Assembly (NCBI GenBank): GCA_964478715.1
Contig: CAYZIY010000001.1
Location: 149,196-213,195 of the forward strand
Length of the DNA: 64,000 nt
Source of the DNA: an uncultured Planctomycetales bacterium
GTDB taxonomy: Bacteria; Omnitrophota; Gorgyraeia; Zapsychrales; JBDRMG01
Direction: 5' to 3'
In this document: positions 1-64,000 of the stretch, piece by piece
How the letters are laid out: each line of letters opens with the position of its first letter
How positions within the stretch are numbered: the stretch's first letter is position 1
The notes under the pieces: model-generated
Told to the model about the DNA's origin: nothing
The model's database searches: none
Seen by the model: the letters and a program-made list of their open reading frames with translations, nothing else
Made by a program: the position numbers and the translations under genes

Positions 1-3
1 TCT

Positions 4-306
4 TTGATAAGGATTGATTTTATTTTTTCTTTTTCATTCTATGAACAACAAGCGATAAAAAGAGCTAAGAAAGTTGATGTCATAAACTATCCTGTGAAAT
101 TTGCCTCACTGGAAGATATTATTGTCCATAAAATTCTGGCGGGCCGGGCGATTGACGAAGAAGACGTTAAGAGTATTATTATCAAAAATAAGAACAGAAT
201 TAACCAGGATTATATTAAGCGATGGCTTTCAGAATTCAAAAACATTGCAGAATATTCGGGCGCGGTAAAGAAATTCAAAAAAATTTTAAAACAAACAGCA
301 GATTAA
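4..306 (+). CDS. Hypothetical protein, probably a C-terminal fragment of a gene starting upstream of the window
   Basis: Open frame reaches the window edge; no recognisable catalytic motif; weak resemblance to C-terminal regions of nucleotidyltransferase-type proteins. Confidence 0.35.
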   Translation: MIRIDFIFSFSFYEQQAIKRAKKVDVINYPVKFASLEDIIVHKILAGRAIDEEDVKSIIIKNKNRINQDYIKRWLSEFKNIAEYSGAVKKFKKILKQTAD

Positions 307-329
307 AAAACTCTTCCCGCATATTCCTA

Positions 330-358
330 TTGGCAAAACAGCCTTCCTTTGTTACAAT
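330..358 (+). promoter_or_regulatory. Sigma70-like promoter (TTGGCA-17-TACAAT) upstream of the acetyl-CoA synthetase gene
   Basis: Hexamers read directly: ttggca at 330-335, 17-nt spacer, tacaat at 353-358, about 35 nt upstream of the ATG at 394. Confidence 0.4.
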
Positions 359-393
359 ACTTTCCTTAAACCAATAGAATAAATTTTTCATCC

Positions 394-2469
394 ATGACGC
401 AGATATCTTCAGCTTCAGCAAAAAATCTTCAGGCGCTCTTTAAGCCCCAAAGCGTGGCTGTGATCGGCGCTTCGGCTCATCCGCAGAAAATCGGACATAA
501 GATATTAAAAAATATTATCAACGGCGGATTTACCGGCGAGATCTATCCTGTCCATCCCAAAGAAAAAGAAATTCTGGGGAAAAAGGTTTTCGCTCATCTC
601 AAGGACATTCCGCAAGAAATCGACTATGCCATTATCGCCATTCCCTCGCTTTTGGTGATTCCGACCCTGGAAGAGTGCGGAAAAAATAAAGTCAAAAGTG
701 TGGCCATTATCACCTCCGGTTTTGGCGAAGTCGGCAAAACCAGGGAAGAGGAAAAGATCAAAGAGATCGCCGATCAATACGGCATGGCTCTGCTGGGGCC
801 CAATATGCTGGGCACGGTTTACACGCCTTCAAATCTCAATGCCAGTTTTGGGCCGCCGACGGTACTGCCCGGGAAAATCGCTTTTATCTCTCAGAGCGGC
901 GCCCTGGCGATTGCCCTGATGGGCTGGACCGTGATGGAGCAAATCGGGCTGGCCTCATTGGTGAGCTTCGGCAACAAGGCCGATATTCAGGAAAAAGAGC
1001 TGATTGAATATTTTAATGAGGATGAAAATGTGAATTCTATCCTGATCTACATGGAAGGCCTCAAAGACGGCCGGGCGTTTATGGAGACAAAGGTAAAAAA
1101 GCCGGTGGTCATGCTGAAGGTCGGCTCAAGCCAGCGCGGAGCCAAGGCCGCGGCCTCGCACACCGGATCCTTAGCCGGATCGGATAAAATTTTTAGCGCC
1201 GCGTTTAAACAGCTGGGCATTTTGCGCGCCCATACCTTTGATCAGGCTTTTAACTGGGCGCGCACATTTACCCTGCCGATTCCTCAGGGCGAGGAGACGG
1301 TGATCATCACCAACGGCGGTGGCATCGGGGTGACATCCACCGATCAATGTGAATTTGTCGGCATCAAGCTCATGGATGATCCCGACTGGCTTGAAGAAAA
1401 ATTCCGTTCGACCATGCCGGATTTCGGAAGCAGTAAAAATCCGATCGATATCACCGGTCAGGGACGGGTGGAGGAATACCGCAAGGCCGTTCATGTGGCT
1501 TTAAACGAAGACCGTATCAAGGCCGCGATTATTCTTTATTGCGAAACCGCCGTAGCCGATGCCAAGGAAATCGCTCGGGCGATCGAAGAAGAATATGGCA
1601 AGATTGGGCGCAACAAGCCGATGGTGGTCACTATGGTCGGCGGAGAGAATGTGCGCGAAGCCATTTATTATCTTAACAGCAAACATATTCCGGCCTTTAG
1701 CGCGGTCAATGAGGCGGTTTCATCATTAAAGGTTCTTTTTGACTGGCAGGCGATCGCCAATCGTGAAAAGGAAACCGTTAAGATTGACAGCCCTCCGCAG
1801 GAGGCGCTGGATATCATTGGAGACATCAAGAAAGAAAAGCGAGAGGTTTTAATGGAGCATGAGGCGCGAAAAGTTTTAGAGCTTTGTGGTGTTCCCATGC
1901 CCAAATGGGGATTTGCCACCAGCTGTGAGGAAGCGGTCACTCAAGCCAAGGATATGTATCCGCTGGCCATGAAGATTGCCTCTCCCGATATCATTCACAA
2001 ATCCGATGTGGGAGGCGTGGTTGTTAATATTAGGGATGAAGAACAATTGAAAACGGAATATAACCAAATGATGGAACGGATCAAAATGCGCCAGCCGGAA
2101 GCCAAGATTTTGGGCGTGAATCTAATCCAGATGGTCAAAGGGATCGAGTGCATCATCGGCTTAAGCCAGGATCCTCAATTCGGTCCCACGGTAATGTTTG
2201 GGCTAGGCGGGGTATTGGTTGAGGCCCTTAAAGATGTGTCTTTCCGGATCGTTCCTTTCGGCAAGCTGGAGGCCGAGCGTCTTTTGGGCGATATCAAAGG
2301 ACGAAAGATCCTCAAAGGTTTTCGCGGGATGAAAGCCGATCAAACCACTTTGATCCAAACGATGATGGCCATTCAAAAACTCGCCTTTCACGTTAAAGAA
2401 ATCGACATCAATCCTCTGATGACCAGCAACGACGGGAGTTACGCGGTCGATGCCAGGATTATCCTTTAG
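394..2469 (+). CDS. ADP-forming acetyl-CoA synthetase / NDP-forming acyl-CoA synthetase, fused alpha-beta form with CoA-binding, ligase-CoA and ATP-grasp domains
   Basis: N-terminal CoA-binding Rossmann motif VAVIGAS...KIGH, succinyl-CoA-ligase-like middle region, C-terminal ATP-grasp (EHEARKVLELCGVP...); 691 aa is typical for fused Acd. Confidence 0.88.
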   Translation: MTQISSASAKNLQALFKPQSVAVIGASAHPQKIGHKILKNIINGGFTGEIYPVHPKEKEILGKKVFAHLKDIPQEIDYAIIAIPSLLVIPTLEECGKNKVKSVAIITSGFGEVGKTREEEKIKEIADQYGMALLGPNMLGTVYTPSNLNASFGPPTVLPGKIAFISQSGALAIALMGWTVMEQIGLASLVSFGNKADIQEKELIEYFNEDENVNSILIYMEGLKDGRAFMETKVKKPVVMLKVGSSQRGAKAAASHTGSLAGSDKIFSAAFKQLGILRAHTFDQAFNWARTFTLPIPQGEETVIITNGGGIGVTSTDQCEFVGIKLMDDPDWLEEKFRSTMPDFGSSKNPIDITGQGRVEEYRKAVHVALNEDRIKAAIILYCETAVADAKEIARAIEEEYGKIGRNKPMVVTMVGGENVREAIYYLNSKHIPAFSAVNEAVSSLKVLFDWQAIANREKETVKIDSPPQEALDIIGDIKKEKREVLMEHEARKVLELCGVPMPKWGFATSCEEAVTQAKDMYPLAMKIASPDIIHKSDVGGVVVNIRDEEQLKTEYNQMMERIKMRQPEAKILGVNLIQMVKGIECIIGLSQDPQFGPTVMFGLGGVLVEALKDVSFRIVPFGKLEAERLLGDIKGRKILKGFRGMKADQTTLIQTMMAIQKLAFHVKEIDINPLMTSNDGSYAVDARIIL

Positions 2470-3586
2470 AAAAAAAGTTATTCCTTTCTTTTTATTCGTC
2501 TTAATCTTTTTCTGCAGCGGATGCATCCGGTCCCAGGAGCATCTGATCGTGACCGATGACGGGTCTGGAACTCTTGCGGCCCAGATCTTTGTACCTCAAG
2601 GGACAGTGATGATCGTTGATCAAATGCTTGGCGGCATGATGCGCGGCATGCAAAAGGCCTTTGGCGGTCAGCAGAATGAAATGTCCGGGAGTATCGCCGA
2701 AGAAATGTTTGGAAGCCAGGAGGGGATGCAGAAAGCCGCAGATCGAGCCGGCTGCCAGATCAACTTTCTCGATTTTCGCAAACGCAAAACCCAAGACGGA
2801 TTGACTGTCAGCTATACGTTTGAATTTGACGATGTGGCGAAATTGGGGCGCAGCGGGATTTTGAGCATGAAAATGAACATCGAGAAAACTCCCGGCGGCC
2901 TTTGGGTTGTCAGCCCCATGGAATCACCGGAGAAAATCCAGGAATCCACCAGTCAGATGCAGGCCTTTGAGGAATTTCAGAAAACAGGGGATTTTACCGG
3001 CATGCAAAAAGCTCAGCAGCAGATGGTTGAAAAAGCTTTTCAGGATTTAAAAATTGTTTTTCTTCTTCAGTTTCCCGGAAGAATTTCGCAGGTCAGCGGG
3101 ATATTTGAGCGGGAAGACGCCCGGACAGCGCGCATTACCATCAGCGGAGATTTACTCAAAGATCCGACCATAGTTCAAAAGATTTACGGGATGGACAGCG
3201 GCAATTCCCAGGCGGTGTGGTCTGCCACAGGAAAAAGGGCGGATGCTTCAGCCCGGCCGCCGCAAAGGCAAACCCGACGGAAAGAAAAACGCGAGAGGCT
3301 TGATTATTGGGGTGATCGGGAGGATGGTTTTGTTGTCTATGAGAGAAATCAAAAAGACATGCCGGTTTGGGGTGATCCGAAGAGTCCTCAACCGCAGAGT
3401 CCGCCAATGCAGAACCAAAACCAGAATCCGTCATCTGCTTGGAAAACGATTAGTTTGAAAAACGGGAGTCAAGTCAAAGGCCGCCTAGTCAATGAAACCG
3501 AAGATTTCATCACGCTCAGCGTGCGGGGCGTGGAAGTGAAATATTATCGGGATGAATTCACATCTGCAGAAAATCTGCCGGAATAA
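2450..3586 (+). CDS. Putative lipoprotein, Gln/Met-rich, function unknown
   Basis: Signal peptide ending in a lipobox-like FFCSGC; low-complexity Q/M-rich middle; small beta-rich C-terminal domain. Confidence 0.55.
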   Translation: MPGLSFRKKVIPFFLFVLIFFCSGCIRSQEHLIVTDDGSGTLAAQIFVPQGTVMIVDQMLGGMMRGMQKAFGGQQNEMSGSIAEEMFGSQEGMQKAADRAGCQINFLDFRKRKTQDGLTVSYTFEFDDVAKLGRSGILSMKMNIEKTPGGLWVVSPMESPEKIQESTSQMQAFEEFQKTGDFTGMQKAQQQMVEKAFQDLKIVFLLQFPGRISQVSGIFEREDARTARITISGDLLKDPTIVQKIYGMDSGNSQAVWSATGKRADASARPPQRQTRRKEKRERLDYWGDREDGFVVYERNQKDMPVWGDPKSPQPQSPPMQNQNQNPSSAWKTISLKNGSQVKGRLVNETEDFITLSVRGVEVKYYRDEFTSAENLPE

Positions 3587-3701
3587 CCAATAACCAAGAC
3601 ACAAGTCATACCCAAATTCCAATACCCATTTACCTTGCTGCAGAATGCCAGTTTTTCCGTTCTTGGCGGAGCGGGCGCCAGGGGCGTGCATGAAATGCTG
3701 C

Positions 3702-4604
3702 TTAGAAGTTGTACACCACAGATGAAATTATTCTAAAATCATTCTTTTTGGTTTCTGCCGACGGATGTGAATTATATTCATCGATAAAGCTCAAACGCAG
3801 CGCCGTACGGTCACTGAAATTGTTTGTCAGACTGCTTTCTGAATAAAAGCGGTACTCGCCAAAATCACTCAATGACGGATAGAGCGTTATCTGTTGGCTA
3901 AAGACCAGATTTTTCAACAAGGTTTTTTCAAAGAAAGCCCGGGGAACCAAAATGGCCTCATGGGAGTTTTCCGTTTCATCCCGGTAATTCGTATGCTCAT
4001 AACCGAGGCCGATTTCGGCCATGGCTTTCAAAGGCGGCTGATCGCTGAACCAGTAGCCGATACCGGTTGAAGGGGTGAGACGATAGTTGATATTAGCAAA
4101 TCGGTCGCGGCTGCCTTCGAGCTTGGTGAAGTGATACCACTTAAGAGAATCGGAGAAACTATAGGCATAACGAATCAGTCCGCGATAGTACTGGGTATCC
4201 ATCTTCTGGTCGGAGGAGCCATAAATGCCGGAGGCTTCAAAATTGAATTCATTGTCCTTAGTTTTTCTATGCATTTTAAGCGCGGCTTCACCGGCCTGGT
4301 TTTCGGTATTGCCTCCGGTTTGGCTGTAGCCGAGAGAAATTTCATTATTCCAGAGGTTCTGGGGCGGCTCAGCTTGCATTTCCTCCTTTGGGAAAACAGA
4401 TCCGCTACTGTCTTTTAGATGATCTTTGCTGATGGTCAGTGTGCCCAGAATTTCGGATTGCACGACAATCTCTTTTCCAGAGTCCATCACAATGTTTCCG
4501 CTGATCCGGTCTCCGTTTGTGAGAATAATTTCTTTGGCCGAGGCCCTGCTCACAAGAAGACAGCAACAGAGGATGGATAATAAAACAGTAGTAATGATTT
4601 TCAT
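3702..4604 (-). CDS. Outer-membrane beta-barrel protein, DUF481/YdiY-like
   Basis: N-terminal signal peptide (MKIITTVLLSILCCCLLVSRASA), alternating amphipathic beta-strand pattern, C-terminal aromatic residue (..VVYNF); the only minus-strand gene in the window. Confidence 0.55.
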   Translation of the reverse strand: MKIITTVLLSILCCCLLVSRASAKEIILTNGDRISGNIVMDSGKEIVVQSEILGTLTISKDHLKDSSGSVFPKEEMQAEPPQNLWNNEISLGYSQTGGNTENQAGEAALKMHRKTKDNEFNFEASGIYGSSDQKMDTQYYRGLIRYAYSFSDSLKWYHFTKLEGSRDRFANINYRLTPSTGIGYWFSDQPPLKAMAEIGLGYEHTNYRDETENSHEAILVPRAFFEKTLLKNLVFSQQITLYPSLSDFGEYRFYSESSLTNNFSDRTALRLSFIDEYNSHPSAETKKNDFRIISSVVYNF

Positions 4605-4814
4605 AAGAATACTCCTTTTTGATAGTGATTTTTATGGTCGTTATTATAATACAGCCTTAATCAAAGTCAAATTTTGCAAAATGCCGGCTCCAGACGTAAA
4701 GTCCGCTAAAGTGGTTTACTTCATTTTCCGGCTATAATATAATACTGACAACTTGATCACAAGGGTGTTTTATGACCAAGCGCTTGAAAGAAGCTTGAAA
4801 CAGAAAATCAGCAT

Positions 4815-6728
4815 ATGAAAAATCTCTCGGCCAATAAACTTCTGGAAGAATTCATGAATACCGTTCCGGATGTTGTCTATATCAAAGACAAAAAGGGGCG
4901 GTTTTTGTTTGTCAATGAGGCCCATGCCCGCGGGGCAGGATGCAGGCCCAAAGAGCTGATCGGTAAAACCGATTATGATATCTTTCCGAAAGAAAAAGCC
5001 CGGCGCATGGCTAAAGACGATGAATTTGTTTTTACAAAAGGCAAGTCGATCATCGATAAAATCGAGCGTTCCACCCGCGTGGACGGGGTGGATAACTATG
5101 TGTCCACCACCAAGATACCCCGCTTTGATACCAAAAGGAGGGTGATCGGCTTGATCGGTATGACCCGCGATGTGACACGGCGTGTACGTCGCGAGCGTCT
5201 GCATCAGCGGCGGGCCCGCCGCGAGCAGAAAATCGAGATGCTTTCGGATTTCAATGAGATGAAAAGCGAATTCGTCTCCACCGTTTCGCATGAAATCAAA
5301 ACGCCTTTGGCCATCATCAAACAGCTCGTACTTTTGCTGTTAAATGAAAACGTGGGTAGTGTCAGCCAGCGTCAGAGAGAGGCCCTGGTTAAAGCGTCTA
5401 AAAATTTGGATCGCCTGCAAAGCACGGTCGATAAACTGCTGGATATTTCCAAAATCGAAGGCAAACGTTTGACCCTGCGCTATTCTTTGGTCAACATTAA
5501 TACCCTGCTTAAAGATTCCGAGAAGTTCTTCAAGGAATTGGCGGCGGAGAAAAATATCCGGCTGCGCTATCATTATCCCCAAAAAGAGGTGAATCTCTTT
5601 GTCGATGCCGACCGGATCGTTCAGATTTTAACCAATCTGGTCAACAATGCCATCAAATTCACCGAAGAGCACGGGCACATTGATGTCAAAATCGATGTCC
5701 TTGAGACCAAAGTGCGTATTGGGGTGATCGATTCCGGTGAGGGGATTGCGCCTTTGGATATTCCCCACGTCTTTGAAAAATTCACCCAGATGACCAAAGA
5801 CTCAAAGAAGGCCGGTCGGGGCATCGGTTTGGGGCTGTCCATTGTCCGAGAGCTCGTTGAGCGCCATGGCGGGGAAATATGGGTGGAATCTAAATTGGGG
5901 CTGGGCAGTCAATTTTATTTTACCCTGCCGCGTTTTTATACGGCCCAGCTTTTGGGAAAGCGTGTCAAAGACAATATCAAAAGATATCTGCAGAGAAGGC
6001 AGTCTGTCTGCCTGGTCAATATTTTGATTGTCAACTACGAGGAGTTCCGCAAGAAAATCGGCTTAAGCTCAGCGATAATGCAGCGGCATTGGAAAAAGCT
6101 GATCAAAGATGTTTGCGGAAGCCTTTCGCTATCCTCGGACAATATCAAAAACATCGCCGCCTTGAACATGGGCAAAGGCAAATACAGCGTGCTCTTTCCC
6201 AATATAAAGGAAGAGATCGTTAATGGATTTTGCCGCAGACTGCGTGATACCACCAAAAGATATTTTACTGAAAGAAAAATGGACGATGTTTTTATTGCTT
6301 TGGGAATCTTATCTTATCCTTCTACTTCAAAAGCAAAGACGCGGGACATGGCTCCGGAGATGGGCATTCGGGAAATGTATATCGGCGCCGAAGTGCGCCG
6401 GTTTAAGCGCATCAAATATAAAACAAAGCTCAATGTTATTTCGCCTTTAAAAAAGAAAGCGAAATGCGAAACTGTTGATCTTTCCCAGGGCGGCTTGTGT
6501 TTTATCGCTCCAATGAAATTGAAAACTGATGAGAAAATAACGGTGCGCCTGCGGATTTTGAAACGAAATAAATGGATCACCGCCAAAGGCCGGGTGTCCT
6601 GGATCAAGCAGTGCGATCCTCAGCCCGGGCGGCTGATCGATGTTTATCGAATCGGATTGGAGTTTATTGATCTTAAGGCAACAGACCGGAAAATGCTTTT
6701 AAAGGAGCTGAAGCTGTATTATGAGTAA
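4815..6728 (+). CDS. Sensor histidine kinase: PAS - HisKA - HATPase_c - degenerate GGDEF-like module - C-terminal PilZ domain
   Basis: H-box FVSTVSHEIKTPL; N/G-box NLVNNAIKFT / GRGIGLGLSIV; C-terminus has the PilZ motifs RRFKR (RxxxR) and DLSQGG (DxSxGG). Confidence 0.85.
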   Translation: MKNLSANKLLEEFMNTVPDVVYIKDKKGRFLFVNEAHARGAGCRPKELIGKTDYDIFPKEKARRMAKDDEFVFTKGKSIIDKIERSTRVDGVDNYVSTTKIPRFDTKRRVIGLIGMTRDVTRRVRRERLHQRRARREQKIEMLSDFNEMKSEFVSTVSHEIKTPLAIIKQLVLLLLNENVGSVSQRQREALVKASKNLDRLQSTVDKLLDISKIEGKRLTLRYSLVNINTLLKDSEKFFKELAAEKNIRLRYHYPQKEVNLFVDADRIVQILTNLVNNAIKFTEEHGHIDVKIDVLETKVRIGVIDSGEGIAPLDIPHVFEKFTQMTKDSKKAGRGIGLGLSIVRELVERHGGEIWVESKLGLGSQFYFTLPRFYTAQLLGKRVKDNIKRYLQRRQSVCLVNILIVNYEEFRKKIGLSSAIMQRHWKKLIKDVCGSLSLSSDNIKNIAALNMGKGKYSVLFPNIKEEIVNGFCRRLRDTTKRYFTERKMDDVFIALGILSYPSTSKAKTRDMAPEMGIREMYIGAEVRRFKRIKYKTKLNVISPLKKKAKCETVDLSQGGLCFIAPMKLKTDEKITVRLRILKRNKWITAKGRVSWIKQCDPQPGRLIDVYRIGLEFIDLKATDRKMLLKELKLYYE

Positions 6729-7104
6729 AAAAAAGATTCTTCTGGTGGATGATGAAGAGGATATGGTTTATGCTGTGCGTCTGCAGCTCGAATCCAACGG
6801 CTATCAGGTGAGCGTGGCGCAAGACGGTAAGACTGCTTTAGAAAAGGCCCGCAGCGAAAAACCAGATTGTATGATTCTTGATGTTATGCTTCCTAAGATC
6901 GACGGTTATAAAGTCTGCCGGATGTTAAAATTCGACGAGAAATATCAAAAGATCCCCGTTATTCTTTTTACGGCCAGGGGCCAGAAGGCCGATGAGCAGG
7001 TGGGCTATGAAGTCGGGGCCGATGCCTATTTGACCAAACCCTTTGATCCCGATAAACTGCTTTCAAAAATCAATGAGCTGCTTAAGACAAAAGATACCTC
7101 ATGA
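6721..7104 (+). CDS. Single-domain response regulator (CheY-like receiver)
   Basis: DDEED acidic pocket, phospho-acceptor D in MILDVMLP, conserved T and K (LFTARGQ...YLTKPF). Confidence 0.85.
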   Translation: MSKKKILLVDDEEDMVYAVRLQLESNGYQVSVAQDGKTALEKARSEKPDCMILDVMLPKIDGYKVCRMLKFDEKYQKIPVILFTARGQKADEQVGYEVGADAYLTKPFDPDKLLSKINELLKTKDTS

Positions 7105-8795
7105 GTGATTTTCCCCGTAGAGAAAGAGAATTGATCGATCTGCTTTTAAAAGAAAAGCTGATCAACGAAGACATGCTCAATCAGGCTCGAGAGGAGACCC
7201 AAAAGACGGGTTTAAGTGTGATGCGGGCTTTAGAGAAACTCGGCTTCGTGGTGGATGATAATCTTTTAAAGATTCAGGCCGAGGCGCTGGGCGTGCCCTA
7301 TATGGATGTGGCCGATTATCAGATCGACAAGCAGTTGATCAAGGCCCTTCCTAAGGATGGGGCTCAAAAATTCAAAGCCGTACCGCTTTTTAAAATCGGA
7401 CAGAATTTAACCGTGGGCATGCTCGATCCGCAGGATGTCCTGGCCTTGGATGAGATACGTAAAATCTCAGGCATGGAAACGGTCGAGCCCGTTTTGATTT
7501 CCGAGCGCGGTTTTCAGCGGGTGATCGATGTGTTTTACGGGGCGCAAGATTCTCTGCAGGCTTTGATCAGCGCTATTGAGCGCGATCAGAAAATCCAGAA
7601 GCAGGGACGCAGTCTCACCGAGATCGCCGAAGAGGCTCCGGTGATCAAATTGGTGAATGCGATTTTCTTAGAGGCCATGCGCTTAAGGGCCTCAGATATC
7701 CATATTGAACCCGAAGAAGATTATGTCCGGATTCGCTTAAGGATCGATGGGGTTTTAAGGGAGTTGATTCAGATGCCGAAATCGATTCAAAGTCTGGTGA
7801 CCTCACGCGTCAAAATTCTCTCGACGATGGATATTGCCGAGTCGCGCCGGCCGCAGGACGGGCGTATCCAGCTGGAGCTTGAGGACAAACAGCTTGACGT
7901 GAGGGTTTCCACATTTCCGACGATTCACGGCGAGAATGTGGTGATGCGTCTGCTTGAAAAATCTTCCGTTTTATTCGGGCTTAAAGATATCGGTTTTGGA
8001 GAAAAAGAACTTAAGGCCTTTGAGCAGGTGATCCAAAGGCCCTACGGGATTATTTTCATTACCGGTCCGACGGGAAGCGGTAAAACCACGACCCTTTATT
8101 CGGCGCTGACAACCATCAGCTCGATGGAAAAAAATATCGTCACAATCGAAGATCCGGTAGAATATGAGCTTCCCTTGATCCGCCAGACCCAGGTCAATCC
8201 TAAGGCGAATGTCACCTTCTCTAACGGTCTGCGCAGTATTTTGCGGCAGGATCCGGATGTGATTATGGTCGGGGAAATCCGCGATAAGGAAACCGCCGAG
8301 ATCGCGATTCAGGCGGCCTTGACTGGCCATCTGGTTTTCTCCACCTTGCATACCAATGATGCGACATCCGCCTTGACGCGCTTGATTGATATGGGTGTTG
8401 AGCCGTTTCTGATTGCCACCTCCACGATCGGTATTTTGGCACAGCGTCTGGTGCGCGAAATCTGTCCGAAATGTAAAGAAGAATTCAAGCCGCCCAAAGA
8501 ATTGCTTAAAGATCTGGGATTGAGGGTGAGCGCGAAATCCAAGGATTCCTTCTATAAAGGAAAGGGATGTCCGGCTTGTCATCAGACAGGCTATTTAGGG
8601 CGCAGCGGCATTTTTGAGCTGCTTTTGATCGATGAAGATATCCGCCGGATGACCGAAGAAAGAAAATCCACGGATGATATCAAGAAGAAGGCTCTTAGCC
8701 AAGAGATGATTACGCTTAAAGAAAACGGGCTTAAAAAAGCACGCCAAGGAATCACGACGATTGAGGAAGTGCTGAGAGTAACGGAGGTTGTATAA
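7101..8795 (+). CDS. GspE/PilB-family type II secretion / type IV pilus assembly ATPase (copy 1)
   Basis: N-terminal GspE_N-like domain, Walker A GPTGSGKTTT, Asp and His boxes, C-terminal tetracysteine CPKC...CPAC. Confidence 0.9.
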   Translation: MSDFPRRERELIDLLLKEKLINEDMLNQAREETQKTGLSVMRALEKLGFVVDDNLLKIQAEALGVPYMDVADYQIDKQLIKALPKDGAQKFKAVPLFKIGQNLTVGMLDPQDVLALDEIRKISGMETVEPVLISERGFQRVIDVFYGAQDSLQALISAIERDQKIQKQGRSLTEIAEEAPVIKLVNAIFLEAMRLRASDIHIEPEEDYVRIRLRIDGVLRELIQMPKSIQSLVTSRVKILSTMDIAESRRPQDGRIQLELEDKQLDVRVSTFPTIHGENVVMRLLEKSSVLFGLKDIGFGEKELKAFEQVIQRPYGIIFITGPTGSGKTTTLYSALTTISSMEKNIVTIEDPVEYELPLIRQTQVNPKANVTFSNGLRSILRQDPDVIMVGEIRDKETAEIAIQAALTGHLVFSTLHTNDATSALTRLIDMGVEPFLIATSTIGILAQRLVREICPKCKEEFKPPKELLKDLGLRVSAKSKDSFYKGKGCPACHQTGYLGRSGIFELLLIDEDIRRMTEERKSTDDIKKKALSQEMITLKENGLKKARQGITTIEEVLRVTEVV

Positions 8796-8833
8796 AAACA
8801 TGAAAGCTCTAAATCCTAAGTTCTAAGGAAAAG

Positions 8834-10048
8834 ATGCCTACTTATCAATATAAAGCCAGAACGCAGGACGGGAAATCCATCCAGGGACTCATGGGAGCCG
8901 ACAGCGAACAGGCCGTGGCCTCTAAATTAGAAGCCATGGGGCATTTGCCGATCGATATCCGCCTGCTTAAGGAAAAAACTGAGGGGCCGTCATTTTTCGA
9001 CCGTTTTAAAAGAGTCAGCTTTGAGGATTTGAATCTTTTTACCCGTCAGCTGGCCACGCTCCAGCGGGCGGGCATTCCGCTTTTAACCAGTCTCGGGTCT
9101 CTTAAAGAGCAGGCCGCCAATTATCAGCTAAAAAAAACAATCGAGGTGATTATCCGGGATGTCGAAGGCGGTTCTTCCTTATCGGGGGCGCTTGAGCGTC
9201 ATCCCGTTGTTTTTTCTGCCCTTTATGTCAATATGGTGCGCTCCGGAGAAATGTCGGGGCAACTGCCTGAGGTCTTAAACCGTTTGGCGACTTTAGGAGA
9301 ACACGACGAGAAAATCCGGCGGCAGATCAGCGCGGCGATGCGCTATCCGGCCATTGTGGTCGCGGCTATGATTATCGGCTTTATGGTTCTCATTGTTTTT
9401 GTTATGCCGCGTTTTATCAACATCTACGGGCAATACAATACCGCTTTGCCTATGCCGACGCAGATTATGATTGGTCTTAGTGTCATCACAAAAGAATTTT
9501 GGTGGCTTCTGTTGGGGCTTTTGGCTATTGCTATTTTTCTTTTTAAAAGTTATAAAGAATCAACGTCAGGCCGGAAAGTAACCGACGAGATCAAGCTGAA
9601 GATTCCTGTTTTCGGTCCTTTGATGCATAAACTTTTGATGTCGCGGTTTTGCCGGGCCACAGGGACGCTTTTAAAAAGCGGCGTGCCGATTTTACAGATA
9701 CTGGAATTAAACAAGGCAGGCGCGGGCAATGTGAAATTGGGCGAGACCATTGATCAGGTGATTCAAAGCGTGAAAGAAGGGAAGGGCATGGCGGAGCCGA
9801 TGAAACAAAGCGGATGCTTCCCGGTCATCGTTACCCAGATGGTCTCTGTCGGTGAGGAGAGCGGCCGGCTGGATGAATTGATGATTTATGCCTCGGATTA
9901 TTATGATCTTCTGATTGATCACACCATTAAAAATCTGGTGTCCTTGATTGAGCCGCTTCTGATCTTTGTGCTGGGCATTGCCGTTTTGTTTATGGCCCTG
10001 GGCATTTTTATGCCGATGTGGAATTTGATGCAATTGTTTAAAAGATAA
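8834..10048 (+). CDS. PilC/GspF-family inner-membrane platform protein (copy 1)
   Basis: Two repeated T2SSF domains, three TM segments, ~400 aa typical size. Confidence 0.88.
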   Translation: MPTYQYKARTQDGKSIQGLMGADSEQAVASKLEAMGHLPIDIRLLKEKTEGPSFFDRFKRVSFEDLNLFTRQLATLQRAGIPLLTSLGSLKEQAANYQLKKTIEVIIRDVEGGSSLSGALERHPVVFSALYVNMVRSGEMSGQLPEVLNRLATLGEHDEKIRRQISAAMRYPAIVVAAMIIGFMVLIVFVMPRFINIYGQYNTALPMPTQIMIGLSVITKEFWWLLLGLLAIAIFLFKSYKESTSGRKVTDEIKLKIPVFGPLMHKLLMSRFCRATGTLLKSGVPILQILELNKAGAGNVKLGETIDQVIQSVKEGKGMAEPMKQSGCFPVIVTQMVSVGEESGRLDELMIYASDYYDLLIDHTIKNLVSLIEPLLIFVLGIAVLFMALGIFMPMWNLMQLFKR

Positions 10049-10066
10049 AGAAATCGGTTTTTGTGT

Positions 10067-10095
10067 TTGTCAAAGATTTTCGGCTTGAGTATAAT
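10067..10095 (+). promoter_or_regulatory. Near-consensus sigma70 promoter (TTGTCA-17-TATAAT) driving the major pilin gene
   Basis: ttgtca at 10067-10072, 17-nt spacer, tataat at 10090-10095; followed by RBS aggagg at 10121-10126 and ATG at 10136. Confidence 0.5.
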
Positions 10096-10135
10096 GAAAA
10101 GTAGTTCAACAAACAATATAAGGAGGAGGGACGGT

Positions 10136-10558
10136 ATGAAGAGAGGTCGAAGCGGTTTTACATTGATCGAAATCATCATGGTGATCATTATTCTGGGCAT
10201 TCTGGCGGCGGTGGCGATTCCGCGGTTTACGAACTTGCAGCAAAATGCCTTGGATGCTGCCGAGCAAGGTGTTGTAGGTGGTGTGCGGGCGGGGATCTCA
10301 ACTGTCAGAGCAAGCAATTTGGCCAATGGGGTCACGCCGGCGATACCGGCCACATTAGACGGTCTTGCAGCTGGAACAACATGCTCAACAGCAAATCCCT
10401 GTTTTACCAATGTTCTCGACCAGGGCGGTATTACCGACGGGAATTGGATTAAGGTGAATGACACAACTTATACATCTCAAACGGGAGCCAATCAAAGTAC
10501 TTATACTTATAATCCTGCGACAGGAACATTTTTGTGTACCGCGGGCTCTTGTCCGTAA
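10136..10558 (+). CDS. Type IV pilin (probable major pilin), prepilin peptidase-dependent
   Basis: MKRGRSG/FTLIEIIMVIIILGILAAVAIP class-III signal with G-1, F+1, E+5; 4 Cys in the C-terminal half (two disulfide loops); Thr/Ser-rich. The ORF-track start at 10061 includes the promoter; 10136 has a proper RBS. Confidence 0.85.
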   Translation: MKRGRSGFTLIEIIMVIIILGILAAVAIPRFTNLQQNALDAAEQGVVGGVRAGISTVRASNLANGVTPAIPATLDGLAAGTTCSTANPCFTNVLDQGGITDGNWIKVNDTTYTSQTGANQSTYTYNPATGTFLCTAGSCP

Positions 10559-10580
10559 AATGATCGATGAGGGTTGCTAG

Positions 10581-10618
10581 CCCCCCCCGCACCAATTCAT
10601 TGGTGCGGGGGTTTTTTT
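10581..10618 (+). terminator. Rho-independent terminator after the pilin gene
   Basis: GC-rich stem cccccgcacca / tggtgcggggg with a 6-nt loop, followed by ttttttt. Confidence 0.75.
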
Positions 10619-10664
10619 GATCTTAATATTGTGAAAGATTGATTTTCTTATTAGAATAGAGACA

Positions 10665-11501
10665 ATGAAAAGGCTACACTCTCCAAAAGGCTTGACGCTG
10701 ATTGCCTCTGTTATGCTTCTGGTTTTCGCCTCCATCATCATTCTTGGATTAAGCACATTTGTTATTCAGCGTCTTTCACTGGGCAATACCCGGCTGATTC
10801 AGACTCAGGCTTTTTACGATGCCCGGGCCGGTATTTATCAGTCACTTTATGATTACCGTCTGCGTCAGATGACCGGAGACGGATTCTTCCATTGGGGCCG
10901 CACGGATCTGGATTCCGATAATTTTTATTATATTGCCGGCGACTGGTCCAATATTTTGCTGGTCGATACCACCGAAAGCCGTCTTAATGGCGCGAAGAAT
11001 CTTGAGGGTTGGACTTTAAAGAATGTGACGGATTTCACTGGCTTGACAATCACCGGGATGACGGTAACCTGGCAGGGAGGATGTAAATCCTGCCGGCTTC
11101 GGCGTATTCGTTTTAAAAATAGAAATTTCTGGCAAAGCGGTCAGGGTGAGTATTCTCCGGTCAAGGCCGTATTCAAAAGACCTTTTTCATTAAGAGATCC
11201 CGATCTTGTGGAGCGCAATTCTTTGGAATTTACCGGCGATATGTCCGGGGCGAGAATCGAGGCTGAATTTCTGATGGGAGATAGCACAAGTAAAACCGTG
11301 ACTCTTTATCCGGCTGGCGTCAGTAAGCCGACATTTACGATTGTCTCAATGGGGCGCACGATTGCGTCGCCTTTGTTTCGCACGATGGAGGCCGTGTATA
11401 ATCCCCAAGAGGACCGGATCGTTGATCAGAGAGAAACCGAGGAATTATTGAAAATTCCTCAATCAGGGGAGATGCCTGGTGAGATTATTCAGAGACCCTA
11501 A
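10665..11501 (+). CDS. PilX-N-domain-like pilus assembly / minor pilin-associated protein
   Basis: N-terminal hydrophobic segment GLTLIASVMLLVFASIIILGL followed by QAFYDARAGI, resembling the PilX N-terminal domain. Confidence 0.55.
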   Translation: MKRLHSPKGLTLIASVMLLVFASIIILGLSTFVIQRLSLGNTRLIQTQAFYDARAGIYQSLYDYRLRQMTGDGFFHWGRTDLDSDNFYYIAGDWSNILLVDTTESRLNGAKNLEGWTLKNVTDFTGLTITGMTVTWQGGCKSCRLRRIRFKNRNFWQSGQGEYSPVKAVFKRPFSLRDPDLVERNSLEFTGDMSGARIEAEFLMGDSTSKTVTLYPAGVSKPTFTIVSMGRTIASPLFRTMEAVYNPQEDRIVDQRETEELLKIPQSGEMPGEIIQRP

Positions 11502-11883
11502 CAGCGGCTTTAGTTTAATCGAATTGATCATGACCATTGTGGTGGTCGGTGTGATCGCGGTTCCCCTCGCCCTTTTGATCGGTCAATACATCGATAGTGT
11601 TTTTGATTCCCATGAATATTTGATTACTATGAATCTGGCCCGCATGGAAATGGAGCGGGTTTACAATATGCCCTTTGACCGGGTTGTCTCAACGACCTTT
11701 CCTCAATATCAGGGTTACGCCTACGAGCTGGAGCGCCGGGTCACGGTTGTGCCAACCACGCTTCCGGTGCCCGCGGATTCATCGTTGAAAATCATTAAGG
11801 TTTTTGTGCGTCGGCCGCGTTCGGCTGAAACCATCCTCGGACTGTCCACCCGCCTAACGGGAGTCTTGGCCTATGGTCCGTAA
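11479..11883 (+). CDS. Minor (pseudo)pilin with prepilin-type N-terminal cleavage/methylation domain
   Basis: NSG/FSLIELIMTIVVVGVIAV with E+5. Confidence 0.75.
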   Translation: MRLFRDPNSGFSLIELIMTIVVVGVIAVPLALLIGQYIDSVFDSHEYLITMNLARMEMERVYNMPFDRVVSTTFPQYQGYAYELERRVTVVPTTLPVPADSSLKIIKVFVRRPRSAETILGLSTRLTGVLAYGP

Positions 11884-12433
11884 AAAGGCGGCCGGTTTTA
11901 CTTTAATAGAGGCCATTATGGTGATGATCATCATCGCTGTTTTGGTCGGAGGTGGTGTTGTTTTCTTAACCGGTTTTGTGCAAAACACCTTGTTTGTTTC
12001 CCATCAGCTGAGCACGGATCTTTTGGCGTCGGATTGTATGGAAATAATGATCGAAGGCGACAGTCAAGCCAAGGGATTGCGGTTTTCCCGCTCTATTTCC
12101 TGGGCCAGAGATCATATGCTTTCTTTTATTAATCAAGACGGAGACAGAGTGATCTACATCTATTCTCCCTTTAACGGAAGGATTTACCGGTGGACGCCCT
12201 ATGTTTACGGTATCATTCCGTCTTATAATAACGCAAGTTCGCCCGTGACGATTCTTGTAAATAATGATAAACTATTTACTTACTATGATGAAAATGAGCA
12301 GATTACAAGCGATCCTCTGCGTATTCGGGCTGTCAAAATCGAATTTATTGCCCAAACCGGTTCTGGAGATTACGCGCAGGGGCAGGGACAAACGCATTTG
12401 ACTTCGGCGGTGGCCGTCAAAAGACTCGAATGA
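11873..12433 (+). CDS. Minor (pseudo)pilin with prepilin-type N-terminal domain
   Basis: AAG/FTLIEAIMVMIIIAVLVGG with E+5. Confidence 0.75.
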   Translation: MVRKKAAGFTLIEAIMVMIIIAVLVGGGVVFLTGFVQNTLFVSHQLSTDLLASDCMEIMIEGDSQAKGLRFSRSISWARDHMLSFINQDGDRVIYIYSPFNGRIYRWTPYVYGIIPSYNNASSPVTILVNNDKLFTYYDENEQITSDPLRIRAVKIEFIAQTGSGDYAQGQGQTHLTSAVAVKRLE

Positions 12434-14076
12434 TTCAAATAGAGACTATTCAACAAAAAATCTTGGAACTTAAAGATTCCCTCATCCGGGATTCGGGCCA
12501 GGTACTGGTGATCGATTTCAATGAGCTGTCGATCGAGATTGCCTGGTGCGCGACAGCCCCTGGCGCGTTATCGCTGTTGGCTTTTGATGAGGCCGAAATC
12601 GGCCAGAATCAGAAACAGAATGTGCCCAGTTTCATCAGCCAGTTTATCGAACGTCATCAGATCGATGAGAAAAATATCCTGATTACAATCAGTGACAGCG
12701 CCAGTTTTCATTTGAAACAGCTCAGTCTTCCGCTTTTGCCCGAACGGGAAATTACTAAAGCGGCCAAATGGCAGCTTAAAGATGAGGTTACCTTTGATCT
12801 CGAGGATGCGGTTCTCGCCTGGCAGCCGATTCGGGTGTTTAGCGATGAAAAAGGAGCCAAACGTCAGGATCTGACCTTTATCCTTGTTCAAAAGAAAATC
12901 ATTCAGCAATATATTTCTTGTGTGCTCGACTGCGGGCTGAATCCGCTTTCGATCAGCAACAGTTGTTTTGATTTTTCTTATCTTCTCGGTGAGCTGCCCC
13001 ACGCGGCAGCCAACTGTGCCATTCTCAATATTGAGAAAAATGATTCGCTTTTGACGTTTTATCTAGATCACAAAGTGTGCTTTATGCGGCGTTTACCGAT
13101 TTCAACCGAGAAAATGATTCGCGCTTTGATGGGAACGCTGGTTTCCGAAAAAGGAAAAATTTCCCTAACCCGCACCCAGGCCGATGATATCTTAGAGGCA
13201 ATGGGAATTCCGCTCTCAGAGTACGGGCCGGTCACCGCAGGGCTTGACTCCTCGCGGTTCATGTCTTTGATGCGCCCTTTGCTTGAGGCTTTGACGCGGG
13301 AGGTTAAGTTTTCTTTTGAATATTTCTCGTCCCGCTTTCAGATGAAGAAAATTGATCAGCTTTATGTGACCGGTCGCGGGGCGAGTGTCAAGAATCTTGA
13401 TCATTATATCGAGAAGGAATTATCCCTAACGGTTGACCGGCTGGGTTTGCCGAGCTCTCTGAAACTGGAATCGGAGGGAAAGCCGTGGAGTTTAAAGAAG
13501 CAGAATCAGATGACCAAGGTGATCAGCGCGGTGCTTTCGCGGGGCCGGGCTGTAAATTTACTGCCGCGAGAGCAGAGGTTAAAAAGAACAAAAGATATCC
13601 AGAAGATCGTTTTGCGGCTGATGGCAATCTCTTCTACGGCTATTTTTTTGATGATGTTTTTCATGATCCGGATTCAGATACGGGATTATCAAAACAGGGT
13701 CAAGATGGCGGAAATGCATTTGAAAACCGTCGGCCGAATCAATGATTTAACCAAGGATATCTTCGCTAAACAGCAGTTGATAGAGTTGATCCGAGGGCCG
13801 ACCGTCCCTGCCGAGGGGGTTCTTCGGGCTTTAAGCGATCTGACTCCGGCTGAAATTATTCTTAGGGAAATCGATCTTGATCAAAACAGCCAGATGCTTC
13901 GCATTAAGGGTGTGATAACCAGCAGCGATGAGCAGGCGCAGGGGATCTTGTTCAACTTTATTCGCGGCCTTGAGGAATCGCTGTTTTTTATTGAGGCGAG
14001 TTTGACTTCAGCTCAAAGAACAGGACTGGTGCAGGAATTTGAAATCAGTTGTGATTTAATTTCCCGAATGCCATGA
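12430..14076 (+). CDS. PilM-like actin-fold cytoplasmic domain fused to a TM segment and PilN-like periplasmic domain (GspL-like architecture)
   Basis: PilM signature region LPLLPEREITKAAKWQLKDEVTFDLEDAVLAWQPI; TM helix IVLRLMAISSTAIFLMMFFMI at about residue 395; periplasmic C-terminal domain. Confidence 0.7.
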   Translation: MIQIETIQQKILELKDSLIRDSGQVLVIDFNELSIEIAWCATAPGALSLLAFDEAEIGQNQKQNVPSFISQFIERHQIDEKNILITISDSASFHLKQLSLPLLPEREITKAAKWQLKDEVTFDLEDAVLAWQPIRVFSDEKGAKRQDLTFILVQKKIIQQYISCVLDCGLNPLSISNSCFDFSYLLGELPHAAANCAILNIEKNDSLLTFYLDHKVCFMRRLPISTEKMIRALMGTLVSEKGKISLTRTQADDILEAMGIPLSEYGPVTAGLDSSRFMSLMRPLLEALTREVKFSFEYFSSRFQMKKIDQLYVTGRGASVKNLDHYIEKELSLTVDRLGLPSSLKLESEGKPWSLKKQNQMTKVISAVLSRGRAVNLLPREQRLKRTKDIQKIVLRLMAISSTAIFLMMFFMIRIQIRDYQNRVKMAEMHLKTVGRINDLTKDIFAKQQLIELIRGPTVPAEGVLRALSDLTPAEIILREIDLDQNSQMLRIKGVITSSDEQAQGILFNFIRGLEESLFFIEASLTSAQRTGLVQEFEISCDLISRMP

Positions 14077-14654
14077 GAGAATTGATCGATACACAAAAGA
14101 AAATAGGGATAAGCATAGCGGTGCTCGTTTTGGTTCTTTTATGCGCGTGGCTGTTTCTCTATCGACCCACAGCCAGTAAGCTTAAAGAACTGAAAACACG
14201 GTTTCATGATATTGAAGCGGCTATCCGTCAGATCGAATCGATCGCTTCGCGCGGAAAAGACTTAAAAGACAGCATAATGGATCTGGAGGAAACCCGCAGC
14301 CGGCTTAAGCAGAAGTTTCCGGCAAAAGAAGAGGAGAGCCTCAGGATTCTTTCGCAATTGGCGCGCGATAATGATATTGAGGTGATCCGTTTCAAGCCGC
14401 AGAGCAAGAAGCTGTTTAGATCCGCCGGAGACAGACAAGGGGATGCTGTCATTGAGGGCAAGACATGCCGTCAGCTGTCTGTGGTTTTGGAACTGCGTTC
14501 GACCTATCATGATCTGCTTCATTATATCGATGCGCTTAAAAGTTCCGGGGCGGCTTTTTTTGTGGTCCGAAAAATGGAATTGCGCAAAAACTATACGGAC
14601 AGCCGATTGCTGAGTGTCGGATGCACCATCGATTTTTATTACTTATCCTCATGA
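14073..14654 (+). CDS. PilO/GspM-like bitopic inner-membrane pilus assembly protein
   Basis: Short cytoplasmic N-terminus, one TM (ISIAVLVLVLLCAWLFL), coiled-coil then periplasmic domain; position after the PilM-N fusion. Confidence 0.6.
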   Translation: MRELIDTQKKIGISIAVLVLVLLCAWLFLYRPTASKLKELKTRFHDIEAAIRQIESIASRGKDLKDSIMDLEETRSRLKQKFPAKEEESLRILSQLARDNDIEVIRFKPQSKKLFRSAGDRQGDAVIEGKTCRQLSVVLELRSTYHDLLHYIDALKSSGAAFFVVRKMELRKNYTDSRLLSVGCTIDFYYLSS

Positions 14655-15076
14655 AAATGACAAAAGAGAAAATTCAATATATTGCGACGGGTATTTTGTT
14701 TGTGATTCTTGTTGTGGCAATTTTCTCAGCCGTTAGATCGACAAAAAAATCCAGAACCACAAAACCTGTCGCAGGCTTTGCTTCTCAGGGCGGGACTTCC
14801 GGCGGCAGCGAAGCGAATTTCTATCAACAACTCCTCAAAGAATCTAAGACGTATAGTGCCCAGCGTGATCCTTTTTCCCGGCAATTGAGGCCGTCTGCCA
14901 AAGGGCTCTCTTTAAATGGAATTGCCTGGGATCAGAAAAATCCCACCGCCATCGTCAATAATGAGATCGTCCAGATCGGAAGCGAGATTTCCGGTTACAT
15001 AGTGGAAGATATCCTCAAAGACCGGGTGATTCTCACCTCCGAAGAACAGACGATCGAATTAATGCTGCAGCTGTAA
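14621..15076 (+). CDS. PilP/GspC-like protein
   Basis: One TM, Gly/Ser linker, C-terminal beta domain (IVNNEIVQIGSEISGYIVEDILKDRVILTSEEQTIEL) typical of PilP. The true start may be the internal Met at 14651. Confidence 0.6.
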   Translation: MHHRFLLLILMKMTKEKIQYIATGILFVILVVAIFSAVRSTKKSRTTKPVAGFASQGGTSGGSEANFYQQLLKESKTYSAQRDPFSRQLRPSAKGLSLNGIAWDQKNPTAIVNNEIVQIGSEISGYIVEDILKDRVILTSEEQTIELMLQL

Positions 15077-15152
15077 TTTTCTAAAAAAATTCCCAAACGG
15101 ATTATTTAAAAAGTACTTTTTAAAACAAAAAGGAAAATACCCCGATCACGGC

Positions 15153-15181
15153 TTGACACGGTAGATAGGTTAACATATATT
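15153..15181 (+). promoter_or_regulatory. Near-consensus sigma70 promoter (TTGACA-17-TATATT) heading the MerR-like / ParA / PilMNOP-secretin gene string
   Basis: ttgaca at 15153-15158, 17-nt spacer, tatatt at 15176-15181, inside a 180-bp AT-rich intergenic gap. Confidence 0.5.
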
Positions 15182-15255
15182 AAGACTAGATAATTAAAGA
15201 TAACATACAACAATAGAACAGAATACTTGATAATAAGTATTAATGAGTATGGGGT

Positions 15256-15525
15256 TTGACATTAGAAAGAAGCTATATGAAGAATTTAGGAACAGTCGAG
15301 GACATCGCCAAGCAGTTTGATATTTCAAAAGCGACCGTCAATTATTACACCAATATCGGACTGATTGTTGTGGCCCGCAAAAAGGGCAATAAACGGCTTT
15401 ATGATCGGGCCGAGGTGGACAAAAGAATCAATAAAATCAGAGAGATGATGAATAGGGGCTATACCCTGCGGCTCATTCAAAGAGAATTTGCGCTTTCCAA
15501 GGAATTCAATCCGATGAATTCATGA
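15256..15525 (+). CDS. Small MerR-type HTH DNA-binding protein
   Basis: VEDIAKQFDISKATVNYYTNIGLI...KGNKRLYD resembles a MerR-family HTH; lacks a long effector domain. Confidence 0.5.
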   Translation: MTLERSYMKNLGTVEDIAKQFDISKATVNYYTNIGLIVVARKKGNKRLYDRAEVDKRINKIREMMNRGYTLRLIQREFALSKEFNPMNS

Positions 15526-15535
15526 GGAGAAGCTT

Positions 15536-16384
15536 ATGAACAATGCATATATAGAGAAGAGACCCGTCAGTATTGCCATCGTCAACCAAAAGGGAGGATG
15601 CGGCAAGACAACGACTGCTATCAACCTGGCTTCCTGTCTGGCGCTTTCGGGCTATCAGACGCTTTTAATCGATACGGATCCGCAGGCCCAGGCCACGTTA
15701 GGCTTAGGGGTTGAGCTTCATGAGGAGTGTCTCACCCTTTATGATGCGCTCACCAAAGGCGTTCCCTTAGAAAAGATTGTGCGCTTAAGCTCTGTTATGC
15801 GCCTGGATTTGATCGGTGCCAATTCTCTTTTAGCCGGGGCGCAATTGGATATTGCCTCGAGCTTAGGGAGGGAAGCGATTCTTAGAAGCGCGTTTGACAA
15901 ACTGGCTCTTTGCGGAAAGTATGATTACGTGATTATGGACTGCCCGCCGACACTGAATCTTGTTACCGTCAATGTGTTGGCGGCTTCACAGTATGTCTTG
16001 ATTCCTTTTCAAACGCATTATTTTGCCCTGCAGGGTATCAAGGAATTGTTTCACACCATTGATACCGTCAGGGAGAGGCTCAATCCTCAGCTGGATATTT
16101 TGGGAATTCTGGTGACCCTTTTTGATCAGCGCAATAAAGTGAATCACGAGATTCTTCGGCAAATGAACGAGTATTTTAAGGAAAAGATGTTCCGGGCTAA
16201 AATCCGCAACAATGTCAAACTCTGCGAGGCTCCGATGCACCAAAAGCCGATTCATCTTTATGCGGCGCAGTCGAAAGGCGCTGCCGATTATTGGGAATTG
16301 ACCCGGGAAGTGATCGAGCGGACACAAAGACGAAAAGATCATCATGTCATCGAGCCAGTGGTGCATTATGGTTCCAGCGAATAA
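15536..16384 (+). CDS. ParA/MinD-family P-loop ATPase (CpaE/TadZ-like pilus localisation factor candidate)
   Basis: Deviant Walker A KGGCGKTTTAINLA, Walker A' and B (IDTDPQ, VIMDCPP). Confidence 0.85.
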   Translation: MNNAYIEKRPVSIAIVNQKGGCGKTTTAINLASCLALSGYQTLLIDTDPQAQATLGLGVELHEECLTLYDALTKGVPLEKIVRLSSVMRLDLIGANSLLAGAQLDIASSLGREAILRSAFDKLALCGKYDYVIMDCPPTLNLVTVNVLAASQYVLIPFQTHYFALQGIKELFHTIDTVRERLNPQLDILGILVTLFDQRNKVNHEILRQMNEYFKEKMFRAKIRNNVKLCEAPMHQKPIHLYAAQSKGAADYWELTREVIERTQRRKDHHVIEPVVHYGSSE

Positions 16385-17657
16385 AAATTCTGATTCCCAT
16401 CAGCCGGACGTTGAAAAACTTGACACCAATGTCGTTCAGTCTATTTTTGGGAAAAAGGAGAAACGCAAAAAGACATCCAGCCTTTTCGGCAGTACGTCTC
16501 AAGCACCCCAGACTGAATCTCAGAAAGATGTTGTCAAAAACACGAGAAAGATCCGATCTGCTGGTCAAGGTTTTCTTCCGGTGGGGGTGGATGTCGGCTC
16601 CAGCAGCATTAAAATCGCCCAGCTGGAAAACAAGGGCAGGCATCTGGCTATTTCCAAGCTGATTGTGGAAGAGCTGCCTCTGGAATTGGTGGAAAACCCG
16701 GCGCAAAGAGACAAGCAGTTACCCGGGATTCTTAAAAATCTCTGCAATACCTATCAGCTCCAGGGAAACGCCTATGCGGCGCTCTCAACAGAATCGGTGA
16801 TGATGAAAAATATCGCCTTGCCGCAGATGCCGCCGGCCGAATTGGAGGAGGCCCTGCGCTGGGAAGTCCGTCAAATGGCGAAGGACGATTTGGACAATAT
16901 CAGTTATGATTTTGTTGTATTAAACGAAGAACGCTCCTTTAGAGAAGAGAAAATACAGATCCTTCTGATTGCGATTCAGCATGAGGATATTTGGAAATAT
17001 ATGGACATGATGGAATTCGCAGGATTAAAACCTCTGGCGATTGAAACCGAGAGTTTTTCATTGGCCGCCGGTTTGTATTTCAATCAGATCGCCAGAAAAG
17101 GAGAGGTTGTTATCGCTTTAGATTTGGGCGCCGGAGCGGTCAAGCTCAATATCTTAAAAGACGGTAATCTTCAGTACACGCGGGTGTTGAATATTTCTGG
17201 CAATTCCCTGACGCAGACGATAAGGGACTATTGCCATGTCTCATTTACAGAAGCTGAGCGTCTCAAAAGAAAATACGGTTTCTCCAGTTTAACGCAATGC
17301 GATCAAGAGGATCAGAAGCATTATCCGCGGGATATTCCGCTTCAGGTGCGCAATGCGATCACGCTTCCCTTTGAGAAACTGGTGTCCGATATTGAGCATA
17401 CGTTTAAATATTATTCGTATCAATTGACCAAATCCCGGATCACAAACTATGACAAAATAATTTTAAGCGGCGGATCGGCCGGGTTCCCGTCGCTGGTTCC
17501 CATGATTTACGAACGGCTGCATGTGCCGGTGGAAACCGACAATCCTCTGGTGAAATTTCAGATCGCCAAAGAGGCTCTGATTGATCAGGAGAATCTGGAG
17601 AGGTCTTTTCCGCGCTTTGGGGTTGTGCTGGGATTGGCTCTGCGGGGAGCACAGTGA
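16344..17657 (+). CDS. pilM: Type IV pilus assembly protein PilM (actin-like ATPase fold) with N-terminal extension
   Basis: VGVDVGSSSIKIAQL start of the PilM domain; ALPQMPPAELEEALRWEVRQ signature; C-terminal LSGGSAGFPSL. Confidence 0.85.
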   Translation: MSSSQWCIMVPANKNSDSHQPDVEKLDTNVVQSIFGKKEKRKKTSSLFGSTSQAPQTESQKDVVKNTRKIRSAGQGFLPVGVDVGSSSIKIAQLENKGRHLAISKLIVEELPLELVENPAQRDKQLPGILKNLCNTYQLQGNAYAALSTESVMMKNIALPQMPPAELEEALRWEVRQMAKDDLDNISYDFVVLNEERSFREEKIQILLIAIQHEDIWKYMDMMEFAGLKPLAIETESFSLAAGLYFNQIARKGEVVIALDLGAGAVKLNILKDGNLQYTRVLNISGNSLTQTIRDYCHVSFTEAERLKRKYGFSSLTQCDQEDQKHYPRDIPLQVRNAITLPFEKLVSDIEHTFKYYSYQLTKSRITNYDKIILSGGSAGFPSLVPMIYERLHVPVETDNPLVKFQIAKEALIDQENLERSFPRFGVVLGLALRGAQ

Positions 17658-17666
17658 AAGGCAAGA

Positions 17667-18251
17667 ATGAAACGGATTGATTTGATTCCTAAGAAAAACA
17701 GGATAAAAAAAACAACTGCGAGCAGATCAAGCCGAGTAATCATTTTTTTGATATTGGCGATTATTGTTTCTTTTATCTGGCAGAAAACGGCGATCATACG
17801 TTATCAATACAGTATCGATAAGGCCAAGCAGGAAATCCAGACACTAAAAAAGATGCAGCGGGATAATGAAAAACTCTTTTCCTTGCTTTCGCAGCAAAGA
17901 GAGAATGTCAATCAAGAGCGGGCGCAGATCGCCCAGCGGCTGGATATTCTCCAGCAGTCGCGCAGAAAAGGTATCGCCTGGTCGAAGGTCTTGGTTGAGA
18001 TCAGTGCTATTGTGTCGAAGCGGGTTCAGCTGAAGGAACTTCAGCTTTCGGAAGAGGAAATACTTCTTAAAGGGATGGCGCAAGATCAGGAAGATGTCAG
18101 CACGCTGATGCTTTTATTGGATCAATCGGACATTTTTGCGGAAACCGGATTTCGTTTCATGCAGTCTGTCAAAAAAGAAGAAAATAAAATGCCCCAGACG
18201 GAATTTGAAGTGACGACTCAAGTTAGCCGAAGAGCATGGCAAGAAAAATAG
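17667..18251 (+). CDS. pilN: PilN-like fimbrial assembly protein
   Basis: IDLIPKK N-terminus, single TM, coiled-coil and periplasmic domain; follows pilM. Confidence 0.75.
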   Translation: MKRIDLIPKKNRIKKTTASRSSRVIIFLILAIIVSFIWQKTAIIRYQYSIDKAKQEIQTLKKMQRDNEKLFSLLSQQRENVNQERAQIAQRLDILQQSRRKGIAWSKVLVEISAIVSKRVQLKELQLSEEEILLKGMAQDQEDVSTLMLLLDQSDIFAETGFRFMQSVKKEENKMPQTEFEVTTQVSRRAWQEK

Positions 18252-18263
18252 GACATTAATCAC

Positions 18264-19172
18264 ATGGAATTTTTGGCGGGATCTCAGAAAAAATTCAATT
18301 CCTATCGCAAGGTTTATGACCGGCAGCCGGCCAGAACAAAGATCCTGATCGGTCTGCTTTTTCTGGCTTTTTGTTTCAGCCTTTTGATAAATTTTGTTTA
18401 CCGGCCCCAGCAAAGGCTTCTTGCCGATTACAGGCAGGAGATAGTCTCTTTGAAAAACAGGCAGTTGGATCTCAAGGCGAGAATACCCGATGTGGAATCG
18501 CAGAGGAAACTTTTGGAAAGAGAGCGTAATGCTTTGAATGTTTTGACCGATGAACTTAAAAATTTGGAGGCGGAACTGCCGCAGCAGGACAGCCTGCCTA
18601 CGCTTTTAGGCGAATTGATCAGGCAGACCAGGGGGGATCTGGTGGAATTTCGCTCGATCAAGCCGATGGAAGTCGGGGAAAAAGAAGCTTATGACCGCAT
18701 GAATATCGAGATGCAATTGACAGCGGATTTTTCAGGCCTGCTGAATTATTCCCGGCGGCTGGAAACAATATTTCCGTTTATGACCATCAATGAAGTAGCC
18801 ATGCAAGAAAGCAGCCAGGAGCGTTTTTCCCGTTTGGATATCAAGCTGGTGGTCTCAACTCTCTTGAATGACAAGACAACCGGCGGAGGAATCAGGGAAT
18901 TGAAAAAAGATCTCGCCTTTGAGGCTGTGATTTTTGAGAATAATCCGTTTGTCTCAAGTGTTTTTCAAAAGACCTCATTAGCCGAGGATCAAGATTATCA
19001 GATCAGCGGCATTATTTATCAAGGGCAGACCCCGACTGTTATTATCAATGACGAAGTCTTCACTGTCGGGGATTATCTCGACGGATATCAGGTGGAGAAG
19101 ATCATGAGAAATTCTGTTATCTTAAGCGATGGGTTCAGTGCCTTTGAACTCAAAATGGAAGAAAATCCGTAA
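18264..19172 (+). CDS. PilO-like protein fused to a C-terminal PilP-like domain
   Basis: TM plus coiled coil (PilO-like) followed by C-terminal YQISGIIYQGQTPTVIINDEVFTVGDYLDGYQVEKI, paralogous to the PilP-like domain at 14.9 kb. Confidence 0.65.
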   Translation: MEFLAGSQKKFNSYRKVYDRQPARTKILIGLLFLAFCFSLLINFVYRPQQRLLADYRQEIVSLKNRQLDLKARIPDVESQRKLLERERNALNVLTDELKNLEAELPQQDSLPTLLGELIRQTRGDLVEFRSIKPMEVGEKEAYDRMNIEMQLTADFSGLLNYSRRLETIFPFMTINEVAMQESSQERFSRLDIKLVVSTLLNDKTTGGGIRELKKDLAFEAVIFENNPFVSSVFQKTSLAEDQDYQISGIIYQGQTPTVIINDEVFTVGDYLDGYQVEKIMRNSVILSDGFSAFELKMEENP

Positions 19173-19206
19173 ATCATTTTAGTCAGTTGCCAAAAAGGAG
19201 TAGATC

Positions 19207-20601
19207 ATGAGAATCATTAAGAATGTTATGTATCTTGCGGCGGCGGTTTTGATCTTGATTGTTGCCCCGATCGCTCTTTGCGCGGATGATCAACAACTGG
19301 TGAGTCTGGATTACAAGGAAGCCAATCTTTCCAGCGTTCTGCGCGCTTTATCTTATTCCTATGATTTGAATCTGGTGGCCACCAGAGATGTGACCGGAAC
19401 GGTGACGGTGAATCTGCGCGATGTGACGGTGGATGAAGCGCTTCAAGCGATTTTAAGTGTTAACGGTTATGCTTTTACCCGCAAGGGGAATCTTATTTAT
19501 ATCACGCCGGGGCCGGGGACGGAAGGGATCGATTTGGCGACCGAATCGATCCGTCTGAGCTATTTGACCGCGGCCGAGGCCCAGCGTCTCTTGGGGCGGG
19601 TGATTTCCGGCAAAGGCGATATCCAGATCAATGAGGCGACCAATAGTTTAGTGATCACGGACTTTCCGGCCAGTATTCAAAAGGTGAAAGAGGTTCTTGT
19701 CTCCATTGATGTGGCGCCGGCGCAGGTTTTGATCGAATCTAAGATCGTCGATATACAGGATAAGGCCTATGAAAACTTCGGGACGACCTACACATTAACC
19801 TATGATCCCAAGGGATCGACGCCGGGTTTGTTTGACCGGGTCACCAGTTATGATGAATCAATGAGTTCAACAACGACCCTGGCCGGACCGTCTTCGGCAT
19901 TATCCGGCGGGCAGTTTACCTTAACCACCACCATGAAAGATTTCGAGGCAACCGCTACGCTTGATGCGCTGATTCAGGCTAATCAGGCGCGCCTCTTGGC
20001 CTCACCTTCTATTGCGACTCTAAACGGCAAAGAGGCGCGCATTATTATCGGTGAGAAATTTCCCTATAAAGAAAAAACGCAAACCACAACCGGCACCACC
20101 GAAACCACGCGTTTTATCGATGTGGGGACAACTTTAAAAGTTACACCGATGGTTTCACCCGACGGTTGGATCACGATGAATGTGCACCCGGAGGTGTCTT
20201 CGGTGTCGGCCGCGCTTGATGCCGGGCCGCGGATCACCACCCGCGAGGCCGATGCGACCGTGCGGGTAGCCAACGGGCAGACGATTATCATCGGCGGTTT
20301 GATTAATCGCAAAGACGATAAAATCAAAGGCGGGATTCCGTTTCTGCGGGCGATTCCCGTGATCGGGTTTCTGTTTTCCAAACGCAGCAGTGATTTCGAG
20401 GAGACCGAGCTGACGGTTTTTATCACACCCTATATTATCAAGAATCCCCGGCAGATTGCTCAAAAAGATCAGATTTCTTCTCAGGAGGTCTTTTTTGATG
20501 TGAGTCGGGCCGATTATTTACAGAAGGATGCGTATCTGAATCTTCGGGTGATGGAGAAAAAAGAAAAGAATCTGGAAATCGAGACGCAGAGAGCGCAATA
20601 A
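19207..20601 (+). CDS. Secretin (PilQ/GspD family) outer-membrane channel
   Basis: Signal peptide, N-domains, conserved secretin core LLASPSIATLNGKEARIIIGEKFPY ... GGLINRKDDKIKGGIPFLRAIPVIGFLF. Confidence 0.9.
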   Translation: MRIIKNVMYLAAAVLILIVAPIALCADDQQLVSLDYKEANLSSVLRALSYSYDLNLVATRDVTGTVTVNLRDVTVDEALQAILSVNGYAFTRKGNLIYITPGPGTEGIDLATESIRLSYLTAAEAQRLLGRVISGKGDIQINEATNSLVITDFPASIQKVKEVLVSIDVAPAQVLIESKIVDIQDKAYENFGTTYTLTYDPKGSTPGLFDRVTSYDESMSSTTTLAGPSSALSGGQFTLTTTMKDFEATATLDALIQANQARLLASPSIATLNGKEARIIIGEKFPYKEKTQTTTGTTETTRFIDVGTTLKVTPMVSPDGWITMNVHPEVSSVSAALDAGPRITTREADATVRVANGQTIIIGGLINRKDDKIKGGIPFLRAIPVIGFLFSKRSSDFEETELTVFITPYIIKNPRQIAQKDQISSQEVFFDVSRADYLQKDAYLNLRVMEKKEKNLEIETQRAQ

Positions 20602-20603
20602 CG

Positions 20604-21827
20604 ATGCCGCAATACGTTTATAAGGCCAGAGATAATGAAGGGTTGCCGATCCGCGGGGCGGTGGATGCGGTCAGTGAGCTGGCGGTGGTGACTAATCTCA
20701 GGAGTTTGGGCTATCGGGTCGTCTATATCGAGGAACAAAGCGAGGCGAAACGTCTTTGGCAGGACTTGCTTAAAAGGATGAGCCGCATCACCCAGGCTGA
20801 AGTCATCCTTTTTACCCGTCAGCTTTCATCTATGCTTAAAAGCGGTCTGCCGATTACAGACGCTTTGACCAGTTTGATTCAGCAAAGCAAGAATGAAACT
20901 TTTGTTCGCGTGCTTCAAAACGTGCTTAAAGATATAGAGAAAGGCGAGAGTTTTTCCCAGGCTTTGAGCCATCATCCGCGGGTTTTTAACACGCTGTATG
21001 TCAATATGGTTAAAGCCGGAGAGACAGCGGGCGTGCTGCATGAAGTCTTGGATCGACTGGTTGTTTTAAAGACTCAGGAGATGGATGCCCTGATGCGGGT
21101 TCGCTCGGCCATGGTTTATCCGGTGATTCTGGTAACGGCGGCTATTTTTATCGTCGGTTTTCTGATGGCTGTGATTATCCCCAAGTTCGTGGTGATTTTT
21201 GAAACCTATGAAGCCAAGCTTCCTCTGGCCACCCGGGTGTTGATGGGCTTGAGTTTCGCGTTAAAAGATTTCTGGTTTGTTTTTTTGCTGGTTATGGCTT
21301 TGGGCGTTTTCTGGTTTAAGAGATATACGCAGGATGAAGAGGGGCGCTACCAGTTTCATCATTTATTGATCAAGCTTCCGGTCTTTGGAGATTTTTATGT
21401 CAAGATGATCGTCGCCCGCTTTACCCGGATTTTGGGCGTGCTGGTGCGCAGCGGCGTTACGATTTTGGAGGCTCTGGCCGTGACGGAAAAAACGATCAAC
21501 AATGTGGTGATCTCCCGTGTGATCGAAAAGATTCATGTCGCGGTCAGCGAAGGGCAGTCTTTGAGCGAACCGTTTCAGGCCAGCGGGATTTTTCCTCCGA
21601 TGGTGATTCAGATGATCACCGTCGGGGAAAAAAGCGGACGCATGGATCAAATGCTCGCGGAAATTTCCGCCTATTACGATCAGGAGACTGAATATATCAT
21701 CAAGAATGTGACAACCATTTTAGAGCCGGTGTTATTGCTGACGATGGGGGGATTAGTGGCCTTTATCGCGCTGGCGGTTTTGTTGCCGATTTTTAACCTG
21801 ATAAAAGTTTTTCGCGGAGGGATTTAA
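20604..21827 (+). CDS. PilC/GspF-family inner-membrane platform protein (copy 2)
   Basis: Paralog of 8834-10048 with the same two-repeat architecture. Confidence 0.88.
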   Translation: MPQYVYKARDNEGLPIRGAVDAVSELAVVTNLRSLGYRVVYIEEQSEAKRLWQDLLKRMSRITQAEVILFTRQLSSMLKSGLPITDALTSLIQQSKNETFVRVLQNVLKDIEKGESFSQALSHHPRVFNTLYVNMVKAGETAGVLHEVLDRLVVLKTQEMDALMRVRSAMVYPVILVTAAIFIVGFLMAVIIPKFVVIFETYEAKLPLATRVLMGLSFALKDFWFVFLLVMALGVFWFKRYTQDEEGRYQFHHLLIKLPVFGDFYVKMIVARFTRILGVLVRSGVTILEALAVTEKTINNVVISRVIEKIHVAVSEGQSLSEPFQASGIFPPMVIQMITVGEKSGRMDQMLAEISAYYDQETEYIIKNVTTILEPVLLLTMGGLVAFIALAVLLPIFNLIKVFRGGI

Positions 21828-21840
21828 AGGAAGCCCGGAT

Positions 21841-22446
21841 TTGCAAGACGAAGTGAACGCAAGCCTGTCGGCTGACTTGATTCCGTTTCTTACGGCGGGC
21901 GGGATAAGAGGAGAAAGGAAATTCAAGAATATGAATAATTCAAGAAATAGAAAAGCGGGTTTGGCGGGTCAATGTTTCTCGTGTAGTCCCCAAAACGCGG
22001 GCCGGATGCAGGGGTTTACCCTCATCGAAATTCTCATAGTGATCAGCATCATTGCCATTTTGGCTTCAACGATTATTCCCAATTTTGTCGGCTTTGATGC
22101 TGAAGCCCGTGTTTCGGCCACCCGGACCAATCTGGAGTCGATCCGCACCCGGATTAATTTATTCAGGGCCAAGGAAGGACGCTACCCTGATTCGCTGGGA
22201 GAGTTGACGACTACAACCTACAATGACGTGGGTGTAAAGAAGGCCTACCTGAGGAAGATCCCGTCCGAGACGATCAGTAGTTCACGGGGCAATAATGATT
22301 ATGCGGATCAAACGCAAGAAGAGACTTTAGGCGGGACCGGCGGATGGATTTATTTCACCGATACCGCCGAGGTGAAGGTCAATGTAGCCAAAGAGCTGGG
22401 GCGGCGGTGGGGAGATTATGCTGATGAAATTCCTTCAGAATGGTAA
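21841..22446 (+). CDS. GspG-like pseudopilin / pilin with prepilin-type N-terminus
   Basis: MQG/FTLIEILIVISIIAILASTIIPNF with E+5, GspG-like following region. Annotated start gives a long leader; the true start may be an internal Met such as 21931. Confidence 0.8.
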   Translation: MQDEVNASLSADLIPFLTAGGIRGERKFKNMNNSRNRKAGLAGQCFSCSPQNAGRMQGFTLIEILIVISIIAILASTIIPNFVGFDAEARVSATRTNLESIRTRINLFRAKEGRYPDSLGELTTTTYNDVGVKKAYLRKIPSETISSSRGNNDYADQTQEETLGGTGGWIYFTDTAEVKVNVAKELGRRWGDYADEIPSEW

Positions 22447-22819
22447 AAGCAAAAAGGAAAACAGCAAATTGAATGAGGAGAATGGCACCATTCTTTTGAC
22501 GACCCTTATTGTATTGATTTTTGCAACGGTCTTAGGGATGAGCCTGATGGTTTTTCTGATGTCGCGAACGAGAGCCGGCACGCTGGAGCTGGCCCGTCTT
22601 GAGGCTCTGTATCTGGCAGAAGCGGGTATCGCCGCTTCTATTTTTGAATTGAGAAATGATATCGATCCCGACGGAAACGGCGTAGGAAATATCAGGGCTC
22701 GTTCATTGGGTGAGGGGACCTGTTGGGCTGTTCATGATTTTGCGACTTCCACCATTGTGGGCACAGGCGAGATGAATCAGGTTCAGCGTTTTATCCAGAT
22801 CAAATACAGCGCGCTTTAG
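22418..22819 (+). CDS. PilX-N-domain-like small pilus-associated protein
   Basis: TM segment ILLTTLIVLIFATVLGMSLMVFL followed by EALYLAEAGIA (PilX_N-like). Confidence 0.5.
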   Translation: MLMKFLQNGKSKKENSKLNEENGTILLTTLIVLIFATVLGMSLMVFLMSRTRAGTLELARLEALYLAEAGIAASIFELRNDIDPDGNGVGNIRARSLGEGTCWAVHDFATSTIVGTGEMNQVQRFIQIKYSAL

Positions 22820-22832
22820 GTAAGGATGACTC

Positions 22833-24641
22833 ATGGTTGAAAAAAGACGATTGCTGGGAGAATATTTAATCGAGCAGGGGATTATCAGTCCCGACCAGCT
22901 CAAGACGGCGATCGAGGAGGGCAAGCGCTCGAATCGCAAGATCGGGGACGTGCTGATCAAGCTGGGTTACGCCAAGGAAGACGATATTGTAAAGGCCTTA
23001 AGCGAGCAGTTGGGGATTCCCTTTATCGATGTCGACACCTACCAGTTTGATCCTGCAAGCGTGGCTTTGATTCCTTTTGATGCGGCTTTTAAGTTGCGCG
23101 TGATCGGGGTTTACCAAATCGCGAATTCTCTGACCGTGGCCATGACCGACCCGCTCAATGTCACGGTGATCGACGAGCTCGAGAAGCTGACGGGGCTGAC
23201 GATCAACCCTGTTTTTGCCACCCCGACGGGAATCAAAAAAGCGATTCAGAAATATTACTCTCGCGCGGGGTCCTCTGCGACCGGTTTGGGTGTGTCGGGG
23301 GGCTCGGGTACTGCGGCCACTTCGGACTCTGCGGAAACGCTGGACATTTCGGGTGCTTCAGGTACTTCGGGTGTTTCAGGAGTAGCAGACGCGACTGGCG
23401 AGGCTGGCGCGGCTAAAACGGGCGGAATCTCCGCCGGCCGAAGCGACGACTTACCGAAACTAAGAGAACAGGCCGCCCAGGCGCCTGTGATCAAGCTGGT
23501 CAATAAAATCATCGAAGACGCCGTAACGCTTAAGGCCAGCGACGCGCACTTAGAGCCGCAGGACAAGCGATTTCTCTGCCGCTACCGGGTCGACGGAATT
23601 TTGCAGGATTTTATTGAACTGAAAAAAGACCTGGAGCTGGCCACGATCTCACGAATCAAAATCATGGCCAACATCAACATTGCCGAAAAGCGCCTGCCTC
23701 AGGACGGCCGGATTCAAACTCAGGTGAAAGGCAAAGAGATCGATTTGAGAGTGGCCACCTTTCCTACTATTCACGGAGAGCACGTGGCGATTCGCGTTTT
23801 AGATAAATCGACCGGGATACTCAGTTTAGACGAACTGGGTCTGAAAGGGGATCTCTTGAGACAATTTCAGTCTTTGATCACCAAACCGCACGGGCTGTTT
23901 CTGGTGACCGGTCCCACCGGAAGCGGAAAATCCACGACCTTGTATTCGGTTTTGAACACCGTCAATGACAAAAAGAAAAATATTATCACGCTCGAAGATC
24001 CGGTGGAGTACACGATTGAGTATATTCATCAGTCGCAGGTCAATGTAAAAGCCGGTTTGACTTTTGCCGTGGGTTTGCGCTCGATTGTCCGCCTGGATCC
24101 CGACATTATTATGATCGGAGAAATCCGGGACCGGGAGACGGCCGAAATCGCCATTCACGCGGCTTTAACCGGGCACCTGGTTTTCTCGACGCTTCACACA
24201 AATGACGCGCCCAGCGCCTGCGCCCGTCTGATCAATATCGGCTTGGAGTCTTATCTGTTGGCCAGTTCCCTGACCGGCGTGGTGGCCCAGCGGCTGGTCA
24301 GAAAATTGTGCGATCAATGCAAAAAACCTCACAAGCCTGAGCCCCGGGAAATTGAAAGTCTCGGGATGAATCCGTCCGATTTTCAAAACGCACAGATCTT
24401 CCGGGAAAACGGTTGCAAGGCCTGCCGGCAGACCGGCTACAGCGGACGGATCGGTATCTTTGAGATTCTTGTTCCCAATGAAAAAATACGCACACTGATT
24501 ACCCAAAAGGCCTCTTCCAAAGACCTGATGAAAGAAGCCAGGACCTTAAATATGACAACCCTGCTGGAAGACGGTATAGAAAAAATCCGCCTAGGAATCA
24601 CATCGATTTCGGAAATTTTAAGGATTACCGAAGAATCATAA
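22833..24641 (+). CDS. GspE/PilB-family secretion ATPase (copy 2) with MshEN-like N-terminal tandem motifs and a G/S/A/T-rich linker
   Basis: Walker A GPTGSGKSTT, tetracysteine CDQC...CKAC; N-terminal tandem RLLGEYLIEQGII...Q and RKIGDVLIKLGYA...Q motifs; low-complexity insert about 23265-23450. Confidence 0.9.
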   Translation: MVEKRRLLGEYLIEQGIISPDQLKTAIEEGKRSNRKIGDVLIKLGYAKEDDIVKALSEQLGIPFIDVDTYQFDPASVALIPFDAAFKLRVIGVYQIANSLTVAMTDPLNVTVIDELEKLTGLTINPVFATPTGIKKAIQKYYSRAGSSATGLGVSGGSGTAATSDSAETLDISGASGTSGVSGVADATGEAGAAKTGGISAGRSDDLPKLREQAAQAPVIKLVNKIIEDAVTLKASDAHLEPQDKRFLCRYRVDGILQDFIELKKDLELATISRIKIMANINIAEKRLPQDGRIQTQVKGKEIDLRVATFPTIHGEHVAIRVLDKSTGILSLDELGLKGDLLRQFQSLITKPHGLFLVTGPTGSGKSTTLYSVLNTVNDKKKNIITLEDPVEYTIEYIHQSQVNVKAGLTFAVGLRSIVRLDPDIIMIGEIRDRETAEIAIHAALTGHLVFSTLHTNDAPSACARLINIGLESYLLASSLTGVVAQRLVRKLCDQCKKPHKPEPREIESLGMNPSDFQNAQIFRENGCKACRQTGYSGRIGIFEILVPNEKIRTLITQKASSKDLMKEARTLNMTTLLEDGIEKIRLGITSISEILRITEES

Positions 24642-24655
24642 GACCACAGGAATGC

Positions 24656-27600
24656 ATGAAGATCAACAACTGCCGCTTAATGTATTGCTTGCTCAGCCGA
24701 CCCTGCGGTTGCAGAAATGCTTTTTGTCGGCTTTGGCCCCGATTATTTATGGCAGGGGCTGTCTTGCTTTTGATCTCTTTGTGCCTGCCTGAAAATCTTT
24801 ACGCTTACTTGACCGGTGACGCGTGGGATTACGAGCAACAGATCACGGTCACCAATCCCAATGCCGCGTCGCTCAGCAATTACCAGATTCTTGTCGCATT
24901 CGACAGCGCATCCTTGATTACGGCCGGACAGATGGCCGCAGACGGCCGGGATCTGCGATTTACCTCAGCGCAGAATGACGACGCGACCCTGTTGGATTAC
25001 TGGATCGAATCCGGCACGATCAATACGGATGCCACCTATGTTTGGGTTAAGGTGCCTTCACTGGCGGCCTCATCATCCGCGAACATTTACATGTATTACG
25101 GCAACGGAGCCGCACCCGCAGTCAGTTCGCTTGTCTCAACTTTCCGTTCCAGCGATCTCTTTTTATTGACAACCCGTGCCACCGACCAGACCCTGGCCGG
25201 CTACACGGATAATCACGATGAATTTGACGAAATTATTACGCGCATCGGGACGCCCGATTTCGCCGTAGACGGTTCCGGCTATGTGAATGCGGTCAATCAC
25301 AATGCGAATCCCTACGGCAGTTCGGAATACTATTTTTCCCGGTACCGTTTCTTATTTGTCCCTTCTTTAACAGGCACATATTATTTTGGGACCAATTCTG
25401 ACGATGCTTCCGAAATCCTGATCAACAGCGCCGATCAGGACTTAACGCATAATGTGATCGCTTCCTGGTACGGCGGGCATGGAATATCCGGCAGTTTTAA
25501 TCACAACAGTCCGGTTTCTTTAAACGCCGGCTACGGCTATTGGATCGAATACCGGATGACCGAATGGCGCGGCGGGCAGCTCAGCCGGATGGGCATTTTG
25601 CCGCCGGCCGGTTCGTGGCAGATCGTTAACAGCACCAATTTTAGCGGACAGCTGTTCGCCCGAGAGTATGCCGACCAAGAACCGACGGTCAGTTTTCCGC
25701 CTTCCAAACTGGTCTTTACAACCAGCGAGCAAACTATTAATACAGACGGCGTTTCGGGTGTGATCACCATTGAGACTCAGGATCAATTCAGCCATGTGGC
25801 GGTCGCTTCAGCTGATACCGCCATCACGCTAAGCTCGAACTCTTCAACAGGCCAATTTAGCTTAACGGCGGATCCGTTTACGCCTGTCAGTTCCGCGATC
25901 ATTTCTTCCGGTGAAAGTTCTGTCAATCTTTATTATCGCGACAGTTCTTCGGGAACTTTTACCATTTCCGTTTCATCAGCCGGCTTGACCCCGGCGAGTC
26001 AGACAATGAATGTGCAGAATCTAAGCGCGCAGTGGGACCATCGGATTCCCGTTATTATCAATAATGCGGATTGCACTGACGCGCTTAACGATTATCAGGT
26101 TTTAGTGACATTAAACACAGCCGCGATTATCGCCCAGGGAAACATGCAGGCCGACGGAGCGGATATCCGTTTTACGGATTCCGATGACGCGACCTATTTA
26201 TCCTACTGGATCGAATCCGATACCATCAATTCGTCTGATACCTATATTTGGGTAAAAGTTCCCTCCGTCCCGGCTTCGGCGAGCAAGACGATTTATTTAT
26301 ACTACGGAAATGCTTCCGCTACTGAGGTTAGCTCCATTTCTCAGACTTTTAGCGCGGATCAGATCTATTTGTTAACCACGCGCGCTACGGACAGCGGTCT
26401 GGTTGGCTATAGCGACGATCACTCGGAATTTGACCAGATTGTCGACAGGATCGGGCAAGCTGGCTTCACTATTGACGGTACAGGGTATGTCGAGCGCATC
26501 GATCATAATGCCAATCCGTTTGGAAGCGATGAATATTATTTTTCCCGCTACCGTTTTCTCTTTACGCCTGCGGTAACCGGCGAATACTATTTCGGCACCG
26601 ACAGCGACGACGCTTCCGAGATTTTGGTTAACCGCGCGGACGAAGACCAGGCGCACAATGTGATCGCTTCCTGGTACGGCGGGCACGGCACGGCCGGTAA
26701 TTTCAACCATAATGGGGCTGTGAATCTGGAGGCGGACAAAGGCTATTGGGTCGAATACCGCATGACCGAATGGCGCGGCGGGCAGCTCAGCCGGATGGGT
26801 GTTTTGGAACCGGGTTCCTCCTTTAAAACACTGACCGCGGATAATTTTCCGGGGCAAATCTTCACGCGGAAATACTCAACCTGTCTGCCGAGCTCAACCG
26901 AGCAATTTCCGATCACCCGGATTGCCTTTATATCTCCATCGCAATCCATCTATGAAGATCGGGTTTCAAATCAGATAACGATCGAGACGCAGGATGTAAA
27001 CGGGGATCCGGTCGCGGTCACAGAAGACACAACGATCAATCTGCAAACGACATCTTCGAAAGGAGAATTCAGTCTTAATGAGTCACCGTTTCTTGCCGTT
27101 CATTCCGTTACGATCAGCGCCGATTCAAGCAGCGCGAGTTTTTATTACCGGGACCGTGAAGCAGGCTCCTATACCTTAAGCGCATTGGAGTCTCCCGGTC
27201 GCGGCTGGGACGACGGCCAGCAGACTATTGAAGTTCTTGTTTTTGATTATATCGGAAGCTACCAATATCCCGTGACGATCACCAATCCCAACGCTGAGGA
27301 TCTATCCGATTGCCAGGTGAAAGTGACCGTGGACACGGCAAGCTTGATTGCAGAAGGGAAAATGCTGGCCGATGGCTCGGATATCCGCTTTACCGACGAG
27401 GACGATGCGACGCTGTTGTCTTATTGGATCGAATCCGATACAATGAACACCGCGCAAACTTATCTGTGGGTCAGAGTTCCGTTTCTTGCGTCTTTATCCA
27501 ATAAAACCATCTATATGTATTACGGTAATCCAGGGGCAGCCGCGGTCAGTTCGATAGCTTCGACATTTCAAGAGGACCAGATTTATCTGACGACCACCCG

Positions 27601-29800
27601 CGCTACCAATGCCGCTTTGGCCGGCTACACCGATAACCATAATGAATTTGATCAGATCATCGCGGGGATCGGAGCGGCCGGTTTTGAAATTGACGGATCC
27701 GGTCTGGTGGATGCCCTGGACCACAATGCCAATCCGTTTGGAAGCGATGAATATTATTTTTCCCGCTACCGTTTTCTCTTTACGCCTGCGGTAACCGGCG
27801 AATACTATTTCGGCACCGACAGCGACGACGCTTCCGAGATTTTGGTTAACCGCGCGGACGAAGACCAGGCGCACAATGTGATCGCTTCCTGGTACGGCGG
27901 GCACGGCACGGCCGGTAATTTCAACCATAATGGGGCTGTGAATCTGGAGGCGGACAAAGGCTATTGGGTCGAATACCGCATGACCGAATGGCGCGGCGGG
28001 CAGCTCAGCCGGATGGGTGTTTTGCCGCCGGCCGGTTCGTGGCAGACGCTAAACAGCAGTCATTTCGCAGGCGAATTTTATTGCCGCAACTGCACCGACA
28101 GCAATCTCACCGTGACCGAAGGCGAGGAGATCGGGAATATTGCCAAGCTGGAATTCACCACTTTGCCGCAAACCGTTGTTCAGGGTTTTTCCACGGAATT
28201 GATGTCCGTTCAGACACAGGATGCATCCAGCGTGGCCAGGCCCGTTACTGCCGATACACAAATATTTCTCGAATCCTCGTCTTTGCTCGGGCAGTTCGCG
28301 CCGGAAGACGATCCGGCTAACTGGAGCGCCGATAATACCTTAACGGTTACGATTCCCTCCGGTCAAGATACGGCACGCTTTTACTACAGGGATTTTGAAG
28401 TTGGTCTTCCGACGATCTCCGCGTCCGAATTTCCAACTCAGGGATGGCAGGAGGCCACCCAGCAGCAGACCATTAACAGCGCGGTCAATACATTTCAGGT
28501 GACAGCCGGTGCGGCTCAGGTGACAGGGGAAGCGTTTGCGCTTTCGATCACCGCCATTGACCAAAACGGTAACGTGGCCGTTGATTACAATGATCCGGTT
28601 GATCTTTCCGTGAATTATGTGAGTCCGTTAACAGGCACGGGAGCGCTTTCCGTTGCCGGCGCTACGGCCTTTGTCAACGGGATCGCGGTTTTGAATAATG
28701 TTACTTATTCGAACTGCGGGGTCATCACCATGACGGTAACCAAAAGCGATGATCCGGCTAAAACCGGTTCATCTAGCAATATTTCTTTTGCGCCGGATTC
28801 GTTTTCTTTAGAGTTGTCCGGCCTGGATTTCCTAGCGGCCCACACGGTCAATAAATCCTTCACGCTGAGCGCTACCGCCTTGGATGCGGCGGGAGCTGTT
28901 TGCACAGGCTATCAAGGCCCGGCCTCGCTTTCGGTCAATACTATTGATCCGCCGGCTGATCAGGGGGCCAGCCTTTCGCCCGAGCAATTGGGGAACACGC
29001 TTTGGAATGAAGGAACAGCCGAGATCGCGGAGGCCACTTTCGATCGCTACGGCGAGGTTTCTTTGGTCATCAGCGATGACAATTTATCAACACAACAGGG
29101 GACATCGCAGGAGATTGTTTTTCTTCCCAAAGATTTCCTGGTCAACCTTTCGGATCCTCTGCCGGATAGAGATTTTTATTATACCCATGAACCCATTGAT
29201 ATTTCTGTTGGAGCCCGGGATGAAAACAATGAGCCCGTAGTTAATTATCAGGGGACCGTGGGCTTTGAGGGAACCAGTCTCAGTCTTCCCGAGACTTATA
29301 CATTCATCGATGACGAAGACGGCCGTCATGAGTTTTTGGATATCAGCAGTTCGTTGAGCTTTGAGGAAAAAACTTTAAATGTTTTTGATACGCAGTTTTC
29401 TTTTGTGCAAGGTGAGAGCGAGCCGATCACCGTCAAAGAGGCCCGGATTCAAGTTCTTCCTAACCGGGGTCCGGTGGGGAATCTGCCTTTGACTATTCAG
29501 ATTATTGACGAGGATGATCAGGTGATTGTTGAAGATAACAGCACCTTCTTTACCGTTGATCTTGAGGAATTCATTGATGACGGTTCGGCCACCTCTCATG
29601 CGCTCGGCAATCCCGTTGTGGTCACCGAAGGGACGGCCATGATTATTCTTAATGATGACCAGGCCGAGCAGGTGACGGTCACGCCTGATTCCACGCCCGG
29701 TCTTAAGCCCGTTGCCGGCATCGCCACTTTCGGAACGGTTTCAGGAACAGGGCTGGGTATCCAAATTTATCGAGAGCTAAAAGATGAGGTTGAACAATAA
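24656..29800 (+). CDS. Giant secreted protein (1714 aa): three tandem modules of DUF2341-like domain + PA14 domain, then bacterial Ig-like domains
   Basis: Three repeats each with ..DG.DIRFTD.DDAT.L.YWIES...Y.WVKVP..........IY.YYGN followed by a PA14-like core YYFSRYRF.F.P..TG.YYFGT.SDDASEIL.N; hydrophobic N-terminal region. Start codon uncertain (an internal Met at 24749 begins a signal-peptide-like segment). Confidence 0.8.
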   Translation: MKINNCRLMYCLLSRPCGCRNAFCRLWPRLFMAGAVLLLISLCLPENLYAYLTGDAWDYEQQITVTNPNAASLSNYQILVAFDSASLITAGQMAADGRDLRFTSAQNDDATLLDYWIESGTINTDATYVWVKVPSLAASSSANIYMYYGNGAAPAVSSLVSTFRSSDLFLLTTRATDQTLAGYTDNHDEFDEIITRIGTPDFAVDGSGYVNAVNHNANPYGSSEYYFSRYRFLFVPSLTGTYYFGTNSDDASEILINSADQDLTHNVIASWYGGHGISGSFNHNSPVSLNAGYGYWIEYRMTEWRGGQLSRMGILPPAGSWQIVNSTNFSGQLFAREYADQEPTVSFPPSKLVFTTSEQTINTDGVSGVITIETQDQFSHVAVASADTAITLSSNSSTGQFSLTADPFTPVSSAIISSGESSVNLYYRDSSSGTFTISVSSAGLTPASQTMNVQNLSAQWDHRIPVIINNADCTDALNDYQVLVTLNTAAIIAQGNMQADGADIRFTDSDDATYLSYWIESDTINSSDTYIWVKVPSVPASASKTIYLYYGNASATEVSSISQTFSADQIYLLTTRATDSGLVGYSDDHSEFDQIVDRIGQAGFTIDGTGYVERIDHNANPFGSDEYYFSRYRFLFTPAVTGEYYFGTDSDDASEILVNRADEDQAHNVIASWYGGHGTAGNFNHNGAVNLEADKGYWVEYRMTEWRGGQLSRMGVLEPGSSFKTLTADNFPGQIFTRKYSTCLPSSTEQFPITRIAFISPSQSIYEDRVSNQITIETQDVNGDPVAVTEDTTINLQTTSSKGEFSLNESPFLAVHSVTISADSSSASFYYRDREAGSYTLSALESPGRGWDDGQQTIEVLVFDYIGSYQYPVTITNPNAEDLSDCQVKVTVDTASLIAEGKMLADGSDIRFTDEDDATLLSYWIESDTMNTAQTYLWVRVPFLASLSNKTIYMYYGNPGAAAVSSIASTFQEDQIYLTTTRATNAALAGYTDNHNEFDQIIAGIGAAGFEIDGSGLVDALDHNANPFGSDEYYFSRYRFLFTPAVTGEYYFGTDSDDASEILVNRADEDQAHNVIASWYGGHGTAGNFNHNGAVNLEADKGYWVEYRMTEWRGGQLSRMGVLPPAGSWQTLNSSHFAGEFYCRNCTDSNLTVTEGEEIGNIAKLEFTTLPQTVVQGFSTELMSVQTQDASSVARPVTADTQIFLESSSLLGQFAPEDDPANWSADNTLTVTIPSGQDTARFYYRDFEVGLPTISASEFPTQGWQEATQQQTINSAVNTFQVTAGAAQVTGEAFALSITAIDQNGNVAVDYNDPVDLSVNYVSPLTGTGALSVAGATAFVNGIAVLNNVTYSNCGVITMTVTKSDDPAKTGSSSNISFAPDSFSLELSGLDFLAAHTVNKSFTLSATALDAAGAVCTGYQGPASLSVNTIDPPADQGASLSPEQLGNTLWNEGTAEIAEATFDRYGEVSLVISDDNLSTQQGTSQEIVFLPKDFLVNLSDPLPDRDFYYTHEPIDISVGARDENNEPVVNYQGTVGFEGTSLSLPETYTFIDDEDGRHEFLDISSSLSFEEKTLNVFDTQFSFVQGESEPITVKEARIQVLPNRGPVGNLPLTIQIIDEDDQVIVEDNSTFFTVDLEEFIDDGSATSHALGNPVVVTEGTAMIILNDDQAEQVTVTPDSTPGLKPVAGIATFGTVSGTGLGIQIYRELKDEVEQ
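26507..26806 (+). repeat. 300-bp direct repeat copy A inside the giant gene (PA14 core of module 2)
   Basis: Identical base-for-base to 27725-28024 by direct comparison. Confidence 0.9.
27725..28024 (+). repeat. 300-bp direct repeat copy B inside the giant gene (PA14 core of module 3)
   Basis: Identical to 26507-26806; offset 1218 bp. Confidence 0.9.
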
Positions 29801-30212
29801 GAACCGGGGTTTTACCTTTATCGAGCTGTTGATCACTCTTACGGTTTTAGCGATTTCTTTTCTGCCTTTGATGAATATGTATACCGTGATGATTGACCAA
29901 TCGGTATTTACCAGTGATCTGACATCAGCCCGCTATCTCGCTCAGGAGGAAATGGAGAAAATCAAGAATCGCAATCTCACGGTTCAACAGCTTAAAGAAA
30001 TGGGCGACCGCTGGCATCCGCCGCTTAATGAAAAAGCGCTCGTGTTAAACAAAGAACGCTGGAGGGTTTTAAGGACCATTGAGCCCACAGAACCCTTAAC
30101 GGTTAAAGTTCAGGTCTTCAAAGAAGCCGAACGGATTTCCCGAAAGGAACCCAAGCCGGTTGCCAGTCTTATCACCCTGATCGAAGATTTCCACTGGGCC
30201 ATTACCGATTAA
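29784..30212 (+). CDS. Minor pseudopilin with prepilin-type N-terminus
   Basis: NRG/FTFIELLITLTVLAISFLPL with E+5. Confidence 0.75.
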   Translation: MRLNNKNRGFTFIELLITLTVLAISFLPLMNMYTVMIDQSVFTSDLTSARYLAQEEMEKIKNRNLTVQQLKEMGDRWHPPLNEKALVLNKERWRVLRTIEPTEPLTVKVQVFKEAERISRKEPKPVASLITLIEDFHWAITD

Positions 30213-30218
30213 ACCAGA

Positions 30219-31451
30219 ATGCGAAAGACAAACAAAAACATTAACGGCGGTTTGATTTTAATAGAACTATTGATCGCTATTTCTATTGCGGCGGTTTTAA
30301 TCGGGGTCGTGGCCCTCACCATGAAAACAGTTTTTGATATCTATCATTTCGTGCAAAACGAAATGATACTACAGAAAGCCCTCGATGATTCATTGAAGAC
30401 GCTTTCCGACGGAGATTTCCGCAACTATGGGATCAAAGATTCCCTGGAAATCATTAAAGCCGGCCAAACATATCTTTCATTTGTCCCTCCCTGGGTCGAT
30501 GACAGCCACCGGGTTGACAATATGGCCGATCAGAGATTTAGACTCTCTGCTCCCTTTAAGGCCGGTTCCGGACTTCCTCTGGCCGAGGCCAGACCGTATG
30601 GCAAACAGCCCTGGCAGGTTGTGCCGCTTATTTTCTTTTTAAGAGAAACATCCAACGGGGCAATGGAAAAAGACCAGGCGATTATTGCCGCCGAACTCCC
30701 CCCGGGTACTCCGGTGCGCTTTATCTATCATCCCGACACCCGTACTATTCCTGATGCGAGAATGACTCTCCGCTTTTCCCCAGAGACCATCGCGCGCACC
30801 TACAGACAAAAAAAAGAGGTTTTCCCCAAAAGTGATTTCGGCCCTGTGGCCTTCAGAGATGTTTCATTGAAATATTTTGACAATGCCAACAACAGAATGG
30901 AAGCCGGCGCTTCAGGGGAAATCCCTGCGGCCGACATCCCTAAAATCACAGCTGTCAAGTTGAGTATCACGGCTCAGGCGGGGGGCAAGTCAAAGACGGG
31001 TCATGTTTTTATCAATTTGCGCAATACCCGTTCGGTGGGTTCCGGCTTGATTATCCGAAAGGGCGCCACGCTGCCTCTTCCGAATTCCCGCGATATCCGC
31101 GCTTTTAGTCTGCACAACATTATTGGCGTAAAGCCCGGCGGCCTTATCTCTTTATTGGCTCAGTCTGATGAAGGCAACAGCTGGAAAATCAATATCGAGC
31201 TGGATAGTGAGGGTAACAGGGAGCTGATCAAAGGTTATGGGGTGGAATATCCGGCCGGTTCCAATGTTTCGAGCCAGACACTTAATTTAAACACGGATCT
31301 TCCAATCAACTTCCTGAGCCTGGGAGGAAACGGCCGTTATGATTATGACCTTGACGATAATGTGGAAGATGTCGTAAACTTAAAAGGAAAGGTCAAGTTG
31401 ACGGTTTTGGAGATGGACGCCCAAGGGGCCGCGCTTTTCATCCGGCCGTGA
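30219..31451 (+). CDS. Large (410 aa) pseudopilin-like protein (GspK/PilY-like candidate)
   Basis: Prepilin-like N-terminus NGG/LILIELLIAISIAAVLIGVVAL with E+5; large periplasmic domain. Confidence 0.6.
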   Translation: MRKTNKNINGGLILIELLIAISIAAVLIGVVALTMKTVFDIYHFVQNEMILQKALDDSLKTLSDGDFRNYGIKDSLEIIKAGQTYLSFVPPWVDDSHRVDNMADQRFRLSAPFKAGSGLPLAEARPYGKQPWQVVPLIFFLRETSNGAMEKDQAIIAAELPPGTPVRFIYHPDTRTIPDARMTLRFSPETIARTYRQKKEVFPKSDFGPVAFRDVSLKYFDNANNRMEAGASGEIPAADIPKITAVKLSITAQAGGKSKTGHVFINLRNTRSVGSGLIIRKGATLPLPNSRDIRAFSLHNIIGVKPGGLISLLAQSDEGNSWKINIELDSEGNRELIKGYGVEYPAGSNVSSQTLNLNTDLPINFLSLGGNGRYDYDLDDNVEDVVNLKGKVKLTVLEMDAQGAALFIRP

Positions 31452-31486
31452 AGAATTAGTAAGATTAAAATAGTAAGGAGATATGT

Positions 31487-31801
31487 ATGCCAGACAAAAA
31501 CTTTGAAAACCTAAATGAGTTGATGCAGTTTAGCAATGAAGGGATTTACAGCAAAGTTTTGATCAAGAATGAAAAATACCACTACACCCTGATGTGCCTG
31601 GCCAAAGGAAGCGGCATTGACACGCACACTTCCGCCAAAAGCGGTTGCGTGACGGTCTTAAAAGGTAAAGGGACATTTGTTTTAAATCAAGAAAAGATTC
31701 CGCTTTGTCCCGGCGTGTTTATTCCGATGGCCGCCCATGATCCTCACTCTTTATCTGCCGAGGAGGATCTGGCAATTTTGATCGGCCTGCATACGGCTTA
31801 A
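31487..31801 (+). CDS. Small cupin-fold protein
   Basis: 104 aa with two cupin-like beta motifs (GSGIDTHTS... / PGVFIPMAAHDPH). Confidence 0.4.
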   Translation: MPDKNFENLNELMQFSNEGIYSKVLIKNEKYHYTLMCLAKGSGIDTHTSAKSGCVTVLKGKGTFVLNQEKIPLCPGVFIPMAAHDPHSLSAEEDLAILIGLHTA

Positions 31802-31817
31802 AAATGAAAAAAAATTA

Positions 31818-32891
31818 ATGCGCTATTTTTGCCTTCCTCTACTTACTCTATTTATTCTGAGCCCCTGCTTGTCTCTGGGGCAGATGGAGACGATTTCCTC
31901 CCAACCCTGGCCGCTGGAAGAATTTGAAAAGCACGTGTTTAGTATCAGCCTCAACAAGGAGGCCATTCCGGACATTGACAAACCGCATTATATTCCGCCG
32001 CGAGTTGTTGAAGAAGGCATTTTGCCTTATTTAGATAACAGCGATATTGTTTTTGTGTTAGAAGATAAAAAAATGCCCCGCATTTATCCCCGTAAAGTTC
32101 TGGTCTGGCACGAAGTCGTCAATGATGTCATTGACGGGCGGCCTCTTGTGATTACCTACTGTCCTTTAACGGATTCGGCGATCGCTTTTGAAGCGGTTGT
32201 CGATGAAAAGAGGGTTACATTTGGCAAATCCGGCCTTGTTCTTAACAGTAATCTGGTGATGGCAGACCGGGGCACCGGCAGTCCCTGGCCGCAGATGCTG
32301 GGGCAGGCTATTCGGGGTCCTTTAAAGGGAAAAAAACTCAAACGCATTGCGCTTATAACGATGTATTGGAGTCAGGCCAAAAAAGCTTACGCGTCGGCCC
32401 GAATACTTTCCCGCCATACCGGGCATCTGATGGAATACAAAGGGGATCCTTACGGTTCCTATTGGGGAGGCAGCTCCTATTATCAAACCGGAAATCCAAA
32501 ATATCCGGTGATGTCCTGGGATGCGCGCCTTAATCCTAAAACCGTTATCGTTGGTGTTTTAAGCGGATCTCGTCCTGCAGCTGTCAAGAGAGACCTTATC
32601 AGAAAAGAAAAAGTCGTTAATATTCCTTCCGCCGGAAACAACTGTGCGGCTTTCTATGATTCGGCGCTTCGCGCCGTAAGGGTTTTTAGATCATATGCCG
32701 ACAAAAAGCGGCTGACATTTGTATATGAAAACGGGGGAATCAAAGATCTGGAAACAGAGACCCGCTGGTCGCCGCAGGGAGTGGCTCTTGAGGGAAAATT
32801 GAAAGGACAGCACCTTCAGGCGGCCGACTTCTACAATGCCATGTGGTTCGCCTGGGCCGCATTCTATCCGAACACCATTCTTATCCGCTAA
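31818..32891 (+). CDS. Secreted DUF3179-like protein
   Basis: Signal peptide, then conserved PLVITYCPLTDSAIAF block resembling the DUF3179 core. Confidence 0.45.
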   Translation: MRYFCLPLLTLFILSPCLSLGQMETISSQPWPLEEFEKHVFSISLNKEAIPDIDKPHYIPPRVVEEGILPYLDNSDIVFVLEDKKMPRIYPRKVLVWHEVVNDVIDGRPLVITYCPLTDSAIAFEAVVDEKRVTFGKSGLVLNSNLVMADRGTGSPWPQMLGQAIRGPLKGKKLKRIALITMYWSQAKKAYASARILSRHTGHLMEYKGDPYGSYWGGSSYYQTGNPKYPVMSWDARLNPKTVIVGVLSGSRPAAVKRDLIRKEKVVNIPSAGNNCAAFYDSALRAVRVFRSYADKKRLTFVYENGGIKDLETETRWSPQGVALEGKLKGQHLQAADFYNAMWFAWAAFYPNTILIR

Positions 32892-32926
32892 ACGATTCAA
32901 ACATTTCTTCCATCGGTGAAAATCAC

Positions 32927-32955
32927 TTGACAGAAGGGCTTTTGTGGTTTATATT
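32927..32955 (+). promoter_or_regulatory. Consensus sigma70 promoter (TTGACA-17-TATATT) upstream of fur
   Basis: ttgaca at 32927-32932, 17-nt spacer, tatatt at 32950-32955. Confidence 0.5.
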
Positions 32956-32957
32956 GG

Positions 32958-32975
32958 TAATGAAAACCATTATCA
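32958..32975 (+). promoter_or_regulatory. Fur-box-like operator immediately downstream of the -10 element
   Basis: taatgaaaaccattatca matches about 15 of 17 positions of the core TAATGATAATCATTATC. Confidence 0.4.
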
Positions 32976-33103
32976 ATAAGGAAACGGCCTTTATGACACC
33001 ATTGCGACATCACAGACGGATGCAGCAAGGACACAGGCCCGGAAGATGTTTCCGGGGCAATCAGTCTTTTGTGCAGGGGCAATTCAGAGGGTGCGGCTAC
33101 CGC

Positions 33104-33517
33104 ATGACCAAGCCCAGAGAAGCAATCATTGAGGTTCTCAGAATGGTCCAGGATCCCTTAAGCGCCGAGGATATATATTTCAGAGTCCATAAAATCTATT
33201 CGGACATCGGCCTGACAACCGTCTATCGGAATTTGGAGCTTTTGGTCTCGATGCAGCTGGTGAACAAATTCGACTTTGGCCATGGTTGTGCCAAATATGA
33301 ATTATCGGATAAAAATCCCAATGTCAAACACCATCATCACCTGATTTGCACCGTTTGCAATCGGGTGATCAGCTACTGTGATTTTATGGATCAGGAACTC
33401 AAATACCTCAAGGAAACCGAAAAGGGACTGGCTAAGAAATATCAGTTTGACATCAAAGATCATGTGATTCAGTTTTACGGTTTATGCAAATCTTGTCAAA
33501 AAAAAGAAAGGAGATGA
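33104..33517 (+). CDS. fur: Fur-family metal-responsive transcriptional regulator (Fur/Zur/PerR)
   Basis: N-terminal winged helix, HHHH plus CxxC...CxxC metal sites (HHHHLICTVCNRV ... YGLCKSCQ). Start moved to the Met at 33104; the longer ORF-track start at 32843 overlaps the upstream gene and reads as non-coding. Confidence 0.85.
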   Translation: MTKPREAIIEVLRMVQDPLSAEDIYFRVHKIYSDIGLTTVYRNLELLVSMQLVNKFDFGHGCAKYELSDKNPNVKHHHHLICTVCNRVISYCDFMDQELKYLKETEKGLAKKYQFDIKDHVIQFYGLCKSCQKKERR

Positions 33518-33522
33518 TCACC

Positions 33523-33873
33523 ATGCCAAGAGGAGACAGAACAGGACCGCAGGGAATGGGACCGATGACAGGCCGTCAGGCCGGTTACTGCGCAGGCTTT
33601 TCTGCACCCGGTTATATGAATCCGGTCGGCACAGGGCGAGGAATGGGCTTTCGTCGAGGCGGGGGACGAGGCGCAGGAGGTTACGGACGCGGCCGGGGTA
33701 TGGGCTGGGGCTGGAACGCTCCCGCTTACGGTTATCCGCAAGCTTATCCGGCAGGTTCCGCCTCGATGAGCAAAGAGGACGAGCTTAACGTATTGCGCCA
33801 GGAAGCGAAAGCTTTGGAGCAAGAGACGCAGTCTATTCAATCCAGAATTATCGAGCTGGAAAAAAACGAATAA
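33523..33873 (+). CDS. DUF5320-family protein (Gly/Arg-rich, C-terminal coiled coil)
   Basis: MPRGDRTGPQGMGPMTGRQAGYCAGF opening, glycine/arginine-rich middle, C-terminal helix EELNVLRQEAKALEQE; RBS aaaggag upstream. Confidence 0.7.
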   Translation: MPRGDRTGPQGMGPMTGRQAGYCAGFSAPGYMNPVGTGRGMGFRRGGGRGAGGYGRGRGMGWGWNAPAYGYPQAYPAGSASMSKEDELNVLRQEAKALEQETQSIQSRIIELEKNE

Positions 33874-33910
33874 ATAGTCGCGGAAACTCATTGATAAAAG
33901 AAAGGGGAGA

Positions 33911-34291
33911 ATGGTGAAATTTGCCATATCAACAGATGGAGACTTTGTCTCCGCTCATTTTGGCCGGTGTCCGTCTTTTACTTTGGTGGAGGCCGATAAT
34001 GCGCAGGTGACATCAAAAGAAGTTATCGCGAATCCCGGGCATCATCCCGGATTCTTGCCGGAATTTCTGCACAAACAAGACGTAACGGCGATCATTTGCG
34101 GCGGTATGGGCCAGCGGGCGCGTGTGCTTTTTGAGCAAAAGGCGATTCAAGCTATTACCGGATGTGAAGGCTCTGTAGATGAGGCCATCGATGCTTTTGT
34201 TAAAGGAAAACTTGAAAGCCGGGACAATCCATGCGCTCCGCGATCCGGCAAGGGATACGGATTAGATAAAACAGAATGCGACCACGATTAA
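33911..34291 (+). CDS. NifX/NifB-C-terminal-like dinitrogenase FeMo-cofactor-binding domain protein (copy 1)
   Basis: MVKFAISTDGDFVSAHFGRCPSFTLVE ... AIICGGMGQRA pattern typical of this domain. Confidence 0.8.
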   Translation: MVKFAISTDGDFVSAHFGRCPSFTLVEADNAQVTSKEVIANPGHHPGFLPEFLHKQDVTAIICGGMGQRARVLFEQKAIQAITGCEGSVDEAIDAFVKGKLESRDNPCAPRSGKGYGLDKTECDHD

Positions 34292-34305
34292 AGGAGAATG
34301 ATCAA

Positions 34306-34668
34306 ATGAAATTATGCATTACAGCCACTCAGCCATCTTTGGATGCTGAAATGGATTCTCGTTTTGGACGGTGCCGGTATTTTGCGATTATCGACAGTGA
34401 AACCGGCGAACATGAATTTATCGAAAACAAAAACATTAACGGTGTCGGAGGGGTCGGCATTCAGTCCGCCCAGCTCTTGTCGCAAAAGGGTGTTCAGGCT
34501 GTTGCCACAGGCCAGGTGGGCCCTAATGCCTTTCAGACACTAGCGTCGGCTGGAATTCGGGTTTACAGCGGACTTTCGGGCTCTGTATGCCGGGCGTTTC
34601 AGGAATTTAAGGATGAAAAGTTGACTCCCACTGAAAATCCTGATGCTCAACCAAAATCAGGAATATAA
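34306..34668 (+). CDS. NifX/NifB-C-terminal-like FeMo-cofactor-binding domain protein (copy 2)
   Basis: MKLCITAT...RFGRCRYFAIID...AVATGQVGPNA; start moved to the internal Met with RBS aaggaga. Confidence 0.8.
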   Translation: MKLCITATQPSLDAEMDSRFGRCRYFAIIDSETGEHEFIENKNINGVGGVGIQSAQLLSQKGVQAVATGQVGPNAFQTLASAGIRVYSGLSGSVCRAFQEFKDEKLTPTENPDAQPKSGI

Positions 34669-34672
34669 TTTC

Positions 34673-35278
34673 ATGGATGAAGGGAAGATTCTTGAGAATC
34701 ATAAAATTTATGCGCAGCGTCTTGAGCGAGCGAAAGAATTCGGATTTGATGTCAATCAAAACTGCCAGCAGATTATTGACCTGGCTCAGCCCATCCGGGG
34801 AAAGATTCTGGAAGTCGGCACCGGCAAAGGGCATTTCTGCCTGAATTTAGCCCAAGCGGGATATCGATTCAAAAGCATCGATCTTTCTTCTCAAGAGCAG
34901 GAGATCGCCCGGTTGAATCTGAAATATTTAAAGGAAGATGATCAGGTTGATTTTCTGATCGCCGATGCCCGCAGACTTCCCTTCGAAGATCAATATTTCG
35001 ACATTGTTTTTGCCGTCAATGTGGCCCATCATTTGGACGAACCGCTTGAGGTGGCCCAAGAAATCTTGAGGGTGGTCAAACAAGGCGGCAAAATGATTTG
35101 TACGGATTTCAATGATGAGGGATTTAACATTATTCACAAAATGCATTACAGCGAAGGCCATCATCATCCCGCCCAAGATTTCCGTTTATCGGATATCGAG
35201 CGCGCCCTGGCCCAGCAGGGTTATGAGATAAAAAAGCACCATACACCAACCCAGGATATATGTATTATCCACAAATAG
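34673..35278 (+). CDS. Class I SAM-dependent methyltransferase
   Basis: Motif I ILEVGTGKGHF, motif post-I/II (DLS ... IADARRLPFEDQYFDIVFA). Confidence 0.75.
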   Translation: MDEGKILENHKIYAQRLERAKEFGFDVNQNCQQIIDLAQPIRGKILEVGTGKGHFCLNLAQAGYRFKSIDLSSQEQEIARLNLKYLKEDDQVDFLIADARRLPFEDQYFDIVFAVNVAHHLDEPLEVAQEILRVVKQGGKMICTDFNDEGFNIIHKMHYSEGHHHPAQDFRLSDIERALAQQGYEIKKHHTPTQDICIIHK

Positions 35279-35284
35279 GGAATC

Positions 35285-36124
35285 ATGATACTTTCAGTTG
35301 CCAGCGGAAAAGGGGGAACAGGCAAGACGACAATAGCTACCAGCCTGGCTCTGTCGTTAAAAAATGCGCAGATACTTGATTGCGATGTCGAAGAGCCCAA
35401 TGCCCATATTTTTATTCAGCCTGAAATAGAAAATTCTGAAACAATTTCCCTTCCTGTTCCTGAGATAGATGAAAGTCTTTGCGATCACTGCGGCAGGTGC
35501 CAGGAGGTTTGCGCTTACCATGCGATCGCGGTCTTGCCTCAGAAGGTCTTGGTTTTTCCTCAGCTTTGCCATGGATGCGGTTCATGTCATTATTTTTGTC
35601 CACGCAAAGCCATCAAAGAAGTGGATCAACGGATCGGTGTTGTGGAAACCGGATTCAAAGATGATCTGGCTTTTGCGCATGGACGTTTGGATATCGGCCA
35701 GGCCATGGCGCCGCCTTTAATCAGGGCGCTTCAAAAGCATGTAGACCCTCAAAAAATCAATATTATCGACGCTCCTCCGGGAACATCCTGTCCGGTGATT
35801 GAGGCGATTCGGGAGAGTGATTTCTGCATTCTCGTTACTGAGCCTACGCCTTTTGGTCTCAATGACCTGAGACTGGCCGTTGAGGTTTTGCGCAAGCTGA
35901 AAATTCCCTTTGGAGTGGTGATCAATCGTTCTGATTTGGGAGACTCCTGCACGGAGGATTATTGTCGCAAAGAGAGCATGCCGGTTTTGATGCGTGTTCC
36001 TTTTGACCGCGCTATCGCTGAAGGGTATTCGCGGGGGCAGACATTGGTTGAGACTAATTCTGAATATAAAGATCAATTTAATGATATTTATTTTCAAATC
36101 AATAAACTCATTAAACAAAGTTAG
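35285..36124 (+). CDS. MinD/ParA-superfamily P-loop ATPase with inserted 2x[4Fe-4S] ferredoxin domain (copy 1)
   Basis: Walker A SGKGGTGKTT; CDHCGRCQEVC and CHGCGSCHYFCP cysteine clusters. Confidence 0.8.
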   Translation: MILSVASGKGGTGKTTIATSLALSLKNAQILDCDVEEPNAHIFIQPEIENSETISLPVPEIDESLCDHCGRCQEVCAYHAIAVLPQKVLVFPQLCHGCGSCHYFCPRKAIKEVDQRIGVVETGFKDDLAFAHGRLDIGQAMAPPLIRALQKHVDPQKINIIDAPPGTSCPVIEAIRESDFCILVTEPTPFGLNDLRLAVEVLRKLKIPFGVVINRSDLGDSCTEDYCRKESMPVLMRVPFDRAIAEGYSRGQTLVETNSEYKDQFNDIYFQINKLIKQS

Positions 36125-37483
36125 GTGGATGACATGGAAAAGAAAACGGATATTTTAATTATAGGCGGGGGTCCGGCCGGGATGGTTTGTGCGATTACGG
36201 CAAAGAAATATTATCCGTCTAAAAACGTCCTGGTTATGAAGGATATTGAAAATGGCGTTATTCCCTGCGGAATTCCTTATATGTTTGCCAGCCTTAAGGA
36301 TCCCCAGGATAATGCTTTGGGCGCCGCAGCACTAAAGGACAATCACATTGAACTAGCCATTGATCAAGCATTATCGATCAATCGTGAGAAAAAATACATT
36401 GAGTCCGAAAAAGGCGACAAGTATTACTATGAAAAATTGGTTTTGGCTTGTGGTTCAACTCCTGTCGTTCTGCCTATTGAGGGAATCAACAAAAAAGGGG
36501 TCTATCCGATCCATAAGGATATGAACTATCTTAAGGATGTTATTGAAAAAATAAAACATTGCCGTAATGTGATTGTTATCGGAGGGGGTTTTATCGGTGT
36601 TGAATTTGCCGATGAGCTATCCACGAAAAAAGGAATCAATGTGAGCTTGGTCGAAATGCTTCCGCATCTTTTAGCCAATTCTTTTGACGAAGAATTCTCG
36701 AAATTGGCCGAGGACCGCCTGAAAGCAAAGGGTGTTCAGGTTTTGACTAAAACGTGCATTGAGGCCATTGTCGGCAACGAAAAGGCCGAAAAGGTTCGCT
36801 ATTTAAACGGACAGGAGCAGGTTGTCGATGCGGTTATTCTTGGAATCGGATCCAGGCCTAACGCACAGTTAGCGCGGGATGCCCAATTAGAGATCGGTTC
36901 CTGCAGAGGAATCTTGGTTGATGAATACATGCGCACGACCAGGGATCCCGATATTTTTGCGATCGGAGACTGTTCTTGCAAAAGGGATTTCTATACCAGA
37001 AAAGCAATTCCGGTGATGTTGGCTTCAACCGCAACGGCTGAAGCGAGAATTGCGGGCGCTAACCTGTATCAGATTAAAGTTGTCCGGGAGAACAAGGGAA
37101 CGATTGCGATTTATTCAACCTATCTGGATGGGTTAGTTCTGGGCTCCGCCGGATTAACTGAGCAAACAGCCCGTCAGGAGGGTTTTGAAATCGTGACGGG
37201 AATTTCAAAGGGGGTGGATAAACATCCGGGATCTCTTCCCGGCACAAGCCAGGGAATGATTAAGCTGATTTTTTCAAAGCAGTCCGGCATTATTCTAGGC
37301 GGTCAGATCAGTTGCGGGATGTCATGCGCTCAACTGATTAATGTGATCGGTATTGCTATTCAAAAGAGAATGTCCTTTACAGAATTAGAAACGCTTCAGG
37401 TCGCTACACATCCTTATTTAACCAGTGCTCCGACTAAATATCCCATTATTCAGGCTGCTCAGGATGCGTATTGTAAAATGTGA
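36125..37483 (+). CDS. FAD-dependent pyridine nucleotide-disulfide oxidoreductase (NADH oxidase / CoA-disulfide reductase-like)
   Basis: FAD motif ILIIGGGPAGM, second dinucleotide motif VIVIGGGFIGVEFA, C-terminal dimerisation domain. Confidence 0.8.
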   Translation: MDDMEKKTDILIIGGGPAGMVCAITAKKYYPSKNVLVMKDIENGVIPCGIPYMFASLKDPQDNALGAAALKDNHIELAIDQALSINREKKYIESEKGDKYYYEKLVLACGSTPVVLPIEGINKKGVYPIHKDMNYLKDVIEKIKHCRNVIVIGGGFIGVEFADELSTKKGINVSLVEMLPHLLANSFDEEFSKLAEDRLKAKGVQVLTKTCIEAIVGNEKAEKVRYLNGQEQVVDAVILGIGSRPNAQLARDAQLEIGSCRGILVDEYMRTTRDPDIFAIGDCSCKRDFYTRKAIPVMLASTATAEARIAGANLYQIKVVRENKGTIAIYSTYLDGLVLGSAGLTEQTARQEGFEIVTGISKGVDKHPGSLPGTSQGMIKLIFSKQSGIILGGQISCGMSCAQLINVIGIAIQKRMSFTELETLQVATHPYLTSAPTKYPIIQAAQDAYCKM

Positions 37484-37505
37484 GCCTTAATCAAGGAATG
37501 GAGTT

Positions 37506-38375
37506 ATGAAGCAAATTGTTATCATCAGCGGGAAAGGCGGAACAGGCAAAACGGTGATCACGGCCAGCTTTGCGGCTCTGGCCCGAAATCATATTATGGC
37601 CGATTGCGATGTCGATGCCGCTGATTTGCATTTATTGCTGGAGCCAACAGTGAGTCAAACCCATGAATTCAAAAGCGGTTTAACGGCTCAAGTTGATCTG
37701 TCTCAGTGCACCCGCTGCGGGCAATGCCGTCAGATCTGCCGATTTCAAGCGATTGATGAGCATTTCCAGATTGATCCGATTGCTTGCGAAGGTTGTGCTT
37801 TTTGTTCTCATGTCTGTCCATTGGGGGCTATTACAATGAAAGAAAATACAGCCGGAGAGTGGTTTATCTCGGAAACCCGTTTCGGGATGATGGTGCATGC
37901 TAAGTTGGGTGTGGCCGAAGAGAATTCGGGGAAACTGGTCAGCCTGGTTCGTAGTCAGGCCAAGGAATTAGCGGCACAAAAGGGATGCGATTGGGTGATC
38001 ATTGACGGGTCGCCGGGCATTGGCTGTCCGGTTATTGCTTCTTTATCCGGCGTGGATTGCGCTGTTGTTGTGACCGAGCCGACCCTTTCGGGATTACACG
38101 ACGCCCTGAGGGTGATCGAGGTGGCCGGGCATTTTCATATTCCGACAAAAGTGATTATCAACAAATATGATTTGAATCCTCAGATATCTCAAAGATTGGC
38201 CGATGCCTGTGGCCGAAAAGGGGCTGATGTGATCGGGAAAATACGTTTTGATAAATCCATCGTTCATGCTATGGTGCAAAGAAAAACGGTTATTGAAGCG
38301 GCAGACGGAATCATTCAAAAGGAAGTGACCGATATCTGGGAAAGGCTGCAGAAGGAAATCCTAAAAGGCTTTTGA
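37506..38375 (+). CDS. MinD/ParA-superfamily P-loop ATPase with inserted 4Fe-4S ferredoxin domain (copy 2)
   Basis: Walker A SGKGGTGKTV; CTRCGQCRQIC and CEGCAFCSHVCP clusters. Confidence 0.8.
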   Translation: MKQIVIISGKGGTGKTVITASFAALARNHIMADCDVDAADLHLLLEPTVSQTHEFKSGLTAQVDLSQCTRCGQCRQICRFQAIDEHFQIDPIACEGCAFCSHVCPLGAITMKENTAGEWFISETRFGMMVHAKLGVAEENSGKLVSLVRSQAKELAAQKGCDWVIIDGSPGIGCPVIASLSGVDCAVVVTEPTLSGLHDALRVIEVAGHFHIPTKVIINKYDLNPQISQRLADACGRKGADVIGKIRFDKSIVHAMVQRKTVIEAADGIIQKEVTDIWERLQKEILKGF

Positions 38376-38384
38376 AATTCACAG

Positions 38385-39023
38385 ATGAACATTTTTGATA
38401 AGGATTATAAAAGATACGATCAATGGTATGAGAAAAACCACTTTGCCTATCTGTCGGAGCTGGAAGCCATAAAGAAATACGCTCTTGCGAAAGGGCGGAG
38501 TTTGGAGGTCGGTGTCGGAACCGGCAGGTTTGCGGCTCCTTTGAATATCACAATGGCCATAGACTCCTCTCATAATATGCTCACATTAGCTGGCCACAGA
38601 GGGATCAATGTGCGTTGGGGAATGGCTGAAGATATTCCTTTTTCTAATGATCTCTTTGATGATGTTTTTATGATCAGCACGGTTTGTTTTGTCCATGATC
38701 CATCAAAAGCTTTGCAGGAATGCAAAAGAGTGCTTAAAGATGACGGTTGTTTAATTTTGGGAATGATCAATAAAAACAGTTTTTTGGGACACTGCTATAT
38801 GAAAAAAAAGAGTATTTTCTATCCACAGGCTCGTTTTTTCAGCGTGGAGGAAATAACGCAGTTGTTAGAAGAAGCCGGATTTGATAATCTGAAATACTAT
38901 CAGACCATCTTTGACCATCCCAAAAAGATCAGAAAAATCGAGAAGCCTCAAAAGGGTTTTGATAAAGGCGGTTTTATTGTTATCAAAGCCAATAAAAAAA
39001 CTTTCTTTCCTCATTTTATATGA
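38385..39023 (+). CDS. Class I SAM-dependent methyltransferase (second copy)
   Basis: LEVGVGTGRFAAPL motif I; VFMISTVCFVHDPSKAL; CLILGMIN. Confidence 0.75.
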   Translation: MNIFDKDYKRYDQWYEKNHFAYLSELEAIKKYALAKGRSLEVGVGTGRFAAPLNITMAIDSSHNMLTLAGHRGINVRWGMAEDIPFSNDLFDDVFMISTVCFVHDPSKALQECKRVLKDDGCLILGMINKNSFLGHCYMKKKSIFYPQARFFSVEEITQLLEEAGFDNLKYYQTIFDHPKKIRKIEKPQKGFDKGGFIVIKANKKTFFPHFI

Positions 39024-39562
39024 TTCAAAGTATTCAATTATGCCTTAAGCATAAACGCAGGATCGATTTCAAAAAGAAGATGATCTTTTCACCCGGCTTC
39101 AATACCGTGATCGGCCCCAATGGCTCCGGCAAGAGTTCGCTTTTGCGCGCTATTGATGCTTGCCGAGCGTGCCGGCGTCAAGAAGAGACAAAGACGCGCT
39201 ATCATTATTTTAACAGTGAGACCATGAATCCTCACAGAGACGCAAGGTTCTTTAAGGGGATCGAAGGTTCTATGGTCAAAGTCCGGGCGATGTTTTCCTC
39301 TCACGGGGAGACCATGCGGGATGTGCTTCGTTGTATCAAAGTTGAACCGGGAGATTGTTTTCTTTGTGATGAGCCGGAAGCCGGTCATGATTTGAACTGG
39401 ATTATCAGAATCCGTAAAGGCTTGGACCAGTTGGTTAAAAGAAAATGCCAGATTATCGCGGCCTCCCATCATCCTGTCTTTTGGAATAAAGCAAACGTCA
39501 TTGAGCTTCAGCACAACTACAGTAAAAACACACGGGAAAAAATAAGAAAGTGGATTCGATGA
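39020..39562 (+). CDS. Minimal ABC-type ATPase-like protein (180 aa)
   Basis: Walker A GPNGSGKSS, signature-like SSHGE, Walker B CFLCDEPEAGHD, H-loop-like AASHH, all within 180 aa with no helical subdomain. Confidence 0.5.
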   Translation: MIQSIQLCLKHKRRIDFKKKMIFSPGFNTVIGPNGSGKSSLLRAIDACRACRRQEETKTRYHYFNSETMNPHRDARFFKGIEGSMVKVRAMFSSHGETMRDVLRCIKVEPGDCFLCDEPEAGHDLNWIIRIRKGLDQLVKRKCQIIAASHHPVFWNKANVIELQHNYSKNTREKIRKWIR

Positions 39563-40299
39563 TTCTTAAAGAAGCTAAAGAAAAAGTTTTTCAGAAAGCC
39601 CAGCAGGAAAATCTGCTTGAGAAATCTGTTTGTGTTCGGGCTAAGGTGCTTTCGGCCGAAGAAGCCATCGGAAATCCCGAGGAATATGATTTTCCGCTTT
39701 TAAAGGGAAGAGAGAAGATCGTTGAAGCAAATTTTCAAACGCATAAAGGGCATGCCTTTAGTGATATGTTTGGAGGATTTCAAGGATCATTGAGTGATGT
39801 CCTTCAGATGCCTTTATCCAACAATTACCGCCGGTCTTTAGTGGTGGCGACATTAAATGCCGTTACGCGCTATTGGGGGCTTATTGATCAGACCGTTCAT
39901 TGCCGGGATCAGCAACCCAAAGAATGCGCAAAACGCTGTGTAGAATATTTTTCCCAACGGTATCCGTCAATCAAGAAACTGACTCTGATCGGTTTTCAGC
40001 CCGCTATGGCCGATGCTTTTTTAAAAACAGTGGAATTAAAGATTCTGGATTTGGATCCGGAGAATATCGGGAAAGAAAAATTTGGCGTGATGATCGAAGA
40101 CGGGATCAAAGATCTCAAAAAGGCCTCTCAATGGGGTGATGGGGTTCTGGCCACAGGTTCTTCTGTTGTCAATGGGACCATTGATCAGATCATGGAAACG
40201 GCTAAAGGCAAGAAAGTCATTTTTTATGGGGTGACCATAGCGGCTGTCTCTTATTGGGCTGATTTAAATCGGCTCTGTTTTGTCGGAGATGATCTGTGA
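39550..40299 (+). CDS. DUF364/DUF4213-like Rossmann-type protein (putative metal-chelation domain family)
   Basis: Two-lobed architecture with a C-terminal Rossmann-like block KKLTLIGFQPAMA...LDLDPEN...VLATGSSVVNGT. Confidence 0.4.
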   Translation: MDSMILKEAKEKVFQKAQQENLLEKSVCVRAKVLSAEEAIGNPEEYDFPLLKGREKIVEANFQTHKGHAFSDMFGGFQGSLSDVLQMPLSNNYRRSLVVATLNAVTRYWGLIDQTVHCRDQQPKECAKRCVEYFSQRYPSIKKLTLIGFQPAMADAFLKTVELKILDLDPENIGKEKFGVMIEDGIKDLKKASQWGDGVLATGSSVVNGTIDQIMETAKGKKVIFYGVTIAAVSYWADLNRLCFVGDDL

Positions 40300-41081
40300 T
40301 GGAATGGATGGTTGTAATGAGCGTTTTTGCGGTGTCCTTTGTCTTTTCCATGTTTGGCATGGGCGGAGGGCTGATCTTTATGCCTCTTTTTATGAACCTT
40401 ACCGATCACTATTTCGAGGCTTCCGCGTACAGCTTTATGGCCATCTTTGCGACCAGTTTTTCGGCGATGATCGCTTATCATAGGCAGAAATTGATCGACT
40501 GGTCTCTGGTGCGTCGCCTGGGGCTGCCCCTGGCCGGGGCTGTCTTTTTGACAGGCCACCTTGCTGTCAATATTTCTTTTTCCCATTTGAAATGGATTCT
40601 CTCTGTTGTTCTTATGGCAGCCGGTACGAGCATGATGATGTTTTCCGCAAAAAAGACCACTCACAATAAGGATGATCAAGCCGAAGATCAAAGACCGGAA
40701 AGTTTGTTTATGCACTTCTTGACGGTTGTTTCCGGATTATTGATCGGATTATTTTCTGGTTTGGCCAGTGTGGCCGGCGGTGTCTTCGAGATTCCCCTGA
40801 TTGTGCACGGGTTGCGAAAGCCGGCACATGTCGCGGTAGCTACTTCGTCGGTGACGGTTGTCTTGGCTTCCCTACTGGGATTTATCGGACGGATTTCTTT
40901 TTATCCTCAATCTGTTGAGCCGGATATATTCTTGCTGATCGGAATTCTCATGGCGGCCGTTTGCGGAGGAAGTTTAGGGCCTCTGGTTTCCCTGAAGGCT
41001 CATAAAGATATTTTTAAAAAGCTGTGCGGCGCCTTTGTTTTTGTCATTGGCGCCGCTTATTTATTACGATCAATCCATTAA
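40296..41081 (+). CDS. TauE/SafE-family membrane transporter (sulfite/anion exporter family)
   Basis: Polytopic membrane protein; GMGGGLIFMPLFMNL and GVFEIPLIVHGL motifs. Confidence 0.7.
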   Translation: MMEWMVVMSVFAVSFVFSMFGMGGGLIFMPLFMNLTDHYFEASAYSFMAIFATSFSAMIAYHRQKLIDWSLVRRLGLPLAGAVFLTGHLAVNISFSHLKWILSVVLMAAGTSMMMFSAKKTTHNKDDQAEDQRPESLFMHFLTVVSGLLIGLFSGLASVAGGVFEIPLIVHGLRKPAHVAVATSSVTVVLASLLGFIGRISFYPQSVEPDIFLLIGILMAAVCGGSLGPLVSLKAHKDIFKKLCGAFVFVIGAAYLLRSIH

Positions 41082-41093
41082 GAGGATGACTTT

Positions 41094-41963
41094 ATGAAAA
41101 CCTATGAAGAATGCATACCGTGTCTTTTGCGGCAGGCTCATCAAATTGCTGATCTGGCCACCAGCGATGAGACCTTAAAAAATGAAATCATCGATGATTT
41201 GGTGAGCCTGATTCCCGGACTTTCCTTTGAGTCTTCTCCGCCGGAAACGGCCCGTTTGATTCAGAAAAAGATTAAAAAAAAGGTCTTGGGAAGGGATATC
41301 TATAAAGACATCAAAGCAAAAAGCAATCAAATGGCTTTGAAGCTCTATCCACAGATGAAGGAAATGATTGAGCATTCCAAAGAAAAGCTGTTAACAGCGG
41401 TGGAAATGGCGATTGCCGGCAATGTCATCGATTATGGCGCCAAAAACACCTTAAATATTGAACAAGAAATTGATCAACTGTTTAAGGGGCAATTTCAGAA
41501 GCACGCCAAAGTTGTTTTTGATTTTGGTCAATTCAAGCAGGCGCTGAATGAGACTAACGAGATTTTGTATTTAGCCGACAATGCTGGTGAAATCGTCTTT
41601 GATAAAATCCTTATCGAAGAGCTTGTTTCACAAGGTAAAAAGGTCATCCTGGCTGTCCGTGGCGAACCGGTGATCAATGATGCTCTGATGGAAGATGCTC
41701 TCTCTTGCGGCCTGGATCAGGTGGCTCAAGTGATTTCAAGCGGCGTCGATGCACCGGGAACGATTTTAAAATATTGCTGTGAAGAATTTCTCACGATTTA
41801 CCGAAAATCACAACTTATCATCAGTAAAGGGCAGGGAAATTACGAGGCTTTAAGCGAGGAGAAAGAGCCGATTTATTTTTTACTGAGAGCCAAATGCCCG
41901 GTGATTGCCGATCATCTCAAAGTTGAAGTGGGCGATATTGTTCTTAAAGAAGCCAAAAGATAG
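41094..41963 (+). CDS. DUF89 / ARMT1-like metal-dependent phosphatase-family protein
   Basis: N-terminal CIPCLLRQ cysteine motif and overall length typical of DUF89. Confidence 0.6.
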   Translation: MKTYEECIPCLLRQAHQIADLATSDETLKNEIIDDLVSLIPGLSFESSPPETARLIQKKIKKKVLGRDIYKDIKAKSNQMALKLYPQMKEMIEHSKEKLLTAVEMAIAGNVIDYGAKNTLNIEQEIDQLFKGQFQKHAKVVFDFGQFKQALNETNEILYLADNAGEIVFDKILIEELVSQGKKVILAVRGEPVINDALMEDALSCGLDQVAQVISSGVDAPGTILKYCCEEFLTIYRKSQLIISKGQGNYEALSEEKEPIYFLLRAKCPVIADHLKVEVGDIVLKEAKR

Positions 41964-41982
41964 AAGAGAGAGAATCTGTGAA

Positions 41983-42696
41983 ATGAATATCAAAGTCGTT
42001 TATGATAATGACTCAATGAATTGTCGATTTGCCTGCGGGTGGGGTGTGGCTTATATTATCGACGGTAAGATTTTGTTTGATACCGGAGATGAAGGACAAG
42101 CTCTTGAAAAGAATATTATCTCTGCTGGTTGCGATATTTCTAATTTGCAAACTATTGTGATATCTCATGATCATTGGGATCACACCGGGGGATTAAACCA
42201 GATTCTACCAAAAAGAAAAGGAATTTCCGTACTCGTTTGTCCGGATGTCAGCGAAAATATTAGGACGTCTATAAGAAATCTGAACGCTGATTTAGTCGAA
42301 TGCGGGCGGCCCTTTCAAGTAACCAAAGATATTTTTACGACGGGTTCAATGACCTGTGAATATAAAAAGACCCTGCTGTCGGAACAGGGTTTGGTGATAA
42401 GAACAGCCAATGGACACAGTCTGATTACCGGTTGCGCTCATCCCGGGATGGAGCAAATGATCAACAAGACGAGGGAACAATTCTCGATCGAACAGTTCTA
42501 CGCGGTGATCGGGGGATTTCACCTGTTTCGTGACAAAAAGAATGAGGTCGCGCAACTGGCTGATCGATTGAAGAATTCGGGTATCCAAAAAATCGGTCCC
42601 TGTCATTGCAGCGGGAGATTGGCTAAACAGATCTTTAAAGAGGTTTTTCAAAAGGATTATCTGCCCGTAGCCGCGGGGCAGCAATTTGATCTTTAA
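41983..42696 (+). CDS. MBL-fold metallo-hydrolase
   Basis: HxHxDH motif ISHDHWDHTGG plus downstream His/Asp ligands; start set at Met 41983. Confidence 0.75.
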   Translation: MNIKVVYDNDSMNCRFACGWGVAYIIDGKILFDTGDEGQALEKNIISAGCDISNLQTIVISHDHWDHTGGLNQILPKRKGISVLVCPDVSENIRTSIRNLNADLVECGRPFQVTKDIFTTGSMTCEYKKTLLSEQGLVIRTANGHSLITGCAHPGMEQMINKTREQFSIEQFYAVIGGFHLFRDKKNEVAQLADRLKNSGIQKIGPCHCSGRLAKQIFKEVFQKDYLPVAAGQQFDL

Positions 42697-42760
42697 GGGA
42701 TAAGCTTGCATAGACCCTGAATTTTGATATGATAAATCAACTGATTATTAAGGAGGATGG

Positions 42761-44443
42761 ATGATGGTATTACGAAAAACTTATCTGCTTAATAAGTATT
42801 TTCTGTTGATCTTCCTTGGAACGATTGCTCTTTATTGCTTTATCTTCTTACCTTTTGCGCAAGCTGATCCGCCGTCAAGCAGGGATGAAGCTATCTGCGC
42901 TGCGTATATTACCGGCATCGGTTGCGGCAATTGCGCGGTTTCCGATCCCTATATTTTCACCGAACTTATCCAGAAATATCCGCAACTGATCATCATCGAA
43001 TATGAGATTTACAAATCAAGAGAAGAAAACAAATTCGTTAAAGACGGTTATTTTGCTAATTATATTAAGGAAGGGCAACGGGCCGGCGTTCCGTTTTTTA
43101 TCTTTGATTCCAGGCATAATGCGATCGGCCGTTATGAGGTTCTCGATGTGGCCAAGCGCATTCATGATTTATCATCGAATCCTTGTCCTTTAGCCAATGG
43201 TAAGTCGCAAGATTTTGAAAGTCTGGATATCCGCACTCTGCCCGGCCAATATAATATCTGGACAAAAAACCGGGTCTTGTTATCTGCCGACGGCGGTGAT
43301 AAAAGCATATTAAAACGCATTCTTCTTAAGCGCGATATTTCCAGTGCCTTAGAGGGAGTTCATTTTCAGAAAGTCGACCCGGTACCAGTGGAAATCTCGC
43401 AGGGCAAGATTCATTTTGATTATGCGGTTACAATCGGCGACTGGCGATTGCAGTGGAACGGGGAACCGCTTAAGGTGAGAAAGAGCTTCCGGCTGGGCGA
43501 TGATGCGATGACATGGATTTTTATCTCGATCATTTTTCTTCTGGCCGTTTTCTTTTTCTTTAAAATTGAAAAAAGAGAAAAGACCATGGCCATTACATTC
43601 CGCTTTCAGCGCAAAAAGAAGGAAGTGATCATTGTCTTGATTTCGCTGTTGGCCATTCTGGCCTTTCTTCTTTTGACCAAAAACGTGAACCCTGACTATC
43701 TGAAAAAAATGGGATATCAATTACCGCTTCCGGTCTTTACGGTTTTCATCGCCTTGGTTGACGGATTCAATCCCTGCAATATGTTTGTCTTAACCTGTCT
43801 ATTGGCTTTATTAATCTCCAGCTCTGATTCTAAGGCCAGACTTTTTGCGGTGGCGATCAGCTTTGTGGTCGTGGTTTATATTATCTACTTTCTATTTATG
43901 ACTGCCTGGTTGAATATCTTTAAGTATTTCAGTTTCGTGGCCCCGCTGCGCATCGGAATCGCGATTTTAGCTCTGGCGGCCGGGATTATCAATTGCAAAG
44001 AACTGTTGTTTTTTAAAAAAGGTATTTCGCTCACCATCCAGGATAAGCACAAAGACACCCTCATGGGCCGCATGCGGGGGATGAAAAAAATTATTCAAAA
44101 CGGTTCATTCCCCATTTTGATTACCTCCAGTATCGGCTTGGCCACGCTGGCCTCTCTGGTAGAGCTTCCCTGCACGGCCGGTTTTCCGATTGTCTATACC
44201 GGTATTCTCTCGGGGAAAATTCTTAATAGCACGCTGGCCTATTATCTTTATCTGGCCTTTTACAATCTGATTTATGTGATCCCGCTTCTTGTGATCATTA
44301 CGATCTTTATCAACACCTTTCACGCCAAGGCCATTTCCGAGCGCCAGGTGCAGATCATTAAGTTTATCGGCGGCGTGATCATGCTGCTTTTAGGGATCGT
44401 GCTTTTGGTTAATCCCGGTTTGATCGGTCTGGGATTCGGTTGA
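42761..44443 (+). CDS. Fusion of periplasmic thioredoxin-like CxxC domain with CcdA/DsbD-family transmembrane thiol:disulfide transporter
   Basis: Signal/TM, GIGCGNCAV CxxC motif, then multi-TM region with the characteristic DGFNPCNMFVL cysteine-in-membrane motif. Confidence 0.7.
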   Translation: MMVLRKTYLLNKYFLLIFLGTIALYCFIFLPFAQADPPSSRDEAICAAYITGIGCGNCAVSDPYIFTELIQKYPQLIIIEYEIYKSREENKFVKDGYFANYIKEGQRAGVPFFIFDSRHNAIGRYEVLDVAKRIHDLSSNPCPLANGKSQDFESLDIRTLPGQYNIWTKNRVLLSADGGDKSILKRILLKRDISSALEGVHFQKVDPVPVEISQGKIHFDYAVTIGDWRLQWNGEPLKVRKSFRLGDDAMTWIFISIIFLLAVFFFFKIEKREKTMAITFRFQRKKKEVIIVLISLLAILAFLLLTKNVNPDYLKKMGYQLPLPVFTVFIALVDGFNPCNMFVLTCLLALLISSSDSKARLFAVAISFVVVVYIIYFLFMTAWLNIFKYFSFVAPLRIGIAILALAAGIINCKELLFFKKGISLTIQDKHKDTLMGRMRGMKKIIQNGSFPILITSSIGLATLASLVELPCTAGFPIVYTGILSGKILNSTLAYYLYLAFYNLIYVIPLLVIITIFINTFHAKAISERQVQIIKFIGGVIMLLLGIVLLVNPGLIGLGFG

Positions 44444-44462
44444 TGATTCATTTCCCTATTTT

Positions 44463-45083
44463 ATGAAAATCTCCAAATTCGCAACGACACTCCTGACGCT
44501 GATCATTCTGATTGGCAGTATTTATGTCTTAAGATTTATCTCAACGCGAGTATTGGATCATTTCAAGGAGGAGTCCTTCTTGAAGGTCAAGGGGAATCCC
44601 GCGGCTCCTGTGCATATTATTGAATACTCGGATTTCTTTTGTCCGGCCTGCCGAAGAGGATCCGGGGAGCTCAAAAAACTTTTCCAGAAATATCCGGATC
44701 AGATTTATCGACAATACCGGTTTTTTCCTTTGGCCCGACTTCATCCGCAGATAATGGATTTGTGTCTGTTTGCACAATGCGCAGCCCAGCAGCATCAATT
44801 CTGGACTTATTATGATTTGTTGATGCGTGATCAGCAGAACCTCAAGAAGATGGGCAAACCGCGTTCATATCTTTTTGGGCTTGCGCGGGAAGCCCAATTA
44901 AATTTGTCTGAGCTTAAAAAATGTTTAGCCGATCCCCAAACGCTTTCTAAGATTCTAGCTGATCAACAGAGGGGAAAACGAAAAAAAGTTGAAGCCACGC
45001 CGACCTATTTTGTGAACGGAAAGAAGATTGTGGGCTATTTTAAACTCAAAAATGAAATCCAAAAGCAACTTCAAGACAACTGA
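44463..45083 (+). CDS. DsbA/thioredoxin-like periplasmic thiol:disulfide oxidoreductase
   Basis: Signal anchor, CxxC motif FCPACRRG, thioredoxin fold length. Confidence 0.75.
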   Translation: MKISKFATTLLTLIILIGSIYVLRFISTRVLDHFKEESFLKVKGNPAAPVHIIEYSDFFCPACRRGSGELKKLFQKYPDQIYRQYRFFPLARLHPQIMDLCLFAQCAAQQHQFWTYYDLLMRDQQNLKKMGKPRSYLFGLAREAQLNLSELKKCLADPQTLSKILADQQRGKRKKVEATPTYFVNGKKIVGYFKLKNEIQKQLQDN

Positions 45084-45540
45084 TTTTCGCAGAATCAATA
45101 TATTTATTTCTGTAAGGATTGCCTTAAGTGCAGCCCTGATTCTTTTTCACGGCAGTCTGCTTCTGAAACCTTTTGAGCACCATGCTTATATGTTGGCTCG
45201 AATGGATGTGATCAGCCAGGGCAGGCTTGTGGATATCTTTGCCATTGGCCTGCCCTGGCTGGGTTATTTATTGGGCGGTTTTCTTTTGGTCGGCCTGCAT
45301 ATCAAATTCTGCCTCGGCGCCATGATCTTATTCTCAGCCGGAGAGTCTTTATTTTTTGCCCGGGCCATATCGATCAATCCGCCTGAGACCGTTGCGGTGA
45401 CGGTTTTTCATGATTTTCCGCTAACCGTGTCTTTTCTTTTAGGAGTAAACCTTTTGATTTTGCTGATTAGTATCATTCTAATTTTCCAGAGACACAAAGC
45501 AAGTGAACACTCTTTAGATCGATATTATCGGCGTTTTTAA
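45028..45540 (+). CDS. DoxX/MauE-like small polytopic membrane protein
   Basis: Four predicted TM helices; position next to the DsbA-like gene. Annotated start overlaps the upstream gene by 56 nt, so the start is uncertain. Confidence 0.4.
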   Translation: MWAILNSKMKSKSNFKTTDFRRINIFISVRIALSAALILFHGSLLLKPFEHHAYMLARMDVISQGRLVDIFAIGLPWLGYLLGGFLLVGLHIKFCLGAMILFSAGESLFFARAISINPPETVAVTVFHDFPLTVSFLLGVNLLILLISIILIFQRHKASEHSLDRYYRRF

Positions 45541-45556
45541 TTCCTTTTCTAAATTC

Positions 45557-46324
45557 ATGCTTTCCTGCACCCCAACCCATTGTTTAAAAGAAAAAGAGGG
45601 ATTTGTCGTAACGGCCGATTCCCAGAGTATCCATTACCGTCATTTCAGCCGTCATCGAGAGAGTGCGGTGATCATAGCCCATGGATTTTTCAACAGCGCG
45701 CAGTCAATTTTATTGAATCAACTCAAAGACGACCTTTTGGTTCAGCATGATGTGATTTTGATGGATTTCCGTGGGCACGGAAAAAGCAGCGGAGCTTTTT
45801 GTTTTACATCAAGGGAAATTCAAGATCTGATTGCCGTGATTGAATACGCCAAACAATCCGGTTATCAGACAATCAGCGTGATGGGTTTTTCTCTGGGCGC
45901 TGTTATCGCTGCGCAAGCGGCAACCATGCGGGATGATATTCAGAACATCATTTTGGTCAGCTGTCCGATTCGGTTTGAGGATATTGATTTTCACTATTGG
46001 GAGATGAATATGGAAATTGACATTTTATTCAATATTTTTGGCGGTGGATTACGCGGTAAGGGAATCCGTCCGGGCCCTTTCTGGCTAAACAAGCTGGTTC
46101 CGATTGATTTAATGTCTCGCGTCAAAACCCCGGTGCTTTTCATTCACGGCACAGAGGACTGGATCGTGCGGCCCTGGCACAGCGAAGCCCTGCACAAAGA
46201 GGTAAAAACGCAAAAAGATTTGATTTTCATACAAAACGGTTCCCATGCCGAGTATCTTATGTTAAAACAAAAAAAGGAATTCGTTGATGGTATCCAAAGC
46301 TGGTTTGAAAAAACGTTCAAATAA
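45557..46324 (+). CDS. Alpha/beta-fold hydrolase
   Basis: Nucleophile elbow MGFSLGA (GxSxG), downstream Asp/His candidates, ~250 aa. Confidence 0.75.
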   Translation: MLSCTPTHCLKEKEGFVVTADSQSIHYRHFSRHRESAVIIAHGFFNSAQSILLNQLKDDLLVQHDVILMDFRGHGKSSGAFCFTSREIQDLIAVIEYAKQSGYQTISVMGFSLGAVIAAQAATMRDDIQNIILVSCPIRFEDIDFHYWEMNMEIDILFNIFGGGLRGKGIRPGPFWLNKLVPIDLMSRVKTPVLFIHGTEDWIVRPWHSEALHKEVKTQKDLIFIQNGSHAEYLMLKQKKEFVDGIQSWFEKTFK

Positions 46325-46336
46325 AGGAGAAATCCC

Positions 46337-48259
46337 ATGGTCGCTTTTTCCATCTATATCGTCTCGATTATTGCGACAGCTGTTTTAGCCAGCCAAAAAA
46401 ATTACAGCGTGGGCGGTTTTATTTTTCTGGCCGTCCTCACAGGACCCTTTGCCTTGATACTGATTTTGCTTTTGCCCGAGAGCAAGCCGTCCGATTCGCC
46501 GGGGCAGATCACCAATCTTTCTCAGGCCCGGGCGGAGCTGAGCCGAATCGGAAGTCTTTTCGACGGCCTGCAACAACGCATCAACCGGCTTGAGGAGAAG
46601 ATCAGAGATCTAAGCAAAGATCAATCCGTTGATGTCGAACCTGCCTCCCAAGAGCTACCGAAAGAATCTGTCCCCCCATCTCTGCTGCAGGAAAAGGAGA
46701 AAGAGGGCGGGGGATTTGAGGCGGCTTTTGGAACTTATTGGCTCAATCGGATCGGTGTTTTCATTTTTGTCTTAGGGATGGGTTTTTTACTCAGCCTCAC
46801 CTTTCAGTTTTTGGGAGCCGTGGCCAAAATACTTTTCGGCTATCTTATCGCCGCCGGATTCCTGATCTGGGGAAACCGTCTGGAGAAGAAAGACACAACC
46901 AAAAGGCTGGGTTACGGCATTCTCGCCGGAGGTTGGGGACTTCTCTATCTGACCACCTACGCCACCCATTATATTCAGGCGACGAAAGTAATTCATAATC
47001 CCGTTATCGCTATCTGGCTTTTGGCCGGTATCAGCATGGCCGCGATTATTTTCAATCTCAAATATCAGTCCTGGATTGTGACGGCTTTGACATATTTGCT
47101 GGCTTTAATGACCGTGGGCTTCGGCGATCTGGATTATACAACGGTGATTCTATGTGCTCTGCTTGTGGGAAGTCTCTCATATATTGGTTTTCGGATGCGT
47201 TGGTATTCATTTCTGGTTTACGGTATTGCGGCCAGCTATATCACTTTTATTCACTGGATTCATCCCCGCCTCTTGACATCGTTTCTGGCGGCTAAGCAAA
47301 CAACGATCCCCATTTATCAGTTTCAGATCGCCTTTGGCATTATTCTGGTCAGCTGGACGGTCTTTAATCTGCCGCTTTTTCTTCTGGAATTCGATACTGC
47401 GGAGAAAAGACGGCATTTGGTATTCGGCAATCTTCTCAATGCCGGATTCTTTACCGTTTTAGGTTTGCAGAGTCTTTACCGGGTTGCCCCTCATTTGCCC
47501 AATGGCTGGGATACCAAATTTGTTTTTCTGCTTGTTCTATCAATCATTTATTTTCTCTTTGGATATTTTTATAAAAAACTCAAGGCCCAGCGATTAATCG
47601 TGGTCTGCTGCGTGATCGCCATAATTTTGTTGAATATGGCTCTGATGGCCAGGTTTGCGGGTATCAGCATCAGTTTTTTCTGGCTGTCGATGACCATGCT
47701 GCTTTTAGGATTAGGTTTGTATTATCAAGAACGCGTCTATCGTCTGCTGGGATATATCCTCAGCTTTGTCTTGGCTGTCAGGTTGATTTTTGTGGATTAC
47801 TTTAGCGAGAAAGTTTATGAAATATTCTCAGCGGGAGTTCAGCATAATATTCTCATTTTCTCAATGGCGGCGATTTGTTATCTTCTGTTGACCATCATCG
47901 AGAAAAAAAGGGAATCGAGAGAGAAAATTCCTCATAATGAGTTAGCCGTTTTTCATTTCTATCCTTTTCTTTCCACCCTGTTGTTAACCTTAATTATCGG
48001 CCGGGAGGCCAATCCGAGATGGCTGACCGTCAGTTGGACAATCCAAGGGGCCGCTCTACTGGCTCTGGGGTTTTTCTTGTCGCATAAAAAGTGGCGCATC
48101 TGCAGTTTATGTGTTTTTGTTCTGGTGATCCTGAAGGTCTTTCTCGTCGACATTGCCGCTTTGAACACGATTTACAAGATTTTTGCTTTTACCATTCTGG
48201 GATTGGTTTTGGTGGGTGCTTCAGTTGTCTATTCAAAATGGATGGAATCAAGAAAATAA
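46337..48259 (+). CDS. Large polytopic membrane protein (DUF2339-like), function unknown
   Basis: N-terminal TM pair, coiled-coil segment, then more than 12 predicted TM helices. Confidence 0.45.
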   Translation: MVAFSIYIVSIIATAVLASQKNYSVGGFIFLAVLTGPFALILILLLPESKPSDSPGQITNLSQARAELSRIGSLFDGLQQRINRLEEKIRDLSKDQSVDVEPASQELPKESVPPSLLQEKEKEGGGFEAAFGTYWLNRIGVFIFVLGMGFLLSLTFQFLGAVAKILFGYLIAAGFLIWGNRLEKKDTTKRLGYGILAGGWGLLYLTTYATHYIQATKVIHNPVIAIWLLAGISMAAIIFNLKYQSWIVTALTYLLALMTVGFGDLDYTTVILCALLVGSLSYIGFRMRWYSFLVYGIAASYITFIHWIHPRLLTSFLAAKQTTIPIYQFQIAFGIILVSWTVFNLPLFLLEFDTAEKRRHLVFGNLLNAGFFTVLGLQSLYRVAPHLPNGWDTKFVFLLVLSIIYFLFGYFYKKLKAQRLIVVCCVIAIILLNMALMARFAGISISFFWLSMTMLLLGLGLYYQERVYRLLGYILSFVLAVRLIFVDYFSEKVYEIFSAGVQHNILIFSMAAICYLLLTIIEKKRESREKIPHNELAVFHFYPFLSTLLLTLIIGREANPRWLTVSWTIQGAALLALGFFLSHKKWRICSLCVFVLVILKVFLVDIAALNTIYKIFAFTILGLVLVGASVVYSKWMESRK

Positions 48260-48306
48260 GGAAATTAAGAATTCTAAATAATCTAAATAATCTAAAGAAT
48301 TTAAAC

Positions 48307-48335
48307 TTGCCAGCAAAGGGCCATTCATTTATAAT
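48307..48335 (+). promoter_or_regulatory. Near-consensus sigma70 promoter (TTGCCA-17-TATAAT) at the head of the signalling island
   Basis: ttgcca at 48307-48312, 17-nt spacer, tataat at 48330-48335. Confidence 0.45.
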
Positions 48336-48347
48336 AACGCTGTTGAT

Positions 48348-48731
48348 TTGATCAACATCATTATGAGTCAGGACAAGCAGAAAATCCTAATTGTAGATGA
48401 CGAGCCCGGTATTGCCCGGGTGCTCGGTTGCCGGTTGGAAAGCTGGGGCTATGAAATATGCTCGGCTTTAAGCGGAAAAGAAGCGCTTGAGAAGGTTGAG
48501 GAAATAAAACCGGATCTGGTCTTGCTGGATGTGATCCTGGGAGATGCGCAAGGGTTTGATATTTGCCGGCGGATCCGCAACCAATGCGGTGACGGCTTAA
48601 AGATCATCATGTGTACGGCCAAGATCGACGGGGTGGACGCCAAAAAGGCCCGCGAAGCCGGTGCCGATCACTTCGCTCCCAAAACAGGGGAGATGAGCGA
48701 AATCAAGCGGGCTATTCAGAATCTTCTTTAG
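48348..48731 (+). CDS. Single-domain response regulator receiver
   Basis: VDDE acidic residues, phospho-acceptor in VLLDVIL, conserved T/K (MCTAK ... FAPK). Confidence 0.85.
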   Translation: MINIIMSQDKQKILIVDDEPGIARVLGCRLESWGYEICSALSGKEALEKVEEIKPDLVLLDVILGDAQGFDICRRIRNQCGDGLKIIMCTAKIDGVDAKKAREAGADHFAPKTGEMSEIKRAIQNLL

Positions 48732-48954
48732 AAATCATTTCTTAATATATTGATTCCAAAGTCACTTCCCTATCTTTACTATTGATCATGAAAAGTCAAT
48801 CATCTAAGATGATCAATAGAAGAAAGATTCCTTTTTAATACTAATATTATTACTTTCCGCTAATTTCTTGAATGGCCGATTCTCCGGGTATGCAAAAGAA
48901 TGCTCGCAGATGGCTCTCATGCTTTGGATTTCACGGATGGAAAGGACCCGGAGA

Positions 48955-50247
48955 ATGTCTGAGAGCAAAAACCATATGCAAAAAGAGCGCAGGAAAAGAA
49001 ATCTGTTTCTCGTACTTTTCGGATTGATATCGGCGAGTCTTATTTTCTGTGTCATGGTCTTTGGTCAGGAAATTCTGCCGGATTTACTTTGGGTGCATGA
49101 ACCTTTTCATTCGGCGGTAGAGGCCTTTGGTTCGTTTATTGCCCTTTTGATGGCCGTCATTCTTTTATCCCGCAGGCGACAAGAAGTATCCAGCAAGTAT
49201 CATTTTATCGCGCTTGGTTTTTTGGCCATGGGTATTTTGGACGGTTTTCACTCTTTGACCAATCCGGGCCAGTCGTTTGTCTTTTTACGCTCGCTGGCGA
49301 GTCTTTTGGGAGGAATATTCTTTATGTTCACCTGGTTTCCTCCCCGCAAGAAAATCAAAGGACCGCGACTTACCATTCCCCTGGCGGTCATCGTTGTCAC
49401 AGGCGGGATCTCTATCTTTAGCTTGCTGAATCCTGACCGTCTCCCCCTTATGGTCAATAGCAAAGGAGCATTCACTCCCTTGGCCGTTCAAATGAATTAT
49501 CTGGCGGGGGTCCTGTTTTGTTTAGCCGCTGTTCGTTTTCTGCTCGATTTCTATCAAGCGGGTAAGATGGATTTCTTTCTTCTGGCCGTTCTCTCGGCAT
49601 TATTCGGATTTGCCGAATTAACTTTTGAAACTTCGGCCATTTGGGATATGCAGTGGTGGCTCTGGCATTTGATGCGGCTTGCGGCGTATGGGATCGTTTT
49701 GTTTTTTGTCGGCATGGAGTTTCGTGAGAATATTAAATATGAGAAACGAGCACGGGAGGCGATTGCTCAGGCCAAGGCCTATTCCGATCTGCTGTTTCAG
49801 GTGGTTCCCAGCGCAATCTTTGCAGTCGACAGAAACCGTAACATCACGGCATGGAATAAAAAAGCCGAAGAAATCACAGGCTATTCAATCGAGGAAGTGA
49901 TAGGGAAAGAATGCGTCTTGTTTGCGGAGCAACCATGTAAGGAAAAATGCGGCCTGTTGGATCCCGATATGCAGAAGCCCATTATTGGCCGTGAATGCAC
50001 CATCAGGCACAAAGACGGCAGCACGCGGTTTATTTCCAAAAATGCCGATATTATTCTGGGCGAAAACGGGATTGTCTTGGGAGGTATTGAGAGTTTTGAG
50101 GATACAACAGGCAGAAAGCAGTTTGAAGAACAGCTGAAGAATCACGCTCAGGAGCTTGAGCGGATGAACAAAATGATGGTCGGCAGGGAATTGAGAATGG
50201 TTGAGCTAAAGAAAGAAATTAAAACATTAAAAGGAAGATTACCCTAA
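48955..50247 (+). CDS. Kinase-less membrane sensor: multi-TM N-terminal domain + PAS domain + C-terminal coiled-coil stub
   Basis: Six to seven TM helices, PAS (FAVDRNRNITAWNKKAEEITGYS...), ends in ..MVGRELRMVELKKEIKTLKGRLP without HisKA/HATPase. Start set at Met 48955. Confidence 0.7.
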   Translation: MSESKNHMQKERRKRNLFLVLFGLISASLIFCVMVFGQEILPDLLWVHEPFHSAVEAFGSFIALLMAVILLSRRRQEVSSKYHFIALGFLAMGILDGFHSLTNPGQSFVFLRSLASLLGGIFFMFTWFPPRKKIKGPRLTIPLAVIVVTGGISIFSLLNPDRLPLMVNSKGAFTPLAVQMNYLAGVLFCLAAVRFLLDFYQAGKMDFFLLAVLSALFGFAELTFETSAIWDMQWWLWHLMRLAAYGIVLFFVGMEFRENIKYEKRAREAIAQAKAYSDLLFQVVPSAIFAVDRNRNITAWNKKAEEITGYSIEEVIGKECVLFAEQPCKEKCGLLDPDMQKPIIGRECTIRHKDGSTRFISKNADIILGENGIVLGGIESFEDTTGRKQFEEQLKNHAQELERMNKMMVGRELRMVELKKEIKTLKGRLP

Positions 50248-50263
50248 GATCGCGCGGGTTGTT

Positions 50264-51973
50264 ATGACACTGAAAGTACGGCTTATCGCCAGTTATCTGT
50301 TAATCTTTTGCCTGGTCGCCATGGTCAGCGTTTTTTTGATCAGACATATTAATGCCAATGATCAGCGTCTTAATTTCATTAAGGAAGAAAACGATGAGCT
50401 GAAAAAGGCCATGCATCTTAATTTATTGTCGCAGCATATCAAATATTATGATGAGGTTCTGACCCAATCCGCCAGGAATTATGCCTTTACCCGGGATGCG
50501 AAGTGGAAAAACCGCTATGAAGCTATCGAGCCCCGTCTTGATGAGACGATTAAAGAGGCCGTTGATAAAGGCAATCATAAGGACAAACAAAGTTTTTCTC
50601 AGGTCGATGAGGCTAACTCGGCTTTAGTCAACATGGAACATCAGGCTATGCGTTTGGTTGACGCGGGGCAATCCGCGCAGGCGATTGCTCTGCTGGGGAG
50701 CGGGAGTTATTGGAATCAAAAGAAACTTTATGACGATGCTCTCAAAGAATATATCCGAAGGCAGGGGCTTCTCTACGATCAGGCCACCCGGGAAGCTGCT
50801 CTGGTTTATCAGGATACCATTGAAAAGATTCACCGTTCGGCACAAGAGGGCAAACAAAAGATATTCCTGAGTATTGTTATCATTGCGCTTGTCTTTATCT
50901 TTTTGATTGTTTTTAATATATCGTATATTTTCCGCCCCGTGGATTATCTGGTCGGTGTCATGGGAAATTTTCGCAGCGGTCATTTAGATGTCTCGATAGA
51001 TCCGAAGATTAAAAAATCGAAGGGCGAAATCGGTTTGTTGGCCCGGGTCTTTGACCAGATGGGCAGGGAGTTGAAAAATTCTTATGAACATCTGGAACAA
51101 AAGGTCAAATCCCGGACGCAAGAGCTCAACAAAAAAGTCAAAGAGATGGAAGATAAGAATGAAGAGCTGCAGAGCACCAAGAAAGCTGTTTTGAATATTC
51201 TGGAGGATCTCGAAGAATCCAAGAAAAGCATTGAGAAACAGAGGGATGATCTGGCGGTCCTAAAAAATGAATTAGAGCATTCCAACAAAGAGTTGGAACA
51301 GTTTGCCTATATCGCGTCGCATGACCTGCAAGAGCCCTTGAGAAAAATTGTGGCTTTCGGTGATCTTTTGCATGAAGGGATTGATCAAAAGCTTAACAGC
51401 GAACAGAGGAATTATCTTAAACGCATGCAAAATGCCGCCTATCGCATGAAACATTTGATCGAAGGTCTGTTGGATTATTCGCGCATCACCACTAAAATAA
51501 AGCCTTTTGAAAAAGTAGATTTGAACCAGAAAGTCCAGGAGGCCTTATCTAATCTTGAAATACGAATCAAAGAAACCGGAGCTCAGATAGATATCGGGGA
51601 ACTGCCCGCTATTATGGCCGATGAGCTTCAGATGGCGCAACTCTTTCAGAATCTGATAGGCAATGCTATTAAATTCCACAAAAAAGGGCAGCGCCCGGAG
51701 GTGAAGATTCGCAGTACTTTTCAAGATGGAATCCACAAGATTACCATTGAGGACAATGGCATCGGATTTGATAAAAAATATATGGATCGTGTTTTTGCGC
51801 CGTTTCAGAAACTGCATGCCCGTGACGAATATGAAGGCACCGGGATCGGTCTTTCGATTTGCCAGAAAATTGTTAAATGCCACAATGGAACGATGAAAGT
51901 TCAAAGCAGCCCGGATAATGGAGCTACGTTCATTATCTATCTTCCGATAGTACAAACCGAAAGGAGTTTATAA
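50264..51973 (+). CDS. Sensor histidine kinase (TM - helical sensor - HAMP - coiled coil - HisKA - HATPase_c)
   Basis: H-box FAYIASHDLQEPLRKI, N-box NLIGNAIKFH, G-boxes DNGIGFD / GTGIGLSIC. Confidence 0.85.
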   Translation: MTLKVRLIASYLLIFCLVAMVSVFLIRHINANDQRLNFIKEENDELKKAMHLNLLSQHIKYYDEVLTQSARNYAFTRDAKWKNRYEAIEPRLDETIKEAVDKGNHKDKQSFSQVDEANSALVNMEHQAMRLVDAGQSAQAIALLGSGSYWNQKKLYDDALKEYIRRQGLLYDQATREAALVYQDTIEKIHRSAQEGKQKIFLSIVIIALVFIFLIVFNISYIFRPVDYLVGVMGNFRSGHLDVSIDPKIKKSKGEIGLLARVFDQMGRELKNSYEHLEQKVKSRTQELNKKVKEMEDKNEELQSTKKAVLNILEDLEESKKSIEKQRDDLAVLKNELEHSNKELEQFAYIASHDLQEPLRKIVAFGDLLHEGIDQKLNSEQRNYLKRMQNAAYRMKHLIEGLLDYSRITTKIKPFEKVDLNQKVQEALSNLEIRIKETGAQIDIGELPAIMADELQMAQLFQNLIGNAIKFHKKGQRPEVKIRSTFQDGIHKITIEDNGIGFDKKYMDRVFAPFQKLHARDEYEGTGIGLSICQKIVKCHNGTMKVQSSPDNGATFIIYLPIVQTERSL

Positions 51974-52426
51974 ATGGAAGCCGAAAGAAAGCCGGTCGTT
52001 ATTTTGCTTGCTGACGACGACGATGATGATGCTCTATTAACGAAAAAGGCTTTAAAGGAATCAAGAGTCTGTAATAAGATGTATAGAGTGAAGAATGGTG
52101 AAGAATTGATGGATTTTCTGACGCACAACGGGCGCTATGAAGATAAAGAGAAAGCGCCGCCGCCGGCGCTTATTCTCCTTGATCTCAACATGCCAAAGAA
52201 AGATGGACGGGAGGCATTAAAAGAGATTAAGAACGATCCAAAGTTGCGCAGCATTCCGATTACGATCTTAACAACGTCAAAAGCCGAAGAAGACATAGTG
52301 CGTTCTTATGACTTGGGCGTCAATTCTTTTATTACCAAGCCGGTAGACCTCAAAGGTTTTTTCAATGTGGTCAAAGAGATCAGCAATTACTGGTTTGAGG
52401 TTGTAGAATTACCCCGACAGGACTAA
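51974..52426 (+). CDS. Single-domain response regulator receiver
   Basis: ADDDDDD acidic cluster, LILLDLNMPKKDG, TTSK, K in ITKP. Confidence 0.85.
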   Translation: MEAERKPVVILLADDDDDDALLTKKALKESRVCNKMYRVKNGEELMDFLTHNGRYEDKEKAPPPALILLDLNMPKKDGREALKEIKNDPKLRSIPITILTTSKAEEDIVRSYDLGVNSFITKPVDLKGFFNVVKEISNYWFEVVELPRQD

Positions 52427-52447
52427 AATAATAAGGAGTATTGGGAT

Positions 52448-52813
52448 ATGGGAAAAAGTATTCTTATCATAGACGATGACCGGGAAGATCAGGATCTGAT
52501 CAAAGTGGCTTTAGAAAAAGCCGGATTTAATCAAATTCACTGCTCTATATCGGGAGAGGAAGGGCTGAAAGATGCCTGGGAAACAAGACCCGATCTGATT
52601 ATTGTCGATACCCGTCTGACCGGAATGAGCGGTTTTGAAGTCTGCCAGAAGATCAAGGCCGAAAAAGAGATTTCGGCAAAAGTTATTATTATCACTGGTG
52701 CTGTCGATGCCGTTGACGCCGTCAAGGCCAGGGAAATGGGTGCGGATGATTATTGCGCCAAGACCAGTGATTACGCGCCTTTAGTGGAAACGGTGGAGAA
52801 ATGGCTTAACTGA
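52448..52813 (+). CDS. Single-domain response regulator receiver
   Basis: IDDDRED, LIIVDTRLTGMSG, IITGA, CAK. Confidence 0.85.
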   Translation: MGKSILIIDDDREDQDLIKVALEKAGFNQIHCSISGEEGLKDAWETRPDLIIVDTRLTGMSGFEVCQKIKAEKEISAKVIIITGAVDAVDAVKAREMGADDYCAKTSDYAPLVETVEKWLN

Positions 52814-52815
52814 CA

Positions 52816-55800
52816 ATGGCTGCCATTACAAAAAAGAATAATAGTTTAAAAGCCGCATACCCCCGCTATGTTCTCGTTCTTCTCTGCGGAGCGATTGTTC
52901 TGATTTTTAGCGTTTCCGGGTTGGTCATTACACAAAGTTTAAGAAGTCATGCGTTAAAAGAAATAGCGGATGAAAGCAAGGCGGCGATTGGGGCCTTAAG
53001 CACAGGTCTAATTCGGGAGTTAAGAGAAACACAAAAAGGAGCTCAAAATCTGGCCGGTTCTCCCTGGGTTCCTCCGGTGCTTATCAGGGGAAACCCTCAG
53101 GATATCAAAAGAGTCAACCGGGTTCTTGACCGCTATAACCGTTCTTTCGATGCGTCGGTTTGTTATTTATTGAATCAGCAGGGCATCACCGTTGCTTCTT
53201 CAAACCGCAATACGAGCGAAAGCTTTATCGGCAAAGACTACAGTTTTCGACCTTATTTCCAAAAGGCCATAGGGGGCAAAGCGGGAAGCTATTTTGCTCT
53301 GGGGATCACATCTAAAAAAAGAGGGCATTATGCCTCTTATCCCGTGATATCTGGCGATCAAAAGATTATCGGTGTTGTTGTGATTAAAGATGAGATAGAT
53401 TATTTCGCCGATGCTTTCAGGAAATTTAAGCATTGCTATCTGATTGATCCTAACGGCATCATTTTTCTGGGGAGCCGTTCCCATTTTGTGCTCAAATCAC
53501 TTTGGCCGGTTAGCCAAAAAGCCAGAGACGAACTGAAAAAGACACAGCAGTTCGGAGAAGGACCTTTTGAGCATTTATTGGACCAAGAATATAAAGACGG
53601 ACAAAAGGTGCAATTTCTCAACCAGACTTGGCTGGTCAATCGCAACTATATTAACGACCAGGGTTGGTCGGTGCTTATGTTGAGTTCAACCAAGGGGGCA
53701 AGACTCTATGGTCTTCTCGGGATTTTGACCACCGCTTTTATTATTATTCTGTTGATCGTATTTCTCGGGATTCTTTTCTACATGGATAAATCGCGCCAAA
53801 AAGTTCTGGAAAGTGAAGAAAAGTATCGCGAATTAGTCCAAAATGCCAATAGTATTATTCTGCGCTTAGACAGCGAAGGACGCATTGTTTTTATCAATGA
53901 ATATGCCCAAAACTTTTTTGGCTATATGGAATCCGAAATTTTTGGGAAATCTGTCGTGGGAACGATTGTCCCCGAGCAAGACAGCGAGGGGATCGATGTG
54001 GCTCAAGTGATTGAGAATCTTTTAAAAGACACAGAGCGTTACAAATATAATGAAAACGAGAATATCAAAAGAAACGGAGATCGTGTCTGGGTGGCCTGGA
54101 CCAACCGGGTCATCAAGAATGAGCCTGCCGGAAAAAACGAGATTCTTTGCGTCGGCACAGACATCACCCAAAACCGTCGGGCCTCTGAGCATATTCGCCG
54201 ATTATCGACAGCCGTTGAGCAATCGCCCAGTGTTATTGCCATAACGGATCTCAATGGAAATCTTGAATACGTCAATCCGAAATTTTGCGTGTCTACAGGC
54301 TATTCTCTAGAGGAAGCCAAGGGGCAGAATCCACGGATTCTTAAAAGCGGCGAACAGCCAAAAGAGGTGTATAAAGATATGTGGGAGAAAATCGCCAAAG
54401 GCGAAGAATGGAGAGGCGAGTTTCATAATAAGCGCAAAGACGGCAGTCTTTACTGGGAACTGGCCTCGATTTCTCCTATTCGCAATGCCCAGGGGGAAAT
54501 TACGCATTATCTCAAGGTGGCCGAGGACATCACCGAGCGAAAAAGGGCCGAACAGATGTTGGCCGAGACCAAAGAAGCTCTGGAGCAGCAGACTTGGGGA
54601 TTAAAGAAAACCAATGAAACACTCAAGCTCCTCTATAAAGAGCTCGAGGAGAAGAATGCCGAATTAAAAAAACTTGATCGGCTTAAAAGTGATTTTGTCT
54701 CAACCGTCTCGCATGAGCTGCGCACTCCTCTGGCGATTACGACCGAAGGCATCAGCCTGGTGATCGATCAAATTGCAGGCCCTATTAACGACAAGCAAAG
54801 GAATCTCCTTCACACATCCAAAGAAAATTTGGTGCGTCTAAACAAAATCATCAATGATCTTCTGGATATTTCGAAAATTGAATCTGGACGCCTGGAGCTC
54901 GGTAAAAGCATAACAGATATATCAAGAATTATTCAAAAAACGGTAAATTCTTATCAAACGGTAGCCGACCCAAAAAAGATCACAATCCGGACACATTTTC
55001 CCGAAGAGCGCATTATTCTTTTTATCGATCAAGACAAAATTATCCAGGCGCTCAATAATTTGATTTACAATGCGATTAAGTTTACCAAAGAGCAGGGCGT
55101 CATTGATATAACGCTTGCTTCTCAAGAGACCGAAGTTGTTATCAGTATCAAAGATAATGGAGTCGGTATTTCGCATGAAGATATGAAAAAACTCTTCAGC
55201 AAATTCCAGCAGTTTGGACGCACCCACGGTCCCGGCGCCAAGGGAACGGGTTTGGGTCTTTCGATCACCAAGGCGTTGGTCGAACTGCACGGGGGGCGAA
55301 TTTGGGCTGAAAGTGCGCTGGGCGAGGGAACGACGTTTTCATTTACTCTGCCGAATTACAAGAAAGTGATCGGTGAATTCGAGGAAAATCTATCTGATGA
55401 TATCGAGGAAGCTCAGCAGAGTAAAAAGGATATGACGCTTCTTCTGATGGATGTCGTCAATTATCAAAAGATTGTCGATCGCTTTGATGAATATGTTTTA
55501 GCTGATACGATGAATAAAATATTTTCAATCATTGAGCAGATCGTATCCCGGCCCAAAGACAGAGCCCTTATCATCGATCAACATACGATTTATATCTCTT
55601 TGCCGCAGACCAGCAAAAGCGGAGGCAATGCGGTGATCCGGCGGATCAGGGAGGAGATCAACGCGCAGTCTTTTATGGTGGAGAAAGAAGATGTATCTGT
55701 TTATATGCGATTTAGTATGGCTGTGGCCCCTGCGCAGGGCACAGACAGAGAAACGTTGATTCAACATGCCAGGAAGAAATTATTGCAGCCGCGAACGGTT

Positions 55801-56148
55801 TTGGTGGTTGACGATCATCCGCAGATTGTCCGCATTTTGCAGATGCGGCTGGAGAATAAAGGATATCAGACGGTTCCCGCTTATAATGGGAAAGAGGCTC
55901 TCAATGAAATCGAAAAGAGAAAACCGGATTTAATTATTCTCGATATTATGATGCCGGAGATGAACGGTTATGAAGTTTACGGACGGCTGAAGGAAGATCC
56001 CGAGACATCAGACATTCCGGTTGTTATGCTTTCGGCTCACGATGTGGATATGGGCAAAATTGAGACATTCGGCCCCAAGGCCGTGCCGGTCATTCAGAAG
56101 ACGGGCGGTTTTGAAAATTTGGTATCGAAGCTGGAAGAGCTTGTTTAG
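52816..56148 (+). CDS. Hybrid sensor histidine kinase: TM - Cache-like periplasmic domain - TM - 2x PAS - coiled coil - HisKA - HATPase_c - degenerate GGDEF-like module - receiver
   Basis: H-box FVSTVSHELRTPL, N-box NLIYNAIKFT, G-box GTGLGLSIT, C-terminal REC (VLVVDDHPQ ... LILDIMMPEMNG). Confidence 0.85.
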   Translation: MAAITKKNNSLKAAYPRYVLVLLCGAIVLIFSVSGLVITQSLRSHALKEIADESKAAIGALSTGLIRELRETQKGAQNLAGSPWVPPVLIRGNPQDIKRVNRVLDRYNRSFDASVCYLLNQQGITVASSNRNTSESFIGKDYSFRPYFQKAIGGKAGSYFALGITSKKRGHYASYPVISGDQKIIGVVVIKDEIDYFADAFRKFKHCYLIDPNGIIFLGSRSHFVLKSLWPVSQKARDELKKTQQFGEGPFEHLLDQEYKDGQKVQFLNQTWLVNRNYINDQGWSVLMLSSTKGARLYGLLGILTTAFIIILLIVFLGILFYMDKSRQKVLESEEKYRELVQNANSIILRLDSEGRIVFINEYAQNFFGYMESEIFGKSVVGTIVPEQDSEGIDVAQVIENLLKDTERYKYNENENIKRNGDRVWVAWTNRVIKNEPAGKNEILCVGTDITQNRRASEHIRRLSTAVEQSPSVIAITDLNGNLEYVNPKFCVSTGYSLEEAKGQNPRILKSGEQPKEVYKDMWEKIAKGEEWRGEFHNKRKDGSLYWELASISPIRNAQGEITHYLKVAEDITERKRAEQMLAETKEALEQQTWGLKKTNETLKLLYKELEEKNAELKKLDRLKSDFVSTVSHELRTPLAITTEGISLVIDQIAGPINDKQRNLLHTSKENLVRLNKIINDLLDISKIESGRLELGKSITDISRIIQKTVNSYQTVADPKKITIRTHFPEERIILFIDQDKIIQALNNLIYNAIKFTKEQGVIDITLASQETEVVISIKDNGVGISHEDMKKLFSKFQQFGRTHGPGAKGTGLGLSITKALVELHGGRIWAESALGEGTTFSFTLPNYKKVIGEFEENLSDDIEEAQQSKKDMTLLLMDVVNYQKIVDRFDEYVLADTMNKIFSIIEQIVSRPKDRALIIDQHTIYISLPQTSKSGGNAVIRRIREEINAQSFMVEKEDVSVYMRFSMAVAPAQGTDRETLIQHARKKLLQPRTVLVVDDHPQIVRILQMRLENKGYQTVPAYNGKEALNEIEKRKPDLIILDIMMPEMNGYEVYGRLKEDPETSDIPVVMLSAHDVDMGKIETFGPKAVPVIQKTGGFENLVSKLEELV

Positions 56149-56237
56149 TGAGACTATAATAGGAGTTGTTGACGCAGATTATACGATGCATTAACTTTAA
56201 GGAAGTTTTCTGCCTATCAGAAAAAGAGGAGCCCATC

Positions 56238-56627
56238 ATGAAAGCCAGAGACATTATGACCAAGGATATCATCACTTTAACTCCCGAGACCACAATTGCC
56301 GAGGCCATTGATAAAATCATCAACAATAAAATCAGCGGAGCGCCGGTTTTAGACGCCCAGGGAGAGATTGCGGGTGTCGTTACCGAGAAAGATCTGTTGG
56401 TGGCCTATGATTTTATCAAGAAATTCGGTGAGGCCATCAAGGAATTTATGAGCCGCGATATTATCGGCATCAGTGAGGAGACACCGGTTGAGGAGATCAG
56501 CCAGCTTCTGGTTCAGCGCAATATCAAGCGGGTTCCCGTTCTGGAAGGCAAAAAGGTTTTAGGTATCGTCAGCCGGCGGGATGTGCTCAGATATATTCTT
56601 GAAAAGGAAAAACCGATAAATGCTTAA
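56238..56627 (+). CDS. CBS-domain pair protein
   Basis: Two CBS motifs (ARDIMTKDIITL...GAPVLD / SRDIIGISEETP...RVPVLE); start set at Met 56238 with RBS agagga. Confidence 0.8.
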   Translation: MKARDIMTKDIITLTPETTIAEAIDKIINNKISGAPVLDAQGEIAGVVTEKDLLVAYDFIKKFGEAIKEFMSRDIIGISEETPVEEISQLLVQRNIKRVPVLEGKKVLGIVSRRDVLRYILEKEKPINA

Positions 56628-57417
56628 AAAAATTCTGATTGTCGAAGATGAGAAGCAGATGCAGCAAATGGTCTCCATGCGCTTAAAGGCCGCCGGATAT
56701 GAGGTAATCACCGCCGATGACGGCAGGCAGGCCATGGAGCAGGTGGTCCAGTATGTTCCAGATCTTGTGATCACCGATGTCCTGATGCCGGTGATGGACG
56801 GTTTTTCCCTTTATAAGGAATTAAAAAAAGGAGCGGCTACCAAAGATATCCCAGTTTTGATTTTAACGGCTCGCGGGCAGATGGAAGATACATTCAAAGT
56901 GGTGGGGGCCGATGATTTTATCGCCAAACCTTTTGAGGCCGAAGAACTTTTATCCAAAGTGGAAGAGCTGACTCAGGTTTCACGTAAAACTAGCGTTGCT
57001 CCTGAAACCCAAAAGAAAGTCCTGATCGCCGGCAATCACAAGGATATGATCAATAAAATTATTTTGCTATTAAAGAAAGAAAATCAGGAGACAGTTTTTG
57101 CCTTCGATGGATCAGATGCTGTTCAGAAGGTCATCAAATTTAATCCTGATATCATCGTTTTAGACGTTCTTCTTGATAGTATTCCCACGGAAGAAGCAAT
57201 CAAGATTATCCGCAAAATGACCCAGTATGAAAAAACGCCGATTATTGTTTACAATTTTTATAAAACCGAAGACTTGGGGAGCACTTCGGTGCGCGAAAAA
57301 ATTCTCTTGATCGATTCGGCCCAGGAAGCCTGCAAGGAAGCCGGCATTACCGAAGATATCGGCCGGATTAATGAATATACCTTTATCGAGAAAATGAAAA
57401 AATATTTTTCCAAATAA
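56620..57417 (+). CDS. Tandem-receiver protein (canonical REC + degenerate second REC)
   Basis: First domain has the VEDE pocket and VITDVLMP phospho-acceptor; second retains IVLDVLL but lacks the N-terminal acidic pair. Confidence 0.8.
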   Translation: MLKKILIVEDEKQMQQMVSMRLKAAGYEVITADDGRQAMEQVVQYVPDLVITDVLMPVMDGFSLYKELKKGAATKDIPVLILTARGQMEDTFKVVGADDFIAKPFEAEELLSKVEELTQVSRKTSVAPETQKKVLIAGNHKDMINKIILLLKKENQETVFAFDGSDAVQKVIKFNPDIIVLDVLLDSIPTEEAIKIIRKMTQYEKTPIIVYNFYKTEDLGSTSVREKILLIDSAQEACKEAGITEDIGRINEYTFIEKMKKYFSK

Positions 57418-57427
57418 GAGGTGAATC

Positions 57428-57796
57428 ATGAAAAAAAAGAAAATTCTTGTCATTGATGACGAAAAAGAGATGACCGATATGATTGCCATGCGGCTGAAAT
57501 ATTACGGTTATGCTTGCCTGACGGTTAACGATCCCCAGGATGGAGCGGCGCTGGCCCAAAAAGAAAAACCTGCTGCGATTCTTCTGGATGTGCTGATGCC
57601 GCAGATGAACGGCCGGCAGGTTTGTAAACAGCTTAAAGACAATGAGGTTACGCGAGAGATTCCTATCGTTTTTTTAACGGCTAAAGACAGCGCTGACGAT
57701 GTGACAGCCGAAATGCAAGCCGGAGGGGTAGGGCATATTACCAAGCCGATCAATGATGCCGAATTGATTGATGTGATCAGATCGCTGATTGGATAG
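57428..57796 (+). CDS. Single-domain response regulator receiver
   Basis: IDDEKE, ILLDVLMPQMNG, FLTAK, ITKP. Confidence 0.85.
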   Translation: MKKKKILVIDDEKEMTDMIAMRLKYYGYACLTVNDPQDGAALAQKEKPAAILLDVLMPQMNGRQVCKQLKDNEVTREIPIVFLTAKDSADDVTAEMQAGGVGHITKPINDAELIDVIRSLIG

Positions 57797-57807
57797 GGCT
57801 GGTCTGC

Positions 57808-58086
57808 ATGAAGAAACTGGATGAGATTATGAAAATAGCCGATCAGCAAGAGAGGCAAAGGGAATTGGTGGCTTATGCTCGGTCATTAAATATATCGACC
57901 GGAAAATTCAAAAACGAGCAAGGACAGATTAACGAAGAGAAATTAGCTATTCTGCTTTATGATCATGAACAAGGACAGAAAAGCAGCCGGAATCAAAACA
58001 TCGGCTTTCTCTTTGTCGGTATTTTCTTGGCCCTTATCACTTTCGTCCTGTTTTTCTTATTCTGGAAATCAATCGTTCACCTGTAG
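57808..58086 (+). CDS. Small C-tail-anchored membrane protein, unknown function
   Basis: Hydrophilic N-terminus, single C-terminal TM (IGFLFVGIFLALITFVLFFLFW). Confidence 0.35.
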   Translation: MKKLDEIMKIADQQERQRELVAYARSLNISTGKFKNEQGQINEEKLAILLYDHEQGQKSSRNQNIGFLFVGIFLALITFVLFFLFWKSIVHL

Positions 58087-58091
58087 AAATA

Positions 58092-58517
58092 ATGAAATAT
58101 AAAATTCTTATAGTGGATAACGAAGCTGATTTTGCTGAGATGCTCAAAGCCAGGCTGGTCGCATCGGGATATGATGTGATCATCGCCACGGACGGCCAAC
58201 GGGCTCTTAGAAAGAAAAGAAAGGAAAAGCCCGATCTTTTGATTCTGGACTTGATGATGCCTGAGCTAAATGGCTATGGCGTGTGCCGCGAAATTCGCAG
58301 AAAAGACAATGATCAAAAAACACCTATTATTATGCTGACCGGGAAGGATAAGGATGCCGATCGAATCCAGGGCAAGGTTATCGGGGCGGATATTTATTTG
58401 ACCAAGCCCTGCGACAGCGATGTTTTGCTTAAAAAAATCGATCAGTTGTTAAAGAATATCCAAAACGAAAATACTGAGGGCCGTCATGGAAAAAAAGAAA
58501 ATTCTGATAATCGATGA
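58092..58517 (+). CDS. Single-domain response regulator receiver
   Basis: VDNEAD, LILDLMMPELNG, MLTGK, LTKP. Confidence 0.85.
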   Translation: MKYKILIVDNEADFAEMLKARLVASGYDVIIATDGQRALRKKRKEKPDLLILDLMMPELNGYGVCREIRRKDNDQKTPIIMLTGKDKDADRIQGKVIGADIYLTKPCDSDVLLKKIDQLLKNIQNENTEGRHGKKENSDNR

Positions 58518-58854
58518 CGAAGAGGATATGCGGGCCTTTGTGGGTATGCGTCTTCAGGCTGCCGGATATGAAATCCTGACCGCCATCGATGGCATGGACG
58601 GACTGAATATGGCCCGCGCCCATCATCCCAATTTGATTATCCTGGATGTGATGATGCCTAAAATGGACGGTTTTCAGGTTTGCCGGATGCTTAAATTCGA
58701 TGAGATCTTTCAAGATATTCCTGTGATTATGTTAACCGCCAAATCACAGCCCGATGATAAGAAAATCGGTCAGGATGTCAAGGCCGATGCCTATATAACC
58801 AAACCCTTTGAGGGGGAAGTCCTTATTCGAAAAGTGAAAGAGTTTCTTAACTAA
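58486..58854 (+). CDS. Single-domain response regulator receiver (paralog of 6721-7104)
   Basis: IDDEED, IILDVMMPKMDGFQVCRMLKFDE, MLTAK, ITKPF. Confidence 0.85.
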   Translation: MEKKKILIIDDEEDMRAFVGMRLQAAGYEILTAIDGMDGLNMARAHHPNLIILDVMMPKMDGFQVCRMLKFDEIFQDIPVIMLTAKSQPDDKKIGQDVKADAYITKPFEGEVLIRKVKEFLN

Positions 58855-58903
58855 AAAATTTAATTTGTCTTGGTGAAAAAAAGTTTAAGGCAACAAAAGG
58901 TTA

Positions 58904-60952
58904 TTGATGAGTAAAACCAACATTCTTATTGTGGGAGCCGGTCAGGGCGGCCAAGCTCTTTTGCGATTGCTTTCCCAGAGCAATGAACTTTATATCGTTG
59001 GTGTTGTGGATGTAAACGAAAAAGCTCCGGGAATCATCTTGGCGAAAGAGTTACGCATTTCCACCGGCAGGGATTTCAGGGAATTCCTTAAAAGAAACGA
59101 TCTGCATCAAATCATCAATGTCACCGGAAGCCGGGACGTTGAAAAAGAGATTCGGAAATTTGCATCCTGGGAGACCGAAATCATCAGCGGTCACAGCGCG
59201 AAGCTGATGTGGCATTTGATCGAAGAAAGAAAGAAAATGGAGGAGGAGATCAGAGAGAGCCAAAAACGCTGGGATGCGATCTTTCGTTCGATTTTGACTG
59301 CTGTGGTTATCATTGATATGCAGAAGCGCCAAATTGTGGATTGCAATCCGCTGGCCGAGAAAATGATCGGTCTGCCTAAAAAAGACATTGTTGGTCAGGT
59401 GTGCCATCAATTTATTTGTCCTTCAGAAGCGGGCTGCTGTCCGGTGATCGACTTGCGAGAGATCGTTGACAAATCGGAGAAAATTCTCCTGAACGCCCGC
59501 CAGGAAGAAATTCCCATTCTCAAGACGGTTTGCCGGGTCAATATTAAAGGACGCGATTATCTCATAGACAGTTTTATTGACATCAAAGAGCAAAAGAAAT
59601 TGAGTCAAAAAATTCAGGAGAACGAGGAGCGTTTGCGATCCTGGATTCAGAATATTCCCGGCGCGGTTTATCGCTGTGCCAATGATCCCGGATGGACCAT
59701 GGAATTCTTAAGCGATGAGATTGAGCGGCTCTCGGGCTATCCGGCCGATGATTTCATTAATAACAAGGTGCGCAGTTATGCCAGCATCATCCATCCCGAA
59801 GACCGCGAAATGGTCGATCATGTAATTCAGGAAGCCGTTCAATGTAAATGGCCTTATGATCTAAAATACAGAATTATTGATACCAGGGGCCAGATTAAGT
59901 GGGTTTACGAAAAAGGCCAGGCTCTTTTTAACGAAAAAGGTGATTGTCAATGGCTTGACGGGGGCATTTTTGATATTACCGACCAGAAAAAAGCGGAAAT
60001 AGCGCTCAGATCCAGCGAAGAAAGATTCAGGGTAATTTTTGAATCTTCCAAAGACGCATGCGTTTTGCAGAAACCCGACGGAACAATCATTGACTGCAAC
60101 GAAGCGGCTGTCTCGATGTACGCTTGCCAAGACAAAGAAGAGCTTAAACGACAAAATTCCGCCATTTTGTCAGCCGGCATCCAGTATGACGGGACGCCGA
60201 GTTCACAAAAAATTTCTAGCGTTTTTAGAGAAATTCAAGACAAAGGATCTTGTTTTATTTCATGGAGAGCCCGTCGCTTGAACGGAAAGGAGTTTGACGC
60301 GACCGTTCTTTTCAGTTTATTGGAGATCGACGGAGAGAAGATTTATCATGCTGCCGTGAGGGATGTAACTGAAGAGAAAGAGGCCCTTAAGAAAATCGAG
60401 GAGAACGAACAAAGATTTCGTCTGCTGAACGAGAATGTTTCCGATGTGATTTGGCGGATGAACAGCGATATGACTTTTCGTTATTTTAGCCCTTCCGTTA
60501 AAAAGATTTACGGGTATACTCCGGAAGAGGCCTGCCGTTTGCGGCTTCGTGATTTCTTTGATCCCCAGGGTTTTAAAGAGATAGTCCAAGTGATTGATCA
60601 GGAAACACGCAGGGCCCGCGAGAGTGCGGATTTCAAGTATTCCCGAACTCTCCAGTTAAGAAACAAAAAGAAAGACGGTTCGATGATTTGGGTAGAAATT
60701 AACGCGAATTTTCTTAAGGATCGGCAGGGGAACATTACGGGTCTTTTGGGTGTGACCCGTGATATCACAAAACGGAGAGAGCGCGAGGAAAAAATGAAGG
60801 CAGTCATGAAAGATCTCCAGATGTTTAAAAATGCGGCTATCGACCGGGAGTTGAAAATGATTGAGTTAAAAAAAGAGATCAACCGCCTCTGCGGGGAATC
60901 CGGCAGGCCGCCGCCTTATGATCTTTCTTTTCTTAATGATCCATTAAAATAA
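58904..60952 (+). CDS. Kinase-less cytoplasmic sensor: N-terminal Rossmann-like GxGxxG domain + multiple PAS domains + C-terminal coiled-coil stub
   Basis: ILIVGAGQGGQALL...VGVVD dinucleotide-binding-like start; at least three PAS/PAC units; ends in ..DRELKMIELKKEINRLCGE with no output domain. Confidence 0.75.
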   Translation: MMSKTNILIVGAGQGGQALLRLLSQSNELYIVGVVDVNEKAPGIILAKELRISTGRDFREFLKRNDLHQIINVTGSRDVEKEIRKFASWETEIISGHSAKLMWHLIEERKKMEEEIRESQKRWDAIFRSILTAVVIIDMQKRQIVDCNPLAEKMIGLPKKDIVGQVCHQFICPSEAGCCPVIDLREIVDKSEKILLNARQEEIPILKTVCRVNIKGRDYLIDSFIDIKEQKKLSQKIQENEERLRSWIQNIPGAVYRCANDPGWTMEFLSDEIERLSGYPADDFINNKVRSYASIIHPEDREMVDHVIQEAVQCKWPYDLKYRIIDTRGQIKWVYEKGQALFNEKGDCQWLDGGIFDITDQKKAEIALRSSEERFRVIFESSKDACVLQKPDGTIIDCNEAAVSMYACQDKEELKRQNSAILSAGIQYDGTPSSQKISSVFREIQDKGSCFISWRARRLNGKEFDATVLFSLLEIDGEKIYHAAVRDVTEEKEALKKIEENEQRFRLLNENVSDVIWRMNSDMTFRYFSPSVKKIYGYTPEEACRLRLRDFFDPQGFKEIVQVIDQETRRARESADFKYSRTLQLRNKKKDGSMIWVEINANFLKDRQGNITGLLGVTRDITKRREREEKMKAVMKDLQMFKNAAIDRELKMIELKKEINRLCGESGRPPPYDLSFLNDPLK

Positions 60953-60968
60953 AGAGAAAGGAAAGCGG

Positions 60969-61937
60969 ATGCTGTCGTTAAAAGAAAAATTGCGGGGAGC
61001 CGTTTTGGCCTGCTTGATCGGTTTTGTCGGTGTGGGGATCCGGTCGTTTTCTCAAAATCCCGTTTTTGATCCTTTGTTTGTTTCACTTCTTCTGGGCATC
61101 GTATCCACAGTTTTTATCAAAAGAGGGGGCTTCCGCAGAGAATTGCCCGTTATCTGGAATCTGTTTATTCCTGCGGGCATCATCTTATATGGAGCCGTGA
61201 ATCTTGATTTTCATTCTTTCTATCATGTGCGGACCGGTTCCATTTTTCTGATTTCTATCGTCATGCTTGTTTATTTACTTACGGTCTTATCTCTCTGTAG
61301 TCTTTTCAGGTTGAGCGAAAAGACCAGTTATTTGATTGCTTCAGGTTCGACTATTTGCGGCGCTTCAGCAATAGCGATTACATCCAGGTCGATTGAGGCC
61401 GAGCCCGATGAAATTTCCATGAGTCTTGTTGCCGTTTTTTTGGCCGCTCTTTGCGGTTTATTTGTTGTCTTGCCTTTAGCGCGTTCCGCTTTCAGCATGA
61501 GCGAATATGATTATGCGACCTTTGCCGGCTCAACCGTGCAGTTTACAGGATTTGTCAAAACGGCCGTAGCTAACCTTCAATCTGATTCCAGAAGTACCGC
61601 CATGTCTTTTAAGACTATGCGTTACGTCGGACTCCTTTTCATTATTCCATTATTTACAAGTCTAACCAGGGGGCGTGTCAGCATTCCTTGGTATCTGGGG
61701 GCTTTTCTGGGGGCGGGAATTATCTTTAGCATTTTCCATGAACAAGCAGAAGCGATTAAACCGTTTCTCAAACAGATGTTGTCCCTCCTGTGGTCTATCG
61801 CGATGGCTGCCGTGGGCATGAGCGCTGACCTGAAACAGATTCTGACATGGCAGGGGGTCAAGGCCTTTGCCGCGAGCTTGCTGTCTTTTTTGATAGCGGG
61901 CGGAATTTTCATCTTAGGCCACCAACTTCTAAAATAG
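60969..61937 (+). CDS. Polytopic inner-membrane protein (YeiH/UPF0324-like), function unknown
   Basis: About 9-10 predicted TM helices across 322 aa; family assignment by overall topology only. Confidence 0.4.
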   Translation: MLSLKEKLRGAVLACLIGFVGVGIRSFSQNPVFDPLFVSLLLGIVSTVFIKRGGFRRELPVIWNLFIPAGIILYGAVNLDFHSFYHVRTGSIFLISIVMLVYLLTVLSLCSLFRLSEKTSYLIASGSTICGASAIAITSRSIEAEPDEISMSLVAVFLAALCGLFVVLPLARSAFSMSEYDYATFAGSTVQFTGFVKTAVANLQSDSRSTAMSFKTMRYVGLLFIIPLFTSLTRGRVSIPWYLGAFLGAGIIFSIFHEQAEAIKPFLKQMLSLLWSIAMAAVGMSADLKQILTWQGVKAFAASLLSFLIAGGIFILGHQLLK

Positions 61938-61953
61938 AGAAATATGAAAATCG

Positions 61954-64000
61954 CCACCAAATTTGTACTGATTATTTTGATCATTGCCTTGATGGTTCTA
62001 TCTTTGGGATTTTATTCGGCTCGAATCACCCGTCATGCTTTCAGGGAAATCATTGCTCAAAAATCAACAAACCTTGCCAAGGGATTGCTCAGAGACATCG
62101 ATCACTTAATTGAAATGAGATTTGAAGAATTGCAGATTCATTTGAGTTCAATCAGCTTCAAAAATGCCATGATGGAAGCGAATAACGAATTTAATTTGAT
62201 GGACGATGCCGAGAGAGAGATTCAGGCCAGGGAGCGTAGGTGGGTGTCTTCTTCCGTTGATCATTCATTAAAAGAGAAACTTTTACAGACACCTGAATCC
62301 GAAGAGCTAAAGAAGGTTGTTGAAGACTATCAGCAAAAGTACGGGTATCCCGTTTTTGGGGAGATCTTTCTGACCAATAGATATGGCACTCTTATTGCTT
62401 TTTCTGGAGAAACAAGCGACTATTATCAGGCCGATGAATCCTGGTGGCAGGAAGCCAAAAAGCAGGGTTTTTCGATCGAAGATATTCATTATGATGAAAG
62501 CAGCGGTATTTATGGTCTTGCAATTTCCGTCGCTCTCTTTGATGAGGGAGAAAATTTTATCGGGGTGGTTAAATCGATATTGAATTTTGAGGAGATTGCT
62601 TTCGCATTGAGGGAGGCGGAGCAGTTATCCAGTTCTCAATCAACCGTTTTAAAACTTCTTACGCGAAATGATAAACTCATCTATTCGACGGAAGATTTTC
62701 GATTTTTAGAAGACTATTCTGCCGGGCTTAATCAGCTGAGCAGTCTTTGGTCCGAAAACGGGTCCGGAGACTTTCTGATCGTTGAGGACGAAAGCCTCAA
62801 TAATGTCCGGCTCATTGTGCGGGCGCAGCCGGAGAATTCAGAGATAGCAGATCAGCTGGGCTGGACTTTGATTGTGGAATATGATGCTCAAGAAGTTTTT
62901 GCTTCCCTTAATAAGCTGGAAAAGCATTTATTTATGGCCACTTTGATGATTATGGTAGTTGCGGTTTTCCTTGGATTATTGATTTCACAATCCGTCTCAC
63001 GTCCCTTGTTAACTTTAAATAAAGCGGCAGAAGAATTCGGTCAAGGCCGGTTCGATTGCCCTGTTTGCGTGAAAGCCGGCGGGGAAGTGCGTCTTCTGGC
63101 TGATACCTTTAATACGATGACCCAAAGGATCAAGGAGAGCGCGATCTCACTGGAGCGCTTGAACCAAGAAATCAAATCACGAAAAAAGGCAGAGAATGAT
63201 CTCAAAAATCTTAATCAAGACTTGCAAATAAATGAGGCAGCGCTTAAGAATATGCTTTATGATCTCAATAGAGCTCATAATGAGCTTAAGGAAGTGCAGA
63301 ATCAGTTGCTTCAGTCTGAGAAAATGGCCGCCGTCGGCCATCTCTCGGCAGGTGTGGCGCATGAAATCAAGAATCCGCTTTCGGTGATTCTCTTAAGCGC
63401 GGAGTCTCTGGAGGCAAAAACGAGAAAGATGGATCCGTCTTTGGTCAAACGGGTTTCCATGATCAAAGAATCAGCCCAGAGAGCCAATAGGGTCATTGTG
63501 GATTTGCTGAATTTTTCCCGCTTCAGCAATATGCAAATGCAGCCGGTGCGGCTTAGCCAACCATTAAGCAAGGCCATTGAGTTTTCTCTTCAAGCCGCCA
63601 AACTCAAAGGCATCGAGATCAAGTCTAAAGAGGCCGATCCGGGTTTGTCGGTAGAGGGCGATCAGGTATTATTACAGCATATCTTTTTAAATATCATCAC
63701 CAATGCCATCGATGTCTTGGATAAGAATGGAAAGATCTGGGTGAATGTTGAGAAAGCAGGCGATTCGGATAAAAATGATCAGGTTTACATCCGCATCAAA
63801 GACAGCGGTCCCGGCATTCCCAAAGGTATTGTCAATCAAATATTTGAGCCTTTTTTTACGACCAAAGAGCAAGGCAAAGGCACCGGGCTGGGACTCAGCA
63901 TTGTTTATATGCTTGTTGAGAAACACAAAGGGGCTATTACCGTTGAAAGCGAGGAGGGTCAGGGTACGGAATTTATTATTTCCTTACCTTTAATAAAAAA
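61954..64000 (+). CDS. Sensor histidine kinase, 3'-truncated by the window end (TM - Cache-like sensor - TM - HAMP - coiled coil - HisKA - HATPase_c)
   Basis: Manual translation from the ATG at 61954 stays open to base 64000 (absent from the ORF track because there is no stop). H-box AAVGHLSAGVAHEIKNPL, N-box IITNAIDV, G-boxes DSGPGIP / GTGLGLSIV. Confidence 0.8.

What the first reader, a model, noticed from the sequence alone, without database searches (positions are those of the whole stretch)
4815..6728. Histidine kinase with a C-terminal PilZ domain and a degenerate GGDEF-like module, next to a CheY-like receiver and the first pilus ATPase
The 637-aa protein has PAS, HisKA (H-box SHEIKTPL) and HATPase_c domains. 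A ~125-aa module follows (nt about 6000-6375) that resembles a GGDEF domain with the GG(D/E)EF turn replaced (MGKGKY). The protein ends in a clear PilZ domain, with RRFKR and DLSQGG at the canonical RxxxR / DxSxGG positions. A kinase whose output is coupled to a c-di-GMP receptor domain is uncommon. Here it is immediately followed by a single-domain receiver (6721) and a GspE/PilB ATPase (7101). This suggests c-di-GMP-gated phospho-control of pilus extension.
Basis: partly seen in the sequence, partly recalled or inferred. Interest (0 to 1): 0.65.

Follow-up and report, generated by a model that had tools for sequence, protein, structure and literature searches.

The report
Kinase fused to c-di-GMP sensor, pilus operon

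Summary
ORF 4815-6728 encodes PAS-HisKA-HATPase_c, a roughly 128-aa middle module, and a canonical PilZ domain (Pfam 51.8 bits against a cutoff of 22.5).

- **PilZ:** RxxxR and DxSxxG are kept in all 42 related loci. The AlphaFold2 model matches c-di-GMP-bound PilZ structures.
- **Middle module:** Pfam does not detect it. It has a GGDEF/cyclase fold and is homologous (hhalign 96.4%, E 1.3e-9) to Pfam-recognisable GGDEF domains at the same position in related kinases. It is catalytically dead: GGDEF is replaced by GKGKY, the metal-binding Asp by Asn, and there is no I-site.
- **Family:** The gene belongs to a family found here only in MAGs labelled Omnitrophota or other PVC taxa, never characterised, and named only "ATP-binding protein" or "PAS domain protein". 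In its orthogroup the order kinase, receiver, PilB, PilC, pilins is invariant (13/13), with overlapping stop and start codons.
- **PilB1:** The adjacent ATPase lacks the MshE-type c-di-GMP motif. A second PilB in the window has it.

Most likely mechanism (inferred): c-di-GMP bound at the junction between the dead GGDEF domain and PilZ shifts the kinase/phosphatase balance towards the receiver, which modulates PilB1.

I class it as a new variant of known kinds, of moderate interest.

The parts
4815..6728 (+). Whole gene: soluble PAS-HisKA-HATPase_c-psiGGDEF-PilZ sensor histidine kinase, 637 aa (psiGGDEF = degenerate, inactive GGDEF-like domain)
   Evidence: ORF list and translation. Pfam. An identical protein exists in public data (P0001, NCBI/Logan, 280-kb contig) and more than 120 full-length homologue clusters share the architecture.
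4860..5189 (+). PAS sensor domain (aa 16-125). It is highly conserved in the family and its ligand is unknown.
   Evidence: Pfam PAS_4 1.5e-18, PAS_9, PAS. Many invariant columns, including P18, Y22, K24, G28, T99, K100, P102.
5259..5462 (+). HisKA dimerisation/phospho-acceptor domain (aa 149-216). H159 lies in SHEIKTPL, and the adjacent E160..T163 matches the HisKA phosphatase motif H-E-x-x-T.
   Evidence: Pfam HisKA 5.3e-14. S158, H159, E160, T163 and P164 are invariant. The phosphatase-motif reading rests on established knowledge of HisKA kinases.
5604..5930 (+). HATPase_c catalytic ATP-binding domain (aa 264-372) with N, G1, F and G2 boxes intact
   Evidence: Pfam 3.8e-31. N274, N278, D306, G308, G310, F320, F323, G336, G338 and G340 are invariant.
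5940..6323 (+). Degenerate, catalytically dead GGDEF-like (palm/cyclase-fold) module, aa 376-503. The GG(D/E)EF equivalent is G453-K454-G455-K456-Y457.
   Evidence: AF2 pLDDT 85.6, pTM 0.78. Foldseek hits to GGDEF domains: GcbC 5euh E 1.2e-4, FimX 3hva TMq 0.68, LapD 3pjw TMq 0.73. hhalign against Pfam-recognised GGDEF modules of related kinases: 96.4%, E 1.3e-9. No Pfam GGDEF hit in this protein itself.
6360..6725 (+). Canonical PilZ domain (aa 516-637): beta-barrel plus C-terminal helix
   Evidence: Pfam PilZ 51.8 bits. AF2 C-terminal model pLDDT 82.9. The top 39 Foldseek PDB hits are all PilZ-domain structures, most of them solved with c-di-GMP bound (MotI, Alg44, YcgR, BcsA, MapZ, MrkH).
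6396..6410 (+). RxxxR c-di-GMP-binding motif (RRFKR, aa 528-532), in the linker between psiGGDEF and the PilZ barrel
   Evidence: R528 and R532 are invariant. Present in 42/42 loci.
6477..6494 (+). [D/N]xSxxG c-di-GMP-binding motif (DLSQGG, aa 555-560)
   Evidence: S557 and G560 are invariant; D555 is >=90% conserved. Present in 42/42 loci.
6721..7104 (+). Stand-alone CheY-like receiver (127 aa) with D10, D11, D54, T84 and K106 all present. Its start codon overlaps the kinase stop by 8 nt.
   Evidence: Pfam Response_reg 2.6e-31. Sequence. Junction TATGAGTAA with AAGGAG upstream. Orthologue at 61-76% identity directly downstream in about 26/37 species loci.
7101..8795 (+). PilB/GspE-family assembly ATPase (PilB1) with an MshEN-fold N-domain that lacks the c-di-GMP motif. 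ATGA overlap with the receiver stop.
   Evidence: Pfam T2SSE 3.9e-143, MshEN 8.7e-18. NCBIfam PilB and GspE scores fall just below the equivalog cutoffs, and NF053729 does not hit. No match to the relaxed MshEN motif in PilB1 or any of the ~16 distinct linked PilB sequences scanned. Junction.
8834..10048 (+). PilC/GspF platform protein of the same operon
   Evidence: Pfam T2SSF 2.4e-59, two repeats. Conserved downstream of PilB1 orthologues.
10061..14076 (+). Pilin-like genes (N_methyl) and a PilM-PilN fusion, which complete the first pilus gene set
   Evidence: Pfam N_methyl hits at 10061, 11479 and 11873; PilM_2 plus PilN in 12430-14076. The same order is seen in L001.

Best explanation
This is a cytoplasmic two-component sensor kinase that takes two inputs. 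One is an unknown ligand or condition sensed by the N-terminal PAS domain. [quoted passage not shown]

The dead GGDEF-like module between the ATP-binding domain and PilZ no longer makes or binds nucleotide. It serves as the rigid partner domain against which PilZ closes. The RxxxR arm lies in the linker between psiGGDEF and the PilZ barrel. c-di-GMP binding there would therefore clamp the two domains together, as it does in two-domain PilZ proteins such as YcgR and PlzD. That would change the freedom of the adjacent catalytic domain and so shift the kinase/phosphatase balance at H159.

The phosphoryl group goes to the co-translated single-domain CheY-like receiver. The receiver has no output domain, so it must act by protein-protein contact. 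The most likely target is the PilB1 motor or its platform, encoded immediately downstream, which would tune pilus assembly.

What is shown:
- the domain identities;
- intact catalytic and ligand-binding residues;
- a dead GGDEF domain;
- operon structure and its conservation;
- absence of the MshE-type c-di-GMP site in PilB1.

What is inferred:
- c-di-GMP binding;
- its effect on kinase output, whose direction is unknown;
- the receiver's target.
For: - **Kinase and receiver look active.** H-box, N, G1, F and G2 boxes are invariant. The receiver has the full D-D-D-T-K set.
- **PilZ is canonical.** Pfam 51.8 bits. Fold matches to c-di-GMP-bound PilZ structures with probability 1.0. RxxxR..[DN]xSxxG is kept in 42/42 loci, although the C-terminal region is only 29-45% identical.
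- **The middle module is a GGDEF relic under structural constraint only.** Fold; hhalign 96.4%. The conserved positions are hydrophobic residues or Gly (L392, N402, N407, F411, G455, Y483, F493, G497, Y501), with no conserved acidic or basic site.
- **Operon.** An 8-nt and a 4-nt stop/start overlap join kinase, receiver and PilB1. No terminator-like site lies on the + strand between them; the only + strand terminator-like site in the scan lies inside the kinase ORF near nt 4957. Kinase, receiver, PilB, PilC order holds in 13/13 loci of the orthogroup.
- **PilB1 lacks the c-di-GMP site.** PilB1 and all the linked PilB sequences scanned miss the relaxed MshEN 24-residue motif of PMC5013675. PilB1 does not hit NCBIfam NF053729, whereas PilB2 in the same window does at 65 bits. 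So the c-di-GMP sensor available to pilus set 1 is the kinase's PilZ.
- **Precedents for c-di-GMP acting on kinase signalling.** The HapZ PilZ adaptor blocks SagS phosphotransfer; c-di-GMP also acts on CckA, ShkA and RavS.
Against: - No biochemical data exist for any family member.
- The two-domain model has pTM of only 0.56, so the orientation of psiGGDEF relative to PilZ is not predicted with confidence. No full-length model was made, so no contact between PilZ and DHp/CA was examined.
- In the more distant branches the kinase-receiver pair occurs without adjacent pilus genes: L003, L024, L030, L036 and L037, each with about 5.5-6 kb of downstream sequence. Some members have neither a receiver nor PilB next to them (L018-L020, L035, L042). 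The pilus link is therefore a property of one orthogroup, not of the architecture.
- The conserved C-terminal tail ELKLYYE cannot be used as evidence for a protein contact. Its codons carry the Shine-Dalgarno sequence and the start codon of the receiver.
- No active diguanylate cyclase was found in the 64-kb window; both GGDEF modules there are degenerate.
Confidence: 0.45

Rival explanations
1. PilZ is a docking or output domain rather than an input to the kinase. When c-di-GMP-bound (or constitutively), PilZ binds the degenerate MshEN/N1 domain of PilB1. This would resemble Xanthomonas and Pseudomonas, where PilZ binds the PilB N-terminal domain. It would place the kinase at the pilus base, so that PAS-controlled phosphorylation of the receiver happens locally. 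Kinase activity itself would not be changed by c-di-GMP.
For: PilZ-PilB N1D complexes are established in X. citri (PMC8389850, PMC11656802). PilB1 keeps the MshEN fold (Pfam 8.7e-18) but not the nucleotide motif, which leaves a surface free for a protein partner. The charged C-terminal helix of PilZ domains is a known interaction surface (10.1101/814665), and it is present in the model (H247-261).
Against: The Xanthomonas and Pseudomonas PilZ that binds PilB has lost the c-di-GMP motifs, whereas here they are invariant. Branches of the family without an adjacent PilB keep the same PilZ. No interaction was modelled.
Confidence: 0.2
2. PilZ acts on the phosphotransfer step in cis, as HapZ does in trans on SagS. 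c-di-GMP-bound PilZ would bind the stand-alone receiver, or occlude the DHp docking site, and so sequester or release the receiver rather than change autophosphorylation.
For: HapZ, a single-domain PilZ, binds a REC domain and inhibits SagS phosphotransfer, more strongly with c-di-GMP. The receiver is the most conserved gene of the cluster: 61-76% identity, against 29-45% for the kinase C-terminus. That is consistent with several binding partners.
Against: There is no direct evidence. It is mechanistically close to the best explanation and cannot be separated from it by sequence analysis.
Confidence: 0.2
3. The adjacency to pilus genes reflects transcriptional or unrelated co-regulation only. 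The kinase-receiver pair would control some other process, for example through a further unlinked partner, or with the receiver acting as a phosphate sink. The pilus operon would simply share a promoter in one lineage.
For: About half of the species loci have the kinase, with or without the receiver, but no PilB within about 6 kb. The receiver resembles generic PhoB-, PleD- and CheY-type receivers and is not a PilG/PilH-specific family.
Against: Synteny is 13/13 in the orthogroup despite roughly 40-60% protein divergence, and codons overlap at both junctions. Paralogous psiGGDEF kinases followed by receivers and a PilB recur elsewhere (L004, L022, L040), which suggests a repeated functional association.
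Confidence: 0.1
4. The PilZ domain does not bind c-di-GMP, or binds another nucleotide. Together with psiGGDEF it would be only a structural appendage.
For: Non-binding PilZ domains exist. No diguanylate cyclase was seen in the window.
Against: Non-binding PilZ domains have lost RxxxR and DxSxxG. Here both are invariant across the family, and the fold matches ligand-bound canonical PilZ structures. GGDEF and PilZ genes are reported as common in Omnitrophota (10.1101/2023.11.21.568195).
Confidence: 0.05

Closest known systems
HapZ (PA2799)-SagS of Pseudomonas aeruginosa: a PilZ adaptor that controls a histidine-kinase phosphorelay
   Same: [quoted passage not shown]
   Different: HapZ is a separate single-domain protein that binds the REC domain of a hybrid kinase. 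Here PilZ is covalently fused to the C-terminus of the kinase behind a dead GGDEF domain. The partner is a stand-alone receiver and the downstream genes are pilus genes.
Kinases that bind c-di-GMP directly: CckA and ShkA (Caulobacter), RavS (Xanthomonas)
   Same: c-di-GMP switches or tunes the output of a histidine kinase.
   Different: Those kinases bind c-di-GMP through the CA domain, a pseudo-receiver or the kinase core, not through a PilZ domain. None carries a GGDEF relic plus PilZ.
Chemoreceptors with a C-terminal PilZ domain (Tlp1 and Aer of Azospirillum brasilense, Cbp1 of Azorhizobium)
   Same: A sensory transducer has a cis-fused C-terminal PilZ, so that c-di-GMP modulates signalling to a motility apparatus.
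   Different: Those are methyl-accepting receptors acting through CheA on flagella. Here the PilZ sits on the kinase itself and the linked apparatus is a type IV pilus or T2SS-like machine.
FimX-PilZ-PilB (Xanthomonas and Pseudomonas) and MshE/PilB MshEN-type c-di-GMP control of type IV pilus assembly
   Same: c-di-GMP control converges on the PilB assembly ATPase. A degenerate GGDEF domain (FimX) and a PilZ-fold protein take part. FimX's degenerate GGDEF is among the best structural matches of the middle module (3hva).
   Different: FimX senses c-di-GMP through a degenerate EAL domain, and its partner PilZ does not bind c-di-GMP. No kinase or phosphotransfer is involved. In MshE-type systems the ATPase binds c-di-GMP itself, whereas PilB1 here lacks that motif.
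SgmT of Myxococcus xanthus: a histidine kinase carrying a degenerate GGDEF domain (recalled from my own knowledge; not checked here)
   Same: A histidine kinase with a C-terminal, catalytically inactive GGDEF domain is linked to c-di-GMP sensing.
   Different: SgmT is reported to bind c-di-GMP through the RxxD I-site of its GGDEF domain. The module here has no I-site and no conserved polar residues, and the sensing role is taken by a separate PilZ domain.
YcgR/PlzD-type two-domain PilZ proteins
   Same: The RxxxR arm lies in the linker between an N-terminal partner domain and the PilZ barrel, so ligand binding can clamp the two domains. These are structural matches (5y6f, 2rde, 1yln).
   Different: The partner domain there is PilZN (itself PilZ-like). 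Here it is a GGDEF-fold relic attached to a kinase.

Membership tests
[quoted passage not shown] | Match to the family HMM above the curated threshold | tested here: met
   51.8 bits against gathering score 22.5, E 1.1e-13, aa 527-629 covering profile positions 2-97 of 102.
[quoted passage not shown] | RxxxR motif N-terminal to the barrel and [D/N]xSxxG motif in the barrel | tested here: met
   RRFKR (528-532) and DLSQGG (555-560). Invariant or nearly so in 36 homologues and present in 42/42 loci.
[quoted passage not shown] | Six- to eight-stranded beta-barrel followed by a C-terminal alpha-helix | tested here: met
   In the AF2 model the barrel region has block-mean pLDDT mostly 82-96. It shows strands E141-E245 and helix 247-261. 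The top 39 Foldseek PDB hits are PilZ-domain structures.
[quoted passage not shown] | Actual binding of c-di-GMP | not testable with these tools
   Needs ITC, DRaCALA or MST on the purified domain.
GGDEF domain / diguanylate cyclase, PF00990 | Match to the family HMM | tested here: not met
   No GGDEF hit for the full protein at E<=0.1 or for aa 376-527 at E<=1. A profile of the module against PDB sequences gives only E 0.59 to a cyclase (3ign), in register at the signature hairpin.
GGDEF domain / diguanylate cyclase, PF00990 | Palm-like b-a-a-b-b-a-b core fold shared with class III cyclases | tested here: met
   AF2 pLDDT 85.6. Foldseek probability 1.0 to GGDEF domains, adenylyl cyclases and Cas10 palm domains, TMq 0.55-0.73. 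The module is short: the usual alpha4 helix is replaced by a disordered linker.
GGDEF domain / diguanylate cyclase, PF00990 | Homology to bona fide family members, traced through intermediate sequences | tested here: met
   hhalign of the module family (A4) against seven Pfam-recognised GGDEF modules of related kinases (A6; five of them score 26-54 bits, above the 23.8 cutoff): probability 96.4%, E 1.3e-9, 118 columns.
GGDEF domain / diguanylate cyclase, PF00990 | GG(D/E)EF active-site turn and the metal-binding Asp of beta1 | tested here: not met
   The turn is G453-K454-G455-K456-Y457, with family consensus xxGK[CY]; a few homologues keep AGGEF or NGEF. By my hand alignment to the PleD motif (from memory), the metal-binding Asp is replaced by the nearly invariant N407. 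It is therefore not an active cyclase.
GGDEF domain / diguanylate cyclase, PF00990 | RxxD inhibitory (I-) site that lets degenerate GGDEF domains act as c-di-GMP receptors | tested here: not met
   There is no RxxD upstream of the hairpin and no conserved Arg or Asp in the module. The conserved columns are hydrophobic residues, Gly or Asn.
HisKA-family sensor histidine kinase | H-box His with the adjacent E/DxxT/N motif, and N, G1, F and G2 boxes in the CA domain | tested here: met
   HisKA 5.3e-14 and HATPase_c 3.8e-31. H159, E160, T163, N274, N278, D306, G308, G310, F320, F323, G336, G338 and G340 are invariant. No NCBIfam equivalog reaches its cutoff.
Phospho-accepting receiver (CheY-like REC) | Acidic pocket (DD), phospho-acceptor Asp, and conserved Thr/Ser and Lys | tested here: met
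   D10, D11, D54, T84 and K106 read from the sequence. Response_reg 108.5 bits.
MshEN-type c-di-GMP-binding N-domain, tested on the neighbouring PilB1 | Two tandem 24-residue motifs RLGxx(L/V/I)(L/V/I)xxG(L/V/I)(L/V/I)xxxxLxxxLxxQ (PMC5013675) | tested here: not met
   The Pfam MshEN fold is present. Even the relaxed published motif has no match in PilB1 or in any of the ~16 distinct linked PilB sequences scanned. NCBIfam NF053729 does not hit PilB1 but hits PilB2 of the same window at 65.2 bits against a cutoff of 38.

The most novel reading that the evidence does not exclude
In Omnitrophota, c-di-GMP control of one pilus machine has moved off the motor ATPase, whose MshEN site has decayed, and onto a dedicated histidine kinase. 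That kinase's kinase/phosphatase switch would be thrown by a cis-fused PilZ domain clamping onto a fossil GGDEF domain. The signal would reach the PilB motor as a phosphorylated CheY-like protein. This would be the first PilZ-gated histidine kinase, and a direct phosphorelay from c-di-GMP to a pilus motor, in a phylum of ultra-small, possibly predatory or host-dependent bacteria.
Probability: 0.3. Interest if true: 0.65.

Novelty: new variant of a known kind. Interest (0 to 1): 0.5.

Why it matters
Every part is a known signalling module, but this combination has not been described or studied. The combination is a histidine kinase, a fossil GGDEF domain and a ligand-competent PilZ, translationally coupled to a CheY-like receiver and a PilB motor.

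Known ways for c-di-GMP to reach kinases use trans-acting PilZ adaptors or ad hoc sites on the kinase. Known ways for it to reach type IV pili use the MshEN site on the ATPase, FimX, or riboswitches.

A cis PilZ-gated kinase would add a simple route that can be tested in vitro, because the protein is soluble and no membrane domain was detected. It would also give a handle on how Omnitrophota regulate the pili thought to mediate their attachment to other cells. Omnitrophota are uncultured, so regulation cannot be studied genetically.

The work also shows that a large, mostly Omnitrophota expansion of kinases carries degenerate GGDEF domains. Public annotation names some of these "diguanylate cyclase", which the degenerate active sites of the members I read contradict.

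Tried and rejected
- **Pfam GGDEF on the protein and on the isolated module:** no hit.
- **BLASTP of the module against the paralogue's GGDEF:** nothing significant (E 0.65).
- **hmmsearch of the module profile against PDB sequences:** only a marginal cyclase hit (E 0.59).
- **Word-indexed homologue search with the C-terminal half of P0171:** found nothing. One capped search was wasted.
- **The conserved tail ELKLYYE as a partner-binding peptide:** rejected as evidence, because its codons hold the Shine-Dalgarno sequence and start codon of the overlapping receiver gene.
- **ORF 4426-4737 upstream as a small regulator like the MerR-like gene upstream in L001:** no Pfam hit and no similarity. 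It is probably spurious.
- **An I-site-type c-di-GMP receptor role for the dead GGDEF domain (as in PelD, PopA, SgmT):** rejected, because there is no RxxD and no conserved charged residues.
- **Literature searches for any described histidine kinase-PilZ fusion:** none found in the held library. This is absence in that library only.
Full report
**The observation.** The window carries a 637-aa ORF at 4815..6728 on the + strand. Pfam finds PAS_4 (aa 16-125, 1.5e-18), HisKA (149-216, 5.3e-14), HATPase_c (264-372, 3.8e-31) and PilZ (527-629, 1.1e-13; 51.8 bits against a gathering score of 22.5). The next two genes are a 127-aa single-domain receiver (6721..7104, Response_reg 2.6e-31) and a PilB/GspE-family ATPase (7101..8795, T2SSE 3.9e-143 plus MshEN 8.7e-18). 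After them come PilC, three pilin-like genes and a PilM-PilN fusion. Pfam does not call a GGDEF domain between HATPase_c and PilZ, so that part of the claim needed separate testing.

**The family.** A search of public proteins returned an identical protein (NCBI/Logan, 280-kb contig). It also returned more than 120 full-length clusters at 45-55% identity, all with the same Pfam architecture. Where named, they come from Candidatus Omnitrophota MAGs and are called only "ATP-binding protein" or "PAS domain-containing protein". In a 36-sequence alignment the following are invariant: the phospho-acceptor His and its neighbours (S158, H159, E160, T163, P164); the N, G1, F and G2 boxes; and the PilZ residues R528, R532, S557 and G560. 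D555 is at least 90% conserved. A scan of one genome per GTDB species found 37 loci. Twenty-nine are labelled Omnitrophota or Omnitrophica. Eight are TPA MAGs labelled "uncultured Planctomycetales/Planctomycetia". A profile of the C-terminal 262 aa against 1.84 billion cluster representatives gave 47 clusters at E<=1e-30 and 223 at E<=1e-10.

**The PilZ domain.** An AlphaFold2 model of aa 376-637 (pLDDT 82.9) shows a beta-barrel with a C-terminal helix. Its top 39 PDB matches by Foldseek are PilZ-domain structures, most of them solved with c-di-GMP bound: MotI, Alg44, YcgR, BcsA, MapZ, MrkH and PlzD (E down to 2.5e-6, probability 1.0). All 42 related loci I collected keep RxxxR followed by [DN]xSxxG, although the C-terminal region is only 29-45% identical. 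This is a canonical, ligand-competent PilZ by every criterion testable in silico.

**The middle module.**
- Modelled alone, aa 376-505 reaches pLDDT 85.6 and pTM 0.78, with topology helix, b1, a1, a2, b2, b3, a3, b4.
- Its best PDB matches are GGDEF domains: GcbC 5euh (1.2e-4), ImcA, the degenerate GGDEF of FimX (3hva, TMq 0.68) and LapD (3pjw, TMq 0.73). Class III adenylyl cyclases and Cas10 palm domains follow.
- Sequence alone is nearly blind to this. BLASTP to a paralogue's GGDEF gives nothing. The module profile hits a cyclase in PDB only at E 0.59, though in register at the signature hairpin.
- The bridge comes from more distant relatives found in the representative search. P0171, P0177, P0197, P0172 and P0190 are HisKA-HATPase_c-GGDEF-PilZ proteins whose GGDEF scores 26-54 bits, above Pfam's cutoff of 23.8.
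- A profile of the window's module family against seven such Pfam-recognised modules gives hhalign probability 96.4%, E 1.3e-9 over 118 columns.
- The GG(D/E)EF turn corresponds to G453-K454-G455-K456-Y457. Some close homologues still read AGGEF, NGEF or RGEC. The distant relatives read SGEC, TGEC, KGEC or DSTEC.
- By my hand alignment to the PleD motif (from memory), the metal-binding Asp of b1 is a nearly invariant Asn (N407). There is no RxxD I-site. The conserved columns are hydrophobic residues, Gly or Asn.

The module is therefore a true GGDEF relic, catalytically dead, and not an I-site receiver.

**Wider context of the fossil GGDEF.** The same window holds a second kinase at 52816..56148: dCache-PAS-PAS-HisKA-HATPase_c-GGDEF (2.2e-10)-REC. 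Its turn reads DQHTI. A search with P0171 shows a large expansion of HisKA-HATPase_c-GGDEF kinases that end in nothing, a receiver or PilZ. It is mostly in Omnitrophota, with single hits labelled Deltaproteobacteria and Verrucomicrobiae. Public records name some of them "diguanylate cyclase". The fossil GGDEF is thus a lineage-typical adaptor placed between the catalytic domain and a C-terminal signalling domain.

**Gene neighbourhood.**
- The kinase stop and the receiver start overlap by 8 nt (TATGAGTAA), with AAGGAG 13 nt upstream.
- The receiver stop and the PilB1 start overlap as ATGA.
- No terminator-like site lies on the + strand between these genes. The only + strand terminator-like site in the scan lies inside the kinase ORF near nt 4957. 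Promoter-like sites lie in the 210-bp gap upstream of the kinase (weak evidence).
- Across the 37 species loci, the kinase core is always fused to the C-terminal module. A receiver at 61-76% identity follows directly in about 26 loci. PilB plus PilC follow in about 18.
- The subgroup to which the window's gene belongs is marked by the C-terminal tail ..ELKLYYE. It has receiver and PilB downstream in 13 of 13 loci.
- More distant branches have kinase and receiver without pilus genes (L003, L024, L030, L036, L037), or the kinase alone (L018-L020, L035, L042).
- The conserved tail is not evidence of a protein contact, because its codons encode the ribosome-binding site and start codon of the receiver.

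**c-di-GMP and the two PilB ATPases.** The published MshEN motif is two copies of RLGxx(L/V/I)(L/V/I)xxG(L/V/I)(L/V/I)xxxxLxxxLxxQ. A relaxed search form is also published (PMC5013675). PilB1 and all of the ~16 distinct PilB sequences linked to this kinase family that I scanned lack even the relaxed form. PilB1 also does not hit NCBIfam NF053729 ("cyclic di-GMP-binding domain, MshE-related"). The window's second ATPase, PilB2 (22833..24641), hits it at 65.2 bits against a cutoff of 38. So in pilus gene set 1, the only recognisable c-di-GMP sensor is the PilZ on the kinase.

**Mechanism.**
- *Shown:* an apparently active HisKA kinase with the H-E-x-x-T arrangement typical of bifunctional kinase/phosphatases. 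A phosphorylatable stand-alone receiver with D10, D11, D54, T84 and K106. A ligand-competent PilZ whose RxxxR arm lies in the linker to a rigid fossil domain. Translational coupling to a PilB motor that lacks its own c-di-GMP site.
- *Inferred:* c-di-GMP binding clamps PilZ onto the fossil GGDEF, as in two-domain PilZ proteins of the YcgR/PlzD type. This alters the mobility of the neighbouring CA domain and hence the kinase/phosphatase balance. The receiver, having no output domain, acts by contact, most plausibly on PilB1 or its platform.
- *Unknown:* the direction of the effect.
- *Rivals:* PilZ as a docking device onto the PilB1 N-domain, as PilZ binds PilB in Xanthomonas. PilZ as a cis version of HapZ acting on the receiver or the phosphotransfer step. 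Coincidental operon membership. A non-binding PilZ.

**Comparison with known systems.** The closest functional analogues are:
- HapZ-SagS, where a PilZ adaptor controls a kinase phosphorelay in trans;
- CckA, ShkA and RavS, where c-di-GMP binds kinases at other sites;
- the PilZ-bearing chemoreceptors Tlp1, Aer and Cbp1, which carry a cis PilZ on a transducer;
- FimX-PilZ-PilB and MshE, through which c-di-GMP acts on PilB.

[quoted passage not shown] Six full-text searches found no description of a histidine kinase-PilZ fusion. An Omnitrophota preprint notes abundant small pilZ genes and GGDEF domains in the phylum, so c-di-GMP signalling is plausible there (10.1101/2023.11.21.568195).

**Verdict.** The domain interpretation is correct, including the difficult GGDEF call. 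The functional model is reasonable and somewhat strengthened, but it is untested. It is a new variant built from known parts, conserved across a candidate phylum and biochemically tractable. It is interesting to c-di-GMP and two-component specialists, but not a categorically new kind of system.

Noticed in passing
window 52816-56148 (+): A second kinase with a fossil GGDEF: a 1110-aa dCache-PAS-PAS-HisKA-HATPase_c-GGDEF (Pfam 2.2e-10)-REC hybrid. Its signature turn reads DQHTI, so it is degenerate. Kinase-GGDEF-X is a recurrent architecture in this organism and phylum.
   Followed up: partly
window 22833-24641 (+) versus 7101-8795 (+): The two PilB-family ATPases differ in c-di-GMP competence. 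PilB2 hits NCBIfam NF053729 (MshE-related c-di-GMP motif) at 65 bits and has near-canonical tandem motifs. PilB1, next to the PilZ kinase, has the MshEN fold but no motif.
   Followed up: yes
window 24656-29800 (+) and 29784-30212 (+): A 1714-aa protein with three DUF2341 repeats and PA14 domains follows PilB2 directly and is itself followed by a pilin-like (N_methyl) gene. It could be a pilus-associated adhesin or tip protein of the second pilus/T2SS-like gene set.
   Followed up: no
window 12430-14076 (+): A 548-aa fusion of PilM-like and PilN-like parts lies in pilus gene set 1. Separate PilM (16344), PilN (17667), PilO (18264) and a secretin (19207) follow in set 2. The fusion is conserved in L001.
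   Followed up: no
window 6702-6728: The last eight codons of the kinase (KELKLYYE*) contain the Shine-Dalgarno AAGGAG and the ATG of the overlapping receiver gene. The strongly conserved protein tail of this orthogroup may therefore reflect dual coding rather than a protein function.
   Followed up: partly
L004 1-5875 (- strand of the locus): In another Omnitrophota MAG, a dCache-HAMP-PAS-kinase ending in a degenerate GGDEF (GLGEF; Pfam 1.2e-6) is followed by four single-domain receivers and a MshEN-PilB. It is transcribed divergently from the PilZ-kinase orthologue. This is a second, multi-receiver wiring of kinase to PilB.
   Followed up: partly
window 15536-16384 (+): A ParA/MinD-like ATPase (AAA_31 2.4e-53) sits between the two pilus gene sets, immediately upstream of and overlapping PilM. 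It may be a positioning ATPase for the machine.
   Followed up: no
window 35285-38375 (+): Two ParA/NUBPL-like P-loop proteins with inserted 4Fe-4S ferredoxin motifs (35285-36124 and 37506-38375) flank a pyridine nucleotide-disulphide oxidoreductase (36125-37483). This is unrelated to the finding.
   Followed up: no
loci L006, L014, L019, L023, L025, L030, L037, L040: Contigs that carry clear orthologues of this otherwise Omnitrophota-labelled kinase are titled "uncultured Planctomycetales/Planctomycetia bacterium" in TPA assemblies. This may be a placeholder or wrong taxonomic label; I did not check it.
   Followed up: no
public records of P0272, P0276, P0289 and similar: Related HisKA-HATPase_c-GGDEF-PilZ proteins are annotated "diguanylate cyclase" in source databases. 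The family members whose sequences I read (P0171, P0172, P0177, P0190, P0197) have degenerate active-site turns (DSTEC, KGEC, TGEC, SGEC, SDDEY), so that name is probably wrong.
   Followed up: partly

Follow-up and report, generated by a model that had tools for sequence, protein, structure and literature searches.

Two sets of type IV filament genes, here called set A and set B, lie back to back in the genome of an uncultured Omnitrophota-type bacterium, and the arrangement raises the question of whether they build one hybrid apparatus or two machines. The window analyzed is a stretch of 64,000 nucleotides (64 kb), in which the region from 7.1 to 31.5 kb holds ATPases and platform proteins in duplicate, two differently fused alignment sets of the PilM/N/O/P type, a single secretin, and nine pilin-type proteins. 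Type IV filament machinery is of a well-known kind, not a new kind, and the locus is an interesting variant of it. The two sets are probably independent machines that arose by an old duplication of one ATPase-platform core and are neighbors by chance in this genome.

Gene content of the two sets

Open reading frame and HMM checks place all of the genes listed by an earlier sequence-only reading where it had put them on the + strand, with their family assignments upheld. These comprise the two ATPases (T2SSE and MshEN matches), the two platforms (T2SSF), the two differently fused PilM/N/O/P sets (PilM_2 and PilN in one protein in set A, PilO with a CdsD_C/Y4YQ_C-type domain in set B), several prepilins with N_methyl motifs (10061/10136, 11479, 11873, 21841, 29784, and 30219), and a single Secretin/Secretin_N/STN protein (19207-20601). 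The view that two distinct machineries are present is borne out, each inner-membrane machinery being complete. To the earlier list are added the histidine kinase-PilZ and response regulator genes as members of set A, and a 1714-amino acid protein with PA14 and three DUF2341 domains, a MerR-like gene, and a ParA-like gene, all of which are set B components in relatives. Comparison of the open reading frames with the locus's own proteins across all 64 kb detects no third ATPase, second secretin, further pilin, or PilT. Annotation of ~0.4-52 kb of the window reveals no prepilin peptidase; the frames of 52-64 kb were compared solely with the locus's own proteins, and a peptidase may be encoded there.

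Set A (4.8-15.1 kb) runs from a PilZ histidine kinase and a CheY-like receiver through the ATPase, platform, major pilin, and three minor pilins to the PilM-PilN, PilO-like, and PilP/GspC-type proteins and contains no secretin.

4815..6728, +, sensor histidine kinase (PAS-HisKA-HATPase_c) with C-terminal PilZ, set A regulator (Pfam)
6721..7104, +, stand-alone CheY-like receiver response regulator, overlapping the ATPase A start (Response_reg 108.5 bits)
7101..8795, +, assembly ATPase A (GspE/PilB superfamily) with degenerate N-terminal MshEN motif (T2SSE 477 bits, MshEN 64.5 bits)
8834..10048, +, platform A (GspF/PilC superfamily; T2SSF two copies, 199 bits)
10067..10095, +, promoter-like site TTGTCA-17-TATAAT just 5' of the pilin gene (consensus match alone, 11/12)
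10136..10558, +, major pilin A, leader MKRGRSG then FTLIE (N_methyl 30 bits)
10584..10611, +, intrinsic-terminator-like hairpin directly 3' of the pilin gene (12-bp stem, 9 G-C pairs, T-run)
10665..11501, +, 278-amino acid protein, prepilin-like N terminus without Glu5, candidate GspK/PilX-type tip pilin
11479..11883, +, minor pilin A, 134 amino acids (N_methyl 25 bits; G|FSLIE motif at residue 10)
11873..12433, +, minor pilin A, 186 amino acids (N_methyl 27.7 bits; G|FTLIE motif at residue 8)
12430..14076, +, PilM-PilN fusion, 548 amino acids (PilM_2 and PilN, Pfam)
14073..14654, +, PilO/GspM-like bitopic protein A, 193 amino acids (GspM model E 2e-4, weak)
14621..15076, +, PilP/GspC-type protein A, N-terminal TM and C-terminal HR-like domain, candidate secretin-docking module (gene-caller start 14651)
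15153..15181, +, promoter-like site TTGACA-17-TATATT in the 180-bp gap between the sets (consensus match alone, 11/12)

The PilZ domain of the histidine kinase (51.8 bits) spans residues 527-629, and orthologues of the kinase (563-746 bits) occupy the equivalent position in three loci (L004, L011, and L019). Of the 20 related loci with ATPase A, 15 have a receiver orthologue (136-186 bits) immediately 5' of it, and L015 and L027 have a 200-248-amino acid REC protein in that place. ATPase A fails the c-di-GMP motif model (18.4 bits against a cut-off of 38), and the MshEN motif is found in 0 of 12 A-clade ATPases. The major pilin, with a mature form of 133 amino acids and 4 Cys, has orthologues (90-168 bits) at the equivalent position in 20 loci, and its gene is bracketed by the promoter-like site and the hairpin, the strongest of the region.

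The protein encoded at 10665 and that at 22418 in set B had been described as PilX-N-like. They are mutually similar (weakly, E 2e-8) with prepilin-like N termini, but both lack Glu5 and have no HMM matches, the set A protein matching nothing in Pfam, NCBIfam, or the PDB. It is kept in 16 loci with an invariant Gly9, and its N-terminal motif makes it a candidate GspK-like protein. The PilO/GspM-like protein keeps its place after PilM-PilN in 22 loci, and its family profile matches Myxococcus xanthus PilO (3jc8_O) in a full-length alignment with a weak E of 0.023. The PilP/GspC-type protein matches T2SSC, T2SSB, and Y4YQ_C (E 2e-3 to 5e-3); across its family (n = 20) T2SSB is matched in 8 members, T2SSC in 7, and CdsD_C in 5.

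Set B (15.2-31.5 kb) is ordered MerR-like, ParA-like ATPase, PilM, PilN, PilO-PilP fusion, secretin, and platform, followed by a GspG-like major pilin, a Glu5-less minor pilin, an MshE-type ATPase, the DUF2341/PA14 protein, and two minor pilins.

15256..15525, +, MerR-type small HTH protein B (MerR_1 44 bits)
15536..16384, +, ParA/MinD-type ATPase B, overlapping the pilM start (AAA_31 181 bits)
16344..17657, +, PilM B, Lys/Ser-rich N-terminal extension of ~75 amino acids (PilM_2 150.9 bits; gene-caller start 16368)
17667..18251, +, PilN B (PilN 49.7 bits)
18264..19172, +, PilO B with C-terminal PilP/GspC-type HR-like domain (PilO 49.4 bits, residues 63-199; CdsD_C 28.6 bits, residues 244-288)
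19207..20601, +, only secretin (signal peptide, N0/STN, one Secretin_N, secretin domain; Secretin 167 bits)
20604..21827, +, platform B (T2SSF 196.7 bits)
21841..22446, +, major pilin B, GspG-like, without Cys (N_methyl 28 bits, T2SSG E 7e-4)
22418..22819, +, 133-amino acid protein B, prepilin-like N terminus without Glu5, candidate GspK/PilX-type
22833..24641, +, assembly ATPase B, MshE-type c-di-GMP-binding N terminus (T2SSE 457 bits, MshEN 66 bits)
24656..29800, +, 1714-amino acid secreted protein with PA14 and three DUF2341 (DUF2341 199.5 bits, PA14 40.4 bits)
29784..30212, +, minor pilin B, 142 amino acids (N_methyl 30 bits)
30219..31451, +, large minor-pilin-like protein B, 410 amino acids, N terminus GGLILIELLIA (N_methyl 17.8 bits, below cut-off)

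The MerR-type protein also heads set B in L031, L033, L044, L048, and L055, and most set B loci with upstream sequence have a ParA-like orthologue (268-324 bits) immediately 5' of PilM. PilM B passes TIGR01175 (166.3 bits, cut-off 133) and belongs to a distinct group with approximately 26 relatives above 200 bits. ATPase B passes NF053729 (65.2 bits, cut-off 38), and 7 of 8 B-clade ATPases carry the MshEN motif. The 133-amino acid protein is kept 3' of the pilin gene in set B loci (118-141 bits), and the 142-amino acid minor pilin is weakly similar to the 134-amino acid pilin of set A (E 4e-6). The 1714-amino acid protein is Ser/Thr-rich and acidic with a Sec-type signal peptide and is a candidate pilus-associated adhesin or secreted cargo; DUF2341 proteins also occur 3' of the ATPase in L030 and L045.

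The sequence-only reading counted one major pilin serving a single pool. There are instead two candidates, one per set, each accompanied by three minor pilins of that set, and the major pilin is conserved separately within set A and within set B cassettes. The second candidate (21841/22006-22446), with a true start probably at the ATG at 21928 or 22006, has a mature form of 143-144 amino acids and scores 160-203 bits across set B loci.

Conservation and ancestry of the cassettes

In other genomes each set occurs by itself as a conserved cassette. The set A genes are colinear in 21 Omnitrophota genome loci, set B genes being absent within ~9 kb, and set B is found in about 15 metagenome loci, being colinear in L028-L031, L033, L034, L040-42, L044, L045, L055, L120, and L121. 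Where the sequence extends upstream of set B (L028, L029/L034, L045, L055, and L121), that stretch contains no set A gene; the closest set B contig (L030) begins at pilM and has no upstream flank. Among the relatives with sufficient flank, 13 loci for set A and 6 for set B, none has the two sets adjacent. All relatives are distant, with identity not exceeding 39% for PilM-PilN and 51% for PilM B, and unsampled close relatives could keep the adjacency. This synteny and the promoter-like site preceding set B argue against the suggested single, co-regulated hybrid apparatus. No terminator-like site is detected 3' of set A, and read-through into set B is possible.

The two ATPases pair with each other in trees, as do the two platforms. 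The trees are neighbor-joining (NJ) trees with 200 bootstraps and a small reference set that omits MshE, chlamydial, and Bacteroidota systems. Clade A and clade B (100% each for ATPase and platform) are sisters, with support of 94% in the ATPase tree and 96% in the platform tree, and they group with neither GspE/F nor PilB/C (A with GspE 2%, B with PilB 0%). The HMM scores are alike, as ATPase A scores 617.5 bits on GspE (cut-off 630.25) and 613.4 bits on PilB (cut-off 675.65) and ATPase B 588.2 and 587.4 bits, with all cut-offs missed. The proposed contrast between T2SS-like machinery in set A and T4aP-like machinery in set B thus gives way to a sister relationship.

The PilM-PilN fusion had been taken as GspL-like. 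In it, an actin-like PilM domain in the cytoplasm is followed by a long TM/coiled-coil helix and then by a ferredoxin-like domain of PilN type in the periplasm, and the family comprises 929 representative clusters at E<=1e-30. In the AF2 model (pLDDT 80.4) the cytoplasmic domain is predicted to have the full PilM fold, with the best Foldseek matches being PilM structures (5eou, 2ych, and 3jc8; E 1e-20 to 1e-23, TM 0.76-0.81), compared with E 5.5e-10 for cyto-EpsL (1yf5). The GspL-like assignment is not borne out.

A division of labor has been proposed between set A as a T2SS, with a periplasmic pseudopilus that expels cargo, and set B as a type IVa pilus on the cell surface; this we regard as improbable. 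The order of set A in one operon (ATPase, platform, major pilin, minor pilins, PilM/N, M-like, C-like) mirrors gspE-F-G-(H-K)-L-M of the T2SS, ATPase A falls only slightly below the GspE cut-off, and set B is in pilMNO(P)Q order. However, set A groups with GspE in only 2% and with GspF in 0% of trees, both sets miss the GspF (361.6 bits for platform A and 381.5 bits for platform B, cut-off 424), GspG (46.9 bits for major pilin B, cut-off 88.85), and GspD cut-offs, and the fused protein has the predicted PilM rather than GspL fold. With two Cys pairs and a C terminus rich in Ser/Thr, the set A pilin resembles surface pilins, and it is the set B pilin that comes closer to GspG. Set B also encodes the large Sec-exported protein, a possible cargo, and the window has no PilT. 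The idea that one pilus operon was recently duplicated in tandem and then rearranged would account for the paired components and for the A and B core proteins being nearest relatives in the trees, but is almost certainly wrong. In line with the sequence-only reading, the sets are not recent duplicates; identity is 43% for the ATPases and 37% for the platforms, each copy has stand-alone orthologues in other genomes (60-66% mean identity), and the fusions, regulators, and secretin differ. The identities, separate orthologues, and trees refute it.

The secretin and channel sharing

By sequence the window secretin is orthologous to the secretins of set B cassettes, scoring 514-732 bits against these compared with 137-162 bits against set A-linked secretins. 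It misses the cut-offs for PilQ (253.9 bits, cut-off 284.35), GspD (229.8, 351.35), and MshL (135, 250.2) and in alignment lacks the TPR-like C-terminal tail found in its orthologues. Most set A lineages have no secretin and retain the PilP/GspC-type docking protein; its presence in set A with no set A secretin in 64 kb is compatible both with dependence on set B and with independence.

The set A PilP/GspC-like protein (14621-15076) might dock on N0 of the set B secretin, with two platforms sharing one pore, in which case the adjacency of the sets would be functional. The window holds one secretin only, 9 of the 13 set A loci with at least 8.8 kb of downstream sequence have none nearby although all have the HR-domain protein, and no terminator is detected between the sets. 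The 151-amino acid set A protein is also homologous to the PilO-PilP C terminus of set B (E 7e-8), with a common RDPF...GI...AIIN...VIL motif. We nevertheless judge a shared channel rather unlikely. The single-secretin count covers 64 kb of a ~280-kb contig, a subclade of set A comes with its own, very different secretin of 540-590 amino acids, the adjacency is not conserved, and the A and B HR domains of the window share 29% identity where pairs across genomes have a mean of 32% (S.D. 4%).

With two independent machines, the preferred reading, each ATPase/platform pair would polymerize the pilins of its set on the alignment complex of that set. Several extension ATPases for separate machines are a known situation (PMC11656802), and TXSScan-classed T4aP clusters have been reported to be common in Omnitrophota, where a genome often has two or more, and to be linked to symbiosis (PMC10066038). 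Set A would be switched by a phosphorelay and c-di-GMP and would need either a secretin from another part of the genome or that of set B. Set B would extrude its filament through its own secretin and would display or release the giant carbohydrate-binding-type protein for cell-cell contact, which fits the symbiotic/predatory lifestyle proposed for Omnitrophota.

Composition of the two cassettes

Twenty-six genes on the plus strand run with almost no gaps from 4.8 to 31.5 kb of the window and form two adjoining type IV filament cassettes, set A (4.8-15.1 kb) and set B (15.2-31.5 kb). Pfam and NCBIfam searches bear out the gene list that a sequence-only reading had drawn up for 7.1-31.5 kb, the core features being the following.

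Core type IV filament features of the locus (source of assignment in parentheses)
7101-8795, +, T2SSE/MshEN ATPase, set A (Pfam, NCBIfam)
8834-10048, +, T2SSF platform, set A (Pfam, NCBIfam)
12430-14076, +, 548-aa protein with PilM_2 and PilN domains (Pfam)
16344-17657, +, stand-alone PilM (Pfam, NCBIfam)
17667-18251, +, stand-alone PilN (Pfam)
18264-19172, +, PilO with an additional C-terminal domain (Pfam)
19207-20601, +, single secretin (Pfam)
20604-21827, +, T2SSF platform, set B (Pfam, NCBIfam)
22833-24641, +, T2SSE/MshEN ATPase, set B (Pfam, NCBIfam)
10136, 11479, 11873, 21841, 29784 and 30219, +, prepilin motifs

Absent from that list were a PAS-HisKA-HATPase-PilZ kinase and a stand-alone receiver immediately upstream of ATPase A, MerR-like and ParA-like genes between the two sets, and a 1714-aa protein 3' of ATPase B containing three DUF2341 domains, a PA14 domain and a Sec signal peptide. 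Comparison of the locus's own proteins with all ORFs of the 64-kb window gave no additional ATPase (hence no PilT), secretin or pilin.

The set A 278-aa protein (10665-11501) and the set B 133-aa protein (22418-22819) are alike, with prepilin-like N termini that lack Glu5. No member of the 278-aa family has a Pfam match, and a profile search with this family gave no PDB match. Both proteins are candidate tip pilins of the GspK/PilX type, and each set would comprise one major and three minor pilins because these two are counted as tip pilins. Pilin A contains two cysteine pairs and pilin B is cysteine-free, GspG-like and highly conserved; with four cysteines in the one and none in the other, disulfide formation would be needed by the set A pilin only. 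Within 10067-10611 the pilin A gene lies between an 11/12 sigma-70-like promoter on its 5' side and, on its 3' side, a terminator with a 12-bp stem and a T-run, the strongest hairpin of the region, which is the classic arrangement predicted for a strongly expressed major pilin within an operon. A DsbA-like thioredoxin-fold protein is encoded at 44463-45083.

The giant 1714-aa protein (24656-29800) has no match in NCBIfam, and tblastn against plasmids returned only DUF2341 regions of MotA/TolQ/ExbB-family proteins. The protein may resemble MshQ; a literature search for such a link gave nothing relevant. A DUF2341 protein follows next after the set B cassette in two related loci (L030 and L045), and across relatives the segment 3' of ATPase B is variable: some have DUF2341 proteins there, some proteins of unknown type and some a kinase plus a response regulator. 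The stretch from 24000 to 32000, which takes in the giant gene together with the distal minor pilin genes, has a G+C content of up to 0.51 compared with ~0.46 elsewhere, and a GC skew that is about zero or slightly negative there and positive elsewhere.

Relationship and conservation of the cassettes

ATPases A and B are 43% identical and the platforms 37% identical, and the sets are therefore not recent duplicates. These identities and the separate orthologue sets rule out recent tandem duplication of one T4aP operon, which the sequence-only reading had named as a finding that would refute its view of a T2SS-like set A and a T4aP-like set B. ATPase and platform trees (NJ, 200 bootstraps) were built from the orthologues of sets A and B, the PilB/PilC of metagenomic T4aP loci with adjoining PilT, the PGAP-named GspE/GspF of three plasmid T2SS, E. 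coli HofB/HofC, Deinococcus PilF, ComGA, a T4b-like ATPase and PilT. Within the limits of the NJ method and of a small reference set without MshE, chlamydial or Bacteroidota sequences, clades A and B are each recovered at 100% and are sisters at 94% (ATPase) and 96% (platform), and both machines therefore descend from one duplication of the ATPase-platform core. Bootstrap support for ATPase A with GspE is 2%, and it is 0% for B with GspE and for either ATPase with PilB; both platforms group with GspF at 0%. Both ATPase clades also stand apart in the NJ tree from the sampled PilB of loci with adjoining PilT. By these trees the duplicated ATPase-platform lineage is neither proteobacterial T2SS nor sampled T4aP.

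Close homologues of the PilM-PilN fusion of set A are few and at most 39% identical, one of them lying in an Omnitrophica WOR_2 MAG; the wider family is extensive, and querying 1.84 billion representatives with its profile yielded 929 clusters at E<=1e-30. Scanning genomes with the aligned fusion homologues gave 21 loci, of which 13 are titled Omnitrophota or Omnitrophica, 1 "bacterium" and 7 "uncultured Planctomycetales/Planctomycetia", these seven being taken to be mislabelled Omnitrophota. All loci spanning the cassette have the order (kinase)-receiver-ATPase-platform-pilin-278 aa-pilin-pilin-PilM/N-193 aa-151 aa, and no set B genes occur within ~9 kb of set A.

The set B PilM belongs to a tight group of ~26 relatives, beyond which scores fall to generic PilM. 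Contigs of relatives and a metagenome scan show set B to be colinear elsewhere, in the order [MerR]-ParA-PilM-PilN-PilO(~300 aa)-secretin-platform-pilin-~130 aa-ATPase. Set A was not found upstream of set B in the related loci with upstream sequence (L028, L029/L034, L045, L055, L121). Because the cassettes of relatives stand alone, the A/B adjacency is confined to this genome among those sampled; every relative compared is distant, and L030, the set B contig nearest to the window, starts at pilM. Each set is a well-defined conserved family, unlike "generic" TFF, which is a residual class. The set B PilM has a Lys/Ser-rich N-terminal extension of ~75 aa (16344-16570), whose ...SIF..K.KR.SSLF motif is kept across the set B PilM group, and generic PilM is without the extension.

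Comparison with T2SS, T4aP and MSHA

The GspE and PilB equivalog models score nearly the same with ATPases A and B, and both proteins miss both cut-offs, with 617.5 (A) and 588.2 bits (B) for GspE (TIGR02533, cut-off 630.25, missed narrowly by A) and 613.4 and 587.4 bits for PilB (TIGR02538, cut-off 675.65). The cut-offs for GspF (361.6 and 381.5 bits; 424) and GspG (38 and 46.9 bits; 88.85) are likewise missed by both sets. Among solved structures the best matches are PilF/PilB (460-502 bits), to which both ATPases are slightly nearer than to GspE.

Set A shares with the T2SS, here E. coli Etp and Indioceanicola Gsp, a single operon with the order E-F-G-minor pilins-L-like-M-like, an alignment protein fused from cytoplasmic and periplasmic parts in the GspL topology, a protein with an HR-like domain (PilP/GspC-type, putatively secretin-docking) comparable to GspC and a minor pilin without Glu5 like GspK. 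It differs in that the cassette contains no secretin, GspH, PDZ domain or pilotin, the pilin has disulfide-type cysteine pairs, scores fall short of the cut-offs for GspE, F, G, D and M, and the trees reject clustering with GspE/GspF. Profiles of the set A families aligned with single E. coli Etp GspL, GspM, GspC and GspK sequences (hhalign) gave no significant match (E 0.02-0.28). The AF2 model of the set A fusion (pLDDT 80.4) shows a full four-subdomain actin-like domain, a single long helix and a ferredoxin-like domain. Foldseek places PilM at the top for this model (5eou, 2ych, 3jc8; E 1e-20 to 1e-23; TM 0.76-0.81) and cyto-EpsL/GspL much lower (E 5.5e-10), and the protein has no T2SSL Pfam match. 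The product of 12430-14076, read as GspL-like from the sequence, is thus modelled as a PilM-PilN fusion that has the topology of GspL but not its fold. The T2SS label given to set A by the sequence-only reading is rejected at the membership level by the missed equivalog cut-offs, by the trees with their 2% for A with GspE, and by the PilM fold.

The 193-aa protein (14073-14654) is weakly PilO/GspM-like (GspM model E 2e-4, 20.9 bits, cut-off 60), and the 151-aa protein (14621-15076) has a transmembrane segment and a C-terminal domain matching T2SSC, T2SSB and CdsD_C. Members of the 151-aa family match T2SSC (7/20) and T2SSB (8/20) with every score below cut-off, and the family profile gave no matches to PDB sequences. 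An RDPF...GI...AIIN...VIL domain is common to the 151-aa protein and the C terminus of the set B PilO, which supports the earlier reading of the latter as a PilO-PilP fusion; set A therefore also encodes a module of the secretin-docking type. The HR domains of A and B show no sign of co-adaptation in this genome (29% identity compared with a background of 32 +/- 4%). A homologue search with PilO-PilP recovered the query alone, and a single-sequence AF2 model of it (pLDDT 48) was set aside.

Set B resembles T4aP, such as those of Myxococcus xanthus, Thermus thermophilus and Pseudomonas aeruginosa, in its alignment complex, where PilM, PilN, PilO and a PilP-type domain are followed by the secretin as in the canonical order. 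The scores for PilM (TIGR01175, 166.3 bits, cut-off 133), PilN (49.7, cut-off 22.8) and PilO (49.4, cut-off 22) exceed the T4aP thresholds, and the PilN score of set A lies slightly below (20.3 bits, cut-off 22.8). The differences from T4aP are that scores stay below the equivalog cut-offs for PilB and PilQ, no PilT/PilU occurs in the window, each set is one operon-like cassette and not a group of scattered loci, PilM-PilN (A) and PilO-PilP (B) are fused, and set B is headed by ParA-like and MerR-like genes and set A by a PilZ histidine kinase and a receiver. Omnitrophota clusters of this type have already been named T4aP in TXSScan-based surveys (PMC10066038).

In the Vibrio MSHA system (MshE/G/L/I-Q), MshI is a PilM/N-type fusion and MshQ a large DUF2341-type protein. 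As in that system, ATPase B has an MshE-type c-di-GMP-binding N terminus (motif of PMC5013675, as cited in PMC11656802). Also as in MSHA, no prepilin peptidase is present in or beside the locus among the ORFs annotated up to ~52 kb (family libraries), and all MSH loci are without one (PMC6668835). However, the PilM-N fusion is in set A but the MshE-type ATPase in set B, and the window secretin misses the MshL cut-off (135 bits, 250.2). The MacSyFinder MSH model has MshA, E, G, L and M as mandatory (PMC6668835); no MshM or MshN homologue, and no ExeA-like AAA or TPR protein, was found in the cassette with Pfam. In generic TFF as defined by Denise et al. (2019), genes for an ATPase of the GspE/PilB type, a platform of the GspF/PilC type and a pilin with a class III signal peptide lie together (PMC6668835), and T2SSE, T2SSF and N_methyl exceed their Pfam cut-offs in both sets. 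Neither set belongs to T2SS, canonical T4aP or MSH by the criteria tested, and both fit generic TFF. Set A resembles a single-operon machine in the T2SS/MSH style whose alignment protein is fused, and set B a PilMNOPQ machine of the T4aP kind driven by an MshE-type motor.

Channel, regulation and proposed functions

The window secretin scores 514-732 bits against the secretins of set B cassettes and 137-162 bits against set A-linked secretins, and is therefore a component of set B. It passes Pfam Secretin (167 bits) and misses the cut-offs for PilQ (TIGR02515, 253.9 bits, 284.35) and GspD (229.8 bits, 351.35). At 464 aa it stops where its orthologues in L028, L029, L030 and L045 carry a TPR-like tail of ~85 aa (20480-20601), and the platform B gene begins 3 nt past its end. 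Set A-linked secretins are found in one Omnitrophota subclade (L014, L017, L020, L022, L025 and the P0009 contig, which carries a related protein). In this subclade the segment just after set A (12642-15343 in L014) encodes one or two additional small ORFs of pilin-like type and then a secretin of 540-590 aa, preceded on the P0009 contig by an additional 682-aa TPR protein; in these secretins both the N-domain region and the barrel carry large inserts.

Thirteen set A loci have 8.8 kb or more of downstream sequence, and in 9 of them no secretin lies nearby, suggesting that set A is secretin-less in most Omnitrophota lineages. Set A may use an unlinked secretin as its channel, or that of set B. 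We regard it as unlikely that set A docks through its PilP/GspC-type HR protein on its neighbor's secretin so that two differently regulated motors time-share one channel, one motor then answering to a phosphorelay and PilZ and the other to c-di-GMP via MshEN. If the secretin were truly shared, the locus would clearly exemplify, in nature, a pair of type IV filament systems on one outer-membrane pore.

The c-di-GMP motif model NF053729 (cut-off 38) is passed by ATPase B (65.2 bits) and failed by ATPase A (18.4 bits). The 24-residue MshEN motif, reportedly the c-di-GMP-binding motif of Wang et al. 2016, is present in 7 of the 8 proteins of clade B and in none of the 12 of clade A. A receiver precedes set A in nearly all loci, as does a PilZ-bearing kinase in the window, L004, L011 and L019. 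We infer that both machines would answer to c-di-GMP, by different routes. The 180-bp gap between the sets, before MerR, holds an 11/12 promoter-like site and no detected terminator. The MerR-type HTH and ParA/MinD-type ATPase genes (15256-16384) also head set B in several unrelated contigs (L031, L033, L044, L048 and L055), and there is an overlap between the ParA-like gene and pilM. Tad systems have a ParA-like partner (TadZ/CpaE), and to our knowledge a ParA-like gene beside PilMNOQ is unusual.

Once c-di-GMP is bound, set B may build a filament through its own secretin, with the ParA-like ATPase positioning the machine by analogy with TadZ/CpaE and the exported DUF2341/PA14 protein acting as a pilus-associated adhesin or cargo; set A may build a second filament under two-component control. 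These proposed functions fit published proposals on contact in the Omnitrophota, uncultured and ultra-small bacteria thought to be attached to or preying on other cells, with pilus-like machines and large surface proteins as the leading candidates for this contact (PMC10066038; bioRxiv 10.64898/2026.06.07.730766), in which T4aP-class clusters and large surface proteins have been proposed as mediators of host contact (PMC10066038) and T2SS/T4P genes flank giant genes (bioRxiv 10.64898/2026.06.07.730766). Omnitrophota T4aP clusters are already known, as are multiple T4F systems in one genome, which are ordinary (PMC11656802). In the literature searched we found no description of the architectures of the two cassettes, of their being sisters or of a set A without a secretin.

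The customary T2SS and T4aP labels do not carry over to the Omnitrophota, and the survey class "T4aP" is resolved into two sister cassette families. One has PilM-PilN fused, no secretin and two-component plus PilZ control. The other has ParA-like and MerR-like genes, PilO-PilP fused, a secretin, a c-di-GMP ATPase and an adjoining giant adhesin-like protein. As concrete units, the cassettes can serve in phyletic profiling and in working out which machine does attachment, secretion or uptake.

Elsewhere in the window, an ADP-forming acetyl-CoA synthetase of the TIGR02717 type (394-2469, 513 bits) agrees with an Omnitrophota origin, this enzyme being a marker for some Omnitrophia (PMC10066038). 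Fur and DUF3179 genes precede a group at 33484-38375 that encodes DUF5320, a NifB/FeMo-cofactor-type domain, two MinD/ParA-4Fe4S proteins and a pyridine nucleotide-disulfide oxidoreductase. A dense signalling cluster at 48348-58854 comprises eight REC-domain ORFs, a 1110-aa hybrid kinase, a MASE3-PAS protein and a HAMP kinase.

Follow-up and report, generated by a model that had tools for sequence, protein, structure and literature searches.

A stalked DUF2341-PA14 giant encoded within a type IVa/MSHA-like pilus operon of Omnitrophota is a candidate pilus-tip adhesin

The 64,000-nucleotide stretch of DNA analysed here (the window) carries a gene for a 1714-aa modular protein set inside an operon (15536-31451) of type IVa/MSHA-like pilus genes, and we consider this protein the probable tip adhesin of its own pilus, docked through a C-terminal tail, analogous to PilY1/PilC and MshQ and not homologous to PilY1. 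This reading draws on the conserved placement of the gene, a split between an anchor and variable heads, the tail itself, tip-complex candidates among the neighbouring pilins, adhesin-type folds, precedent in other systems and relatives that bear archaeal class III signals. The ORF list and translation bear out both the reading frame proposed in an initial annotation and its tight placement between the ATPase and two minor pilins: the start codon, with AGGA 5-6 nt on its 5' side, lies 14 nt from the ATPase stop, the 3' end overlaps the 142-aa prepilin gene by 17 nt, the 410-aa prepilin gene follows after a further 6 nt, and all four genes share the + strand. The operon comprises the following genes.

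15536..16384, + strand: ParA/MinD-like ATPase that opens the conserved operon (AAA_31 at E 2e-53)
16344..19172, + strand: PilM (16344-17657), PilN (17667-18251) and PilO (18264-19172), from profile matches
19207..20601, + strand: secretin, with PilQ as the best-matching model
20604..21827, + strand: platform protein (PilC/GspF; T2SSF at E 1e-58)
21841..22446, + strand: major (pseudo)pilin, probable start 22006 (MQG/FTLIE; N_methyl, weak T2SSG)
22418..22819, + strand: 133-aa pilin-like ORF without Glu5 (ENG/TILLT..), a PilX/PilK/GspK-like candidate from synteny and sequence
22833..24641, + strand: extension ATPase with an MshE-related c-di-GMP-binding N-terminal motif (T2SSE at E 4e-137, MshEN)
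24656..29800, + strand: gene for the modular adhesin candidate, stop codon included
29784..30212, + strand: 142-aa minor pilin (G/FTFIE, Glu5 present; N_methyl at E 3e-7), kept downstream of the adhesin gene
30219..31451, + strand: 410-aa minor pilin (GG/LILIE, Glu5 present), specific to this operon type, from its prepilin motif and a cluster search

Part of this locus had been described as T2SS-like, a label that we revise, as the machinery is of the type IVa/MSHA kind, with PilMNO, a PilQ-like secretin and an MshE-type ATPase. PilM passes the TIGR01175 cutoff, PilM, PilN and PilO stand in place of the GspC/L/M platform of a canonical T2SS (Gsp), and the profile scans returned no match to GspC or GspL and only weak, below-cutoff T2SS-M-type matches for the PilO-like protein. 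Residues 8-59 of the ATPase match NF053729, the MshE-related c-di-GMP-binding motif, at 65.2 bits (cutoff 38), which suggests that the enzyme may be under c-di-GMP control, while the GspE and PilB equivalog models both fall just below their cutoffs for this protein. The GspE, GspF, GspD and GspG models all remain below cutoff in this operon, the highly conserved major (pseudo)pilin gives partial matches to both GspG and PilA, and no MshH-, MshK-, MshM- or MshN-like genes were detected in the operon by profile scans. The ParA/MinD-like ATPase is also the first gene in four related loci (L002, L006, L010 and L012).

These features bear directly on the main alternative, namely that the giant is a dedicated secretion substrate freed by a T2SS-type piston into the medium or onto the surface as a lectin. 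The initial annotation had left the choice between pilus-presented adhesin and secretion cargo open; placement and tail favour the adhesin, and we regard the cargo alternative as unlikely. The GspE, GspF and GspG models do score nearly as well as their pilus counterparts, the window encodes no retraction ATPase (PilT), and P0001, the nearest homologue in sequence, has no pilus genes within 10 kb upstream or 1.7 kb downstream; the isolated P0001 locus and the lack of both PilT and a prepilin peptidase gene in the window also count against the tip reading. Against secretion stand the PilM/PilN/PilO platform with its PilQ-type secretin and no GspC/GspL match, the overlap of the giant's gene with a minor pilin gene, and the small Glu5-less K-like pilin, which lacks the large GspK insertion and fits systems in which a partner supplies a strand. 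Furthermore, the family is defined by a conserved C-terminal tail, unlike T2SS cargo, for which we know of no conserved linear C-terminal signal. On the side of secretion, the loci upstream of Omnitrophota giants have been read as secretion systems (West-Roberts et al. 2023).

The protein itself is organised as an export signal, three DUF2341-PA14 modules, an Ig-like stalk and a short tail.

24656..24808, + strand: signal peptide region, aa 1-51, assigned from sequence and orthologues
24809..26029, + strand: module 1, aa 52-458, with DUF2341, PA14 and an Ig-like domain (domain search, module comparison)
26030..27253, + strand: module 2, aa 459-866, with DUF2341 (module residues ~1-105), PA14 (~110-292) and an Ig-like domain (~304-385)
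26501..26806, + strand: PA14 core of module 2, with 2 mismatches in 306 nt against 27719-28024 in module 3
27254..28495, + strand: module 3, aa 867-1280, with DUF2341, PA14 and an Ig-like domain (domain search, module comparison)
28496..29731, + strand: conserved stalk, aa 1281-1692, of four consecutive beta-sandwich (Ig-like) domains (AlphaFold2, Foldseek, orthologues)
29732..29797, + strand: C-terminal tail, aa 1693-1714, GTVSGTGLGIQIYRELKDEVEQ, the proposed docking element (conservation, model)

The signal region combines a long basic n-region with the h-region AGAVLLLISLCL, and cleavage probably occurs after LYA; as proposed initially, the N-terminus is hydrophobic, reading ..RLWPRLFMAGAVLLLISLCLPENLYA before continuing as YLTGD. 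Candidates for the true start are M1, M9 and M32. Orthologues carry classical, ordinary Sec signal peptides that end right before the common W.Y start of DUF2341, and Sec export of the giant would be consistent with these features. A lipoprotein reading was rejected, as Leu precedes the Cys and leaves no lipobox, and so was a pilin-like N-terminus, as the G/F...E motif is missing. Two relatives with the same DUF2341-PA14 module (P0014 and P0018) have, at their N-terminus, a signal peptide of the archaeal class III (pilin-type) kind.

The three repeats announced in the initial annotation, together with their motifs, are real: the modules share 53-59% pairwise identity (BLASTP E 1e-156 to 1e-172), and each carries both the Y.YYGN motif (aa 145, 547 and 953) and YYFGT.SDDASEIL (aa 242, 644 and 1050). 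The assignment to DUF2341 and PA14, which was to stand or fall with domain searches, likewise held, with DUF2341 (PF10102) matching three stretches at 199.5 bits against a curated cutoff of 23.4 and PA14 (PF07691) matching two at 40.4 bits against a cutoff of 24 (E 3e-10); the module that lacks its own PA14 match in Pfam is 53-59% identical to the other two. A profile search of the module against PDB sequences returned no significant match and a fold search was needed, and the latter showed a PA14 beta-barrel fold in the module. DUF2341 always precedes PA14 as a fixed pair of ~290 aa. Lectins of the PA14 subgroup with a calcium-dependent sugar site have two adjacent aspartates there; the SDD motif is kept in all three modules, its second Asp being nearly invariant in a 15-module alignment. 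The DUF2341-PA14 heads may bind glycans. The structural matches include adhesin lectins with PA14 domains (Flo5, Epa, Cea1, MpIBP and Lap-type RTX adhesins), which share only 11-16% identity with the module here and from which the giant differs in pairing its PA14 with a preceding DUF2341.

The near-identity of 26501-26806 and 27719-28024 looks like a recent gene-conversion tract, as the flanking parts of modules 2 and 3 (26130-26530) are only 58-73% identical in 100-nt windows. In the 12 closest orthologues nothing corresponds to the PA14 core, whose place is taken by LamG-like or other domains, and the heads among 47 wider members include DUF2341, fn3, Laminin_G_3, PA14, F5/8-C, GLEYA and a beta-propeller. 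These observations weigh on a second alternative, in which the protein is an assembly factor only: it would prime or gate assembly of the pilus, at the secretin or within the periplasm, a role already suggested for PilY1, and its lectins would bind glycans of the cell's own envelope, not external targets. Such a role would agree with the reduced piliation upon loss of mshQ or PilY1 and with the conserved place of the gene within an assembly operon, but frequent head exchange between close relatives and gene conversion between PA14 cores are typical of outward-facing, ligand-binding parts and not of a conserved component inside the machine, and a long stalk with three lectin heads points to reach and multivalency; we therefore hold it to be improbable.

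As the initial annotation had anticipated, Ig-like domains follow the repeats: the AlphaFold2 model of the C-terminal region (434 aa, pLDDT 89.7) folds into four Ig-like sandwiches, and Foldseek matches the stalk to invasin and FdeC. Identity across the whole of stalk and tail is 41-55% among 12 orthologues, and a 20-aa window around the tail reaches 3.35 bits against a mean of 2.83 in the C-terminal region, which places it second in conservation in the orthologues and seventh when the 47 members are compared. The tail modelled alone has a pLDDT below 50. It lies at the C-terminus in all family members fetched (at least 58), where 0-12 variable charged residues extend beyond its conserved motif, and this position short of the extreme C-terminus, unlike that in PilC/PilY1, counts against the tip reading. 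In a distant Omnitrophota genome (L014), the last ~70 residues, tail included, are all that is retained in an otherwise unrelated protein, which is longer than 3,300 aa and ends 8 nt before a homolog of the 410-aa-type pilin; this shared end amounts to half an Ig domain plus a ..FG..G.G[IV]..[WY]RE tail.

Inspection of the tail sequence revealed no transmembrane segment and no PEP-, GlyGly- or LPXTG-like motif, which disfavours a third alternative, that of an independent surface adhesin delivered by another route, such as a T1SS or sortase-like sorting, and only co-regulated with the pilus. PA14 does occur in T1SS RTX adhesins (6m8m, 6x95), and a conserved C-terminal element could in principle be a sorting or secretion signal; yet the giant differs from those adhesins in its Sec-type N-terminus, shows no RTX repeats or other Pfam matches, and shares the window with no T1SS or sortase genes, while its tail co-occurs specifically with the 410-aa-type pilin. 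We thus rejected T1SS/sortase-type sorting of the giant, and an independent adhesin in general is, in our estimation, the least credible of the alternatives.

To return to the favoured tip adhesin, its putative docking partners are the minor pilins encoded alongside it. The lack of Glu5 is a hallmark of the apical PilK/PilX/GspK subunit (PMC12918778), and such an ORF, absent from the initial description, lies upstream of the ATPase: it is kept in all eight syntenic loci, always with a mature length of exactly 110 aa and Thr or Ser at residue +5, although its PilX_N match is weak (E 0.17), as is that of the L012 orthologue. The 410-aa pilin keeps Glu5 and is therefore not a PilK/GspK-type subunit, a role that fits the 133-aa ORF; its type is represented by 53 clusters of 400-530 aa in a large database, none of them characterised. 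We tentatively place the 142-aa pilin in a GspI/PilV-like position, and this, as with the I-like and J-like labels in general, reflects size and position only. When profiles of the minor pilins were compared with solved structures, the N-terminal pilin helix was the only part to match.

Comparative genomics, proposed as a decisive check of the placement, sustained it, as eight of the nine relatives looked up keep the gene between or adjoining the same ATPase and the same two minor pilins even though the flanking genes differ. An overlap of the adhesin gene with the pilin gene that follows it recurs in six of eight loci and suggests that it is expressed at a low level, coupled to the minor pilins. 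The named relatives of both the giant and the 410-aa pilin are Omnitrophota MAGs, and a scan of a genome collection with two narrow C-terminal patterns retrieved only an already known Omnitrophota MAG, weakly suggesting, for those two patterns, that the family is rare in representative genomes.

We propose the following mechanism. It builds on what is observed, namely the domain composition, the fold, the conserved gene neighbourhood, the conserved stalk and tail and the exchange of heads between relatives, whereas export, docking, tip location, glycan binding and c-di-GMP control are inferred. Sec would carry the giant into the periplasm, where the tail, disordered on its own, and the last stalk domain would bind a minor-pilin initiation complex made up of three pilins, the 110-aa Glu5-less PilX/K-like one and those of 142 and 410 aa. 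Binding would probably involve beta-strand addition, the mode put forward for PilC/PilY1 and MshQ. The putatively c-di-GMP-responsive ATPase would then polymerise the major pilin beneath and the complex would be pushed out via the secretin, so that the rigid Ig-like stalk could present its three DUF2341-PA14 lectin heads from the tip of the pilus and allow them to bind glycans multivalently. The size of the protein (180 kDa, with relatives of 2,700 aa or more) counts against this scheme where secretin passage is concerned, as does the gene order, which resembles neither pilVWXY1 nor mshDOPQ, given a K-like gene upstream of the ATPase and an adhesin gene before two pilins.

Like PilC/PilY1 of Neisseria, Pseudomonas, Acinetobacter and Myxococcus, the giant is large, has a Sec-type signal, is encoded with minor pilins, including a Glu5-less PilK/PilX-type subunit, albeit in a different order, and combines a variable N-terminal binding part with a conserved C-terminal part. 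In PilC/PilY1, attachment to the Glu5-less PilK/PilX-type pilin has been proposed to run through a short stretch at the C-terminus (PMC12918778), whereas the giant has no C-terminal beta-propeller (no Pfam match; four Ig-like sandwiches modelled), extends its tail motif by a variable charged stretch and carries three DUF2341-PA14 lectin heads. [quoted passage not shown] The msh operon runs mshD, mshO, mshP with mshQ last, whereas the giant's gene follows the ATPase and precedes two pilins. Pfam DUF6701, which we take to be the MshQ-type family, matches 11 of 47 proteins that share the full C-terminal region, the matches falling inside that region (best E 2e-24, above cutoff); the adhesin candidate itself gave no match to it even at E 10, and none of the relatives bore an MshQ label in a named-database profile search, cluster look-ups, NCBIfam or the DUF6701 literature. 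CpaL/TadG of Tad pili is a large tip-associated protein with a C-terminal strand that stabilises the tip complex, but CpaL contains a pilin-like domain and complements itself, whereas the giant has no such domain.

The statement in the initial annotation that no pilus-associated DUF2341 giant had been described was too strong (Makarova et al. 2016; West-Roberts et al. 2023). Large DUF2341 proteins of the archaeal Epd type (Methanococcus; arCOG03508, MJ1470) likewise reside in type IV pilus loci and have been proposed as tip adhesins (Makarova et al. 2016, PMC4858521), one of them being found repeatedly in a transformation screen along with epd pilus genes. The system here differs in being bacterial, with a secretin, and in the proposed separate C-terminal tail in place of a pilin-like N-terminus; neither stalk nor tail has been reported in those archaeal counterparts. 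Giant genes located behind T2SS-like loci in Omnitrophota are also on record (West-Roberts et al. 2023), and the products described there and in a 2026 complete-genome preprint resemble the present family in being very large and multidomain, with attachment and carbohydrate-binding domains, and in lying directly behind gspD/E/F-like and small class III signal-peptide genes, with c-di-GMP (PilZ) links noted. They differ in gene size (at least 25 kb), many transmembrane regions, SecA-like domains and a locus with rcpC and a rotamase, whereas members of the family here span 500-2,700 aa, are predicted to be soluble after Sec export and are defined by stalk and tail; that work proposed no docking mechanism. 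DUF2341 in pilus loci (2016) and giants beside T2SS-like loci (2023) were thus already known.

The L014 protein also raises the possibility, which we entertain only tentatively, that the last ~70 residues serve as a portable docking tag that mounts almost any body on the tip of one conserved type IV pilus via its operon-specific 410-aa-type pilin, whether the body is a single 500-aa lectin head or a giant of several thousand residues with unrelated content.

What a type IV pilus adheres to is determined by its tip adhesin, and to our knowledge only the PilC/PilY1 family is understood, with MshQ only just proposed. The locus described here would define a third solution, structurally unlike PilY1, in which an Ig stalk and a short tail anchor carry interchangeable lectin heads, and it would allow an independent check on a recent proposal, according to which pilus assembly is licensed, across type IV filaments, by a strand that a partner protein adds, while the tail could serve as a simple sequence tag for finding pilus-mounted proteins in metagenomes. 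Uncultivated Omnitrophota/PVC-type bacteria are thought to live attached to other cells, and the spread of the family among them makes it a testable candidate for partner recognition. Were the docking-tag reading true, these ultra-small bacteria would own a plug-and-play display for host or prey attachment, and the giant proteins of Omnitrophota would gain a concrete molecular link to their adjoining secretion/pilus loci.

The open reading frame that the initial annotation had set between an ATPase and the minor pilins is borne out by ORF calls and gene spacing, has AGGA shortly 5' of its first ATG and stands among its immediate neighbours as follows.

22833–24641, ATPase gene, its stop 14 nt before the start of the large gene
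24656–29800, + strand, large protein gene, an open reading frame of 1714 aa
29784–30212, 142-aa prepilin gene, overlapping the end of the large gene by 17 nt
30219–31451, 410-aa prepilin gene, 6 nt beyond the 142-aa prepilin gene

The hydrophobic N-terminal region, likewise noticed at the outset, consists of a long basic stretch and a hydrophobic core, with cleavage likely to fall at ..LYA↓YLTGD, and the Sec signal peptides of the orthologues are ordinary and end immediately ahead of the shared W.Y start of the first domain. From these sequences we infer that the large protein would be exported by Sec. Export by a T1SS or a C-terminal sorting system is highly improbable, as the N-terminus is of the Sec type, RTX repeats and sorting motifs are absent, and the window holds no such genes.

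The surrounding operon (15536–31451) opens with a ParA/MinD-like ATPase, PilM, PilN, PilO, a secretin and a PilC/GspF platform protein, in that order. A major pilin (G↓FTLIE) comes next, then a 133-aa ORF and the ATPase, and the operon closes with the large protein and the two pilins. Judged by NCBIfam models, this machinery appears to fall between T2SS and type IVa pili: PilM scores above its cutoff and the secretin is nearest to PilQ, the ATPase obtains equal GspE and PilB scores, both just below cutoff, the PilO-like protein yields weak T2SS-M-type matches, all below cutoff, and domain and NCBIfam searches of the operon returned no match to GspC or GspL. The ATPase also carries an MshE-related c-di-GMP-binding motif (65 bits against a cutoff of 38). 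That Gsp and Pil models score the machinery alike, and that PilT is absent from the window, would also suit a large protein released as T2SS-type cargo, a reading that we consider unlikely.

The PilO-like protein (18264–19172) has an extra C-terminal domain matching CdsD_C and Y4YQ_C, both type III secretion ring-associated domains, and a similar Y4YQ_C-like end is found in a small ORF (14621–15076) of another type IV filament gene set, an incomplete one, that immediately precedes the operon (4815–15076). Besides a response regulator and a PAS histidine kinase whose C-terminal domain is PilZ, this set encodes a second T2SSE ATPase and a second GspF, pilins at 10061, 11479 and 11873, a 278-aa Glu5-less pilin-like ORF at 10665, two small PilO/GspC-like ORFs and a 548-aa fusion of PilM with PilN. 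With neither a large adhesin gene nor a secretin of its own, it may use the secretin of the operon downstream.

Within the operon, the N-terminus of the 133-aa ORF resembles that of a prepilin (ENG↓TILLTTLIV) except for the absence of Glu5, a residue present in both the 142-aa and the 410-aa pilin. Absence of Glu5 is a mark of the apical PilK/PilX/GspK subunit (Ellison et al., PMC12918778); the 410-aa pilin is thus ruled out as a K-type subunit, leaving the small Glu5-less ORF as the candidate. Such a pilin is encoded in all eight loci with upstream sequence, with a mature form of exactly 110 aa at every locus, position +5 being Thr or Ser and the C-terminus conserved (R..Q[IM][KR]YS); the copy at one locus (L012) gives a weak PilX_N match.

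The position among pilus genes recurs in relatives. Genomic context was looked up for nine family members, seven of which (P0003, P0008, P0011, P0013, P0147, P0293 and P0137) sit in this operon and show its upstream machinery, allowing for a 140-aa pilin ahead of the large gene in P0013 and two extra ORFs in between in P0293. P0004 has the same two pilins 3' on a contig that begins at the large gene, and P0001, which is nearest in sequence, lacks pilus genes around its locus; that one homologue is encoded elsewhere also speaks for a released cargo. The flanking genes vary from locus to locus, so that conservation covers the operon and not a larger syntenic block. At individual loci, a PrlF-like antitoxin and PIN toxin pair separates the ATPase from the adhesin gene in an otherwise syntenic operon (L007, 9255–9921), two ORFs of 194 and 665 aa without Pfam matches lie between the ATPase and the family member (L011, 7472–10004), and a 23S_rRNA_IVP four-helix-bundle ORF lies between the two minor pilins (L011, 12827–13186), the same domain being fused to the large pilin in P0390. 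Single-domain response regulators, histidine kinases and GGDEF/HD proteins cluster on the flanks of the operon in L007, L010, L011, L012 and L014, sensor kinases and a 1110-aa Cache-PAS-kinase-GGDEF-receiver protein lie downstream in the window (48868–56148), and L003 has a PilZ ORF within the operon; these genes would all fit a pilus controlled by c-di-GMP. Polysaccharide export genes (Bac_transf, Poly_export/SLBB, Wzz, epimerase) occur 3' of the pilins in L002 and L004, and nucleotide-sugar genes 3' of the operon in L012, making a functional link between pilus and exopolysaccharide production possible.

The three repeats initially described were recovered as modules with 53–59% mutual identity.

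Module 1, aa 52–458
Module 2, aa 459–866
Module 3, aa 867–1280

Pfam confirmed both proposed domains above cutoff, DUF2341 three times (199.5 bits against 23.4) and PA14 (40.4 bits against 24). An AlphaFold2 model of module 2, built on an alignment of 15 homologous modules (pLDDT 80), shows the DUF2341 beta-sandwich, a second domain and an Ig-like third domain. The modules conserve a G.YYFGT.SDD.SE motif that, by general position, may coincide with the calcium-binding aspartate pair of PA14 lectins. The DUF2341-PA14 pair is a fixed unit found again in other proteins; two of these (P0014 and P0018) contain two or three similar modules behind an archaeal-type class III signal peptide (..KGQ↓TSIE..), so that here a pilin-like N-terminus bears the same lectin module directly. 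The PA14 cores of modules 2 and 3 (26501–26806 and 27719–28024) differ at only 2 of 306 nt, against 58–73% identity in flanking module sequence (26130–26530), which indicates recent gene conversion between them at the DNA level. This tract probably accounts for a break within the large gene in a short-read assembly from that organism (L013), and for the absence of the full protein from the protein database.

The closest proteins are likewise multi-module (41–51% identity, 1283–2013 aa), 'DUF2341 domain-containing' being their fullest annotation. Against 12 orthologues, identity is 46–59% in the DUF2341 block, 43–59% in the Ig-like domain and 41–55% over the whole 434-aa C-terminal region; the PA14 core has no counterpart, its place being taken by a LamG-like jelly roll or a ~330-aa domain of a different kind. 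Pfam finds no match in the C-terminal 434 aa, which are predicted to form four consecutive beta-sandwich domains (pLDDT 89.7) resembling tandem Ig arrays such as invasin and FdeC (Foldseek). An exhaustive search of 1.84 billion representatives with a profile of this region matched many generic Ig-repeat proteins; about 60 of the top 150 matches, of about 500 to 2,700 aa, align with the profile over its full length, without interruption and up to their own C-terminus. The N-terminal parts of 47 such proteins include DUF2341 (6), fn3, Laminin_G_3, PA14, F5/8 type C, GLEYA and beta-propeller repeats. Among relatives, then, the anchor is conserved and the heads are exchangeable. A purely internal assembly factor fits poorly with both head swapping and gene conversion, and we regard that role as improbable.

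The last 22 residues (GTVSGTGLGIQIYRELKDEVEQ) are modelled at pLDDT below 50, yet among orthologues the 20-residue window containing them ranks second in conservation within the C-terminal region (3.35 bits; best 3.38, mean 2.83), and its F, G and [WY]-R-E remain nearly invariant in the 47-member set. Of the proteins fetched, 59 have a strict form of the motif within their last 45 residues, and 30 more, whose full stalk extends to the C-terminus, have looser forms. In a 1.5-Mb Omnitrophota genome (CP070797.1, L014), an ORF that stays open for over 3,330 aa ends 8 nt upstream of a pilin gene distantly homologous to the 410-aa one (33% identity), with no 140-aa pilin between. No match to the stalk is seen in the body of this ORF; its final 70 residues, by contrast, align with profile positions 357–426 (E 1e-17) and end in ..GTVTFGRVAKTGIGTLMWREKRD; tail and large pilin thus travel together while the rest of the protein differs. 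The ORF, with faint matches to TPR, Methyltransf_28 and Peptidase_M50, is called as a 3,933-aa gene and a separate 72-aa gene (L014, 1–9993), a call that seems wrongly split. Co-occurrence of the family-defining C-terminal element with a specific pilin argues for stable attachment and against released cargo.

The fixed place among minor pilins, the conserved anchor with exchanged heads and the pairing of tail and large pilin support the initial reading of a pilus-presented adhesin, and we propose that the large protein is probably the tip adhesin of a type IVa/MSHA-like pilus. After Sec export, its tail and last stalk domain would join the minor-pilin initiation complex, which a c-di-GMP-activated ATPase would carry through the secretin by extending the pilus, so that an Ig stalk at the tip would present three PA14 lectin heads; docking, location at the tip and binding of glycans are all predicted here. 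The scheme is modelled on PilC/PilY1, whose C-terminal strand complements PilK and is required for assembly and retention, and on MshQ, for which the same complementation is predicted (PMC12918778). MshQ is a putative MSHA adhesin, and mshQ loss reduces surface piliation. As acceptor of the tail, the L014 case points to the 410-aa-type pilin and, by analogy, the PilC/PilY1 precedent to the K-like pilin.

The large protein is likened to PilC/PilY1 in its proposed way of working but, having no beta-propeller, is not a member of that family. DUF6701, presumably an MshQ-linked family, scores above its curated Pfam cutoff inside the stalk region in 11 of the 47 whole-profile proteins and was not matched by Pfam in the large protein itself, which is possibly a distant relative of MshQ-type proteins; a named-database profile search, cluster look-ups and the DUF6701 literature gave the name 'MshQ' for no relative. 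In archaea, an association of DUF2341 with type IV pili has been published with the same functional guess (PMC4858521), one such archaeal protein having been hit in a screen and a COG label also quoted. In Omnitrophota, a conserved T2SS-like locus that includes class III signal-peptide genes generally lies ahead of giant genes, for which prey adhesion has been suggested (West-Roberts et al. 2023); the locus was observed again in a 2026 preprint. Those giants differ from the present family in being transmembrane- and SecA-like, with rcpC and a rotamase in the locus. We think it likely that the large protein is a variant of an already known kind, the pilus tip adhesins. New are the definition of a stalk-plus-tail family, its fixed place among the minor pilins of a PilMNO-type operon, its pattern of head exchange, the triple DUF2341-PA14 version and a specific, testable docking hypothesis; the finding would gain in interest if the tail is indeed a portable pilus-docking tag.
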